Assembly: GCF_004010195.1 (NCBI RefSeq)
Contig: NC_057719.1
Span: forward strand, 40,467,323 to 40,531,322
Length of the DNA: 64,000 nucleotides
Source: Chiloscyllium plagiosum
Taxonomy: Eukaryota
Reading direction: 5' to 3'
Shown: positions 1 through 64,000 of the stretch, in pieces
Layout: each line of letters starts with the position of its first letter
Numbering within the stretch: the stretch's first letter is position 1
The notes under the pieces: model-generated
The model's database searches: none
What the model saw: only the letters and a program-made list of their open reading frames with translations
What the model was told of the DNA's origin: nothing
Position numbers and translations under genes: made by a program

Positions 1-70
1 AGTGACATTAAATATAAAATGCTTTTGTAAATGCTGTTACCTAACAAACATTTTTTTCAATGAAAAATAG

Positions 71-244
71 GGGCTTTATTGAATTTGTGCAAAATCCAAT
101 AAAAAGAGCACAGATCCATCCTGCAGTATACATGGCACTGAAGATGGCCCATCAACGTATTCCCTTGCAGTTAAAGGTTCATTCTGTGGAGGAGATTGAG
201 TTATTGATCCAAGGACAACCTAGTTCAGGCTTGCGGAGTCCAAG
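71..244 (+). CDS. TDRD9: TDRD9 internal coding exon (GFIEFVQNPIKRAQIHPAVYMALKM...SGLRSPR)
   Basis: AG at 69-70 and GT at 245. Peptide resembles human TDRD9 AFVEFSRNP..PAVYMAIKM..VHSAEEIE. Phase 2 joins the next exon. Confidence 0.93.
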
Positions 245-1035
245 GTAATACCTTATTTGGGTGATAAAGGAATAAATAATGTATATTTTGGCTGAGTTTT
301 GAAAATTGCAATATTGAGAAAGGCGTACACAATATTTTTTGATGGTAGGTTTGTGGCAAACTCTGATATCATGCTGATCAGTGGAGAGCCTGCACCTTCT
401 GTTCTGTTACTGCATTGGTATTAATTCTTTTGATCAGGGTGTAGAACTGCGGAGGAAAAATGAAGCATACTTTCTGTTTTCTACAATTTTGTGGTATTTT
501 CTTGACAGAAAGAAATTTGTTCAAATATTTGACTGGCAATCTAGGTAGCAACACTACAGCAGAATTTTTTATTTGGAGCTGTGGTCACCACAGCCAGTGA
601 GTGGAAGACCGGTTTTGTTTTTTATTTCTTGAAAATTCTGAAATGAACCATCAAATGATGCAGTCGGAGGAGCCATGAGAAATATGACAGAAATCCTATG
701 TTTTAAAATAAAAACTCCAGAACTGCAGAGGCAGGCTTTTTAAAAATTCATTCATCGGATGTCAGCATGGCTAGCTCAGCCAAAAGTTATTGTCCATCCC
801 TAGTAGCCCTTGAGAAGCTAGAGGTGAACTGTTTTTTTTTGAATAGCTGCATTTCATGTGCTCCAAAACATCATGTAGCAGTATAGAATATCTGGGGAAG
901 AAGTAGCCATATGAAAGATCGAAGGGAAAGCCTTACCAATGTTTGGAATCATACTGACCATAAAGGAAAATAGTAGTAGTTTCGAAAATTGTTCATCACA
1001 GTCCCAGAACATATTTGCGGGGGTTTCGCGAGTTG

Positions 1036-1335
1036 ATATTTCCTTACCAACCTGTTCAGAGATATTATTATGCATTTCTAGAATAGGTGAGATTTGATCC
1101 CAGGCCTCCTGGCTGCAAACTAGAGATCAGTAGGTGGAACTTGGAACTCATGCTTTCCTACCCAGAGGTTGGGGACAATAGCACTGTCGTGAGAGCCATG
1201 ATCTGTTTGTCAGTGTAGATACCTTCCTAAACAACCTGTTCGGACATGTTATGACAACTGTCTGGAGCAGGTGGGACTAGAACCCAGACCTCCTGGTTCA
1301 GAGGTAGACACACATACCAGTATGCCTCAAGAGCT
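1036..1335 (-). mobile_element. Cluster of three degenerate tRNA-derived SINE heads
   Basis: Three related units (aggtg(g/a)(g/a)a(c/t)t(t/a)ga.c.ca.....cct) whose reverse complement contains a box-B-like GGTTC(A/T)A(G/A)T(C)C. Confidence 0.5.
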
Positions 1336-2394
1336 GCTTACCATTTCTCAGGGTACTTACTGATCTATCCTCAACCATCTTTAGCTGCTTCATCAATGAA
1401 CTTCCTTCCATCATAAGGTCAGAAATTTGCTGAACATTGTGCAATGTTCAGCATTCATAACTCTGCAGATACTGAAGTAGTCTTGGCCATATGCAGCAAG
1501 AGTTGGATAACATTCAGACTTAGGCGATAAATAACAAGGAACATTCATGCCACACAAGGAAAAAGCAATTTCCATCTCCAACAACAGAGAATCAAACCAT
1601 ATTGCCTTACCTTTAATGACATTAACTAACTGATTTCCCCCACTCTCAACACCCTGGGAGCTTTCATTAACGAGAAACTGAATCAGATTGCCTTTTAAAC
1701 ACTGAAGTTACAAGAGCAGGCCAGCTACTAGACTGAGACAAATAAGTCATCACCTGACTTGCAGCCTGGTCTCTTGGTGGCTTGTGGTGGGTCTTGGCCT
1801 AGTCTGTTGGTGGCTTGTGGCTCATCCCAGCCTGGTCTCGCGACAACTCGTGGCGGTGTCTTGGCTCGGCGTGTGAGTGGATCCTGCCTGGGTACTGGGG
1901 TTGATTGAAATGGTGTAGCTTCAGCAGCAGCGACGGTATCTGCAGTGGGGCTGTCGAGGGAAGAGCAAGGTAAGTGAAGGACTCATCAAAGCCTGTTTTA
2001 CCTTTTAACTAGTCCTTTATTTTTTCTAGTTTAAACTATGAAAGATTTCAATAATTATTATTATCTTATTTCTTTATTTATCTACTATTCTGAAGTAATG
2101 CTTAACTTATTAACTCTTTCTTTCTTACTACTTTGACCTTAAGTTTTTTTGGTACCTTTTAATACCTAAGATGGTGCCATCTGTGGCAAAACTATACACC
2201 TTTCTCTATACTCCTGTACTTCAGTACACGTGACAAACTCTAAAATCTAAATCTACTATTGTCATAGCAAAAGTTAGGAATGTAATGGAATATTCTCCAC
2301 TCACCTGGATGGGTACAGCTCTCAATAGACTCAAGACGCTTGACACCAATCAGGACAAATTGACTTGCACCTTATCCGTCACCTTCTATAACAT

Positions 2395-3235
2395 CATAAG
2401 AGGTAAGAGCATAAATGGGCCTTTCAGCCCATCAAGTTTGCTCTGCTATTCAGTGCCTTTTCCCCATAGCCTTTGATTCTCTCACACAAAAACAACGGCT
2501 ATTCTCAGCCTTGAATAACTTAACAACCCAGTCTTTACAGACTTCTGCAATTCAACAGATTGACTACCCTCTTGAGATGAAATTGCCCCTTATCATTGAC
2601 TTAAATGAGGAACACTTTTTACTCTAAGATTATGCCCTCTGGTCCTAGGCTGTCCCACAAAGGGAAACATCCTTTCTGCATCTACCCTTCCAAATTCCCT
2701 ACGAATCTTCCATATTCTAAGAAGGTAACTGCATTCTGAATTGCAATGCATACAGGCCCGACCTACTCAACCTTTCCTCATAAGATAGTCTCTCCATATC
2801 CAGCATTAACCCAGTGAATTTTCTCTTGACTGCCCAAATTTCACCTTGGATAAGGGGACCAAAACTGTTTGCAGTGTTTCAGGAGTGGTCTAACTAGTGC
2901 TTTGTGTAATCTTAGCAATGCTTCCCTATTTTTACACATCATTCTCTTTGAAATAAATGCCAACATTTCATTTACCTGCTGTGTTACCCACTGAACTTGA
3001 CTGCTGGCTTTTTGTGATTAAGCATGAGGACTCCCAAATCTTTGTATTTAATCTTTCTCTATTTAAATAAAATAAAGTTCCCCAATTCTTCCTGTCAAAG
3101 TACATAACCTCACAACTTCCCATATAATATTCCGTCTGCCAAGATTTTGCACACTTGCTCAATCTGTCTATATCCCTCTGCAGATTCTTTGTGTCATCCT
3201 CACTACTTGCCTTTCCATATATTTTTGTGTCAACA
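2395..3235 (-). mobile_element. CR1 LINE 3' fragment
   Basis: Minus ORF 2968..3285 (DTKI..G...LQRDIDRLSK.AKSWQ) is a CR1 RT C-terminal region, followed by a CR1-like 3' tail. Confidence 0.8.
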
Positions 3236-4104
3236 CTTATTTCCTCCACACTTGACGCAATAGTGCATATAATCTCCAAAAGCATTGCAGTGACTTAAAC
3301 AAGGCTCCTGCAGCAGCAACTTTTAAGCCCACAATTTCAACCACCTGGATTGATAACAGCAGCAGAAGCATGGGAGCACCTCTACTTGGTTCCCCTCCAG
3401 TGAGATACTATCATGAATTCGAATAGTTTAGCCATTCCTTCCCTGTTTGAGATCAAAATCCTGGAGCTTCCTACCTCACACCACTGTGGCATCCCTCCAT
3501 CCCAGGACTGCAGCACTTAAAGAAACATTTAACAGTTCTTTATTGAGAACATTTAGGGATTGGGAATAAATGCTGGCCTTGCCAATAAAGACAATACCCT
3601 GTAAATAAATATAAAAGAAAAGAGGCCTTCAACTAGAATGTTCATAGGTATAGATAAATTCCAATTCTTTAATGTCAGTGAGCAGTTAGCTTTAAAAATT
3701 GTTGAAAGTATTATTCAAAAATCGTGACAGCAGAAACTGAATTGTGGACAGTATTTGACATTTGCAAGGTTTATGTTAGTTTATTTCAAAACCTGGGTGA
3801 TCTTTCACTTGACAAATGCTCTTCTGTTTTAACATTCTCAAGATCTGAGTCTTCTGACAAAGTGTGTTTTGCAAGCAGATAGTGTGCGTAATTGTATATT
3901 TTCATTCTTTGGACCTGGACTGGCATGGCTGATGCTTATTGTTCATTCTGATTTGCCTCTGAGAAGTTAACAAAAGGTGGTCTTTGTATGAACTGCTGAT
4001 AGTAGGTTTTGTCATGTTGGCTCACTGAACTACTTCAGAAGACAATTAAGAGTGAACCAAATTAATCTGGGACTGATGGTGCACTAGGCCCAACGAATAA
4101 GGAC

Positions 4105-4291
4105 GTAAAAACAAATTGCTGGAAAAGCTCAGCAGGTTTGGAAGTATCTGTGGAGAGAAATCAGTGTTAATGTTTTGGGTCCAGTGACCCTTGCACAATT
4201 CTGATTTCTCTGCACAGATGCTGCCAGACCAGTGAGCTTTTCCAGAAATTTCTGTATTTGTTTCTGATTCCTAGCATCTGCCGTTCGTAGA
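4105..4291. mobile_element. Fold-back PLE-derived mini-element with decayed hammerhead motif
   Basis: Inverted arms (ctggaaaagctcagcagg...gagagaaatcag / ctgatttctct...gagcttttccag). TSD gaataaggac at 4095-4104 and 4292-4301. Confidence 0.7.
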
Positions 4292-4492
4292 GAATAAGGA
4301 CACAAGCTTGTTTCTTCCAAATGGAAGAACACTGACTTAATACTGGAAGATTAGTGTCCACTTTGGAAAGTTTTAGCATCAACTTTAATCTTTGTGAGTT
4401 TGGATGTCAAGAATGTTGCAATATTTATTGTCAATGCCGAGATCGTTTGTAGTCATTGTACATCTGAATATAACGAGTTAACTCCATTGCAG

Positions 4493-4610
4493 GTTCTGTG
4501 TGGGCTATCAAAATTGGACTGTTCAACTGATGCCTGAAGAAAAATCACATGGTCCTTTGGAATTGCCTTGTAACCCTGTTCCACGCTTTTTCACCATGAA
4601 TGTCACTGAG
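4493..4610 (+). CDS. TDRD9: TDRD9 coding exon (FCVGYQNWTVQLMPEE...FFTMNVTE)
   Basis: ttgcag acceptor and GAG|gtaatg donor. Phase 2 to 0 continuity. Ends TMNVTE, like human TIDVTE. Confidence 0.88.
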
Positions 4611-5072
4611 GTAATGACAAAAAAACTGAACACAATGTAAATGGTTGAGGCAAGCATCATGAGATCAAGGGCAAGGGTTTATATTTGAAGCAGATGAAGA
4701 TACAAGTCTGTGCTAAGTGAGAGACTAAACAATATGCTGAATGGCCTTATGTACTGTGATCATTTATACTTCTAGTTTGCAGAAGTGCAGCATGATTAGA
4801 GTTCAGTTATTGTTGAAATAAATGTTAATTTTTATTTCTTTGCAGTGGTACATGTTAATACGGTTGATGGAATGCTGTTTGTAACATAAATTTTGATTAG
4901 CACGATATGATTTAATGCAAAGTTAAAACCCTGTTACAGTTTTGTTTTTTTCAACTTGACTAGAATGTATTTAGCATGTCTAGCAATCATAATTGCAATT
5001 GCAATTTTTGACTTTATGTTAGTTGTCTAACTGTGCTCTTTGGTAATGAATTATTTAATTCTTTTCCCTCAG

Positions 5073-5282
5073 GTTGTTGAAGTTGGGCACTTTTGGGGTT
5101 ACAGAACAGATGGACAAAGCTTGCACACTTTAAGCAAATTGATGACTGAAATTAATCAGTTGAAGTTGACAGCACTGAGCTTGGAGCCATGTCCTGACTT
5201 TTGTCTTGCACCATTTACAGAATGCAATGAAACTCACTATTACAGAGCTAAAGTCTTGCAAGTCTCCGGCAATTCTGCTGAG
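5073..5282 (+). CDS. TDRD9: TDRD9 coding exon, Tudor domain N-part (VVEVGHFWGYR...CLAPF..YYRAKVLQVSGNSAE)
   Basis: 210 nt, AG/GT flanked. VVEVGHFWGYR and VSGNSAE motifs are characteristic of TDRD9. Confidence 0.96.
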
Positions 5283-5354
5283 GTCAGCTTTAAAAATTGT
5301 AATCTATGTATCTTTTTCTTAATTATTAATTTGATATCACATTTGTAGATTTTG

Positions 5355-5650
5355 CTCTGCTTAGGTAGTAGCACTCTCCCTTCCAAATCAGAAAGCTGTG
5401 GGTTCAGTTCATTCTGAACTTGATGTACAATGCTCATATTAAGGAGTAATAGTGAAGTTATTCTGCCAGATTAAAAACTGGTGCTTTGGTTTAAATGTTA
5501 GACAGTTGCTTCTGTGTCCTGTTTGGATGAGTACTTAAGCAAACTTGATAATGCGACTTAAAGGACCGAGAGTTCTCCTGTCCTGGTCATTATGCTTTCA
5601 AGCATCATTGTCAGAAACAAATTAACTGTTTGATACATTAATTGCACAAA
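5355..5650 (+). mobile_element. Degenerate Deu-domain (SacSINE1/AmnSINE1-like) SINE
   Basis: tRNA-like head followed by decayed Deu core (gagttctcctgtcctggtc...aaac...). Confidence 0.45.
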
Positions 5651-7019
5651 GAAAGAACATACTTGACTATGTTATGGCAATTATTTGGCAGATATTACAT
5701 TCAGCCTATACTGCATGGAGGATGATTCATAAACTCTTAACCCACAAGTTAATGCATGCTACCTTGTAAAGATATTTGGTGACTGCATATTGTAATTTTC
5801 TGTTTGTGTGATACTTTAAAATAATTCAATGACATTTTTGCCCAAATGCTGGTTTTGCAGGTAGATGTGTTTCCATGCAGTCATGTTATAGAAATTTGTG
5901 CAATCGAAGTATTTGGGCCTATAGGAAAGACAGGGTGATGGACCCCAGTTTAGCGGACCTGTCCATTTGTGGTCAGTTACAGAAATGCCAAGTTGTTACA
6001 AGTGAAAGTTCCCAATGTATTGTTGTATTCCCAGCTCCTTGTGGAGTGGAATTTATCCAGATCCTGGCTCTCTGCCATGAAACTTCGTGAAACTTCCAGA
6101 AGTTTATTTTTTGGCACAAGTAAAATCTCCTTCCTTCGAGAGGGTAGCTAAAGGGCCTGGGAGGCGCTCAATGGCTGGACATTTTGATGGGTCTTAAGTT
6201 TCAGAGAGAATGAGGGGTCGATAGTCTCAGACCCCACCCACCCCTTCAAACAGAGACTGGGTGAACTTGGATCTGGCATTACCTGGGTATGGGTGGGATT
6301 GGGAGAGATGAGGCTCAGCAGTAGTCTGTCCTTAGTTTCACATCACCTCCATTCTACTCTCAAATCCTCTTTTGTAAAGTCATCGTGCGTTAAAGCTTCA
6401 GATACTCAGCAACTGAGCCTCTGCTTAACAAAAGCTCCTGATTACTCCATAGCATTCACTGGACGTTGCTGTATTTGTTTTTTTTTGCTCCTGATCTCTG
6501 TCTGTCTGTCTCTCTCTCTCCACTCCTCAGCCCCCATCCCCCCCACTCTGTGCATGATCCCAGTAAGCATTCCAGCAAAATATTCCAATGTTCGCTTCCC
6601 CATGTTAGTTGCAGATAGAAGCAAAAAAATACACGCACACAGACGACAGCCTATTGCAATAGATGTACCAGCAGACTAAATCGCAACTGGCTTGTAATAA
6701 ATGCGATTGAATCGCATAACAGCAAATAGGAGCTCGTTTTATAAAAATCACATCCTGTGGCAGCCAAATCACGTTTATGAAATGCGCGTTATATGAGAAA
6801 TACTGACATCTTGCTCCTAAGATTGCTTGGCCATTTTTGTTTCAATTTATTTTTTTAAATTAGCTTCCTTCCACTTTATAGGCTGGTAACATGGTTTCAC
6901 ATATTTGCCTATGTACAACTTTACATTTTATAAAATATTGTTCCAATCCACCTTAACCAATTTGTGTTTCATGCCTTCATAATTTCCCTGCTTCATATTG
7001 AACATTCTTGCTTCAAAAG

Positions 7020-8499
7020 CTATAAAGAAAAGTAAGATAAAACATGAGAAAAAAACTAGCACAGAATATAAAGGCAGATAGCAAAAGTTTCTATAAATAT
7101 ATAATAAACAAGAGTGGCTAAAGTAAACGTTAGTCCTTTAGAAGATAAGGGGCATTTAGTCATGAGGTATGATGAAATGGCCGAAGCATTGAATAGGTTT
7201 TTTGTGTTGGTCTTCACAGTGGTAGACACGAATAACATGCCAGTAATTGAGAAAGAGATTAAGGTAGGTCAGGACCTGAAAACCATTATTATCATGGAAG
7301 AGATAGTGTTGGGCAAGATAATGGAGCTAAGGATAGCCAAGTCTCCTGGCCCTGATGGAATGCATCCCAGGGTATTAAAAGAGTTGGCAGGAGAAATAAC
7401 CAGTTTACTTGTAATTTTCCAAAATTCGCTGAACTCTGCAGCAGTTCCAGCAGATTGGAAAATGACAAATGTGACGCCACTGTTTAAAAAGGGTGGTAGA
7501 CAAAAAAAAAATGGAGAATTATAGACCGGTTAGCTTAACTTCTGTAGTGGGGAAGATGCTTAAGTCTATTATCAAGGAAGAAATAGCAAGGTGTTGAGAT
7601 AGAAATTGACTTGTTGGGCAGACGCAGCTTGAGTCAGGTCATGCTTAACTAATCTTTTGGAATTCTATGAAGACATTACAAGCACAGTGGACAACAGGAC
7701 CCAGTAGATGTGGAGTATCTAGATTTCCAAAAGGCCTTTGATAAGTTGCCGCACAAAAGGCTGCTGCATAAGATAAAGATGCAAGGCGTTACAGGTAAAG
7801 TAGTAGCATGGATAGAGGATTGGTTGACTAATAGGAAGTAAAGAATGGGGATAAATTAGTGCTAATCTTGGCAATCAGTAGCTCGTGATGTGCCTCAGGG
7901 ATCAGGTTTGGGAGTTCAATTATTCACAATTTATGTAGATAATTTGGAATTGGGGACCACGTGTAGTGTCAAAGTTTGCAAATGACACGATGGTGAGTGG
8001 CAGAGCAAAGGACTGTGAATCTTTGCAGAGGAACATATACTTTAAGTGAATGGGCAAAGGTCTGACAGGTGGAATATTATGTTAACAAATGTGAAGTAAT
8101 CTATTTTGGCAGGACGAACAGTAAGAAGGGCTGTTATTCGAATGGTAAAAGGTTGTAGCATGCTGCTATGCAGTGGGACCCGGGTGCCCTTGTGCATGAA
8201 TCATAGAAGGTTGGGCTGCAGGTACAACAGGGCATTAGGAAGGTAAAGGGAATCTTGTCCTTCATTGCTAATGTGATTGAGTTGAAATGCAGGGCGTTTA
8301 TGCTGCAGCAGCACAGAGTGCTGGTAAGGCCACATCTGGAATACTGTGTACAGTTTTGGTCTCCCTACTCAGGAAAGGATGTATTGGCACCAGACGGGGT
8401 GCAGTGGAGGTTTACTGGGTTGATTGTGGAGTTAAAGGTGTTGGCTTATGAGGAGAGACTGAGTAGAGTGGGACTATATTCATTGGAATTTAAAAGAAT
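7020..8499 (+). mobile_element. CR1 LINE ORF2 (RT) fragment, disabled
   Basis: KSPGPDGMHPRVLKEL, WKMTNVTPLFKKG, YLDFQKAFDK and LVRPHLEYCVQFWSP motifs, with frameshifts and stops. Confidence 0.92.
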
Positions 8500-9680
8500 C
8501 GCCTGCTGGTCCCTCTCCCCTATGAGAACATTCTGCACTCTCTCCAAGATATCCTTGATCCTGCCACCAGGGAGGCAACACACCATTCTGATTTCCCACT
8601 GCCAGCTGCATAAATGCCAATTGCATTGACGGACTAGGGAATTCCCTGTCACAGCCTATCACTTGGAACCTGTTGTATTCCTCATTACATTAAAGGCATT
8701 CTCAGTACCAGAAACTTGGCTGTTCATGCTTCATTCCTCTGAGAGTCCATCACCTCCTACATTTTCCAGAACAGCATACTTGTTTGAGATGGGGATAGCC
8801 ACAGGAAACTCCTGAATTACCTCCCGCCCTCTCCTACCTTTCCTGGGGTTAACCCATCTACCTGACTGTATCTGTACCTTTTCTCCCTTCCTGCAACTGC
8901 TATCCATCACACCCCCTAACTCCTGTAAATTGTTTATTGCCTGTAACTGGAGCTCCATGCGATCCAATAGGGTTTGCAACCAAAGACACTTTCTGCAGAC
9001 ATAATCATCAGTAATTTGGAATCTCTCCCTAAACTCCCACATCTGACAGGAAGAGCACATCCCTTTACTAAAAGCCATCTTTGTACCCTCACAATCTATA
9101 GACCATAAAATAGCACCATCTTATTGCTCTAATAAGAACTGCTCTGAGCCGACTCAGTACATATGGTTTATTTTCAAAACATTTAATCAAGAGACAGATC
9201 TCAATAAAATATATAGTCAAGAAAGAACCCACTCACTATTGTAGATTTACAGTAAGGTTACACTTAATAACTATGCACTTATCTGCTCCTGTGCTGTGAA
9301 CTCTCCCACACAGGTTCCTCCAAGCTGTGAATTTCACTGTTTGTGAATTTTTCCTAGATGCACTCTGATGTGCAGAGAGATTTGAACTCGAACAGTAAAG
9401 GCAGTAACTGCAGATTCATTGCTGTGTCCGACAGCCGTGTAGGTTTCTTTGTCTAACCATGTAGTTCCTGCCTTGTCCGCCTTCCTCCTTTTTAAAGTAC
9501 CGTTGTTTTGATCTTTTCTCCCCCAAAGTTCCAAAACAATACAACAGCATATAAAACTGTAATTGCTGGTCCTGGAATTTGAGGAAATCACCTTTAACAC
9601 CTAAAATACCTGAAAAAAAGGAGCAATCTTATAACCACAATTTTTTTACCATCCTCCATCTTGGATTATCCAGAATAAGG
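8500..9680 (-). mobile_element. CR1 LINE 5' part: 5' UTR plus ORF1 (Cys-rich zinc finger/leucine zipper)
   Basis: Minus ORF 8731..9078 (MCSSCQMWE..YVCRKC..L..R.EL.L; IPISNKYAVL) and downstream RMVCCLPGGRIKDILERVQNVL esterase-like motif, typical of CR1 ORF1. Confidence 0.8.
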
Positions 9681-9719
9681 TATAATTATTTAAGTTATTA
9701 TTCCTTATTTGATTAAACT

Positions 9720-10010
9720 ATTTCCTCCAGATGTGATTAAAATTGGTCTTCACACAAATGATAAATTGTCACATTGCTTTAGGTGTTTGAAAATTAATTT
9801 ATCTCATTTTACTTTGTAATTCCCTCTAAACCCTTCCTATTCATATACCCATCCAGGTGTCTTTTAAGTGTTGTAAAAAACATCTAGATGGGTATATGAA
9901 TAGGAAGGGTTTAGAGGAAATTACAAAGTAAAATGTGAGAGATTAATTTTCAAACATCTAAAGTAAATGTGATTTGTGCGAAGTCCAATTTTAGTCACGT
10001 CTGGAGAAAT
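9720..10010. repeat. About 290-bp imperfect palindrome next to a CR1 3' end (about 10015-10180)
   Basis: Arms of about 140 bp are reverse complements (e.g. cctctaaacccttcctattcatatacccatc / gatgggtatatgaataggaagggtttagagg). Confidence 0.85.
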
Positions 10011-10437
10011 GAATTTAAATGTTGTAAAAGGCATCTGGATGGGTATAAGAATAGGAAGGGTTTAGAAGGATATGGGTCAAGTGCTGGCAATTAGGACTAG
10101 ATGAGTTTAGGATACCTGGTTGGCATGGATGAGTTGAACCGAAGAGTTTGTTTACATGATGTACATCTTTATGACTTAAGAGTAGTGAAAGGATTATCAC
10201 ATGACTCCTTGTAGTCTGAACTCACTCTGATTTATCCTCACTGTGTTGTCAGATCACTGCTGCTACATTCCCTCCCATGCCGTTCTTAGCACACTGAGAA
10301 CAGCAGCAGACAATCTTCAGCCCTTTCTGTCTTTGAGTAATGTTTGCTTTTTGAACTATATTCCAAGTTAAGCAGTAATGCCAAATGCATACATATTTTT
10401 AAGAACTCTAACTCATGTTTATGGAAATACTTTACAG

Positions 10438-10527
10438 GTATTCTTTGTGGATTATGGAAACACGGCTAAAGTTACGATAGATCTATTACGGAATATTCCA
10501 CATAATCTTCTGGAACTGCCTTTTCAG
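10438..10527 (+). CDS. TDRD9: TDRD9 coding exon, Tudor core (VFFVDYGNTAKV...LLELPFQ)
   Basis: 90 nt, ttacag/gtatcg flanks, Tudor FVDYGN motif. Confidence 0.96.
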
Positions 10528-11111
10528 GTATCGGTCCTATGGCAGATGCAATGTCTTTTGTTTGGAAAGTAACTGACCACTAAGCCACTTGCTGTCTCTA
10601 AAAATAAATTTGTGTCTCCTGATGTGTGAGTTTGAGCAAAGTTGTAAATTTCATGCTAAACACTTGAGAGAATAGCATGGATTTATGGAATAAGCATCCA
10701 ACGATGCAGATTGGCGTTGGGGGACTAGTTCCATGGCTCAGGAGTTTGGTATCTAGGGTGTCATTGCGACAATTTGTGGAGCGAAGAAAATTGCAGATGT
10801 GCAAAAGATGCTGAATTGGAGAAGCGCAGTCATGGGATTCTTCATTGTAGCCATTAATGTAACCCCCAGAAATTTTTTTTTAAAACATAGTTTCTGGCTA
10901 ATTAATTCCTGATTCTTTACAGAATATATTTGAAAACATATAATACAAGCTTCCATGTATTTTACTTAATGACATAATTGATTAAGTTTCTCATTTGTTC
11001 TGTTACATCGCCTGTAAAATTATGCCAGTTGAATGTTTACCTTGTATGGGTAGTAGTAGTAGTTGGCATTTGTATTCTGGTGGTAAGAGTTGGGTTTTCT
11101 ATTGTGTTCAG

Positions 11112-11369
11112 GCTCTTCAGTGTCAACTTTGCAATATCCGTCCTTCTGCATATTCTCTGATACATGGAGATCAGTGGAATGTCAAGGCCAGAAGAAGATT
11201 CAGCTCCCTGGTGAAAAACTGTGTACTACTTGTGAAAGTTTTCTCTGTTGTACATAATGTGCTCCGTGTAGATCTCACCATACAGACTTCCAAACTTGAC
11301 TGTAATGTACGGGAAATACTCATTAGTGAAGGTTTTGCTGAACCAGCTGAAGAGACTTATGAATCAAAG
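11112..11369 (+). CDS. TDRD9: TDRD9 coding exon (ALQCQLCNIRPSA...LLVKVFSVVHNVL...EETYESK)
   Basis: 258 nt in frame. Matches human LLVKVFSVVHSVL and EESYESK. Confidence 0.95.
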
Positions 11370-12181
11370 GTTTGATGTTTACAAGTTAATATTGTTAAAT
11401 TTTAAACTGTCTATACAAACTAACACAATTCCAATTTAGAAAGTAGGTGGACTTGAGTTTGAATTTAGACCACAAGATGAAAGGACAGAGGTACACCAGT
11501 TGGCCTGTCAAGTTTCCTCTGCCAGTCAATGAAATCATGACTCATCTCATTATTCTCGATTTCACATTCCTACCTTATCCTCAGAATTCTTGTTCTCTTT
11601 TCTGATTTAAAAAGCTCATCCTTGAACTGAATGACTCAGTCTTGAAGGTCCTCTGTGGTAAAGAATAAACATTGACTTCCATCTGAGAGAAGAGTTTCCT
11701 CCTCATCTTTGCCTTAAATTAGTGACTTTTCTTCTCTGAGATTATGCCCTCTAGTCCTACAGTCTCCTACAGAGGGAAACTGCCTCACTGCATCTACCCT
11801 ATCAAGTCTTCTAAGAGTCTTGCATATTTCGATAAGGTTGCTCTCATTCTTCTAAACTCCAACAAGTACAGATCTATTTCTGAACCAATTACCTACCCAG
11901 CCTCTCCTTATAAGAAAATCCCGCATATATGAACAAAACTTAATGAACTTGCTTTTAGACTTCTTCCAATTCCTGTATATCTTTCCTTAGGCAAGACCAA
12001 CATATCATTTACCTTCATTTTTACCTGCTGAGCTTGAATGCAGACTTTTTGTGATTCATATGTAATGACCTCCTAATCCATCTGTTCTGCAGCTTTCTGT
12101 CATCTTTCCCCCATTTTAAAAATACTCAGTTCTCCTGTACTTTATACCAAAGTGATTAATCTCACATTTTCTCACATTATA

Positions 12182-14150
12182 GTAGTGGAAAGTTGTGTGT
12201 AAAGTCTGAGACATAGGGCAAGTGCTTAACGAATACTTTTTATCAGTATTCACATTGGAAAAGGGCAGTGTTAGTGAAAATATGAGATACAGGCTGGAAG
12301 GTTAGATGGGATTGAGGTTGACAAAGAAGAGGTTTTAACAATTTTGAAAAATCTTAAAATCGTAAGACCCCTGGGTCGGATGGAATTTATCCTCTGATTC
12401 TCTGGGAAGCCAGGGAGGAGCCGGGGTGGCATGATGGCTTAGTTGTTAGCACTGCTGCCTCACGGCGCCAACGTTCTAGGTTTGATTCCTGTCTCGGGCG
12501 ATTGTCTGTGTGGAGTTTGCACGTGCTCCCAGTGTCTGCGTGGGTTTCCTCCGGGTGCTTTGGTTTCCTCCCACAATCCAAAGATGTGCAGGTTAGGTGA
12601 ATTGGCCGTGCTAAATTGTCTATAGTGTTAGGTGCGTTAGTCAGGGGTAAACGTAGGTGAATGGGTCGGTGTGGACTTGCTGGCCGCAGGGCCTGTTTCC
12701 ATACTGTAGGGAGTCTAATCTAAATATTCACAAAGCTGAAGAGATTGCAGAGCCTTTGGCTTTGATCTTTATGTCATCATTGGCACTACTCCTGTCAACA
12801 CAGGACTGGAAGATAGCAAATGTTGTTCCTTTGTTTAAGAAGGGGAGTCAGACAACCCTGGTAATTATAGGCCAGTGAGCCTTACTTTGGTTTTGGGTAA
12901 GGTGTTAGAAAAGAATAATTTGATTAGGGATAGTCAGCACGGTCGTGCCTTACTTACCTTTGAGTTCTTTGAGAAGGTGACAAAGCACGTGGATGAAGGT
13001 AAAGCGGTTCATCTGGTGTATATGGACTTCAGTAAGGTGTTTGATAAGATTGCACACAATACAGTTTTGGTGTTGAAGGTGTTTTAGCGGTTTGGATCAG
13101 AAATTGGCTAGCTGAAAGAAGACAGGGTGATGGTTGATGGGAAATGTTCATCCTGGAGCTCAGTTTCCAGTGATGTGGCACAAGGATCTGTTTTGGGTCC
13201 ACTGCTGTTTGTCATTTGCATAAATGACTTGGATGTGGCCGAAGAAGGATAGGTTATTAAATTTGTGGATGACACTAAGGTAGGCACAGTTGTGGCTAGA
13301 GCTAAAGGATGTTGTAGGTTACAGAGGGAAATAGATAAGATGCAGAGCTGGCCAAATGGAGTTTAATGCCGAAAAGTGTGAGGTAGTTCACTTTGAAAGA
13401 AGTAACAGGGATGCAGAGTACTGGGGCTAATGGTAAAATTCTTGGCAGTGTAGATGAATAGAGAGATCTTGGTATCCAGGTGCATAATTCCCTGAAAGTT
13501 ACCACCCAGGTTGATAGGGTTGTTAGGAAGGCATATGGTGCGTTGGTGTTTATTGGTGGGGGGATTGAGTTTTGGAGCCACGAGGTCATGCTTCTGCTGT
13601 ACAAGACACTGGTAAGGCTGCACCTGGAATATTGCGTGCAGTTCTAGGCACTGCGTTATAGGAAGGACGTGGAAGCTTTGGAAAGGGTTTAGAGGAGATT
13701 TACTAGGATGTTGCCTGGTATGGAAGGAAGGTCTTACGAGGAAAGGCTGAGGGAACTGAGACTGCTTTTGTTGAAAAGAAGAAGGTTGAGAGGTAACTTA
13801 ATCAAGACATCTGAAATAATCAGAGGGTTAGGTAGGGTGAACAATGAGAGCCTCTTTCTTTGGATGGTGAAGGCTAACATGAGGGGACATATCTTTAAAT
13901 TGAGGGGTGAAAATTTCGGGTAGATATTAGGGGTAGTTTCTTCACTCAGTCAGTAGTAGGGGTGTGGAACGGCCTGCCTACAACAGTACTGGACTCGCCG
14001 ACGTGAAGGGCATTTAAATGGTCACTGGACATATGTATGGATAATAATGGAACAGTGTAGGTTAGATGGGTATCAGAATATTTTCACAGGTTGGCGCAAC
14101 ATCAAGGGCCGAAAGGCCTGTACTGCGCTGCATATTCCATGTTCTATATT
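12182..14150 (+). mobile_element. CR1 (HER1-like) LINE, 5'-truncated, inserted in an older minus-strand CR1 (about 11470-12180 and 14150-14290)
   Basis: WKIANVVPLFKKG, VYMDFSKVFDK, FVDDTK and YEERL motifs, ending in a CR1 3' tail. Confidence 0.9.
12421..12725 (+). mobile_element. HE1-type tRNA-derived SINE nested in CR1
   Basis: Box A/B head, tgtgtggagtttgcac...gggtttcctccggg core, ctaat tail. Confidence 0.85.
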
Positions 14151-14455
14151 CCATCCAGATTTTTGCCATTCACTTAATCAGCCTTCCCTTTGTCGACTAT
14201 CTGTGTCATCTTCACCGCTTGTCTTCCCATGTGTTTTTGTGTTATCTGCAAACTTAGCAAGTGTACATTCACTTGGTCACCCAAATTACTATATTTTAAA
14301 CAGTTGTGGTTACTGGTTACAAGAAAACCAGTGATATTAGATCCACTGGTTCCCTTTTATTCATCCTGCTTGTTACCTTCTCAAATGCTTGAAAAAAATT
14401 AAAAAGTATTATCATGAAGCCATGCTTATTCTTAATTATATTCTATATTTCCGAA

Positions 14456-14770
14456 TAGCACGTCACAGTGGCTCAGTGATCAGCATTGCTGCCTCAACAC
14501 CAGGCACCTGGGTTCAATTCCAGCCTTGAGTCTGTGGAGTTTGCACATTCTCCTAGTGTCTGTGTGGGTTTCCTCCAGGTGCTCCAGTTTCCTCCCACAA
14601 TCCAAAGCTGTGCAGGTTAGATGGATTAGCCATGCAAAATTGCCCCATAGTATCCAGGGATGCGCTGGATAGGTGGATTAGACATGGGAAATGGATAGTT
14701 ACAGGATCAGTATGGACTCAATGAACTGAATGGCCTTCGTCCACATTCGGAATTCTATGACTACTCTATA
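14456..14770 (+). mobile_element. HE1-type SINE
   Basis: Same head and core as the other HE1 copies, ttctatga tail. Confidence 0.82.
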
Positions 14771-16514
14771 TAATTATTACTTCCTTTAGAATGGACCGAA
14801 ATGATAGTGTGCTACATTGGAAAATTCCCTGTGGATTGAAAAATTGCTAAAGTCGAAGGATTCCTGGAAGATTACTACCAGTACATCTACTATCTCCATA
14901 AAATCCTAGGGTGTAGCCCTCGAGGTCCAGGAGAACGTAGCAGCCATTTCTTTCCCAGTACTTTTTATACTGTCCTAATATTATCATATGTGTTTCCTCC
15001 TTGCCTTTGGATCCTTGATTGTTTAGTTTCTTCAGAATGCTATTAGTGTCTCTACTACGAAGATGATGCCAAGGATTTAGTCAACTGCTTTACCGTTTCC
15101 TGGTTTCTCATTGTTATTTCCCTAGCTGCCTGTGAGTCACCTCACGAGTGTTAGGCAATCTGTGTAAGACAGAATCTCACTACTACCCTATGACAATCAG
15201 CAGCATTTCCATTATTGAACTCCCCTACTGCCAGCATGTTTGGGCTTACCACTGACCAAAATCTCAACTGAATCAGTTGTGCAAATACTATGGTTTAGAA
15301 GCTTGTAGTTCTGTGCTAAGTAACTTGCCAACTGTCTTCCAAAAGCCTGTCCACCACATACAAGACAGAAGTCAACTGTGTGATGCAAAAGTCTCCACTT
15401 GGTTGGATGGGTGTAGCTTTGACAATGTTCAGTATATTTGACACTATTTGTGACAAAACAGCCTATCTGATTGACATACTATCCACCACATGCTGCATTC
15501 ACACCTTCCATGGTTGACGCACAGAGTAACGGTGTTCCAGACTTCGAACTGTACCTGTTACTGGGTAAATGTCCTGGGAGTCTCCCCCACCCATCAAAAC
15601 TAAGGGGGCTAATTTTTAAGATGAGAGGAGAAAGATTGAAAAAAGACATGAGGGCTGATTTTTTTTTTAAACACACAGAATGGCTCATGTATGTTATGAA
15701 CTGCCAGAGAAAGTGGTGGATGCAGGTAGTTATAACATTTAAAAGACGTTCACAAGTTTATGAATAGGAAAGGTTGGAGGGATATGAGCCAAAGTGCAGG
15801 CAGGTGGGACTAGTTAACTTTGGTAACATACTCAGGGTGGATTGGTTGCACCGAGGGGTTTGTTTCCATGCTCCGACTCTCTGACTTTAATCCCTCAGCA
15901 CCTTTCTAACCTGGCAAACACAACACCACCTTTGAAACATCTCCTTTCATTTGCCAACACAAATATAATATGTCATCTATTATACTGTACAGTAATAGAT
16001 AAAGTATATATTTCCTGATGAGTTTCACAAAACTTTTACTGTCATAAAATAAGTCTCACTCCTCATTAATGTCACTGTATCTTTTGAGTTCTTCGAGTAT
16101 GTGTTAACTTGCATTGCAGTTGGTTAAAAATTTGACTAAGTGAATAATTCATACTTGTGCATGTTTTTTTTGCTGCAAATTTTCTTCTGTTAGTCCACTG
16201 GCATCTTGTCACAGTATTCCTGAGCGGTTTATATACTAAAATAGGTGTGTTATGAGCAAGTATGTGGCCAAACCTTTTCTGATTGACTGGTAAGTGCTGC
16301 TAATTGGAGTTGTGGAGTTGGCAATTAGTTCATTTTTACTTTCTCACTAGAAAGATGGTGACAGCACTTAGCAGTCTCAACCATCATTTTGGCAAGAACA
16401 AACCATATTCAAGGTGTATCAAGCCTGGGATATTCCTGATTCAGTGAATATGCAAACAAATCTTTTATGACTAAAACTGCTTTTAGTTTTTGCTTGCTGT
16501 TCAAATGATGTCAC

Positions 16515-17400
16515 GGTTTAGGTTGCAAGTTTGCTCGCTGATCTGGTAAATTTATTCTCCGACTTTTCATCACTATGCTAGGTAACATAATCAGTGAGAA
16601 TCTGATGAAGTGCTGGTGTTCTGTCCCGCTTGCTTCAGACCCATTGTCTACCTATACAACGAATTCAGGAACAACGGGCATCTGATAAGCGCAGTCCACT
16701 GATTCCTGCACAAGAGACCTAAACAAAAAGACACAATATGCCCAGAGACTCTAGCCACCCTGCCATACATTAAAGACTTCAGAGATGATGACCAGACTAC
16801 TCCGGCCCTGAAGCGTCATGGTAGCCCACAAACTTACGCACATACTGAAACAACTCCTGATGAATTTAAAGGAACCTGTACCAATAACCAGCAGAATGAA
16901 CGTCATATACAACATACCCTGCAAGGACTACGACAAACATTATATTAGACAGATGGGTAGGAAACTAGCCAGCAGGATACATGGAAACATGAACACCAAC
17001 TAGCCCCCAAAAGACGTGGCCAATTATCACTAGTATCCATACACATTGATGAAGAGGGACACCAGTTCAAATACATCTATCCTGGGACAGGCTAAACGGA
17101 GATATGCACGGGGATCCCTAGAGGTCTGGCATTCAAACAGGAACTCCATCAACAAACACATTGATTTGGACCCCATTTACCAACCTCTTAGAAAAAGAAC
17201 TGGAAGTGATATCACCCTCCACAACAGACCAAAACACATGAATAGAAAGCAGGAGAGACACCAGTATTTCATAGGAGGCTCACTGATAATGTTACCGAGC
17301 ATGGTGACGAAAAGTCTGAGAACAAATCTACCAACTCAGCGAGCAAATATAAAGCCTAATCCACAACCGGAGTTACAAATAGTCTTTAAATTCGCAAATG
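16515..17400 (+). mobile_element. Penelope-like element 3' fragment (GIY-YIG endonuclease plus pLTR) with inverted partial pLTR at its 5' end
   Basis: NVIYNIPCKD.DKHYI.Q.GRKLA.RIH GIY-YIG motif. 16515-16635 is the reverse complement of about 17245-17360. Confidence 0.85.
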
Positions 17401-17583
17401 TCAGAGTTTATTTGGACCAGACAGGGAAGTGGAGTTTAGGCCACAGGCCCATGAACCAATATGTTCTTGATTGATGGAGTAGACTTCAGGGACCAAATGG
17501 TGTTCTTCTCGTATTGTTTCTTACTTGTATTTCCTGAAATAATCTAACATTCTGCCATTTCAACATGAATCTGTTTTGCATAG

Positions 17584-17745
17584 ATAAGTCATGAGCAGCT
17601 GAAGACCATATTAGACTCTTCACTGCAAGAAAAATTGGGCTTAACTCAAAAAACTGTGTGGACCCAGAAGGAAGAAGACTGGAAGCATATTCAGACATTA
17701 ATACAGAAGTTCTCCTCTTCTAAACTGGGTTTTCCATCTTCAACG
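17584..17745 (+). CDS. TDRD9: TDRD9 coding exon (ISHEQLKTILD...KFSSSKLGFPSST)
   Basis: gcatag acceptor and ACG|gtaaag donor, 162 nt. Resembles human QSHEVLK..FSTNKLG. Confidence 0.87.
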
Positions 17746-17752
17746 GTAAAGT

Positions 17753-18429
17753 CAAAAGTAGAAGTGACTGGAAATGTTCAGCAGGTCTTGCAGCATCTGT
17801 GGAGAAAAATCATTTAATGTTTCGGGTTCAATGACCCTATCTAAGAACTAATGGTAGCCAAGAAAAGATTGTTTTTTATGCATAAGAGAGGGTGTGGGAG
17901 GGGCTAAGGAGTAAATGATGGGTGCAGATAGAGCCCAAAAAGAGAGAAAAACAGATGGACAGACAACGAAGCAGATAATGATTGGCCTGAGAGGATGATT
18001 AGCTATTAGTGAACAACTAGTGGCTAATGATGGGTAGTGTGAAATAGCAAATTGTGTGATAACAAGTGCTGATAAATAGCTTATCTTGAAATGTCAAACC
18101 TCCTGCTCCTCAGATGCTGCCTGACTTGCTGTACTTGTACAGCACCACACTTTTTGACTCTGATCTTCAGCATCTGCAGTCCTCACTTTGTCCTGTGTGA
18201 TAACAAGGTCTGGTGTATGGGGGTTGGGGTAAGCGCAAACGAAGATACCTCAAACTTTCTGGCTGCCTTTTAGATGGAATGTTAATTTCAACAATTTTAG
18301 GGCTTGAGGGCTAAGGTCATTGAACCTGAAACATAAATGCTGATTTCTGTCACAGATGCTGCCAAACCTATTGAGCCTTTCCAGCATTTTTTTTATGATT
18401 TCCAGCATCCACAGTTCTTTTGGTTTTTA
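17753..18429. mobile_element. Fold-back PLE-derived element at a TDRD9 splice donor, with a nested second mini-element (18067-18193)
   Basis: Inverted terminal arms. Outer TSD ttcaa(c/t)g(g/a)taaagt at 17739-17752 and 18430-18443. Inner perfect TSD tgtgtgataacaag at 18053-18066 and 18194-18207. Confidence 0.78.
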
Positions 18430-18556
18430 TTCAATGATAAAGTAATTGTTGCTAATAAAATTGTTATCATTTAAATTTAGAAATTAGAGCAACCTTTTGA
18501 AATAGTAGTTTACAGGAAGCTCATTACTCACTGGATTGTCTTTTTTTGTTTGCTAG

Positions 18557-18627
18557 GTTCATTTGCATGGTCCCTATAGTCCCTATGAGACAAAGTTTCA
18601 CAGCATGACTACAATGTCCAGGTTCAG
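18557..18627 (+). CDS. TDRD9: TDRD9 coding exon (VHLHGPYSPYETKFHSMTTMSRFR)
   Basis: AG/GT flanked. Resembles human LHGPFNPYELKCHSLTRISKFR. Confidence 0.94.
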
Positions 18628-19224
18628 GTATGGGAAAGAATGTTCTAGAGTATAAAATTTGCTGGTGTTGAACTGAAGGGACTTTCTTGTGTTTAGAGAA
18701 TTTACTTTTTAAGTAGATGTTTTAATTCTGTTAAAATACTGAGGAACTTCTTAGTGCTTTTGCAGATTAACCTCAAAGGCATTGGTGTTACTAGTGCAAT
18801 TCAATAATAGCAACAGCAAGATCACTGTTCATTGTGCTCGAGTAGTGTGCTATTTTATGCGATATCCTTATTTTAAGGGATGCACGGCACAATATTTGAG
18901 GTCACGGAACAAAGTGCTGTTGCTTTCAAGTGAAGCAAAGCTGTGTTCATACCAAAACCCTTGCTGAAAGAAAACACTTTTTATAAAGTAGCATAAAGAG
19001 GAGTTCAGGAGTGCTTATTCCAAAGCTGCAGTTCCAGAAATGCTAGTCAGAGAAGTGATTCTAAAGAAGAATGCTCCCCCTGTTGAAGACCTGTATCCAC
19101 TTAGGAATCTGGTTAGAAGTCTATCTGGTGGGTCATCAGTGCAGATTTGTGCAATCTTGCACATCTGCAGCATATCAGAAGATACAAAGTATATATTCTG
19201 AAATCATGAGGTTCTCCATTTATT

Positions 19225-19610
19225 GTGAGTGACTCGGTTTGAGTCATGAGAGTTCATCTCGGAGTCAGAAGATTGTGTGCTCAAGTTCTGTTCCAAAGAC
19301 CTGAGTGCAAAATCGAAGCTGACACTAAGATGGAGAATTGAAGGAGGGTTGCATGGTGAGGGTGCCATCTTTTGGATGATGTCTTGAGCTGAAGTACTGC
19401 CTACCTTCCCAAATGATGTAAAAGACTTTGTTACACTAGTTTAGCTAAGAACAGTGAAGTAATCACTGGTGCCCTAACCGTTATTTATCCTTTACTCAAA
19501 GTCCCGAAAACAGTCTGACAGGACATTATCTTATTTCCGTTATTTTAGAACTTTTAAATGCTTATTGATTGTCTCATTTTAATGTTAAAACAACAACTGC
19601 ACTTAAAGAC
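19225..19610 (+). mobile_element. Deu-domain SINE (SacSINE1/AmnSINE1-like)
   Basis: ggtgccatcttttggatga...gatgtaaaaga...cacta.tt...gaacag...ggtgccctaacc.ttatttatcc resembles the Deu core as recalled. Confidence 0.65.
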
Positions 19611-19678
19611 CAAACCACCATAAGAAGTAGTTCATTCAGCCTATCAAGTCTGATCTGCCATTCAGTGATATCATGGTT

Positions 19679-19883
19679 AGAGACAAAAAAAAACTGCAGA
19701 ATGCTGGACTCCAGAGTAGACAAACAGGAGGCTGGAAGAGCACAGCAAACCAGGCAGCATCAGCAGGTGAAGAAGTCGACGTTTCAAATGTAACCCTTCT
19801 TCAGGGTTGCACCCGAAATGTCGACTTCTTCACCTCCTTATGCTGCCTAGCTTGCTGTGCTCTTCCAGCCTCCTGCTTGTCTA
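19679..19883. mobile_element. Fold-back PLE-derived mini-element with decayed hammerheads, inserted in a minus-strand CR1 3' end (about 19620-20190)
   Basis: About 70-bp inverted arms. Diverged TSD cattca.tgat.tcat.g.t at 19659-19678 and 19884-19903. Confidence 0.75.
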
Positions 19884-20282
19884 CATTCAATGATGTCATA
19901 GCTGATCCAATGATCCTCAACTCCACTTTCCTGCCTTTTCCCTTTTACCCTTGATTCTCTTAGTGATTAAAAATCTCTATCTCCGCTTTGAAAATGACTT
20001 AATGACCCAGTCTTGACTGTGCATTGTGGTAAAAAAGTCCAGAGATTGACTACTCTTTAAGAGAAGAAATTCCTCTTCCTCTCTATTTTTAATCTGTGAC
20101 CCCTTACTCTGAGAATCTACCATCTGGTCCTAGACTGTACCACAAGGGGAAACAACCTTTCTGCATCAATCTTGACACGTCCTCTAAGATTGCATCTTAT
20201 TCTCTCAATTTACAATTCTTCAAAATTTTGTTTTGTGGCAAACTTTGAAATTGTCTCCACACCCAAGATCTAGACTGGGGCC

Positions 20283-20626
20283 TAGGGTGGCATGGTGGCT
20301 CAGTGGTTAGCATGCTGCCTCACAGTGCCAAGGACCTGGGTTCGATTCCAGTCTCGGGTGACTATCTGTGTGGAGTTTGCACGTTCTCCCTCCCTGAGCG
20401 TGGGTTTCCTCCAGGTGCTTTGGTTTCCTCCCACAGTTCAAAACTGTGCATATAAGGTGGATTGGCCATGCTAAATTGCCCCATAGTGTCCGAACTGTGT
20501 AGGATAGATCGGTTTGCCTTGCTAAATGCAGGCTTATGAGAATAGGGTGGGGGCTGGGTCTGGGTGGGATGCTGTTTGGAGGGTCAGTGACCAGTCTTTT
20601 TCCGCACTGTAACGATTCTATGATTC
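20283..20626 (+). mobile_element. HE1-type SINE
   Basis: ggtggctcagtggttagc...ggttcgattcc head, HE1 core, gattctatgattc tail. Confidence 0.85.
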
Positions 20627-21197
20627 CTGCAAGGTTACTACCAATACGTTCACTGTCTCTGTCACTACTTTCTTCAATATCTTTAGAAGGTCCCGGGGAC
20701 TTGTTGGTCTTTCGCTTCGTTAGCTTCCAAAGTACTTACTGTCTGGTGATCTTGCTCATTTTATTTTCACTCCTTCTTTTGCTCCTCAAATATTTAATAA
20801 TTTTGAAATGCCTTTAGTGTCTCCTACTGTAAAGACTGACACAAAGCATCGATTCAACTCCTTTGCCATTTCTTGGTTCCCCACTATTATTTCCCCATAC
20901 TCATTATCTTTATTCACTTTGGCCTCTTTCTTCTTATATTTGAAGTCTTATTGTACTGCTTGAAATTACTTGCAAGTTTATCTTCTCCTTCTTTATTATT
21001 TTTAAATACTTAAAACATAGCTCAAAGATCCATCCCCTATTTTATGTGATAGAAAATTGATTTGTTTACATTTATAGCATTGAATGAAATCAGTTGAGTA
21101 GCATGTTTGAGTTGTTTTTATTGAAAAAGGAAATTACTTTTTTTTTTCAAATAGCTTTTTTCTGTCAAACATGGTTTCATTTTTAATTTTGTCACAG

Positions 21198-21307
21198 AAA
21201 TGTTTGGATTGAGAAAGAAAGTATAAATTCAGTCTCCCTGAACAATGCTCCTGAAGATACTCACCAGAGGATGCTCATTGGTGCATCAGTATCAGTAAAT
21301 ACATCAG
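21198..21307 (+). CDS. TDRD9: TDRD9 coding exon (NVWIEKESINSV...APEDTHQRML...VNTS)
   Basis: AG/GT flanked. VWIEKESINSV matches the human motif. Phase 2 to 1. Confidence 0.95.
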
Positions 21308-21449
21308 GTATTTATCAAGTTGCTTCAGACAAGGTTGTTGTGTAATTATGTTTGTAATCCAATTTTTGTTGTGATTTTGCAATTAGAGGTAAAGTAAATT
21401 TAAAATTCTATTCACTGTAGATTGGTTATGTGTATTTAATAGTGTGTGT

Positions 21450-21800
21450 AAGAACACAAGAAATGGGAGCAGGAGTGAGCTGTCTGGTCCTTCACGCCTG
21501 CCCCGTCATTCAATGAGATCTTGGCGATCTTTTCATGGACTCAGCTTCACTTACCTACCCTCTTACCATAACCCTTAATTATTTTACTGTTCAAAAATCT
21601 GTCTTTGCCTTAAAAACATTCAATGAGGTAGCCTCAGTTAATTCACTGAGCAGGGAATTCCACAGATTCATGACTCTTTGGGTGAAAAAGTTCCACCTCA
21701 ACTCAGACCTACATATGCTCCTTTTTAGTTTGAGGCTGTGTCCCCTATTTCTAGTTTCATCCGTCAGTGGAAACAACTTCCTCACTTCTATCCTATCTAT
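21450..21800 (-). mobile_element. CR1 3' fragment
   Basis: Minus ORF LFPL..ETRNRGHSLKL...FFTQRVMNLWNSL. Confidence 0.85.
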
Positions 21801-22534
21801 GATGAAATTGTATAATGGCTTTTATTATGTTTGTTTTCTTGAAAATGAACAGTTTTTGAAAATTTGATTAGAGATGGCATATTTTAAAGAATGGTAGTTT
21901 GCATATCTGTAGAATTATTGAAAACATTACCTAATTCATGCTAAATATGATTTCACGGTGCTGCAGTTCCTGCTTCATAAATCACATCACTGGATCCACT
22001 CTCTCTGGAGTGAGGCCACTTGTTATGCAATATCTAAATGATATCAATTACAAATTATGTAAATCAAGAAAAAGGATTGCAGCAGTGGTGTGGGGGTTTG
22101 GGAGCATGGTGAGGGGGTGTGTTGGATGGTGGGAGCAGGCTGCTCAAGAATCTTTGTCTTTTGAATATTTAGCTTTGGGTCCACTCTTTGGCACTCCTGG
22201 CGTGCGTCATTGATATGTTGGCACAGAATAGTATAGCGCAGGAACCAGCCCTTCGGCCCATGATGTTGTGTTGAATATGACGCTAAGTTAAACTAATTCC
22301 TTCTGCTTGCCCTTGGTCCATATGCCTTCATTCCTTGCATATTCATGTACTTATCTAAATGTTTCTATCGTATCTGCCTCCGCCTCCACCACCACTCCAG
22401 ACACCACCGGCACTCTGAGGTTTTCTTTTTCAATCAGTAGGATCTTTATTTGGTATTTAAGAAACCTGCTTTGTTTCTGATTCGAAGTTATAGCGATAAG
22501 ATGACTCGGTCATCATCTGATTAGAACAGAGTTA

Positions 22535-23270
22535 GACCATAAGACCAAAGGAGCTGAAGTATGCATTCAGTCCGTTAAGGCTGCCCCGCCATTTAGTGAG
22601 ATCATGGTAGATCTGATCATCCTCAGCCTTTTTGCCTGCCTTTTCCCCATAACCTTTGATTCTGTTACAGATTTAAAACTCTATCTCCGGCTTGAATATA
22701 TTTAATGAACCAGCCTTGACAGCCCTCTTATAGAAATGAATTCCACAGATTCATAACCATCTGAGAGAAGAAATTCATCCTTACCTCTGCCTTAAATCTG
22801 TGACCCCTCATTCTGAGATTATGCCTTTTGGCCTTAGATTTTCCCACAGGGCATCTACACCATCACATCCTCTAAGAATCTTGGATGTTGAGAAGATGTT
22901 TCCATTGGTAAGAGAGTCTAGGATCCGAGGGGAAAGCCTGAGAATAAAGGAAAGACATTTTAGAATGGAGATAAGGAGAAACCTCTTCAGCCAGAGAGTG
23001 GAGAATCTATGGAATTCATTGCCACAGAAGGCTGTGGAGGCCAGGTCATTGAATATATTTAAGACTGAGATGGATGGGTTCTTTAGTTTCTCAACCCCAT
23101 TCTCCCACTTTCTCCCTATATTCCTTGATTCCCTGACTCTCTTGATGTTCATCAGCCATCAGTCCCTGATTCCTCATACAGGGAGAATCAACTTCTCAGT
23201 GCCAATCCAGTCAAGCCTCCTCAAGATCTTGTATGTTTCAATGAAACAATCTCTCTCTTTCTAAGCTCCT
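22535..23270. mobile_element. Cluster of CR1 3' fragments in both orientations
   Basis: ESRIRGESLRI...FSQRVENLWNSLP on +; CR1 tail sequence on -. Confidence 0.75.
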
Positions 23271-25661
23271 CAAGAATAGAGACTCATTCTTTAGCTAATG
23301 AGTTGTGAGCAGTTTCTGTTCCACGTGACCTTGGAAGGTCAGGTAAGAACTGCCCTTTTGTCTTGCAGCTTCACTTTAACTCATTCCAGCCACATGCTGT
23401 CTTTTAAGATGAAAATTCCTGAGTATTCTACACTAACTCCTTTACTGAATAAGACAACATCTATTCCATCAATAAGACTTAAACTCAATCACTTTTCATA
23501 ATTCAGTGAAGTTGTCTAAACTCCTAGGTTTTTATGAGACTCTTATCCATATCATTTTTCTCTGTAATTATGGGATCATATACTTTAATTTCACTTGCTA
23601 CAAACTTCGGGCTGTCTGTCCTGTGATGTCTCTTATCAAACTGAATCTTACAGTCATCTGCACCTTTTTAATAGAACGCCCAGCATATTAATTTGTAAGA
23701 TTCTTTGTGTAAGGTAGACCTTGAAATTTTGGGATTACTCCTTTTCAAAGCTATCATTGTACTTATAACCTTGCTTTAATGCTGGATCTACAAGCTAATT
23801 CTGTTACGTTAGCCATATTTATGCTGATGGGTGGCCACATTGTGCCACGTCTGACCAGGGGCTGCCCAACAACAACCCTCTTTCGGCCCTTGGCCTATGC
23901 TCCAACCTGGCCTACATCTTAAGGCACCAAGTCTGGTAGTCGTACCAGTGCTTCCATCCCCTGCTGCCTATTCCTGAGAATTGTTCAGTACTCAAATTAG
24001 TTGTATCCTGAAGGGGTTTCAAACTCTTGACAGCATCCAGCATAACTTTAGAGGATTCTCATCCTAACTGAATCATCTTCCTTTGGTTCCGATAACTGCT
24101 GCTTATAATCCTTTGCTGCTTCTCCTGCTACGGACACTTCTTGAAATGTCAGTGCAATTTTAGTAAACATTTTATCTACCTTACCTGCATATTCATTAGC
24201 CATTTTTGTGGGACTTTACCTTCTCGTGTGCGCTCATCTGAATTATAACTACTTCCACCAAATCTTTAACCTGACCTTCGTGTTTATGTGGCCCCCCCCA
24301 GTCAAGGTGACATATTACCATGATGTGCAGGTGAGGTAGTTTTCAAATTGCAGTCTTTTGTTCCACAGGACTGCCTTCTGTCCCATCCTGACTTAAGTCC
24401 CAGAAGCAGCACTTCCTATTTTATGTGAGTCAATTTTAAGCCCCACCTGTCTAACCTGACTCCGTACTCTGTTTAATACCTGAACATGTTATTTTTCGTC
24501 AACTGAGGCAATTGGAATGTCATCTAATTTTTTTTTTCTCTTTCAGTTAGTCTATTTACAGAACTTGTTCTAAAATTGACTATATTCAAATTCCACAACT
24601 TGTGAATATTATAAATTCAGATTCACGCTTCTCAGTTTGTTTTTTTAATCCTCCCGTTCTCTATCCACAAATCACATCACTCAGTACCAATAAAATGACA
24701 TCATACATGGACTCAATTTCTCCAACTCTCATCATCTGTATCCATCTTGAGGATATCTCAATGTTTCCTTCCTTGCCAATTTTATGATTGATTGATTGTA
24801 ATAATGAGTGGTAACTACCTCCATAATGCAAGTACCCCTGTACTGTACTGTAAGTGTTATCAGACCGTGCAGCTCCAACAAATTTATAGTGCATTCATCA
24901 GGCTTTACCTTCTACTTATGCTTCCCACTATTTTTTTTAGGTATCTCTGTGTTATCTAATGGGTCCCTTCACTCAGCCAAAAATTATTCTTCCCAATGTC
25001 CATATTGTACAGTTTTTGTAGCATTTTGATATAACAGCCAATCACACCAAACACCAGACAGCCCCAACTCCATCAACAAGGACAGCATCCTCAAGCTAGT
25101 AGACCTATGCCTCACTGCCCAGTTCACTGTCAACGACAAGACCTACAAACAAATCAACGGGATACCATGGGATCACCAATATCAGGATTCTTAGCAGAAG
25201 TAGTTATGCAGAGATTAGAATGAACACCTTCCCCACAGTCCAACCCAAGCTTTGGGTTAGCTATGTGGATGACATCTTTGTCATCATGAAATGGAACAAA
25301 TTGGAAGAAACCCACAAACTCATAAACAACATCCTTAATGATATAAAGTTCACCAAAGAGGAAGAGAACAATGGCAGACCCCCCTTCCTAGATGTCACAG
25401 TGAAACGAACAGCCAATGGAGAGCTGCAGACCAATGTCTACAGGAGAGCAACACACACAGACCGAATAGTCAACTACAGGAGCAATTATCCCAACACCCA
25501 CAAACAGAGCTGCATCAGGACATTATTTAAACAAGCCACAACACACTGCAGCATCCAGGAACAATGAGCAGCCAAGAAAAATACCTATACAACATATTCA
25601 AAGACACTGGGTACCTGATAAGCACAGTCTGCTGATTCTTAAACAACAAACCTAAACAGAA

Positions 25662-27848
25662 ACCTATCCACAGCACTGCACTCAGGCCTTTGGGAAGAAA
25701 CCGAGCAAAACACAGGACTGGCTTGAAGCGAGCTCAAGTAAGTTCATTGCTGTCATCGAGATAAATGATGTTGCACTACTAGAGCACAAATACCACCCCA
25801 CCCAGGCAACATGCAAGCGCTAAGGACAGCAAGAGGCAAGGCCCAGAAAACAGCCAGATGCTGCGCAAATGATTACTGGTTACAACTATGCCAAAGCATT
25901 CAGTCATCATTTGACAAGGGCAACATCCCTGGAGTGTATGAGGGGATCAAGAAAACCATCGATCCAACCCAGAGCTTAACAGGCGAGACCATCAAAGACA
26001 AAGGCAAGCAGATGGAGGCATAGGTAGAGCATAACTCCAAACTCTACTCCAGAGAACACAGCATCTTGGACAGCATACTAGATGCCATGGAATGCCTGCC
26101 TGTCATGGAGTACTTGATGCTTTGCCAACTGCCGAAAAGCTGTTGACAGCCTGCCAAATGGGAAGGCACCAGTATTGGATAGCATTCCACCAGAGACTAT
26201 CAAGTGCGCAAAGAGCGTCCTGCTAAACCACCTGCACGAACTACTGCACCAGTGCTGGAAAGAGGGACTGCAACATTGTCACCCTGTATAAGAACAAAGG
26301 GGACAGAAGCGGCTGTAACAACTAAAGGGCAATCTCTTTGCTGAGCATCGTTGGGCAGGTCTTCACCTGCGTGGTCCTGAACATAGTGCAGAAAATCGCT
26401 GAAAGGGTTTCAGATCAGAAGATTCCACAGTCGACATGATCTTCTCCTTTCAGCAGCTGCAAGAGAAATGCACAGAGCAAAGACAACCACTCCATGTTGC
26501 TTTCATTGACCTCGAGAAGGCCTTCGACCTTGTGAGCAGAGATGGCCTGCTCAAAATCTTCGCCAGGATTGGTTGTTCCCTGAGATTTCTCTGGATAGTT
26601 CAGTCATTCCACGCAGACATGAAGGGCGTCATTCCATTTGATAGCTCTTCAGAGGCCTTCAACATTCACTGCAGTGTGAAGCAGGGTTGTGTGCTTGTCA
26701 TCACCCTGTTTGACCTCATCTTTGCAGTCATGCTGAAGCATGTCTTTGGAACATCAACTGTTGGTGTCTGCTGCCACACTAGATCGGACGGGAGGCTGTT
26801 CAGTCTGTCCGGCTGAGGGCAAAAACCACGGTTCGTGAAGTCCTCATCAGGAACATGTTGTTTGCAGATGATGCAGCACTGGTAACACACTCGGAAGAGC
26901 AACTGCAACACCTAATGGACAACTTCTCAAGAGTCTGCCAGGTCTTCAGCTTGACCATCAGCCTGAAGAAGACCAACGTGTTGGGTCGAGGCATTGAGCA
27001 CCCCCTCCCCCCAATTATCATAATCAACTACGAGCTGGAGGTGTCCATGAGTTTACATAGCTTGGTTCCACCATCATGGATAGTCTCTCCCTAGGCTCTG
27101 AGATCAACAGATGGATCTGACTAACAGCCTCAACGTTCGTCAGGTTGACACAGTGAGTCAGGGAGAACAGAAAGCTGACGACTCTCACCAAGGTTGCAGT
27201 CTATAGAGCCTGCATCCTCAGCACACTGCTTTATGGCAGCAAGAACTGGAGCCTCTACTCCAGACAAGAGCGGCATCTCAATGTCTTCCACCTTCGCAGC
27301 CAGAGACACATCCTGAACATCAAGTGGACTGACTGAGTCACTAACAATAAGTCCTGGCCTGCGCCCAGATACCCAGCCTCTCCACCCTGCTCCAACAATG
27401 CCATTTCCATTGGCTGGGCCACGTACACAGCATATCAGACAGGAGAATCCCGAAAGACCTGCTGTACGGGGAACTGGTCTTCAGCAAGAGAGCACAAGAT
27501 TGGCCCCATCTTCATTTCAAAGATGTCTGCAAGAGAGACGTGAAGTCACTGGCCATGAACGTAGAGAGGTGGGAGGACATTGCAAGCGATCACTCTCACT
27601 GGAGGCTTGAATTACAGAGGCCTAAAAAGAGAAGAGAAGCTGAGGCTTGCTGCTGAACAAAAATGCACCTGCTGATAAAACAGCAAGACAACACAAGAGG
27701 ATAGCACCTTGAAGTGCAGTCACTGCAGCTGAGAGTGTCACTTCCGTGTGGGCCTCTACAGCCACAACAGAAGCTACTCTGCCAACAAAGATTGAAGCAA
27801 GGCTTCCCAGGCACAGATCCATGGTCTCACGTGATTACCAGATGCCAC
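25662..27848 (+). mobile_element. RTE-clade LINE, 5'-truncated, nested in the PLE
   Basis: DMIFSFQQLQEKCTEQRQPLHVAFIDLEKAFDLVSR, VKQGCVL and LFADDAAL motifs, ending in an RTE-type 3' end (ccatggtctc...gatgcca). Confidence 0.88.
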
Positions 27849-27869
27849 TCAACAAACAGGAAGACACAC

Positions 27870-28000
27870 TAGGTAAAAACAATGACTGCAGATGCTGGAA
27901 ACCAGATTCTGGATCAGTGGTGCTGGAAGAGCACAGCAATTCAGGCAGCATCCGACGAGCAGCAAAATCGACGTTTCGGGCAAAAGCCCTTCATCAGGAA
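27870..28000 (-). mobile_element. Single-arm PLE-derived mini-element with intact minimal hammerhead
   Basis: Near-identical to about 31086-31211 (opposite strand) and to 29916-30005. Confidence 0.8.
27970..27997 (-). ncRNA. Minimal type I hammerhead ribozyme motif (CUGAUGA-A-GGGC UUUU GCCC-GAAA-CGUC)
   Basis: Consensus CUGANGA/GAAA/NUH core, 4-bp stem II, palindromic ACGU stem III. Activity is not shown. Confidence 0.7.
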
Positions 28001-29974
28001 GCACAGCATACCCAGAGACTCCAGCCACACTGCTGTATGTCAAAGACATCTCTGAGATGACGACCAGACTACTCCGATTCCTTGGCACCATGTAGCCCAC
28101 AAAGCTTCCAACACACTGAAACAGGTACTGATAAAGCTAAAGGACCCCGTACCAACAACCACAGAATGAATGTCATATACAAAATGCCCTCCAAGGACTG
28201 TAACAGACACTACAATGGACAGACGGACAGGAAACTAGCCACTAGTATACATGAACACCAACTAGCCACCAAACGACATGACCAGCTATCACTAGTGTCC
28301 TTACACATAGATGAAGAGGGACACCAGTTTGATTAGGACTGGACACCCATCCTAGGACAGGCTAAACAAAAACACACACAGGAATTCCTACAAGTCTGGC
28401 ATTCAAAAAGGAACTCCATTAACAAACACATTGATTTGGACCCCATTTACCAACCTCTCAGGAAAAGAACTGGAAGTGATATCACTCTCCACAGCAGACC
28501 AGAATAGAAAGCAGGTCAGAACAAGAGTGCTTCATAAGAGGCTCACTGATGTTGTTACCTAGCATGGTGACTAAACATCTGAGAACAAATCTCCCAGCTC
28601 AGCGAGCAAGCTTATAGCCAGAACTATAACCTGATACAAATCTTGGCACAAATCGCAATCATATCTTTTTTGATTTCTGTTTTTTAAACCTCCCTTTTAC
28701 TAATACAAGCTTTTTTAAGGTCAGTTTGTCTAGGATTATGTGTCAATGTCTTGACATTTAAACTTTATTTTGTGCTCATCCAAGCCACACTAACCATTTC
28801 CTCAAGTAGGTGTATTTTTCTGACACCTGTTCTTCAGTGCCATGAATTTTGTCATGTTTGTTACTTCAGTGATAACTGTCACTTTTGCACACTTACATTG
28901 GTGTCCCAAGCTCACATTATGCATCTTATCAAAAGATCCATGAGATTTTACTTAATCTCTCCATGTATGGTCACGATACCTTATAGTGGCTCAGTCGTCA
29001 TGTTACGTTTTGTTGGAAGGAAAGACAAGGACACAGACATCACCAAGAGAAAGCTATAATTTTAGTGCTCTTATTTAATCTTCCTTTTCATTGTTAACCT
29101 CAATTGCTGTTACAGCCCATTATTCTAATTAATTTCTTTTTTGTCTTCTGCAACCTCTCTCCTCCCTTAATCACATACTCTCATCCAATTTTGCAACTTA
29201 ACAATTACCATTCAATCTGATTCCAGACACCTGGAGAGATTTGTATGGAGTATGTTTTTTTTAATATCCAAAAACAGAAGTAAAACATTTCTGTTTGATT
29301 CAAGCAAAAACATACTTTGCTCATTGTTTCTCTGAGATGACTGCTCTTGATAACTCATTCTAGATGTTTGATATATCCGTGTGTAAATTTGTCCTAATTC
29401 AATATTTTGTTTACTCCCTCAAAATCATGAAAATTTTTATGCATTAAACCACTGAGGCTGTTTGCATGCATTTTACCATTTTCCAGAATGCTTTTAACTT
29501 GTCAGGTGATTGTTCCCTTTAAATGTTCTGGTTTGCCAGGACATGAATCTTAATTGTAATATACCTAAGTGTATCCAGGTTTACTGGTTCTAAGATTCTT
29601 GATACTCAATACATTTAATGTTTTCACCGTATTTCTCCAATGTTGCGATGTGTTGTTAATGAAAGGCTTGATGGGTTGAGGATGCCTCGCCTATCACTGT
29701 TGTGATGAAGAATATCTGCAGACAGGTTCAGAAATAGCAATTGGCAAAAGTCTTCAGAAAAAAATTAGGGATCTATTAAAATCTTATGAACATTAATATT
29801 CTACAGCGCACTAAAAGTTGCACTTTTTCGAGCTAAAAGGTTAAGTTGCCATAATACCCAAAGACCATTAGAGACAGATGACTAGTGCTGATTTGAACTG
29901 TCTGATCCCAGCCCTCGATCAGTGGTGCTGGAAGAGCACAGCAATTCAGGCAGCATCCAAGGACAGGCAAAATC

Positions 29975-30002
29975 GACGTTTCGGGCAAGAGCCCTTCATC
30001 AG
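29975..30002 (-). ncRNA. Minimal hammerhead ribozyme motif (CUGAUGA-A-GGGC UCUU GCCC-GAAA-CGUC)
   Basis: Intact core; differs from the 27970 copy only in loop II. Confidence 0.7.
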
Positions 30003-30372
30003 GAATAAAGGCAGAGAGCCTGAAGCGTGGAGAGATAAGCTAGAGGAGGGTGGGGGTGGGGATAGAGTAGCATAGAGTACAATAGGTCAGTGGGGAAGGA
30101 GATGAAGGTGATAGGTCAGGGAGGAGAGGGTGGAGTGGATAGGTGGAAAAGGAGCTGGGCAGGTCGGACAAGTCCGGACAGGTCAGGGGATCGAGTTGCT
30201 GGAGGTTAGAAGCTAGGATGAGGTGGGGGAAGGGGAAATGAGGAAACTGTTAAAATCCACATTGATGCCCTGGGGTTGAAGTGTTCCGAGGCAGAAGATG
30301 AGGCGTTCTTCCTCCAGGCATCTGGTGGTGAGGGAGTGGCGGTGAAGGAGGCCCAGGACCTCCATGTCCATG

Positions 30373-31011
30373 NNNNNNNNNNNNNNNNNNNNNNNNNNNN
30401 NNNNNNNNNNNNNNNNNNNNNNNNNNNNNNNNNNNNNNNNNNNNNNNNNNNNNNNNNNNNNNNNNNNNNNNNNNNNNNNNNNNNNNNNNNNNNNNNNNNN
30501 NNNNNNNNNNNNNNNNNNNNNNNNNNNNNNNNNNNNNNNNNNNNNNNNNNNNNNNNNNNNNNNNNNNNNNNNNNNNNNNNNNNNNNNNNNNNNNNNNNNN
30601 NNNNNNNNNNNNNNNNNNNNNNNNNNNNNNNNNNNNNNNNNNNNNNNNNNNNNNNNNNNNNNNNNNNNNNNNNNNNNNNNNNNNNNNNNNNNNNNNNNNN
30701 NNNNNNNNNNNNNNNNNNNNNNNNNNNNNNNNNNNNNNNNNNNNNNNNNNNNNNNNNNNNNNNNNNNNNNNNNNNNNNNNNNNNNNNNNNNNNNNNNNNN
30801 NNNNNNNNNNNNNNNNNNNNNNNNNNNNNNNNNNNNNNNNNNNNNNNNNNNNNNNNNNNNNNNNNNNNNNNNNNNNNNNNNNNNNNNNNNNNNNNNNNNN
30901 NNNNNNNNNNNNNNNNNNNNNNNNNNNNNNNNNNNNNNNNNNNNNNNNNNNNNNNNNNNNNNNNNNNNNNNNNNNNNNNNNNNNNNNNNNNNNNNNNNNN
31001 NNNNNNNNNNN
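30373..31011. other. Assembly gap (N run)
   Basis: Run of n. Confidence 1.
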
Positions 31012-31489
31012 CTCTTATGATGTGGGGTTGAACAAATGGGCCTGTACTGTAATAGAGGAGATTCTTTGAAACACGGTTATTTGGGGTGAAGGGCTTTTGC
31101 CCGAAACATCGATTTTGCCTGTCCTCGGATGCTGCCTGAATTGCTGTGCTCTTCCAGCACCACTGATCCAGAATCTGGTTTCCAGCATCTGCAGTCATTG
31201 TTTTTACCTACCTGATCCCAGCCCTGAATGAGCAGCCCCTTAGCATGAGACTGTAACATTCTCTGCTCAAAATGTGTGTTATGTTTCAAAATATTTTCTG
31301 TATATTCCTTGTTAAAGTGTATGTACTTCTATCTCCAGTCATATGTCAGTATCCAAGCTGTCACTCTGTTTTTGTAACTTGTTCTGTAGACTGCTTATAT
31401 TTTATATTTGGTTATAAGTGACAAATATGGGTGCTGCGGGACAGTTCATTCCAGACTTTTTAAGACTTAATCTTACCATGCTGAACACT

Positions 31490-31832
31490 GTGGGCGGCAC
31501 GGTGGCACGTGGGCGGTATGGTGGCACAGTGGTTAGCACTGCTGCCTCACAGCACCTGAGACCCGGGTTCAATTCCCGCCTCAGGCGACTGACTGTGTGG
31601 AGTTTGCACATTCTCCCCGTGTCTGCGTGGGTTTCCTCCGTGTGCTCCGGTTTCCTCCCACAGTCCAAAGATGTGCAGGGTCAGGTGAATTGGCCATGCT
31701 AAATTGCCCGTAGTGTTAGGTAAGGGGTAAATGTAGGGGTATGGGTGGGTTGCACTTCGGCGGGTCGGTGTGGACTTGTTGGGCCGAAGGGCCTGTTTCC
31801 ACACTGTAATGTAATCTAATCTAATCTAATCT
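31490..31832 (+). mobile_element. Young HE1-type SINE with (AATCT)n tail and duplicated 5' head
   Basis: Near-consensus box A/B, CpGs retained, aatctaatctaatctaatct tail. Confidence 0.9.
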
Positions 31833-32155
31833 TCACAAAGTCTTTAAAAAAAAAGACTTATTTACTCCATCAGAATCCTCTGCCACTATGAGCACATATT
31901 TTGCTCCAGCTGCCCCTGCTTTCATAATCAGCTGCTCTGTATCATACAGAAATGGTGCTTACACTTTCTGATTGCACTTAAGATTTACTCCACATGCATG
32001 CAACCACAAATATAAAATTATTGGTTCTCACACCATTTAGTTCTCAACTTTTGAAAGATCCTACTCTTGACATGAAATGTTAAATTGTTTTTAGGAGTTT
32101 GTGATTCCAGTTTCTTAAAATTGGCAGTTGACCATTTGTGAGCAATTTTCATATG

Positions 32156-32314
32156 CAGTCAGTTCTGCGATAACGCATGTTTCTTTGCAAATTAACTTGT
32201 ACAAAATCAAAGAATTTAGACCATTATTTGCAGAAAATGCACTTTCCTTCCTTGGCTAGAATGTGATTGTGGTCGCATAAGAACCATACCATTGCATTAT
32301 ATCAGAACAGACTG
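32156..32314. mobile_element. pogo/Tigger-like MITE (old)
   Basis: Imperfect TIRs cagtcagttctgcgataacgca / tgcattatatcagaacagactg. Confidence 0.55.
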
Positions 32315-33709
32315 TGGCTTATTGAGTTTATGATGAGGCAATTTGGACATAATACCTTGGGGTTAATTATGCACAGAAAAGAATTATGAGACTTGTGACA
32401 GGTGAGAAGACTTCACCACTCCCAAAGCTGTTCTGTAAAATGAAGAGGCAGAAGTGGTGGATCGTCTACGTTTTGGAGTAATGGGATGTATATCCCTGAA
32501 GTTTTACAGTCTTTGGTGGTAACAGTCTTTGTTAATCCCTTGAATTTTGGTCTTCTCTGAATGAGATGATAGGTTATTCCCATGGGTCGTCTTCCCTCTC
32601 TCCATCTCACTTCCTGCCTCCCTGTTGAAATACCTTACTTTTAGGGCTGGCAATCTATGCTGCATCAATCACCTATCTGAACCATTATCACGATCACTGT
32701 TGTCCCATTGCCCACTTCAGTTTGAAGATTAATTGTCATTCCTTCTCCGACCAAAGCATCCTGTTCTCCCAAATGCTGCATTGATAATAATGACTGAAAA
32801 ATCTTTGACAGTTCAATTGACTATCATTATCTCACTGATTCCTGTGAGCTTCCATGTATTTTCATATACTAGAGGTTTGTTTCTGTTTGTAAATGGCTCA
32901 TTACGACTGCAACACAGTTAAATGAGGTCTCCTGCTGCACAGTTAATACACGGTATGGAATACTGAAAGGATTCTGTTTTAAAGGGGACCACACGTTCCA
33001 ATAATTTACAACCCTCGTTACACTATTTGAAAGGACACTGATCCCACCTTCAAATGAAGCTCATTCCAGTGGAGCAACTGTCTTGTTCCCAAGTACTGGA
33101 ACCAGGACCACATGACCAGCTTCACCGCCACCAGTCTTTGAGCTACACATTTACCTCTCTAATCTTTCTTACTCTGTTCCAATTTGTATATGGCTCAAAT
33201 TGTATCCAAAGAGTATTGCCTTTGTGATTCTGCTTTCTAATTTACCCCAAACTGCTCATAATGCCCCAGCAGAACATCTTCCTGAGACGTACCTATCTTA
33301 TTGGTGACTGCATAGATTACAACACCTGAATCCTTTTCCCACCAACTCCAAGTTCCTCTCCAGTAGAGAAGATATGTCCTGAACTGGGAGCAAGAATCTC
33401 ATATGTATTGGACAAGGGTACCATTCGAGGCTTCCACATTGTAAAATGCTGGATCCTCATACCTGCCTCACTCACAGTCTTACCCTGCTGTCCCTGACCA
33501 TGGACAAAATTTGATGTAATTAACCTAAGCAGTATGATTGCTTCCTGAAACAATGTATTGTATTCCTAATAGTTATCTTTTTTTTGGAATGTTTTGTGGA
33601 GGAGATGGTGTTTTACCCATTCATAGCCATTGAAATGCAGGATCAGAAAGAATTTTATACTGTTATGGTTTAAAAAAAATGCCTGCTTTATCATTATCTG
33701 ATCTTACAG

Positions 33710-33806
33710 GTTCAACTATAATTGTGAGAGAAACTACTTTGATGCCAAATATCCATGGACTTCCAACTCTCATCTGTTTGTTATTCGCTCCAGTTGTAGA
33801 ACTAAG
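33710..33806 (+). CDS. TDRD9: TDRD9 coding exon (STIIVRETTLMPNIHGLPTLICLLFAPVVELR)
   Basis: AG/GT flanked, phase 1 to 2. Resembles human LRETSLMPHIPGLPALLSMLFAPVIELR. Confidence 0.95.
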
Positions 33807-34236
33807 GTACATGTAAAAATATGCATGAGAATCGCTGCATAAAATTTCATTTATTTTATGTCTTTCTCTTTTGTCACTTTAAACATTCTTCCTTTAACCA
33901 GACTAGTGATCTGGGTCACTTCTCTACAAAACTAGCTGTGGTGTCTGATGACTGTGTTTGTAAAGAAGCATTTTTTTTTATGTGATGATATTGAATTTAA
34001 AATTTCCAAATGGTAGGCATATATTCTTTCTCTTAGAGCTGTGTATCTTTGCATCTGAACACAAGCATCAGTTGTCAAAATTGCTCAAAGATTCTGGTTG
34101 ATGCTTGTCTTCAGCAGCCACAATGAAGCATATGAGAATAGCACACAAGTTATAATTTTAGAGGTAGGATGGTTGTACCGTTTGGTGTTTTTGGTTGTCC
34201 TCGCCTAGGCTGATTGTTAATTTTCTGTTTCTACAG

Positions 34237-34375
34237 AACTGAGAGACGGAGAAAATATTACACTGGTGCTTTGTGTGGCTTAGGGTGGAATCCAATAAAC
34301 AATGCCCCTCTATTGGAAGAACATGATCTGGAAGTTGTTTTTGATGTGCATTTTGATGTAAATGATATTATGGAG
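34237..34375 (+). CDS. TDRD9: TDRD9 coding exon (TERRRKYYTGALCGLGWNP...EHDLEVVFDVHFDVNDIME)
   Basis: AG/GT flanked, YYTGxLCGLGWNP motif. Confidence 0.95.
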
Positions 34376-34850
34376 GTAGTGTGCTAATACAGTGTGATTT
34401 GCTAAGAAACTTAACTGTTCTCCACCTGAATTCCATCTATAATATTTTTAAATTTTGTTAAAGGGATGACCCGTGCCTTCTGGATAATATTTTATTTTAC
34501 ATGAAATTTCTTAAGTTGTGTAATTAAATTTTAGGTGGCTGATATTTGATTGTGAATATTCACAAATTGAAGATTTAAAATTTTGAAATACTTCTTGCTC
34601 TTTGGTAAACATTTAGAATTATGCTAACTATCTGAAACTAAAGATAATTTAATAATGATACAACAGCTAGTTAGGAAGGAAAGTTGAGACTTTGTTGGTT
34701 GAGCTTTCTTATTGCTGACATCAGATTTCCAAATGTTAAATTAGTTAAAGTTAACTTGCATCATTTGATATGTAGTCACCTTTCATTTAAAAGCTGAAAT
34801 ATTTTTTACCTAATAAACTCTAGGGAAGCGTAATCTAGCAGGAGGAAGAC

Positions 34851-36768
34851 TCTGGATGTAAGTTTGCTCACTGAGCTGGAAGGTTCTTTTTCAAAAGTTT
34901 TGTCACCATATTAGGTAGCATCAGTGAGCCTCCGGTAAAGCACTGGTGTTGGTGACCCGCTTTCTATTTGTGTTTAGGTTTCCTTGGGTTGGTGATGTAA
35001 TTTCCTGTTCCTTCTCTCAGAGGGTAGTAAATGGGGTCTAAGTCGATCTGTTTGTTGAGTGTTCTGGTTGGAATGCCATGCTTCTAGGAATTCTCGTGCA
35101 TGTCTATATTGGCTTGTCCTAGGTTGGATGTGTTGACCCAGTTGAAGTGGTGTCCTTCCTCATCTGTATGTAAGGATACTAGTGAGAGTGGGTCATGTCT
35201 CTTTGTGGCTAGTTGATGTTCATGTATCCTTGTGGCTAATGTTCTGCCTGTTTGTCCAATGTAGTATTTGTTATAGTTCTTGCAATGTATTTTGTAAATG
35301 ACATTAGTTTTGCTTGTTATCTATATAGGCTCTTTAAAGTTCATTAGCTGCTGTTTTAGTGTGTTGGTGGGTTTGTGGGCTACCATGATGCCAAGACGTC
35401 TGAATAGTCTGGCTGCCATTTCCGAGATGTCTTTGATGTATGGGAGAGTGGCTAGGGTTTCTGGACACATATTTTGTTTTCTTGTTTGGGTTTGTTGCTG
35501 AGAAATTGGCAGACTGTGTTCATTGGGAACCCATTCTTTTTGAATACACTGTGTAGTATTTTCCTCTGCTCTGCGTAGTTCCTCTGTGCTGCAGTGTGTG
35601 GTGGTTCATTGAAATAATGTTCTAATGTAGCTTTGTTTGTGGGTGTCGAGGTGATTGTTTCTGTAATTCAGTATTTGGTCCGTATGTGTTGTTTTCCTGT
35701 ACACGTTGGTTTGAAGTTCCCGATTGGTTGTTGGCTCAACTATGACATCTAGGAATTACAGTTTTGTTGTCGTTTTTCCTCCTTTTTAGTGAATTTTATG
35801 CCAGTAGGATCTTATTGATGGTCTTGAAGATTTCCTCCAATTTGTTTCGTTGAGTGATGACAAAGGTGTCATTCGCATAGTCCACACAGTTTAGGTTGGA
35901 TGGTTGGCAGAGCTGTTTGTTCGAGTCTCTGCATTACTGCCTCAGCTAAGAACCCTGATATTGGAGATCCCAAGGGTGTTCCGTTGGTTTGTCTGTAAGT
36001 TTTGTAATTGAAAGTGAAGTGGGTGGTAAGGCATAGGTCCGCCAGCTTGATGACATTATCCTTGCTGGTGAAGTTGATGGTGTTTGGTGTATGTGTCTTT
36101 GCTTCTTTTAATAGTGTAGTCAGTGTTTCCTTGGCCAGATTGATGTTGATGGATGTGAACAGGGCTATTATGTTAAAGGAGACCATTGTTTCATCCACTT
36201 CTATCTTGGTGTCTTTGGAATTCAGGAATTCCTGGGTGTCGTGGTGTGAGTCTTCTACTAAGTGTTTTAGTCTTTGGTGTAGCTCCTTGGCTAATCTGTA
36301 CGTTGATGTGCCTTGCAAGAACTGTAACAAACACTACATTGGGTAAACAGAAAACTAGCCACCGTGATACATGAATATCAACTAGCCACAAAAAGATGTG
36401 ACCCACTCTCACGAGTATCCTTACATACAGATGAAGAAGGATACTACTTTGACTGGGACAACACATCTATCCTAGGACAAGCCAAACAGAGATGCGCACG
36501 AGGATTCCTGGAAGCACGGCATTCCAACCGGAACTCCTATCAACAAACACACCAACTTTGACACCATTTACCACCCTCTGAGAAAAAGAACAGGAAATGA
36601 CGACATTACAGGAAATGACATCACTAACTCAAGGAAACCTAAACACAAATAGAAAGCAGATCACTAATGCCAGTGCTTCACTGGAGGCTCACTGATGATG
36701 TTACCTAGTACAGTGCCGAAACTTGTGAAAACGAACCTTCCAGCTCAGCGAGCAAACTTACATCCAGG
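34851..36768 (-). mobile_element. Penelope-like element (RT and GIY-YIG on -) with an inverted GIY-YIG/pLTR segment (about 36300-36768 on +)
   Basis: Minus ORF 35869..36330 (SFNIIALFTSI, GTPLGSPISGFLAE). Termini ctggatgtaagtttgctc / gagcaaacttacatccag are inverted. Confidence 0.9.
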
Positions 36769-36769
36769 A

Positions 36770-37320
36770 CAAAGTTTGTGAGAAGATTTGTAGCTCGGGT
36801 GCTCGTTGTTGTGGTTCTGTTCGCCGAGCTGGGAATTTGTGTTGCAGATGTTTCGTCCCCTATCTAGGTGACATCCTCCGTGCTTGGGAGCCTCCCGTGA
36901 AGCAGATTGATGTGCTTATTGATGTGCCACGAAACGACACGAGCAGCTATCCTTAGTAGCCACACATGCAGATGACAAGCAACATGAATTCGACTGGGAC
37001 AACACCACTATTATAGGACAAGCCAAACACACGGAATTCCTAGAGGCATGGCATTCATCCACAGATTCAATCAATAAGCACATCGATCTGGACCCAATAT
37101 ACCGACTACTGCAACGGACAGTTGGAACTGACAACCGGAAGCAGCAGATTCAAACCACTACAAATGCCGGAGGAAAGATCACAGAAGCGCTTTACAGGAG
37201 GCTCCCAAGCCCTGAGGATGTTACTCAGACGGGGAACGAAACGTCTGCAACACAAATTCCCAGCTCGGCGAACAGGCATTCAGGACCTCAACCCGAGCTA
37301 TAGATCTTCTCATAACTCGC
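36770..37320 (+). mobile_element. Second PLE subfamily fragment with inverted pLTRs
   Basis: About 36820-36905 is the reverse complement of about 37185-37273. Internal GIY-YIG C-terminal DWDNTTIIGQAK..EFLEAWHS. Confidence 0.85.
37212..37245 (+). ncRNA. Minimal hammerhead motif in pLTR (CUGAGGA-U-GUUACUC AGAC GGGGAAC-GAAA-CGUC)
   Basis: Core intact, stem II with one mismatch. Mutated mirror copy at about 36847-36880 on -. Confidence 0.6.
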
Positions 37321-38086
37321 TAAGAGCAAGGCTGTTTATCTGATGATAAATAAGGATATAAGATGTAATATTTTTTGGCAATGGGTTCATGTACAGCTTT
37401 GTAAAATAATTCTGTACTTGGAAGAATGAAAATTTCTTTTTAATTCATGTACAAATAATGCCACTTTCATAGGGATTTGAGTCTGAAATCAATTCTGCAT
37501 TGTGCATAATGGGTTGCTAATTGCTAATATGCGTTATTTTTGGCATCTTATGAAAGAAATCGAATTTATGACTGCACAAATGTTAAGGCTGCTTCTTCGT
37601 GATGTTGAAAGGTGACACTAAGAAAGCAAGTATTTTCACAATTACCTAAATTGCTACATTGCCCTTGAAATTCATTCAAATAATGAAAAATTGTTTGTTC
37701 TGAAAGCTGAACTCCACACTGAAATTACAAATTAATTCTGTGCTTCAAGACCCGTTTGGTATAATTTCAGATGGGCTCAGTCATTTTGATATGTGACACT
37801 GCTGTTAAATATATAATCATTCTCGTGTCAAATATTTAACAATAAATTTCTGTTCTCCAAATGTCTGTCAGCTACCTCAAATAGATTTCATCTTCTGTAA
37901 TGTGTTACAGGCTAGTATATTTGTCAGTCTTCTCAGACTGTGTTCTTGAGTTTGTGTTGATAGAATGGAATTATTTTTTTCCATCAACTTTTTTTTTAAT
38001 CAACTTAGCTACGTATTGGATAGATTCAATAAAATGTTTCTCATCTTGAAAATGTTGAAAAATTATGTTTGAACCTTTACCTTTAG

Positions 38087-38199
38087 ATAAACCTACTGCG
38101 GAGCACAATTAACATGCTAGTTTGTGATGGACTATTGCGTTCAGGAAATCATGAGAAAATACGTAAACTGCAAAATGAAGCCCGGCAGAGACTTATAGA
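38087..38199 (+). CDS. TDRD9: TDRD9 coding exon (INLLRSTINMLVCDG...LQNEARQRLI)
   Basis: AG/GT flanked. Resembles human VNILRAAINKLVCDG..LQDIARQKLL. Confidence 0.93.
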
Positions 38200-39784
38200 G
38201 TAAGGCCACCTAGAATGCTATAATAATTGTCCTGACAACATCCAGAGACCGTGTTGTTTATGCAATTGGAAGACAAGAAGATGGTCTATTTAGAATTTGG
38301 CATTTGAAAACTGGTTAAAACGTTGAAGTCACATTGTTAAACTTGTAAATTCTAAACATCAGTACATTATAGGCAAGTTCAAAAGAATGAAATGTATTAT
38401 ATCCAGAACATTCAGAATGAAATGCATTACAAATGGAGTACTTTGTACTAGTACATGCTACTGAATTCTAAATGAACCACTCGAAGCCTAAAGGTAGCAC
38501 TTTTCTTCATAGAATGTAGGTGTCACTGCCACAGCTACCATTTGTTACCTGTGCGTGATTAATTTTGAACTGAGTGGCTTGCTAGACCATTGCAGAAGCT
38601 AACCATATTGCTCTGGGTTTGGTGTCACGTGTAAGCTAACCTGGGTATGGATAGCAGATTTATTTCCCTAAAGAAGATTCATGAACCAAATGAGTTCTTA
38701 CAACAATTGACAATAGTTTTATGATGATCAACACTAAGATTATCTTTACATTCTGGATTTATTAATTGAATTTAAATTCTACTAACTGCTATGATGGGAT
38801 TTGAGCCCCTGTGCCCAGAGCATTATCCTGGATGTTTTTATTACTTGACCATTGGTATTGGCACTGTGCCACCATCTTCCTCCCCCAGAAAAGATTGAGA
38901 ATGACTCTGTGAGATAATAAACATCAGGGTTTTTTTATACCCTTTCTAAGTACATCAACTTAGTTCCATAACTTATGAATTGTTCAAGGAGCAAAGTGGC
39001 AGCTAGTGAAGGTAGGGTGAATGAGAGGGGAAAGAAGAGGTGACGGAAGGCAGTTTGTAGAGAGATGAGGTGGAAGAAAGAACATTTCAGAAAAGGTAAA
39101 TGGGAAATTGGAGGTGAATAAAATCCAAAGGAAAGTGGGGCTGATGGGAAAGAGGTACACAGGGAACTTGAAGAATGAGGAAAAGCCAAACAGGGAGAGA
39201 AGAAGGGCATTGAGGATAATTGATAATTGTTCTCATATTGGGCTTGGTATTACAGGTTGATGAGTATGCAATTCTTCTTTAAGCAGGAAAAGGAATGGCA
39301 CACTTTCTTGTTTTCTACAAAAGAACTAGGACACTAAACTCATTTCTTTAAAAGAGATGGTAGATTTAATCACTTTCTTCACCTTATTCTAAAGCAATAT
39401 AAAATATTCTTCAGTTCACTATTTATTTTATTCTGGCTGTTTTTATTTAAAGTGCAAACTTATTTGCATGAAATTGTCATTTGGATTTTTCTCCTTTCAG
39501 GAAATTTTTTGATCACTTCAGGACTTGATTTTTGATCATTTTGGCTTACTCGATTTGAGAAGAGTATTTTGTATGGTATTACTATCTGCAAGTCATTGTT
39601 TAAAATTAGAACATCCAGAATGAAATGTATTACAAATGGAGTACTTTGAAAGCAGTCTACTAGTATAACATGTTGCCAAATTCTAAATAAACCACTCGAA
39701 GCTTAGAAGTAGCACTTTTCTTCAAGGATGGCATTGTTTACCTTGGTTGATCCTGTGTGGTCACTACTATGGAATTTTGCAATA

Positions 39785-39931
39785 CAGAGGAACCTTGATT
39801 ATCCACATGACATGGGTGGGGAGTATTTTGCTTGGATGATTTGAATATTTGGATAATACAGTTTACCCAAACATCGGGACCTTGAGATTTTGTTTGGATA
39901 ATCTGAAATTCGGATAATCGATATTCCTCTG
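39785..39931. mobile_element. pogo/Tigger-like MITE
   Basis: TA-flanked TIRs CAGAGGAACCTTGATTATCC / GGATAATCGATATTCCTCTG. Confidence 0.8.
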
Positions 39932-40092
39932 TAAATGATTCTGCATTCAGGAAGATCTCCCATGAGACAGTCCTGCAAATTTATGCAATGTTTTGATATT
40001 ACTAATGTGACATGACTGATCACCTATTGATATCATGCCAATGTTGTGCCGGGACAAGTTCTAACAAGATCCTGATTTTGGTCTGTTTACAG

Positions 40093-40165
40093 CATATTCA
40101 CTGGAAAGAAGCTGAGAGAAAGTATGACACCACAATACTGTGAAAGACCATACAAGTGGAATCAG
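40093..40165 (+). CDS. TDRD9: TDRD9 penultimate coding exon (IFTGKKLRESMTPQYCERPYKWNQ)
   Basis: ttacag/gtagat flanks, phase 2 to 0. Resembles human EKPYEWNQ. Confidence 0.92.
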
Positions 40166-41894
40166 GTAGATATATAATTTCAACATAATCCTCAATTCAT
40201 GCTGCATGACAACCGAAATGCGCATATCTGTATTTTTCAAATCATAAACACAATAATATTCCAATTTAAATGTAAACATAACTAATCATTTTGTTGCCTT
40301 TCAAGATCGCTAGTTTCAATCTTTGCTGTGTTGTCATGGCAGTGCTGAAGAAATGTAGGATTGATTTCTGCTGGCAGGGTAGAGAAAGATGATCATCATT
40401 CTTTACACTCATCATATTTTCTTCTTAATAAGTTATGTGACTTAGAGCAGAAAGTATTGGAGTCTCTTTGTCTTTCTTTTACTGTGAAATAAAGCCTTTA
40501 GGAGAGGACAATAAAGGAAAGATAATGTAAATCATAACACAATTTATCTACTCAAAACCAGGGAAGGAGAAATCAGTCAATTTTCATATCCTAGCTCTTA
40601 GAGTCTGCTTCAGCATATCTGAAGCCATGTCATCATCATAGAGCAGACTCTCATTGGACATGCCATCTACCAGTTGAAGTCTTAGGAAAGATGAATTTCA
40701 GAGTTTGAAGCTCTAATGTTGTACTTCATTCGTACTGCGCTAGTATTAACACGTTGTACTGAAAAGACAGGAGAAATAGCCTGGCTGCTACCTTTGTTTG
40801 CCACTAAAGTTATCAACTTGAACTGCTACAGGTACATGTAAATATATTATGAAATAGTTGCCAACAATACTTCTTGTTATTTTTGAGAGGATATATTTTA
40901 TTATATAGTTGAAATCTGTCATTTTTATTTTGCTTTACTCCTGAAGGAACTGGTAATTGGGAAAATAGATTACCATATTGTATTGTGAATATATCCCAAG
41001 TGAATTTTTGATACTGATTTCTGTTGTGATTGTGAGACTATTTGCGGAGTAGTGGACAGAGGAATCAGTGGTGATCTGTAATGCCATACTTTTGCTCCTT
41101 TTGCACTTCATATAATTTCTGGAATATTTCCCATGTGGATAGACAGTTCAGTGTAATGTTCCTCTTATTTTATCTTGTAATTCCTGGGAGTAGAGGAGTG
41201 CCAGGGCTACCTTTTCAGGTTGGAAAATCTTAAGAGGCTGCTTGGAGCATTATGCAATAAGCAAATTTAAAACATACAAGCAAGGAGCAGGAAAAGACCC
41301 TCAAATTTGCTCTGCCATTTAATAACATCAAGCATCAACATCAACATGATTGTAACCTCAACCTGCCTGCTCCTGAGACCATTCCAGCTCACTCTTAGCA
41401 AGAATCTATCCACATCTGTCTTAAAAATATTTTTTAAAAACTGTTTCTACTGCTTTTTTCTCAAAGAAGGTTCCAAAGGTACTTAACATTCCTTCAGAAA
41501 ATATATTATCTCTTTTTGTTAAAATGGGTAAACCTTTATTTTTAAGCAGTAAAAACATGGCATTTTAAATGGGAAAATCATAGATTTTAGGAATTTGTGG
41601 AATTTAATTTTATTGCTATGTCCTATTGCTCCATGCAATATTTACATTTAGATTAAGTTGCTTTGAGAGATGATGTGATTGAAGAAAGGCTGCCATTAAA
41701 AATGGTTTAAATAATTCAAGGTAGTTTGAGCATTTTGATCTTGATCATAATGACCTTCTTGTTAATCTGATTGGATTTCATGTAATATAATTTAAATTGA
41801 AACATGATCAGGATTCACTAAGAAGAACATGTGTTGAAAAAATACATCAAGATAGTTCAATAAATATTTATCTTGTATGTGTTTGTTTCTTTAG

Positions 41895-41984
41895 GTGGAT
41901 CCCAGTCTTCTCTTGAACCAGTCCAGGGAAGAAAACAAAATAGTTCTTTACCAAATGCATTCCATAGTGTTGCTGAATCCTTAG
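41895..41984 (+). CDS. TDRD9: TDRD9 last coding exon (VDPSLLLNQSREENKIVLYQMHSIVLLNP*)
   Basis: tttag acceptor, in-frame TAG at 41982-41984. Resembles human VDPKL...LYQLHKLVVL C-terminus. Confidence 0.92.
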   Translation: MDPSLLLNQSREENKIVLYQMHSIVLLNP

Positions 41985-42528
41985 GCCATTGAAATAAAGA
42001 TGTGGCACTGTTCAGAATTACTGACTTAAGAAGAAAAGGATTGGAACCAGTTAAACTCCAAAATATCAAAAATGCTCATGTTGGTTTTCAGTTGAATGCT
42101 TCCTGTTTTGAAACAGTTATAGCTGACGGAACAGAAATGGCCTTTAAACAAGATGCTACACTTTCTTAAATTCTGGATTAGAAGGTACTAAAGTACAAGC
42201 AATTGCTTTAAAACCAGTAATGTGATCCAATTACAAGCTTATTTTGGAGCAGTAAATCTGGTTTTAGCTTTTACTTTGATTACAAATTGATGCATTATGA
42301 TTTGTTTTATCTGTAAGGGGGCATTGAAGCTAGTTGCATGCTAATTAAGGATAAAAATTATTACATGAGCGAAAGGTTTGAAAATACTATTGGCTATATT
42401 GCTAAGCACTTCTTATTTGATTTATTTAAGTTGTTCAAAGAAGCAATGTTCCATTAGATATCCCAATGCTGCATAAAGTACAGAAGAAGTATTTTGTTCA
42501 TTGTAACATTATTTTGTTTAAACTTGTT

Positions 42529-42534
42529 AATAAA
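42529..42534 (+). terminator. Candidate TDRD9 polyadenylation signal AATAAA (a proximal one is at 41993-41998)
   Basis: AATAAA about 545 nt after the stop, at the end of an AT-rich non-repetitive 3' UTR-like tract. Confidence 0.5.
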
Positions 42535-42619
42535 AAAAAACACGTTTTTGAACCATTAAGTTACGTGGATGAATTTTAAATGTTTTGCAGTGCCTATACA
42601 GTTCTCATATATATGTCAA

Positions 42620-42990
42620 AGTGTTTTGAGGAACACTGCCTAAGCAAGACCAGAACAAAAAATGTTCCGCGTGTCCTTTGAAAAGATGGGTACAACTAAG
42701 TCCCATGCGGGTACTAATGACAACACCTTTTATTCAGAAGAAATAGATCAATTAAAAGAGAAATTATTAAGTAGGAGAACATTTTGTCTAAGGGAGCAAT
42801 GGTGGATAAAGACTGGTTTGACGTCATTTAAAGATAAAAGATGGAGAGCAGGCAGACCATGTGAGTGTGGGATGGAAGTGGAGATAGATTTAGATACCAG
42901 TGATGAATAGAAGATGGCAAGTGGAAACTACTAAAGTGGTTATCAAAAGAATCACGGACATAAGTCAGGAGAACTGAGTGAGACTGGAAG
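42620..42990 (-). mobile_element. Old PLE RT fragment
   Basis: Minus strand reads IKGVVISTRMGLSCTHLFKGHAEH, a decayed KGVAMGTRMGPSYACLFMGYVEH. Confidence 0.6.
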
Positions 42991-42994
42991 ATAA

Positions 42995-43620
42995 TTATTT
43001 CAAGGGGCTTGGAGTGTAAGAGTCAGAAAATCTTACTGCAATTGTGCAAGGTGCTGGTGAGACTGCATCTGAAGTAATGCGAGCTGTTTTATTCCCCTTA
43101 TTTAAGGAAATACGTCATTTCTTTTGGAGGCGGTTCACAGAAAGTACATAAGGATGATCCCAGATATGGAATGATTGCCTTATGAGCAAAGGCTAAACAG
43201 TATGGGACTCTACTTGCTGGAGTTCAGAAGAATGAGAGGGTGATCTCATTGAAACATGTAGGATTCTTAAGGAACTTAAGGGTAAATGCTGAGAGGATGT
43301 TTCCCCTCATGGGGGAATCTAGGACTAGAGGGCACAGTCTCAGAATAAAGGGGTGCCAATTTAAGACGGAAATGAGGAGGAATTTCTTCTCTGAGGGTTG
43401 CAAGTCATTGAAAGTTCTTTCTACAGTGAGCTTTGGCAGCGTCCTTGTTTATATATTTAAGGTTGAGGTAGATAAATTCTTTCAGTCGGGAAATCAAGGA
43501 TTATGGAGAAAACATAGGAAAATGAGTGTGAGGAATGTCAGATCAGCCCTGATCCTGTTGAATGGTAGGCCAGGCTCAATGGACCAAACAGCCTACTCCT
43601 GTTCCTACTTATGGTCTTAA
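42995..43620 (+). mobile_element. CR1 3' fragment
   Basis: MFPLMGESRTRGHSLRI...RRNFFS plus CR1 tail. Confidence 0.85.
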
Positions 43621-44559
43621 GATTAAAAAAGGATGAGTTTGGACAGGTCAGAGAGTCTAAAATACTAACTTTGCTCGGGAAGACCTGTTTGTGGAACTTT
43701 GAATTTAAAGACTGAGATTGGAAGCTGTTGACGGAAGATCTCTGGAGGAATTAAGGACAGTGACCGTTTTGGATACAACAGCTTGATATTCATTAATGGT
43801 GACGTAGACCTTGGAAGTAGAAGGAAGTGTCAGAGTTGCCTGAATCTGAGAGAATAGATTATAGCAGGTTTAGAGGAAAACCGATTAGAGTAAGTAGGGG
43901 CCGAAGAGAAATTGGGAACTGTTGGAGTGGTATTGTCCAACTCAATAAAAAAATAGGTAGAGATAGGAGACCAAAGGGAGGGGTGCAGATGGAGGAAGAA
44001 CAGGAGTCAGGTGAATAGATCTGCTAATTGGACGGACTCCTGATCAAAGAACTGTGTACTGAGATGAAGGGAGTAGAGAAAAACTCAACATTGTCCTGAG
44101 CTGAAAAATCATTAATGTGTGGCACAAAGTGATAAAACCTTAAGTTCTAATGCAGAGTTTTCTAAACCTGCAAGCTCCGATCCTAAAACCACATATACTG
44201 CAATTTCCGTTACATTAAACAGACTTACTCTAAAAATCTTAAGTTTAACAGCATGAACAGAAGAAACTTTTCCAATTCTTTATTTTCTGAAAAAGTCATC
44301 AAACTTGAAAGTTAAATTTTTGCTCTGCACAAATACCATCCAACCTGCTGAGCAGGTGACCTTACTTTTGCCAGAAGTAGTCGGTCTTATTTTAGCTAAT
44401 CAACACCCTGCATTATTTAGAATGTTTCTCTTAAATCTATCCTTCCATATCTCTGTACTAAAGAAAGTAGCCTCTGCTTTATTCACCTCCCCTCTAGGCT
44501 GAAATTCCACATCCCTGGTACAGTATAACATTACTATAGAGAGTTGAGCACAGCTTAGT

Positions 44560-44740
44560 CCATCACAAAGCAAACAACATTACCAAAGACCCGTCCCACC
44601 CTGGTTATACACTCTCTCACCATATTCTGTTAGGCAGAAAATATAAAAGCTTGTATACATGTATGAATACATTCTTTCTTGCTGTCATCAAACTTTTGAA
44701 TGAACTCTCAAACGTTAATCTCTCACAGCACCTTCTCTGT
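44560..44740 (+). mobile_element. Rex1/Babar-like LINE 3' fragment
   Basis: KDPSHPGYTL...LGRKYKSL..FFLAVIKLLN resembles the Rex/Babar C-terminus. Confidence 0.55.
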
Positions 44741-46224
44741 GGCTGTAATCCCACTCAGACCCACAACCCCCCCCCCCCCCCCCCCCCATCCTATTCTTGT
44801 GACCCTGCATTTCTCTGGCTAATTCACCAAGAAAATCCATGCAGACGTGGGGAGAATGTGCAAACTCCATATAGATAGGCACCTGAGTATGAAATCTAAC
44901 TCCTGGCCCTAGTACTGTGAGCCATGGTGTTGTCCAGAAGTGTTGTAATCTTTAAAAGGACATGGACTGGTGGAATGGACAGATAAGTGGCTTATTTAAT
45001 TTGTTGCAGAGAAATGTGACATAAATCATCAATTGAAAAGAAGGATGAGGAGAGCTACAAACAAAAGGTTGCAATCCAAAGGAAGTGCAGGTGTATAAGA
45101 ATCTATGGCTTGATGTGCATAAACCACTGAGGGTGATGAGATCATTTTGAGGTGATTCATAAAACAATGCCTTTAAGTAAGAACATTCTGTACAAATGCA
45201 AGGGAGTTGTGATGAACCTGTTTAAGCCTCATTTGGAGTATAGTGTCCAGCACTGCCGTGACCAGGAAAAATTTGACTGCATTGTAGATGCAAGTCTTGT
45301 TACTAATTCTAACGATGAGGATTGACAACCTGAAGAGGAACTGGAGATCTGATACAAGTTTACAAAATCATGAGGGAGTCATCATAAAATACCACCAAAT
45401 TGACATCCAGATTTGCAGACAGATGGCAAATCGGGTGACTGATCTATTTTAAGAAGTGTTAGAGAATTGGAGTTATTGGTGTACTGAAGAATCATAGAAT
45501 CAGAGAGATGTACAGCGCAGAAACAGACCTTCTGTACAACTCGTCCAGTCTGATCAGATATCGTTATCTAATCTAGTTTCATTTGCCAGAACTTGGCCCA
45601 TATCCCTCTCAACCCTTCCTATTCATATACCCATCCAGGTGCCTTTTAAATGGTATAATTGTACCAGCCTCCACAGATGTGGTGCAGAAATGACCACTGG
45701 AAAGAAAGAGTGGAACGTTGGAGGTCACCATGAGATCCAGAGACAGGGTCAAAAAGGCATTTGGCTGGGGAACCAGATTGAAGATGAAACAAGGTAGGCC
45801 AGTGATAGGATAAACCCATAGTGCAGTAGCAGTCTGGAGTGTGTGGGATTTGTAACCTAGGCAAGTGTTTTAAATTTTAAACGGCCGAACAGCCGTTCAG
45901 AAAGTTTATTTTTAGGGCCTAATCTGGTGTCTGAGCATATGGGTGTACAAAAATTGAAGATGCAACATATCAGATAATTGAAGGTACGTTCTATATTTGG
46001 GAGGAGGCACTGTAGAACGGAACATTGAATGCAGTTTATGAAATAAGAATGGGGATGGAGTCGATTATGGAGATCTGAATGCACGGTGTCTATTCGGGAA
46101 TGTATCCTGGGGGTATGAATGCACTTTGCTTCCAAAGGTTGTAGAATGGAGAATGCATGGTGTGCAGGGGAGAGGGCTGTGCATTAAACAGTGGGGTGTA
46201 GAATGGCTATTGCTTAATGTGTTT

Positions 46225-46270
46225 TGACGTCAGGCGATGGCTGATTGGCTCTGCCAACACCGCCTCCTTT
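46225..46270 (+). promoter_or_regulatory. ASPG proximal promoter: palindromic CRE (TGACGTCA 46225-46232) and inverted CCAAT/NF-Y box (CTGATTGGCT 46241-46250), at the edge of a CpG-rich island
   Basis: Consensus motifs about 70-100 nt upstream of the ATG. CpG density rises sharply over about 46225-46800 relative to the rest of the window. Confidence 0.6.
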
Positions 46271-46321
46271 TGCTTCTCTTGATTCCTCAGTCTCAGTCAG
46301 TCTCAGTCTGGTTTTGTTCCG

Positions 46322-46604
46322 ATGGCGGAGAACAGTGCTGTACCGAGTTCCGGCTCCATTTGCAACATTTCGTCCCTTTCCAGCGCGCTGTCCAACACCA
46401 GGCTTGACCTGCTGGACTCGGAGAGCTCTGTTGCCCGCGATGGAGCTAATGTGCCCCGATCAGGCGCCAGTTTTCAGTCGCAGAGGCGCCGACTCCGCCG
46501 GCGATCAAGCAGCTACAGCGTGGAGTCGGCGGACGGTCCAAGTGAGGTTCGAGTGTTGGTGATAAATACCGGCGGAACTATTGGCATGATGTACAGAGAT
46601 AACG
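46322..46604 (+). CDS. ASPG: ASPG exon 1 (N-terminal extension plus VLVINTGGTIGM asparaginase motif)
   Basis: ATG in good Kozak-like context (cgATGG), TGGTIGM catalytic Thr motif, AAC G|gtgagt donor. Confidence 0.92.
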
Positions 46605-47219
46605 GTGAGTGAAAAGCTTACAATCAATTGTACACAAAGCCGCATCTAGGACACAGTTGAAAAACATTTGTTCCGGGGTGACCCTTCAGGGACTTGCTTC
46701 AATTAAACTGTGGCTGAGCTGCACTTTAAGTGGGCTTCAATCCCTTTCTAACGTGTCGGAGACATCCCTCGAGTTCGGCGACAGCGGGATCTTGATAATA
46801 TGATCTCAGCCTTTGTGTCGTTATGTGTCCAGAATACTCGAGTCTAGAACTCGATATGAAGTAGAAATTGTAAATCGGCACATTTATAGTTTTTTTTCAC
46901 TTGGGGCCATCCAAGTGTTGTTACGACAGGTTACACGAGCTAAATGTTCCAGTTAGTGCGGAATTCGCTCTACTTCGCTTGTTCATCACATGTAAATTGA
47001 GCCAATTATATTCACTAAAATTGTTAGAACCAATGTTAATCGATGTATCCATGAACACTAAGGCTGGAAGCATATTCACTCATGGCTTTTTAAAGAAAAA
47101 ACCACCTGAAGAAAGAATGTTTGAATGGTTGTTGGTATGTTTAAGAAAGTAGGACACTGAGTTACTTCTTCAGGGTGAGCGTTCCAAGAGGAGACATGGC
47201 AGGCGATTAAACACAATGA

Positions 47220-47350
47220 AAGCCGAAAGAACTGCGGATGCTGTAAATCAGAATCAAAAAACACAATTGCTGGAAAGGCTAAGCAGGTCTGGCAGCATCT
47301 GAAGAGAAATCAAAATTAACGTTTCGGGTCGGTGACCCTTATTCAAAACT
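47220..47350 (-). mobile_element. PLE-derived mini-element arm with partly decayed hammerhead
   Basis: Minus strand UUGAAUA-A-GGGUC ACC GACCC-GAAACGUU followed by the gatgctgccagacctgct...cagcatccgcagt tail. Confidence 0.65.
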
Positions 47351-49842
47351 CTTATCCTTCATTAGCCATCTGGGCTCAAAACGTTGGTTTGCTTTCTCTC
47401 CATGGTTTCATTTCACACTGAGTTACTATTGCTCAATTGTATGATTGGCCTCTTTTTAACCATTTTATGATTCTATAAGTGAGTGGCAAATTGTCAAGTT
47501 TTGAGAAGAAAATTTAGGGAAGGCCAAGAATGTAGCAATGTTGATAATAAATAAGATAAATGGATTGTGCAGAAAGGACAGAATTAGAGAAGTTATCAAA
47601 GAAACTGGGACGAAAGCCAATATTGTCACACTAGAAGCCTGTGGTTTTGTTTAGAAGAAATAAGGATCAGGACATTAAAAAAAATTAAAATAATTAAATT
47701 ATTACATTTTATGATTACATTTATTTATTTATTGTCGTGTGTATCTAAGTACAGTGTTTATGAGCTTTGTTTATGAGCAGTGCAGTGCAGTAAGCAACGA
47801 CTTACGGGTCATAGGGTGAAAAAACTCAGACAGAGGCATACAGGGTCTGTGAGAGGCAAGATCAGCATTAGCAAATATAATGTATACCAGACTATAGTTT
47901 GAAGAAAACACAAGAAAATGGTGAAAATGCAGTGAGCAGAAACAATTGTGAAGAAGTTGAAAGGATATCGTACAGACGGACTTAAAAGTTAAGCAATGAA
48001 AGTAACTTTAGAACAAACAAATACATGGACCACGTTACAAATGCAGTCAGCTAAAATGAGCAACAGTGTTGTATTTACCTCACATTGGAATTAAATGAAA
48101 CAATAATGCTCTATTAAAAAACAAATAATAGTTCCAAACCAAACAAAAATGCACAAATACCAGGAAGGAACATGGCTAGGAGAGAGCTAGTTGCCTTAGG
48201 CATGGTGAGTTTAGCTGTCTGTTTATATTGAATAATAAATATTGGTTAGGATACTTGGTATACTGTTATTCAAACAGAACTCTTTACGTTCAACTTAGCA
48301 AGTGGAAAAACACATCTCGTGCAAGTCAAACTGTTCAACAATGCTGCATTCTCTTAGTACCATGTTGCAGAGTCAGCCAAAATCCTGTGCTTAAGTTTCT
48401 GGAATGGGTCTGAGGTCTCAAAACCAACAGGCCAATGCATCATGGGGTTTCACATGGAATATTTGAGAAGCATTTCAAAAGGTGTAAGTCACAGGTTTGA
48501 CTAAAACTGCCGCATGTTCACACAGAAATTATGGAAAACAACTTTTGCTAGACCAAGAAAATGTTTTGAAACATATAGCAAAAGCCAATTATCTTAGCTA
48601 TTATGTTAGAGGACTGAGAGGCCTGGACAGATGTGGCAAAGGTATTTTGAATAGAAAGGCACAGCATCAGAGTGAAGGTTTGAACCTTGTTATGAAGTTA
48701 AAGGCATGTACTGTACCTTTGGAGAGAGTGAATGCTGTTCTAACTGAAAGATTACAAGCACCTGGGTATGTGACTAGATGGCAGTCCCAGAGTGTACTGG
48801 AAAATTGAAAATATGTAACATTTGGTGTGAAATGAATACCCGAGTTGGTTGCTGTTTTGACAACAATTCAAATTTAATCACTCAGTTTAAATTATGCCCC
48901 AGGATACTAAAACCCAATTGAGTGAATTTATTGTTTTGCGAAAATTGAACCAATGTTGGGGATATAAAAATGCAGATATTTTGAAAATTGCAGAGAAATC
49001 AACTGCCATTGAGAGAGACCCAAGAAATTATCAAACACTATCGAAGGTACTTTTTCATATGAAACATTTTTGCAGTAAAAGAAAAAGATGACAACTCAGG
49101 GAGATCTTTATTCAAAAGAAGAAAGACACGGAAGACTACAGCGGCTGTGTGGTTTCGAAATTAAGTTGATGTAATTTTAATAAGTGTCTTATTGGAACAG
49201 CATATCTTTATAGTGTTGGAGGCAGATAATAAGCAAGAGAAAGGAAGGGGGCTTACGGTTGTGAATAGTTGTTTAATGTTCACTTGTAGAGTTAAACAAT
49301 AAATTGATATTTTGTTTTACATAGTGGAATTTGGGAATTCTCTGTCACTCATATTTTAACAGATTACGAGGCGAGGTGAGCTTTTCTGGGTGTTTGGTTT
49401 AATTAACAGAAGGCTTCACCGCTGTGTCATGACAACCTTTATAACTGAGGTGAGGAGGAACTTGTTCAGCCAGAAAGAGTGAATCTGTGGAAGGCATTAC
49501 TGCAGAAGGCTGTGGAGACCAAATCATTGAGCGTGTTTAAGACAGAGTCACCTTCTTGATTAGTAAAGGATCAAGGGTTTCAAGAAACATATCAGCTGTA
49601 TTAAATGGTGGAGCAAACTTAATGAGCCACATGGCCTAATTCTTCGGCTGTCTTATGGAAGGGAATAAGGGAAGAGATATTGTAGAACATTAGAAAATTC
49701 TAAGATGTATTCACAACTCTAATAACGTTCCTATAATTAATGTTGCTGAAAATCTAATTCCAATTGTAATCGTTTTGGCTTAAGAACTTGGTTCTGAATA
49801 AACACAGATAAGACATTTATTTTTTGTTTTCTTTGTCTTTAG

Positions 49843-49972
49843 TACTTGCACCACAATCAAACTCCCTTGTCAAAGCCCTTCGAAAAATGCCAGGCCTGCA
49901 TGATGAATGTTATGCTCAAGAAACCAAGCTTTACGACTTCTGTGACTCACCAGAAAACAGTTTGGTTCTTCC
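49843..49972 (+). CDS. ASPG: ASPG exon 2 (LAPQSNSLVKALRKMPGLHDECYA...NSLVLP)
   Basis: AG/GT flanked, phase 1 to 2. Resembles human LRTLPMFHDEEHA..DTLVLP. Confidence 0.93.
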
Positions 49973-51010
49973 GTAAGTCACTATTTGTTTTTGTTTGCTG
50001 TCAAACTCTGGAAACAATTAACATTAGACAAACATGGATTAAAAACCATCAGATTGCGGATAACATAGCATTGAACTTGTTTCTATCTAGATCTGATCCA
50101 CTTTTTAGGTCATTTCATAAAGATACCACGGTCAGCTTGGCTTGGTTCATGCCTCTCTTGTTTCTTAGTGTGAAGATGTAGTCAAGCCCCAAACCAGGAT
50201 TTGGATTTGTCTGACAGGCTGATACTTAAGTGTAGTGTTGAGGACTTTGGAGTTGCATCATTTGAATTGAATATTAGATTTAGCTTAAATAGTAAATGAA
50301 GAGCAGAAGAATGGCGTGGTCTTTCTCATTTCAATGTAGCCATAACATATTTGAATAATGCAAGGTACCAAAATGAAAACCTTGAATTTAGTGAATATTT
50401 TCTATGCCATATGTTTTCTAATTATATAAAGAATCAATTATTCACATGCTGAATTGACTTCTGTGATCACCAGAGCTGGTTGCGTTGGGAGGGATGATTT
50501 ACTATGTGATCTTCCATTGCAACAAACCCATCAGACTCCACATTCACGAAAGCGAGGTGGTGTGATGATAGTTACCTGATAAAGGTTGATTTGGTCTCTT
50601 AGTTGATTAAAAAAGTATATCAAGGCACCCCCCCACCCCCCGACACATATAAATTAAGTTTTTGAATTTACAACATGATAAAGATTTTGATTGTTTTAAC
50701 ATTCACTACTTTCATCAATGGCATACTTGTCAAATTTACATAGTATCAATAGCTTCATGAATAGCATTGAATATTTAATAATTGATAAAATATTAAAATT
50801 GATAAAAGGTTGCTGAAAAGAATTGCATAATGTGATGATGTGGGGGGATACATCATATTTTATTGTAAGGGAATTGACAGTTTTGATACATGTCAATAAT
50901 GAGATTTTGCAAGTGTGAGACCAGCAAAGTTTACTTAATGATTTATTTAATGTTAAATAAGTTAAAAATTATCAGTATTAGAAATATAAAACTGTTTCTT
51001 CTGTTTACAG

Positions 51011-51122
51011 TCTTTGTAGGTCAAATAAAAGGATTGTATATTCAGTCATTGAATATTCACCTCTTCTGGACTCATGTAACATGAACACAGATGATTGGGC
51101 TAAAATTGCAGTCGATATAGAG
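51011..51122 (+). CDS. ASPG: ASPG exon 3 (LCRSNKRIVYSVIEYSPLLDSCNMNTDDWAKIAVDIE)
   Basis: AG/GT flanked, PLxDSxxM..W asparaginase motif. Confidence 0.95.
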
Positions 51123-51998
51123 GTAAGTTGAAATTTGGGCCAAGTATGAGTTGATATTAATGGAATCAGTCAATGCTGAAAATACGTTGTATGGTCATTA
51201 GTTGTGAAAACAAGTAATTCAAAAGACTGCATCGGCCTTGTTCAAAAGGAGTTAATCTGATGTAAAAGATCTCCATGTAATAAATACTTTGTAGATCAAG
51301 TTCTTTTACTGGTTTAGACATTGTAGTTGGATGTTTAGCATTCATTGAGTAAACATACTTATAATTTGTCGTATTTACATTTCTAAAACGTTTTGAAATG
51401 ACATGAAAGATATAAAACAGACATCAATGTCTCTCAATATCCCCAATCTTTTACGATACTCTTGTTGGAACTCCAGTGCATGATAGAATTCCACATGAGG
51501 CCAAGACCCATGTGCTCGGTATGCAGTTTACCTTCAAGGTTCTGTGGACCTCTTTAATTGATAGAAATTGTGTCTATTATTCCCTTACATAATATAAGGG
51601 GATGGGAAGGGATGGATTTTTAGTGCCAAATCCTCAGTTATTTTTCAGTTGACTGATATTAATGGTATGCAAGGCCTTAGTTAGTTTGGGGTGTTGGATA
51701 TAAGAGTAGGGGGGTCTTACTACAATGTACAATGTGTTAGTGAGACCACATCTGGACAACTGTGAGCAGTTTGGTCCCCTTATTTAAGGAAAGATATTTA
51801 ATTGGAAGCAGTTCAGACAAGGTTCACTGGGATGATTTCCCCCCCCATGGAAGGATTGTCTTATGAGCAAAGATTAAACAGGTTGGACCTCTGTTCACTG
51901 GTGAGAAAGTGAGGTCTGCAGATGCTGGAGATCAGAGCTGAAAATGTGTTGCTGGAAAAGCGCAGCAGGTCAGGCAGCATCCAGGGAACAGGAGAATC

Positions 51999-52026
51999 GA
52001 CGTTTCGGGCCTAAGCCCTTCTTCAG
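51999..52026 (-). ncRNA. Minimal hammerhead motif (CUGAAGA-A-GGGC UUAG GCCC-GAAA-CGUC)
   Basis: Intact core and stem II. Confidence 0.65.
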
Positions 52027-52268
52027 CAATGAGGAAAGTTTGTCCAGCAGGCTAAGATAAAAGGTAGGGAGGAGGGACTTGGGGGAGGGACGGTGGAAAG
52101 AGGTCAAGGTGAGGGTGATAGGTCACACTGGGGTGGGGGCGGAGACGTCAGCAAGAAGATTGCAGGTTAGGAAGGCGGTGCTGAGTTTGATGGATTTGAC
52201 TGAGACAAGGTGGGGGGAGGGGAAATAAGGAAACTGGTGAAATCCGAGTTCATCCCTTGTGGTTGGAG

Positions 52269-52601
52269 NNNNNNNNNNNNNNNNNNNNNNNNNNNNNNNN
52301 NNNNNNNNNNNNNNNNNNNNNNNNNNNNNNNNNNNNNNNNNNNNNNNNNNNNNNNNNNNNNNNNNNNNNNNNNNNNNNNNNNNNNNNNNNNNNNNNNNNN
52401 NNNNNNNNNNNNNNNNNNNNNNNNNNNNNNNNNNNNNNNNNNNNNNNNNNNNNNNNNNNNNNNNNNNNNNNNNNNNNNNNNNNNNNNNNNNNNNNNNNNN
52501 NNNNNNNNNNNNNNNNNNNNNNNNNNNNNNNNNNNNNNNNNNNNNNNNNNNNNNNNNNNNNNNNNNNNNNNNNNNNNNNNNNNNNNNNNNNNNNNNNNNN
52601 N
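52269..52601. other. Assembly gap (N run)
   Basis: Run of n. Confidence 1.
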
Positions 52602-52759
52602 AATCTGAGTTCATCCCTTGTGGTTGGAGGGTTCCCACCCCAGTCTGACCTATCACCCTCACCTTGACCTCTTTCCACCTATCACATTTCCGACACCCCT
52701 CCCCCAAGTCCCTCCTCCCTACCTTTTATCTTAGCCTGCTGGACAAACTTTCCTCATTC

Positions 52760-52787
52760 CTGAAGAAGGGCTTATGCCCGAAACGTC
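52760..52787 (+). ncRNA. Minimal hammerhead motif (CUGAAGA-A-GGGC UUAU GCCC-GAAA-CGUC), sense to ASPG intron 3
   Basis: Intact core and stem II, palindromic ACGU stem III. Confidence 0.7.
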
Positions 52788-52958
52788 GATTCTCCTGTTC
52801 CCTGGATGCTGCCTGACCTGCTGCGCTTTTCCAGCAACACATTTTTAGCTCTGTTCACTGGCGTTTAGAAGAGTGAAAGATCAGCAATTCTGGTCTCCTT
52901 CCTATTGGAAGGATGTTGTGAAACTTGAAAGGGTTCAGAAAAGATTTACAAGGATGTT

Positions 52959-53205
52959 AGCTAAAAGCAAATTACTGCGGATGCTGGAATCTGAAACCAA
53001 AAGAGAAAATGCTGGAAAATCTCAGCAGGTCTGGCAGCATCTGTAAGGAGAGAAAAGAGCTCACATTTCGATTCTAACTGACCCTTTGTCAAAGCTGTTT
53101 GTCAAAGCTTTGACAAAGGGTTATTTAGACTCAGAATGTTAGCTCTTTTCTCTCCTTACAGATGCTGCCAGACCTGCTGAGATTTTCCAGCATTTTCTCT
53201 TTTGG
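52959..53205. mobile_element. Fold-back mini-element with UUGACAA-type hammerhead-like motifs
   Basis: About 100-bp inverted arms. Perfect 14-bp TSD tttacaaggatgtt at 52945-52958 and 53206-53219 inside CR1. Confidence 0.85.
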
Positions 53206-54250
53206 TTTACAAGGATGTTGCCAGGTTTGGAGGATTTGAGCTATAGGGAGAGGCTGAATAGGCTGGGGTTGTTTTCCCTTGAGCGTTGGAGGCTGAGGGG
53301 TGACCTTATAGAGGTTTACAAAATCATGAGGGGCATAGATAGGGTAAATAGACAAAGTTTTCCCTGGAGTGGGGGAATCCAGAACTAGAGGGCATAGGTT
53401 TAGGTTAAGAGGGAAAAGATATAAAAGAGACCTAAGGGACAACTTTTTCACGCAGAGGGTGGTACATGTATGGAATGAGCTGCCAGAGGAAGTGGTGGAG
53501 GCTAGTTCAATTGTAACATTTAAAAGGCATCTGGATAGGTATATGTTTAGGAAGGGTTTGGAGGGATATGGGCCAGGTGCTGGCAGATGGGACTAGATTA
53601 ATTTGGGATATCTAGTTGGCATGGACCGACTGGTCTGTTTCCATGCTGTACATCTGTGACTCTATCTTGCAACATATAGAATTCTAAATGACATTGACAG
53701 AGTAAATGCTGAAAGAATGTTTCCCTTCATGGCAGACTCTAGGACCAGACGGCGTAGTCTCAGAATAAAGGGGCACCAGTTTCAGATTGAGATAAGGTGG
53801 AATTTATTTTCTGAGGGCTGAACTCCCTGCTATCGAGAGCTGTGGGTACAGAGTCCTTGTGTATATTTAAGTCATGGTAGATTCTTGATCAGTAGGGGAA
53901 TCTAGGGTTACAGGAAAAGGGCAGGAAAGTGGGCATAAGGAGTGTTGTATCAGCCATGATCTTATTGAATGGTTGAACAGTTTTGAGAGGCTGAATAGCC
54001 TATTCCTATTTCCTATAGTCTTATGGACGGTCAACTGAATTATCATGTTATGTTTGTGCTGATTTTGCCAGCTGCATTTTATCAGCTCAATAAGCAATAC
54101 ACAGCATGAGAGATAAAAGATTTATTCATAGTGAACTCAAATTTGCCATTAGTTGTATTCCTAGCAAACCAACCTTGGTTGGTCAGATTCCTTGGAAATC
54201 ATCCTGACAAATCTACTGTTCTCTAATCTTCATATTCTTCTTTCTCTCAG

Positions 54251-54376
54251 AATAATTACCAACAGTACAATGGCTTTGTGATCCTTCATGGCACAGATAC
54301 AATGGCCTACACTGCTTCAGCCCTTTCTTTCATGTGTGAGAACCAAGGAAAGCCCATCGTCTTGACTGGCTCTCAG
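54251..54376 (+). CDS. ASPG: ASPG exon 4 ([42 protein letters not shown])
   Basis: HGTDTM second catalytic Thr motif, 126 nt, AG/GT flanked. Confidence 0.97.
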
Positions 54377-54544
54377 GTAAGCTGCAATGTCTTAGAGACT
54401 TTACCATGTAGTTATAGGACAGTGATTCATATTTCACATAAACACACATGGAACATTGTAAAACCATGGAATTTGTACATTGTGATAACCCTTATAAATC
54501 ATTAGTAAGACAAATGGTATTGATGTTCATTCTTGTTTTTATGT

Positions 54545-55010
54545 ACAGATTTCCCCTGCTATCTGAAAGTAGAGCGTTCCTATGAAACCTTTCATAAGCC
54601 GAAATGGTGTAAAGCAAAGAAGCAATTACCATTAATTTATATGGGAAAAGCTTTTGAGCGTTCTTAGACCCAAAAAGACCTACCAAATCACAAATAACAC
54701 ATAAAACCTAAAATAACACTAACATATAGTAAAACCAGGAATGATATGATAAATACACAGCCGATAATGTATGTACAGTATAGTTTCACTTGCACGCACA
54801 ATGTCTTTATTTCGTTTACCTCGATCGCTGCTGAAAGCGAGGCTGCCTCTATAATTCCTCACTGCAACACAAACGCTGAACACTATTTTCGCTTTTCACC
54901 TTTCTTCACAAAAGTGAAATTCCTCTTCGGATTTCTTTCGGTTAGCAAAGAAGGTGGACATTTTGGAGGACGCCTTGATGAAGTTTGCATTGCAATGGAG
55001 TAGGAGGAAC
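54545..55010. mobile_element. pogo/Tigger-like DNA transposon end fragment
   Basis: TA-CAG..cccctgctatctgaaagtagagcgttcctatgaaacc terminal sequence. No second TIR found. Confidence 0.45.
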
Positions 55011-55039
55011 TGGGAGGATTAAATAGAGTCTTTACAGAA

Positions 55040-55460
55040 AGCACGGTGTGAGGCTGGATACTCGAGGTAACTATGGGAGTCAGTGCATTTGTAGTGGATA
55101 TTGATCAGGACCAGCCGATGTCAAGGAAGGGAAGGGAAGAATCCGAGATGGACCAGGTGAAGGTGAGGAGGAGTGGAAATTGGAAGCCAAATTAACAAAA
55201 TCTTTCAATTCTGGATGAGAGGGGGAAGCAGCACCGATTATGTCATTAATGTACTGGAAAAAGAGTGTGTGTGTGGGCTGGAGTAGATTGGAACAAGGAA
55301 TGTTTCATGTACTTTACAAAGAGACAGGCATAACTGGGGCCCATGTGGATACCATGGTCACACCCTTGACCTGAAAAAAAGGAGAGGAGTTATAGGAGAA
55401 ATTATTAACAGTGAGAATGAGCTCGGACAAGTAGCGAAGGGTAGGGGGTGGATGAGCAGT
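55040..55460 (-). mobile_element. PLE RT fragment
   Basis: LSELILTVNNFSYNSSPFFQVKGVTM motif on minus strand. Confidence 0.7.
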
Positions 55461-55519
55461 TGGTTTTATGTTTATTGACATGTCCCTTAACCTAAATTGC
55501 CAGATTACTTTCACTAGCT

Positions 55520-56250
55520 CTCCTTTTATGCCCTTATTTCAATTTTAAAAAGCAGTCTTGGACCTACATTTCTCACTCACAAAATTCAATCATATTATGG
55601 TTGCTGCTACCCCAAGGTGCTTTCACTGAAGTTTGAATTTAGTCCTACCTCGGTCAAAACCAGGTCTGGTATAGCCTGCTCTCTAGTTGGCGCCATAACA
55701 TGCTGGTCTAAGAAGTTTCCCCGAAAACATTCAATGTATTCCTGATTCAGGCTACTTTTTCCCACCCGATTTTTCCAGTACACACGAAGATTAAAATCCC
55801 CCATATAATTGCTGTATTGTTTCGACAAGCTGCCATTATTTCTTCCTTGATGCCCTATTCAGCATGGGGACATGTGCACGACTCCCACAAGGGACCTGTT
55901 GTCTTTATCCACACTGCTTAAATATCCTCGCTTCATAAATTTAAGTCCTCTCTCTCACTTGACATTAGCAAGAACAATAGATTGCATCTTTAATTAACAG
56001 AGCTACTTCTCCACTCTTTCCTAGTTTCCTATCCTTCCCAAATGTCACATACCTTTCAATATTCAAGTCCCAATCTCAATTATCTTGCAGTCACATCTCA
56101 GTAATGGCCACCAGATCATGTTTGTTTATATCAGTTTCTTAAACTGGTTCATCTGTTTTGATTTGGATGCAACATGCATTCAAATAAAGTGCCTTAAGTT
56201 TTGTCCTTTTTAACATTTTTGAGACCTCTCACTTTACCTGCTAACTTGCT
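55520..56250 (-). mobile_element. CR1 endonuclease-region fragment
   Basis: MGDFN...FLDQHVMAPTREQAIPDLVLT (APE motif). Confidence 0.75.
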
Positions 56251-58314
56251 CTTAGATTGCTCTGTATTTCCAGCATTTTCTGTTTTTTGCTTAGATGTTT
56301 CCTCTATTCTTAACTACCCTCCCTGTGATTTCCTTGATTAGATCTTTTCCTATGAAGAGACAGCATGCAGAGTTTAACCATCTCTAAAGATATTTTGAGT
56401 AATTTCATTGATTGAAATTTTATTTACTGGCAATGCTATTATGTTTATTTTACTGTATCTATAATAGCTTTTGATTGGATAGTTATGAGCATGTTTTGAT
56501 TTGTACACATTATCCACCTCAGCAGTTGTAATCTCCGTGTATATAAATCCAATCTCTCTTGCCTTTCTCACGGTGAGCCACATGATCTCCTCTTCTATAA
56601 AAATGGGGTATTTTACCTAGTAGCACCAAGCCTATTATCAAGTACTTAGTGTGACATGAACAGAAGTTCTTTTTTCATTGCTTAGTAATTTTGTTTTTTT
56701 CCCCTACTTTGTAACTTACATACTCCAACTGTTATTTAACTACAAAAGCTCTAGTTAAGAATCCTTGATCACTCCTACATGCATATACCTCTTTTGATCT
56801 TCTATTAATGAATATACTTACTACTTTCATTTTTTAATGACTGAAAATGTGCAAGATGATGTCCCAGGCTAGACATAGACATTGCAACATTGACAACAGT
56901 GTGCTTTGTTAGCAAGAGGATGGTCTTGATATTTGGCAGCAATGGAATGGATGCCTGTGTTTGGAAGCATGTTGGTGCCTAGGTTTAATCATACATACTT
57001 GGCTGAGTTGGAATGTGTGGTTTGAAATTCTATTGCCATTTGTATTCAATTTCTGCCAATTCCTGCATTTCAGCATCACAAGTATGTAATTTATATTTGA
57101 GTAATGTGCTTTTTAAACATTTTACATATTTCTAGTTTCTAGTTTGTTAGATAATAAAAGCTAACAAATGTTTAATTGGCAGAATCTGTCACATGCAGTA
57201 TGGCGCATTTGTGAAACTTGTTTGTCGACAGTATTTTTAGAATTCCTGTTCAAATACAGGCAGTTGAATGTCTGTTACTGGTTCCATAACAGCTGCATAA
57301 ACTTGTCCTCTTCCACCAATGTTAATTCATTCTTCTCAGAACAGACTGAACCACTGTGAAATTCTCCGCTTCTGACATTAAACGGTATTATAGCATAATT
57401 ATCACCAAAATACTGAAATTCGTATAGTTTCATGTTATGATGAATTAAAAATGCCACAAAAAGGATACTACATATAGTAAATGACTTTTGTCTAAATTTC
57501 AATAACTCATACTCACTTTTCTCGAGTAGTGAAAACAATAAAAAAAATTTAAAATACTTAGTTTCCGCCTTCTGAACTGACAGGATTCCACATATGTCTC
57601 ATTTGTCAGATTCATATTCCATCTAATGCAGCTATAGCAGGAATTAGCTATGGTTCTTCATCTGAGCAATTTCTTTGCTAAGTATCATGTCCAAAGAATT
57701 AAAAATCAGTTGTATGATTTTCAGTGTTGAAACACATCAGAGTAAAGCTAGGCTTTGGAAATTATATCAAATGTATTCACACAATTACAGGATTTAAAGT
57801 AGTTGGTAGAAGGATTAGAGTGCAATTGAGGCAAAAATCTTTTCATCCAGAGGGTGGTGTGAATCTGGAATTCTCAGCTTGAAAGGGTGGATGAGACAGC
57901 AATGCAAACTCTTCATAGAGGGGCCATTTGAAGAGGTACAGGAGCAGAGAGGCTGTACTGACATGATGTAGAGCCATGGGGTAACAGCTCTAGTTTCACG
58001 TCTGGCTGTGCTTTTGTGAATTACAACACAGCAGAGGTGATTATTGTCCCAGAAAGATTTGGAACAACTGGGGCCTCGTCATGACTTACTGTCACTTAAA
58101 CACAAGTTTTGTGTGGTTTGCTGCAACCACAAAAGACCAAGAAGAAAGAAACTCAGTGGATTTGGGAAGGAAATGGTGAGCTGTTAGGATAGAACACAGA
58201 GAATTCCAGCAACCAGTCACTAAACTCTAAACAATGAATTTAGTATTGTCCTGTTCGCATCATATACTTTCTGGCCTGCCAAGCCAGATTTCACACCTGC
58301 ATCCATTCTTCCAG

Positions 58315-58398
58315 GTTCCCATCTATGAGATGAGAAATGATGGTCATGATAATTTGCTTGGAGCACTGCTGATTGCTGGCCTGTATGTAATACCAGAG
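58315..58398 (+). CDS. ASPG: ASPG exon 5 ([28 protein letters not shown])
   Basis: 84 nt, AG/GT flanked. Resembles human [20 protein letters not shown]. Confidence 0.96.
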
Positions 58399-58486
58399 GT
58401 AAGCATGTCCTCTTCAGTAAGTTCAGCTTTGGTAATTCAGTCAATATACTACCTTTTACTTGTTACTTTTTTATTTAATTATTTAG

Positions 58487-58613
58487 GTTAGTCTCTATTT
58501 TCAACACAAATTATACAGAGGAAATCGTGTGACAAAAATAGATGCTGGAAGTTTTACTGCATTTTCTTCACCTAACCTCCGTCCACTTGTCAATGCTGAA
58601 GTGGAAATTAAAG
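58487..58613 (+). CDS. ASPG: ASPG exon 6 ([42 protein letters not shown]); gene continues beyond the window
   Basis: RGNRxTK and FxSPN type I asparaginase motifs, AG/GT flanked. Confidence 0.96.
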
Positions 58614-61600
58614 GTAAATCACAGTTAGAATTTGAATGTCTAAGATTTGATTATTTCCTAATTGGGCAGTATCTTTTCTCCACATATTGAGGAGAAAGAA
58701 TTAGTAAAAGGAAAAAATAAATAAATGGTGCGTTTATAAGTGATTTGACAACCTTAATAAATCCTTTTTAGATGTTTGCTACAAGAATAATAAGTGGGAC
58801 AAGAATTTATATTTTTTGGTTAGGACTGTGCCTTTAGGCTGAATTTGTGGTCCCATCCCATGCTGTTGGGAGTAGTCACTGGACAGTGATTTTCTTTAAT
58901 AAAGTTAAGACAATGTGCACATTGCCCATTTAAAGATGGGTGTATAGGCTCTCAAGGATGGTAAATAAGAGACCTCCTGCCTGGGCGAAACAATAGTATT
59001 GTACTTAAGGAAAAGAGTAAGCATCCTGTCAATAATGTTAGCAAGTTTGAATTGTGAAAAAAATGGCCACAGTTGTTGGGTGACCACTTTGGCCAAGTAG
59101 GTGCTGAGTACCTTAAAGGCATTCTGGACTGTTACATGTGCACACATTTTCAAAATTCAATAAAACTTTCTGTAACTGTAATATTGGAAGGACATATATT
59201 GTGATTTTACTCAATTGAGTCACAATTTCATTTTAGTCCTGCTTTTCTTGAGTTACAACAGGTACAGTTGGAGTGCAGGAACAAAGGAGAAAGTGGGATA
59301 AGAAGGAATAGTGAAAAAGATTAAAAGGTCGGGGAGCAAATGATGTTAGATGAGTTAGGAATGAAAAATAAGGAGTCCCCCAAGTGTGAGTGGAATCTGA
59401 GATGATGGGTGGCTTACAAATTTGGAGAAAAGTACAAATGCCACACAGGTTTTAAAATAAAATCAAAAGTAAAATAACTTCCAAATGGGCAGTTCACTTT
59501 CCAGATGATAGTATTGTGAACAGCAGCACCATCTAATTACAGTGTTTTTTAATATTTTAAAATCCCAAAGTGCTTCACTGGCCTGTTATGTAGATCATTT
59601 GACACAGATATATAAGAAGATATTAGGACAGATGAGACTTGCTGTTGTGATAGAACATGTGAAATTGGTGGTTCACTGGATGTCAGACTTAGAGGCGTTT
59701 AGAAAGTTGGGGAGGGTGATAACCTGGAGGAATTTGATAACAATGAAAATTTTAAAATCAAACTATTTCTATGTCAGAAGGCAGTGTCGGCAATCAAAAA
59801 CAGGGCAGCAGTTTTGGATGCACTCAAGTTTACAGAAAATAGAATATGGAAGGTCAGAATATATTAATAATATGTTAATTATTTGTTGGAATATATTAAG
59901 TCCCTGCTTAATGTTGAGTCAATGGGAGCAGACCCAGGCACTCAGCACACAGAGCCTCTGCCTGCAGTAATTTTACAGCATCACTGAGAATCTCCTGTTT
60001 ATGAAGCAGATGGTTTAATCTACTTAACCACTGTGCCATGCATGTTCTTAATTTAGGCGCCACGTCTCTTGTGTACTTTGCTGTGCTGGCTTCACTACTG
60101 CCTTGCTCTGAACTCCATCCAGTGGTGAAAATTAGTCAATACAAATTAGTCTAGCTGCTCCCAGAATTAGCTTTTGTCACTAGATGGAGCTGGTCTATAA
60201 AACCATACAACACAATAAAGTTGAGCCTAATACTTTTTTACAGAACAATTATTTCTTTTTTTACTTTGTGATGCATTTTATTTTGCCAGTTAATTCGTCT
60301 GCATGTACAGTGTTGCACCTATGTAGTTCAGTATTTCAACCTTTACATTAGATATTTCTTGCTCAGAAAATACAAGGAACATGATTGTTGCTTTAAAATT
60401 GATTCTTATGGGAAACTATAGTTTACTTAAAGTTGTAATTTTCAAGAATGCAACCACAACTTTGAGGGCGTACTGTCGCTGGGTCTGGAATCAACAGAGA
60501 TATCATTGAGGGTTTCAGAAAAAGATGTGCTGAGAGGAAACAGAGAAAATATTAAGGAGATGACAATAGACAGTTTCTGTAAGAGTGGGCATACAGTTTG
60601 ATATTTCATTGAGGTCAATTGATTTTATTCTTTCATGGGATATCAGGGTTATTGGCAAATTCAGCATTTGGTATTTAACCCTAATTGTGGCTGAGAAGGT
60701 GGTGGTGAGTTGTGTTATTGAACAGATGCAGATCATACAGTGTAGCTACATCCCAGTGCTGAAGTGAGCTTTCCAGATTTAGACCCAGCAACAGTGAAGA
60801 AGTGGTGATATAGTCGTCAGTAGCAGTGGTGAAGGCAGTTTGCAGGTGGTGGTATTCCCGTGCATCTCTGACTCTTGCCCTTCTTGGTATTAGACTTAGC
60901 AGGTCTCAGAGGCACTGTTGAAGGATGCTTGGTGAGTTGTTACATCTTATATATGGTAAGTATTGTGCACCGCTGGTGGAGGGGATGAGTGTTAAGGTCA
61001 TAGATGTGCCATTCAAATGAGCTGCTTTATCCTGGATGGTGTTGAGTATCCTGATTAGTTTTGGAGCAGCATTCACTCACCTTAGAAACTCTAGGCCTCT
61101 GACTTACTGTTAAACCCACAGAATTTAAATGATTGAGTTACAATTCTGATTAGTCAATCTCAGGATGTTGAAGGTGAGGGAATTCTGGGATATTAATGCT
61201 CTTGAATGTCAAAGAACGATGGCTAGATTCTTTATCTTTGGAGATGATCATTGCCTTACAATACCATGATACATATGTACTTAGCAGCCCAAGCCTGAAT
61301 ATTGTCTGTGAGCATAGACTGCTTCATTACCTGTGGGCTTGAACGATACTATTTCTGACCTCACAGTGAAGAAAAGGCTGGATGGATGAAGGTTATTCAC
61401 TGACCAATAAAGAAATGCAGTCATAAGTATTCCAAGCACATTCTGCTTTTGACCAATCAGCACACAAGGATTGAAATCACATGTCCTATGATATTACTTT
61501 AATTTATTTACCAAAAATAAATTAGCTACATCAGATTCCCAGTTAGCCTCAGTTACACATGACTACTGCAATAAACAATATGTGTTACACTGTATATAAC

Positions 61601-63329
61601 TTTGCAGTAGATACCTGTGTATTTGAATTTGAGGTTTTACTAATGCCAAACTTGCTATGTCCATTTTGCTTCCATGGGCTGTGACACAGGCAGACATTTC
61701 TACTGTTTGCACTCCTCCATTGATCCTTTCTCATTCTTCTAGTTACCTGAACTTCATACCATTTTCATTTTTGGGTCATCTTACAGCATACATTCAGGGG
61801 CACTTATCTGGCTGTGGAAAATGGGAATACATTTATATGGTACATCAGATATTTTTCATATCATTTACTTGTTTGTCTGTAAGGTATAAGGTGTACACTG
61901 AATTTGGTAAAGACATATGGTGTATTGTTTTCTTGTAATAAGCAACGGGTACATTTAGAGAGCCCAAGCATATTCTAATACTCTTGTTATTATTAATGTG
62001 GATGGTATAATGGGAAAATTACTTGTTAGCCTTTTAAATACCGATCAGAGTCCAATACACTGCTGATTGATTTATACATCTTGCTGTGAGAAAGCATTCA
62101 GTCTGAGCACAGCATTTTTAAAAAAATTTGTAAAACTGGTTCAACAGCCCCAAACAATTATTTTAAGGCTTTTATACTTTGGAAGTTGGCATTGTAGCAT
62201 TCATTTGGTGGGAGAGAGGTGAAGGCTGGGGAGAATATTTAGAAGCTGTAAAGTTGGACCAGGATGACCTCCACAGCAAAGACGAACAGAAAACATCAAG
62301 GCCACACTGGGAATTAAAAGCAAACATGGAACATAATTATACTCCTTAGAAAGAAGAGATATCGTGCTTACACATTTGTTGTTAGTAGGTCTGACCACAG
62401 AAAGAATGAGGTGGTAGTAGGAATTTTTGGATTTCTTAAATAGAAACAAAAATGCATAGAAAATAGACATGAGTGACTTGACATAAAATTAACGTTTTAT
62501 ATGTGATCCTTCATTAGAATACAATATTCTGATGGAAGGAAATCTTTTCTGTTAGAGTCATGGTCTCTGATGAGCTTTTGCTTCTTCTGTCCTAAATTCT
62601 TCATCTCTGAACTTATTTTTTAAAAGTCTGTTCGTTGACTCTGATAACATTGATCGTTTTGATTTTTATGGCTGCTAATGTACTCGCTTTCATATTTGAT
62701 CAATAATAATTGAAGTAGACAGTAAACCTGTAATAATTTGGAAGGAGAAAGTGGATCACCTTATCTCAGCAAAGTTAGAGAAACCAGGGAATTAGTGCAC
62801 TGTGAAGAAACAATAAGCTGCAGACATTTCAGTGGCATTTACACATGTGCAGAGTTTTTCTTGCTGTTTCAAATATAGTTTTCTTACCTAAAATCAATTT
62901 TCTGAAGAATGGGGATAGGAGACAATAGAAAGATTTGGAGTCATAACCTTTCACTGCTGCTGAAAGAAAGACATTTTTTGGATTCCCACTGTTCAAACAA
63001 ATCTGCAACAGTGCTCTTTCAGTACAAAAAGTATTAGATTTTAGTGACATTCAACAGTTTCAGCAAAGTTATTCAAATGTGTAATTAATAACAGGGACAA
63101 TAAGAGATTCTGAATAGTTAGAGTCCAGTGCAAACAATCCTGTTGTGAATAGTGACAGGCAAGGGTCTTTTGTTCAATGAAATAATCAACACATTTGTAG
63201 CAAAATTGACTTAAACTCAAGAGAGATGTCAGATTCTGAGGCTGTACTCACGAAAAGAGAGAGCTTCTTGAGATTAAGTTTATGAATTATGTCAGGTGAA
63301 AAAGCTTAATTCTATACAGGTAATAAATA

Positions 63330-63770
63330 GGTAAAGGAAGGGTGACAAAAACTCGCAGAAGTAAGACGGTTAGAATCTGGTGTTGGAAGAAAAAATTATG
63401 TTATTTACTATTGTGAAGGTGCACAGTACAGAAGTAAAGCAGGAATCCTTGTAAACATGAGATAACAATGCCCTTTGATCTGAATCATGATCACACCATC
63501 TGAGATTGGCCAGATCAGGGTCATTGTCAAATCTCAGATATTGTGATCAAGATTAAGATCAAAGGAAAGCCTTTTGATCTGATTATCGTATAGATTTATG
63601 TCTGAACACAAGATCACAGTGAGCAGGAAATTGAAGCATTTTATTGTGACATCCTGAAGAGTTATGATCAAATTAAATCAACTGATGTGGCCAATGTAAT
63701 GGATGACGTAAACACTAAAATTAGTGAAGGAACCTTTGGAACATTTGTCAGTCAAAATGGGAAATGATCT
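63330..63770 (+). mobile_element. Ancient RTE/BovB-like endonuclease fragment
   Basis: IKIKGKPFDLIIV*IYV*TQDHSEQEIEAFY...VMDDVNTKI resembles RTE APE motifs GKPFNIT.IQVYAPT..FY..IGDWNAKVG. Confidence 0.6.
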
Positions 63771-63778
63771 GATGGTGA

Positions 63779-64000
63779 TTAGATTAGATTAGTGACAGTG
63801 TGGAAACAGGTCCTTCGGCCCAACAAGTCCACACCGACCCGCTGAAGGGCAACCTACTCTCCAACATTAACCCCTTCACCTAATACTATGGGCAATTTAT
63901 CTTGGCCAGTTCACCTAACCTGCACATTTTTGGACAGTGGAGGAAACCGGAGCACCCGGAGGAAACCCACGCAGACACGGGGAGAGTGTGCAAACTCCAC
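63779..64000 (-). mobile_element. HE1-type SINE (3' part; runs off the window)
   Basis: Reverse complement of the 31490 copy, ttagattagattag tail. Confidence 0.9.

What the first reader, a model, noticed from the sequence alone, without database searches (positions are those of the whole stretch)
27870..52848. Multiple intact minimal hammerhead ribozyme motifs on Penelope-derived mini-elements
Seen: CTGA(T/A)GA-A-GGGC-loop-GCCC-GAAA-CGTC at 27970-27997(-), 29975-30002(-), 51999-52026(-) and 52760-52787(+). Substitutions fall only at N7 and loop II. Decayed versions lie at about 4155-4180, 17815-17845, 18069-18095, 19778-19825, 31085-31110 and 47317-47347. Seen: 30240-30370(-) links this family to a PLE GIY-YIG C-terminus. 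Established: PLE pLTRs carry minimal type I hammerheads with a palindromic stem III (ACGU) that cleave as dimers. Inference: this genome holds a large, diversified family of non-autonomous ribozyme-bearing PLE derivatives (retrozyme-like), possibly not described in this lineage.
Basis: partly seen in the sequence, partly recalled or inferred. Interest (0 to 1): 0.72.

Follow-up and report, generated by a model that had tools for sequence, protein, structure and literature searches.

The report
Penelope run-off stubs carrying uncut hammerheads
The four self-cutting-RNA motifs are real but are end-pieces of an ordinary, very abundant Penelope-like jumping gene; many short copies in this genome begin at the motif's first letter, often behind an extra G, so they are likely DNA copies that ran off the capped front of uncut RNA rather than a separate ribozyme element.

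Summary
The four motifs are present, and the genome holds 87,506 exact matches. They are the known minimal hammerhead of Penelope-like elements (PLEs). Here it sits in the pLTR/5' UTR of a Neptune/Nematis-type family with RT and GIY-YIG coding copies, 163 nt before the ATG. The four motifs are three insertions. Only one (27970) is a true stub; 51999 has a broken helix I closing pair. These are not tandem retrozymes: 54 head-to-head pairs against 7 same-strand neighbours among 240 copies. Helices and core covary between subfamilies, but individual copies decay neutrally. Of 150 tail-anchored copies, 47 begin at -5 to -1 (start of helix I) and 2 at the cut site. An extra G precedes that start in three subfamilies but not a fourth, and a TATA-like box lies about 31 nt upstream. 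Best reading: run-off cDNAs from capped, uncleaved RNA. The scan noted this before on other DNA of this and other genomes. Known kind, with a useful mechanistic clue; no cleavage or start site was tested.

The parts
27872..28000 (-). Copy A: true stub, from 3 nt before the hammerhead core (27970-27997) to the long tail end; inserted antisense into a broken Poseidon-like PLE endonuclease region (clade name from recalled likeness)
   Evidence: 96% to B-family reference; probable ~11-bp target duplication with one indel (read by eye)
30213..30371 (-). C-terminal 52 codons of the PLE ORF, cut by an assembly gap (30373-31011)
   Evidence: 78,239 first-look candidates in the genome; relative L059 has a weak GIY-YIG hit
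30007..30212 (-). Pyrimidine-rich 3' UTR / upstream pLTR of copy B with TATA-like TTATCT at about 30033-30038, 32 nt before the start of helix I
   Evidence: promoter role inferred
29914..30006 (-). Copy B hammerhead (helix I start 30006, core 29975-30002) and short tail
31087..31210 (+). Inverted arm of the same insertion as B, truncated inside the core, long tail; target duplication at 29902-29915 and 31212-31225
51903..52268 (-). Copy C: ORF end, 3' UTR, hammerhead (51999-52026, helix I closing pair broken) and long tail; left arm of a head-to-head insertion
52602..52849 (+). Copy D: 28 nt repeating the far edge of the gap, partial 3' UTR with TATA-like box (52725-52730), hammerhead (helix I start 52756, core 52760-52787), short tail; target duplication at 51889-51901 and 52849-52861
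52959..53205 (.).
   Evidence: 1,779 exact genome matches to the family pattern
19678..19870 (.). Head-to-head stub pair of an older subfamily joined at the hammerhead; minus-strand core complete, stem II weakened
4090..4290 (.). Decayed head-to-head pair of an old subfamily, joined inside the core (ends approximate)
17760..17850 (-). Decayed old-subfamily copy with upstream UTR (ends approximate)
18069..18196 (+). Decayed stub
47231..47400 (.). Decayed old-subfamily copy on the minus strand with a partial inverted arm (ends approximate)

Best explanation
The motifs are the minimal hammerhead at the front of the 5' UTR of an RT- and GIY-YIG-coding Penelope-like family, and the short copies are likely run-off cDNAs made from capped, uncleaved element RNA that likely starts at the first base of helix I. 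Shown: the module order (3' UTR, TATA-like box, helix I, core, tail hairpin, ATG); two groups of 3' ends (about +75 to +96 and +124 to +127, counting from C3); a sharp 5' boundary at -4 that does not depend on the 3' end; an excess G just before it in three subfamilies; head-to-head pairs inside one target duplication. Inferred: Pol II starts at A(-4) in a partial-tandem copy; the protein primes reverse transcription at the internal tail sites from target nicks, as shown for the anole element; in the 5' copy of the module it reaches the cap after 90-130 nt and often copies it as an extra base; priming from both target strands gives two such cDNAs that join by microhomology into a palindrome; priming in the 3' copy gives ordinary 5'-truncated long copies. 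Stubs lack the upstream box and a tandem partner, so they are probably dead ends. The ribozyme is probably selected only in source elements, perhaps acting with protein help at another step.
For: Module precedes the ORF: L295, ATG at +163, frame open for the 102 codons read. Linker CX4CxxC. RT and GIY-YIG Pfam hits below curated cut-offs. 47 of 112 ends in the -30..+39 range fall at -5..-1 (p 1e-24 against uniform), 2 at +27..+29 (4.8 expected); copies were anchored on the tail, not the core. 22 of the 54 ends at -8..0 have unique flanks, 11 of them with a shared 8-mer or longer on both sides; 32 are inverted junctions. 24 long-tail and 29 short-tail copies share the boundary. G at -5, hand counts of the first 100 listed matches: 60 of 100 non-C (54 of 87 after dropping palindromic junctions and one duplicate; 25% expected), 46 of 100 (39 of 70), and G:A 28:18 (p 0.003). 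The excess also holds where the cut product would begin GAAUC, so it is not simply borrowed from a cleaved end. TATA-like T-A box at about -31 in diverged UTR types. Loose ends pile at -4 in three laid runs. Uncleaved RNA is the main substrate, and both strands are primed at two internal sites, for anole Poseidon (PMC11167929).
Against: No G excess in the U3-A8 subfamily (6 of 38 by hand; p 0.8), though the -4 boundary holds there. My local test was not significant (14 of 53). None of 20 near-full-length copies begins at -4: one starts at -45, the others at about +94 or further in. RNA reads showed no pile-up of starts, but that library is poly(A) single-cell and dominated by passenger copies on both strands. 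The box is not a canonical TATA. About 4-5 of the 22 'unique-flank' ends may be older UTR types. Hand counts cover the first listed matches, mostly contig C1.
Confidence: 0.65

Rival explanations
1. Ordinary 5' truncation with a hotspot: RT copying the 3' module stalls, or the cDNA is cut or joined, at the ATT/pyrimidine-tract border through endonuclease preference and microhomology, with no RNA end there.
For: Anole PLE endonuclease prefers ATT (PMC11167929). In 4 of 10 solo copies with a duplication, it overlaps the first bases of the element. No near-full-length copy starts at -4 (0 of 20).
Against: 32 of 54 boundary ends are arm-to-arm joints with no target DNA. The boundary holds where the first bases are AGCT or AGTT. 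The ATT right after the cut site is not a hotspot. It does not explain the extra G.
Confidence: 0.17
2. The stubs are a self-propagating non-autonomous (SINE- or retrozyme-like) family whose own short RNAs, possibly circular, are copied in trans.
For: Fixed ends, very high number, target duplications; pLTRs can act in cis for mobilisation in trans (PMC3846280).
Against: All five subfamilies inspected have long UTR-bearing copies. Tandem units are rare: 7 same-strand neighbours within 600 bp among 240 copies, most not true repeats. Stubs lack the upstream box. No joint at the cut site was listed in the four laid runs (weak test).
Confidence: 0.12
3. Palindromic pairs arise by self-priming on an antisense transcript, as proposed for rotifer Penelope, with the boundary set by a bidirectional pLTR promoter.
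For: PMC3846280 (passages read) proposes this for head-to-head palindromes; some joints are perfect palindromes (23 of 100).
Against: Solo stubs with target duplications have the same boundary. The extra G lies at the sense 5' end. Both arms end at the sense-strand tail sites.
Confidence: 0.06

Closest known systems
Minimal hammerheads (min-HHR) of metazoan PLE pLTRs, including fish Neptune, Poseidon and Xena (Cervera and De la Pena 2014, PMC4209133; parts 1-2 of 4 read)
   Same: Type I core, extra base between 9 and 10.1, G10.1-C11.1, palindromic 15.2-16.2, short helix I, mostly dispersed single copies, opposite-strand pairs, several covarying families, a U3-A8 core variant
   Different: Helix II is only 4-5 bp (7-8 bp in the schistosome families); 87,506 exact matches against about 4,000 and 9,000 reported for coelacanth and Xenopus (different search methods); no fixed 5' boundary or extra G described in the parts read
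Poseidon of Anolis carolinensis (Frangieh et al. 2024, PMC11167929; parts 1-3 of 4 read)
   Same: Hammerhead at the pLTR-ORF junction, two 3' end positions (tail), insertion from uncleaved RNA, both target strands extended
   Different: Other clade (linker zinc motif here); ATG lies 163 nt after C3 rather than inside stem II; the 5' run-off boundary is not discussed there
Non-LTR retrozymes (PMC7229834, passages read; bioRxiv 10.64898/2026.07.22.740005, parts 1-3 of 5 read)
   Same: Type I hammerhead, PLE pLTR origin, non-coding short units
   Different: Retrozymes are head-to-tail tandem repeats, in the 2020 paper with canonical ribozymes and circular RNAs; these copies are solo or head-to-head with minimal ribozymes
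Inverted pLTR plus tail structure of EN+ PLEs (PMC3846280 and PMC8557442, passages read)
   Same: Partial tandems, inverted 5' arm, optional 30-40 bp tail, target duplications, TATA/Inr-like pLTR motifs, gaps in short-read assemblies
   Different: Here the commonest product is only the two arms, with ends piled on the start of helix I

Membership tests
EN+ Penelope-like element, Neptune/Nematis type | Single ORF with RT followed by C-terminal GIY-YIG | tested here: met
   RVT_1 E 3e-5 on L097 and GIY-YIG E 2.8e-4 on L059, both below Pfam cut-offs, 2 of 5 proteins hit; order from overlapping copies; no gap-free intact ORF was seen
EN+ Penelope-like element, Neptune/Nematis type | CX2-5CxxC linker between RT and EN (PMC8557442) | tested here: met
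   CX4CxxC in L107; last Cys changed in L083
EN+ Penelope-like element, Neptune/Nematis type | pLTR by partial tandem, inverted 5' arm, optional tail, target duplication | tested here: met
   L295; inverted arms across gaps; two groups of 3' ends; duplications
EN+ Penelope-like element, Neptune/Nematis type | Phylogenetic placement in Neptune versus Nematis | not tested
   No reference sequences at hand; 'Neptune' rests on vertebrate distribution in the 2026 preprint and on recall
Minimal type I hammerhead | Conserved core, stem II, palindromic helix III | tested here: met
Minimal type I hammerhead | Helix I with compensatory change between families | tested here: met
   Family majorities ATTC/GAAT, ATTC/GATT (U.U at pair 3), AGTC/GACT, AGTT/AACT, AGCT/AGCT; C3-G8 versus U3-A8 (families of 6 to 90 copies). 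Not met for copy C
Minimal type I hammerhead | Self-cleavage after GUC | not testable with these tools
   The minimum-energy folds of the four copies, as monomers or core dimers, are not the active fold
Non-LTR retrozyme | Head-to-tail tandem units each with a hammerhead | tested here: not met
   54 head-to-head pairs, 9 tail-to-tail and 7 same-strand neighbours among 240 copies in 1.34 Mb; a few arrays elsewhere are not excluded
Non-LTR retrozyme | Monomer or circular RNA made by cleavage | tested here: inconclusive
   No joint or end pile-up at the cut site in four laid runs, one with no reads on the stretch; libraries unsuited
Non-autonomous PLE derivative (SINE-like) | Subfamily that exists only as short copies | tested here: not met
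   Long UTR-bearing copies in all five subfamilies inspected; sample-based, not genome-wide

The most novel reading that the evidence does not exclude
Tens of thousands of stubs record a strong-stop-like step of Penelope replication: transcription starts exactly at the outer pair of hammerhead helix I, RT starts 90-130 nt downstream, copies the cap, and either jumps to the RNA's 3' part to build a pLTR or is integrated at once. The ribozyme would then serve as a 5' leader that tunes or caps this step rather than as the unit-length cutter, and the palindromes would show that both target strands are primed by one protein dimer.
Probability: 0.35. Interest if true: 0.62.

Novelty: new member of a known kind. 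Interest (0 to 1): 0.38.

Why it matters
How PLEs form pLTRs and inverted ends, and what their hammerhead does, is still open (PMC8557442, PMC11167929). If the reading holds, these stubs give the RNA start, the two RT start regions and the cleavage state of the template from genome sequence alone, and they give exact predictions for CAGE and for in vitro priming assays. They also warn that hammerhead counts in such genomes mostly count inert by-products. The ribozyme motif itself is not new.

Tried and rejected
Rfam scan: no hammerhead family matched; sub-threshold miRNA hits are hairpin artefacts. Retrozyme reading: rejected on arrangement. Fixed-length 'ruler' from the RT start: rejected, the 5' end is independent of the 3' end. 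5' ends made by hammerhead cleavage: 2 of 150. Selection on individual copies: none seen, non-CpG mismatch 4.1% core versus 4.1% tail (64 copies) and 2.8% versus 4.5% (39 copies), CpG core positions 9-12%; both sets were pre-filtered by fuzzy motifs. A conserved 3' splice site at the boundary: no AG there in the B and D families. Local extra-G test: not significant. Search for a gap-free full-length copy: failed, long copies run into assembly gaps. Sequencing runs: no RNA holder listed; laid reads covered both strands about equally and gave no start or end pile-up. Thermodynamic folding did not give the active fold. In one search the GAGC pattern captured B copies and the script stopped before the last family was parsed; the GAGC family is taken and the old family read by eye. 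Literature: seven searches found no paper on this shark-type family or on a capped run-off boundary; Repbase and Dfam could not be searched, and supplements were not read. The host lineage (cartilaginous fish) is from recall and earlier scan notes, not tested.
Full report
Observation. The pattern finds exactly the four stated motifs, against 0 in 100 shuffles. The own genome (3.56 Gb) has 87,506 exact matches to the version with a 4-nt loop, and 0 to the reversed control. The window's density is therefore typical of the genome. The six decayed sites are related copies. Rfam lists no hammerhead at E<=1. Positions below count from C3 of the core as 0; cleavage would fall between +27 and +28.

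Anatomy in the window. B runs from an ORF C-terminus through a 3' UTR into the hammerhead and a short tail, and its 5' part is hidden by a gap. The arm at 31087-31210 on the other strand closes the same insertion, with a shared 14-bp duplication. C and D face away from a gap whose two edges share 28 nt and are enclosed by a 13-bp duplication. A is a 129-nt stub inside a broken PLE of another type. So the four motifs are three insertions, and only A is a mini-element. Many other copies break at the same base beside gaps, which is what collapsed young repeats do in short-read assemblies.

The parent element. Walking upstream through relatives gave a GIY-YIG-like end, a CX4CxxC linker, RT and an N-terminal region; the two Pfam hits are below the curated cut-offs. 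First-look candidates fall from 78,239 for the C-terminus to 48,195, 17,306 and 3,347 further upstream, the gradient of 5' truncation. One of 20 near-full-length copies (L295) shows 3' UTR, hammerhead, tail, 36 nt, then an ATG at +163 whose frame is open for the 102 codons read. The hammerhead and tail are therefore the 5' UTR as well as the 3' pLTR. The linker places the family with Neptune/Nematis by the definition in PMC8557442 (passages read). I did not build a tree, and no gap-free intact ORF was found.

Is the ribozyme under selection? Between subfamilies, yes by inference: helix I majorities are ATTC/GAAT, ATTC/GATT, AGTC/GACT, AGTT/AACT and AGCT/AGCT, stem II varies with pairing kept, and one family swaps C3-G8 for U3-A8 (1,779 matches to its pattern). 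Within subfamilies, copies decay about equally in core and tail, faster at CpG. The two families that hold the four motifs have the weakest helix I. Folding did not give the active conformation. Published PLE motifs of this kind do not cut as monomers and cut poorly as dimers (PMC4209133, parts 1-2 of 4), and the anole one needs protein (PMC11167929, parts 1-3 of 4).

Where copies begin. I took 140 stretches of 10 kb from ten regions chosen without regard to the motif (1.34 Mb without N) and anchored on the tail only. Of 240 hits, 156 passed 88% identity over 35 nt, and 6 ending at gaps or edges were dropped. Of the remaining 150, 54 begin at -8 to 0, 39 inside the core, 23 at +28 or later, 7 at -30 to -9 and 27 further upstream. 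The peak is at -4, the first base of helix I: 47 of 112 ends in -30..+39 fall at -5..-1 (p 1e-24), and 2 at the cut site. The boundary is the same for long-tail (24) and short-tail (29) copies. Of the 54, 32 are arm-to-arm joints and 22 have unshared flanks; about 4-5 of these may be older UTR types. Laid reads and contigs also show loose ends at -4 and a roughly fivefold fall in read depth beyond it. Among 240 copies there are 54 head-to-head pairs and 7 same-strand neighbours, so these are not tandem retrozymes as defined in PMC7229834 (passages) or the 2026 preprint (parts 1-3 of 5).

Why there? I saw G before the boundary in 8 of 17 copies and a start-site-like context. Earlier scan notes suggested a cap-derived G and a TATA-like box, and I then tested both. 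My local test was not significant (14 of 53). Genome patterns, counted by hand on the first 100 listed matches, gave G in 60 of 100 and 46 of 100 non-C cases (25% expected; 54 of 87 and 39 of 70 after dropping palindromic joints), and G:A of 28:18 in the B family (p values). The U3-A8 family shows no excess (6 of 38). That RT adds a base opposite a cap is my own knowledge of L1 and retroviral RT, not from a call. A T-A-rich box sits about 31 nt upstream in diverged UTR types; it is not canonical. Penelope pLTR promoters are known: an internal one in Drosophila (PMC2377424, passages) and TATA/Inr-like motifs in a rotifer (PMC3846280, passages). Against the reading: 0 of 20 near-full-length copies start at -4, and RNA reads show no start pile-up (unsuitable library).

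Mechanism. Most likely the RNA starts capped at -4, RT is primed at internal tail sites as shown for anole Poseidon, and priming in the 5' module runs off after 90-130 nt. Priming from both target strands gives palindromes; priming in the 3' module gives ordinary truncated copies. The template was uncut, since the copies span the cut site and do not begin there. Stubs lose the upstream box and are probably inert. I put this at 0.65; the identity as a PLE minimal hammerhead at about 0.95.

Novelty. The motif, its link to PLEs, dispersed solo copies, opposite-strand pairs and the U3-A8 variant are published. Seven literature searches found no description of this family or of the fixed capped boundary; repeat databases and supplements were not seen. 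The scan's own notes list 38 similar findings in at least 10 genomes, none near this window. The host is probably a cartilaginous fish (recall and those notes; not tested). Verdict: new member of a known kind, with a testable clue to PLE replication; interest 0.38.

Noticed in passing
window 52959-53205: Head-to-head stub pair of a subfamily with U3-A8 core and perfect palindromic helix I; 1,779 exact pattern matches in the genome; same -4 boundary but no extra G
   Followed up: partly
   Followed up: no
window 9799-9941: Near-perfect 143-bp inverted repeat giving sub-threshold miRNA-family matches; probably a small palindromic mobile element
   Followed up: no
window 26400-27650: Broken RT-coding LINE fragment on the plus strand, RTE-like by recall
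   Followed up: no
L264 (G000:C14:50945249-50948443), upstream of the RT core: The PLE ORF has a long Thr/Pro/Ser-rich low-complexity stretch between its N-terminus and RT; many open frames of 1,100-1,250 codons are listed but may include N runs
   Followed up: no
window 52241-52268 and 52602-52629: The two edges of the 333-N gap share 28 nt, so the gap may be spurious and C and D directly joined
   Followed up: partly
L299 (G000:C3:94717868-94719068): 5' junction of a long copy with an inverted arm and several short repeats of the ORF start, suggesting repeated template switching
   Followed up: no
one search list, four matches on C1 and C2: Four copies share the same ten upstream letters before helix I, pointing to a further UTR variant of that subfamily
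   Followed up: no
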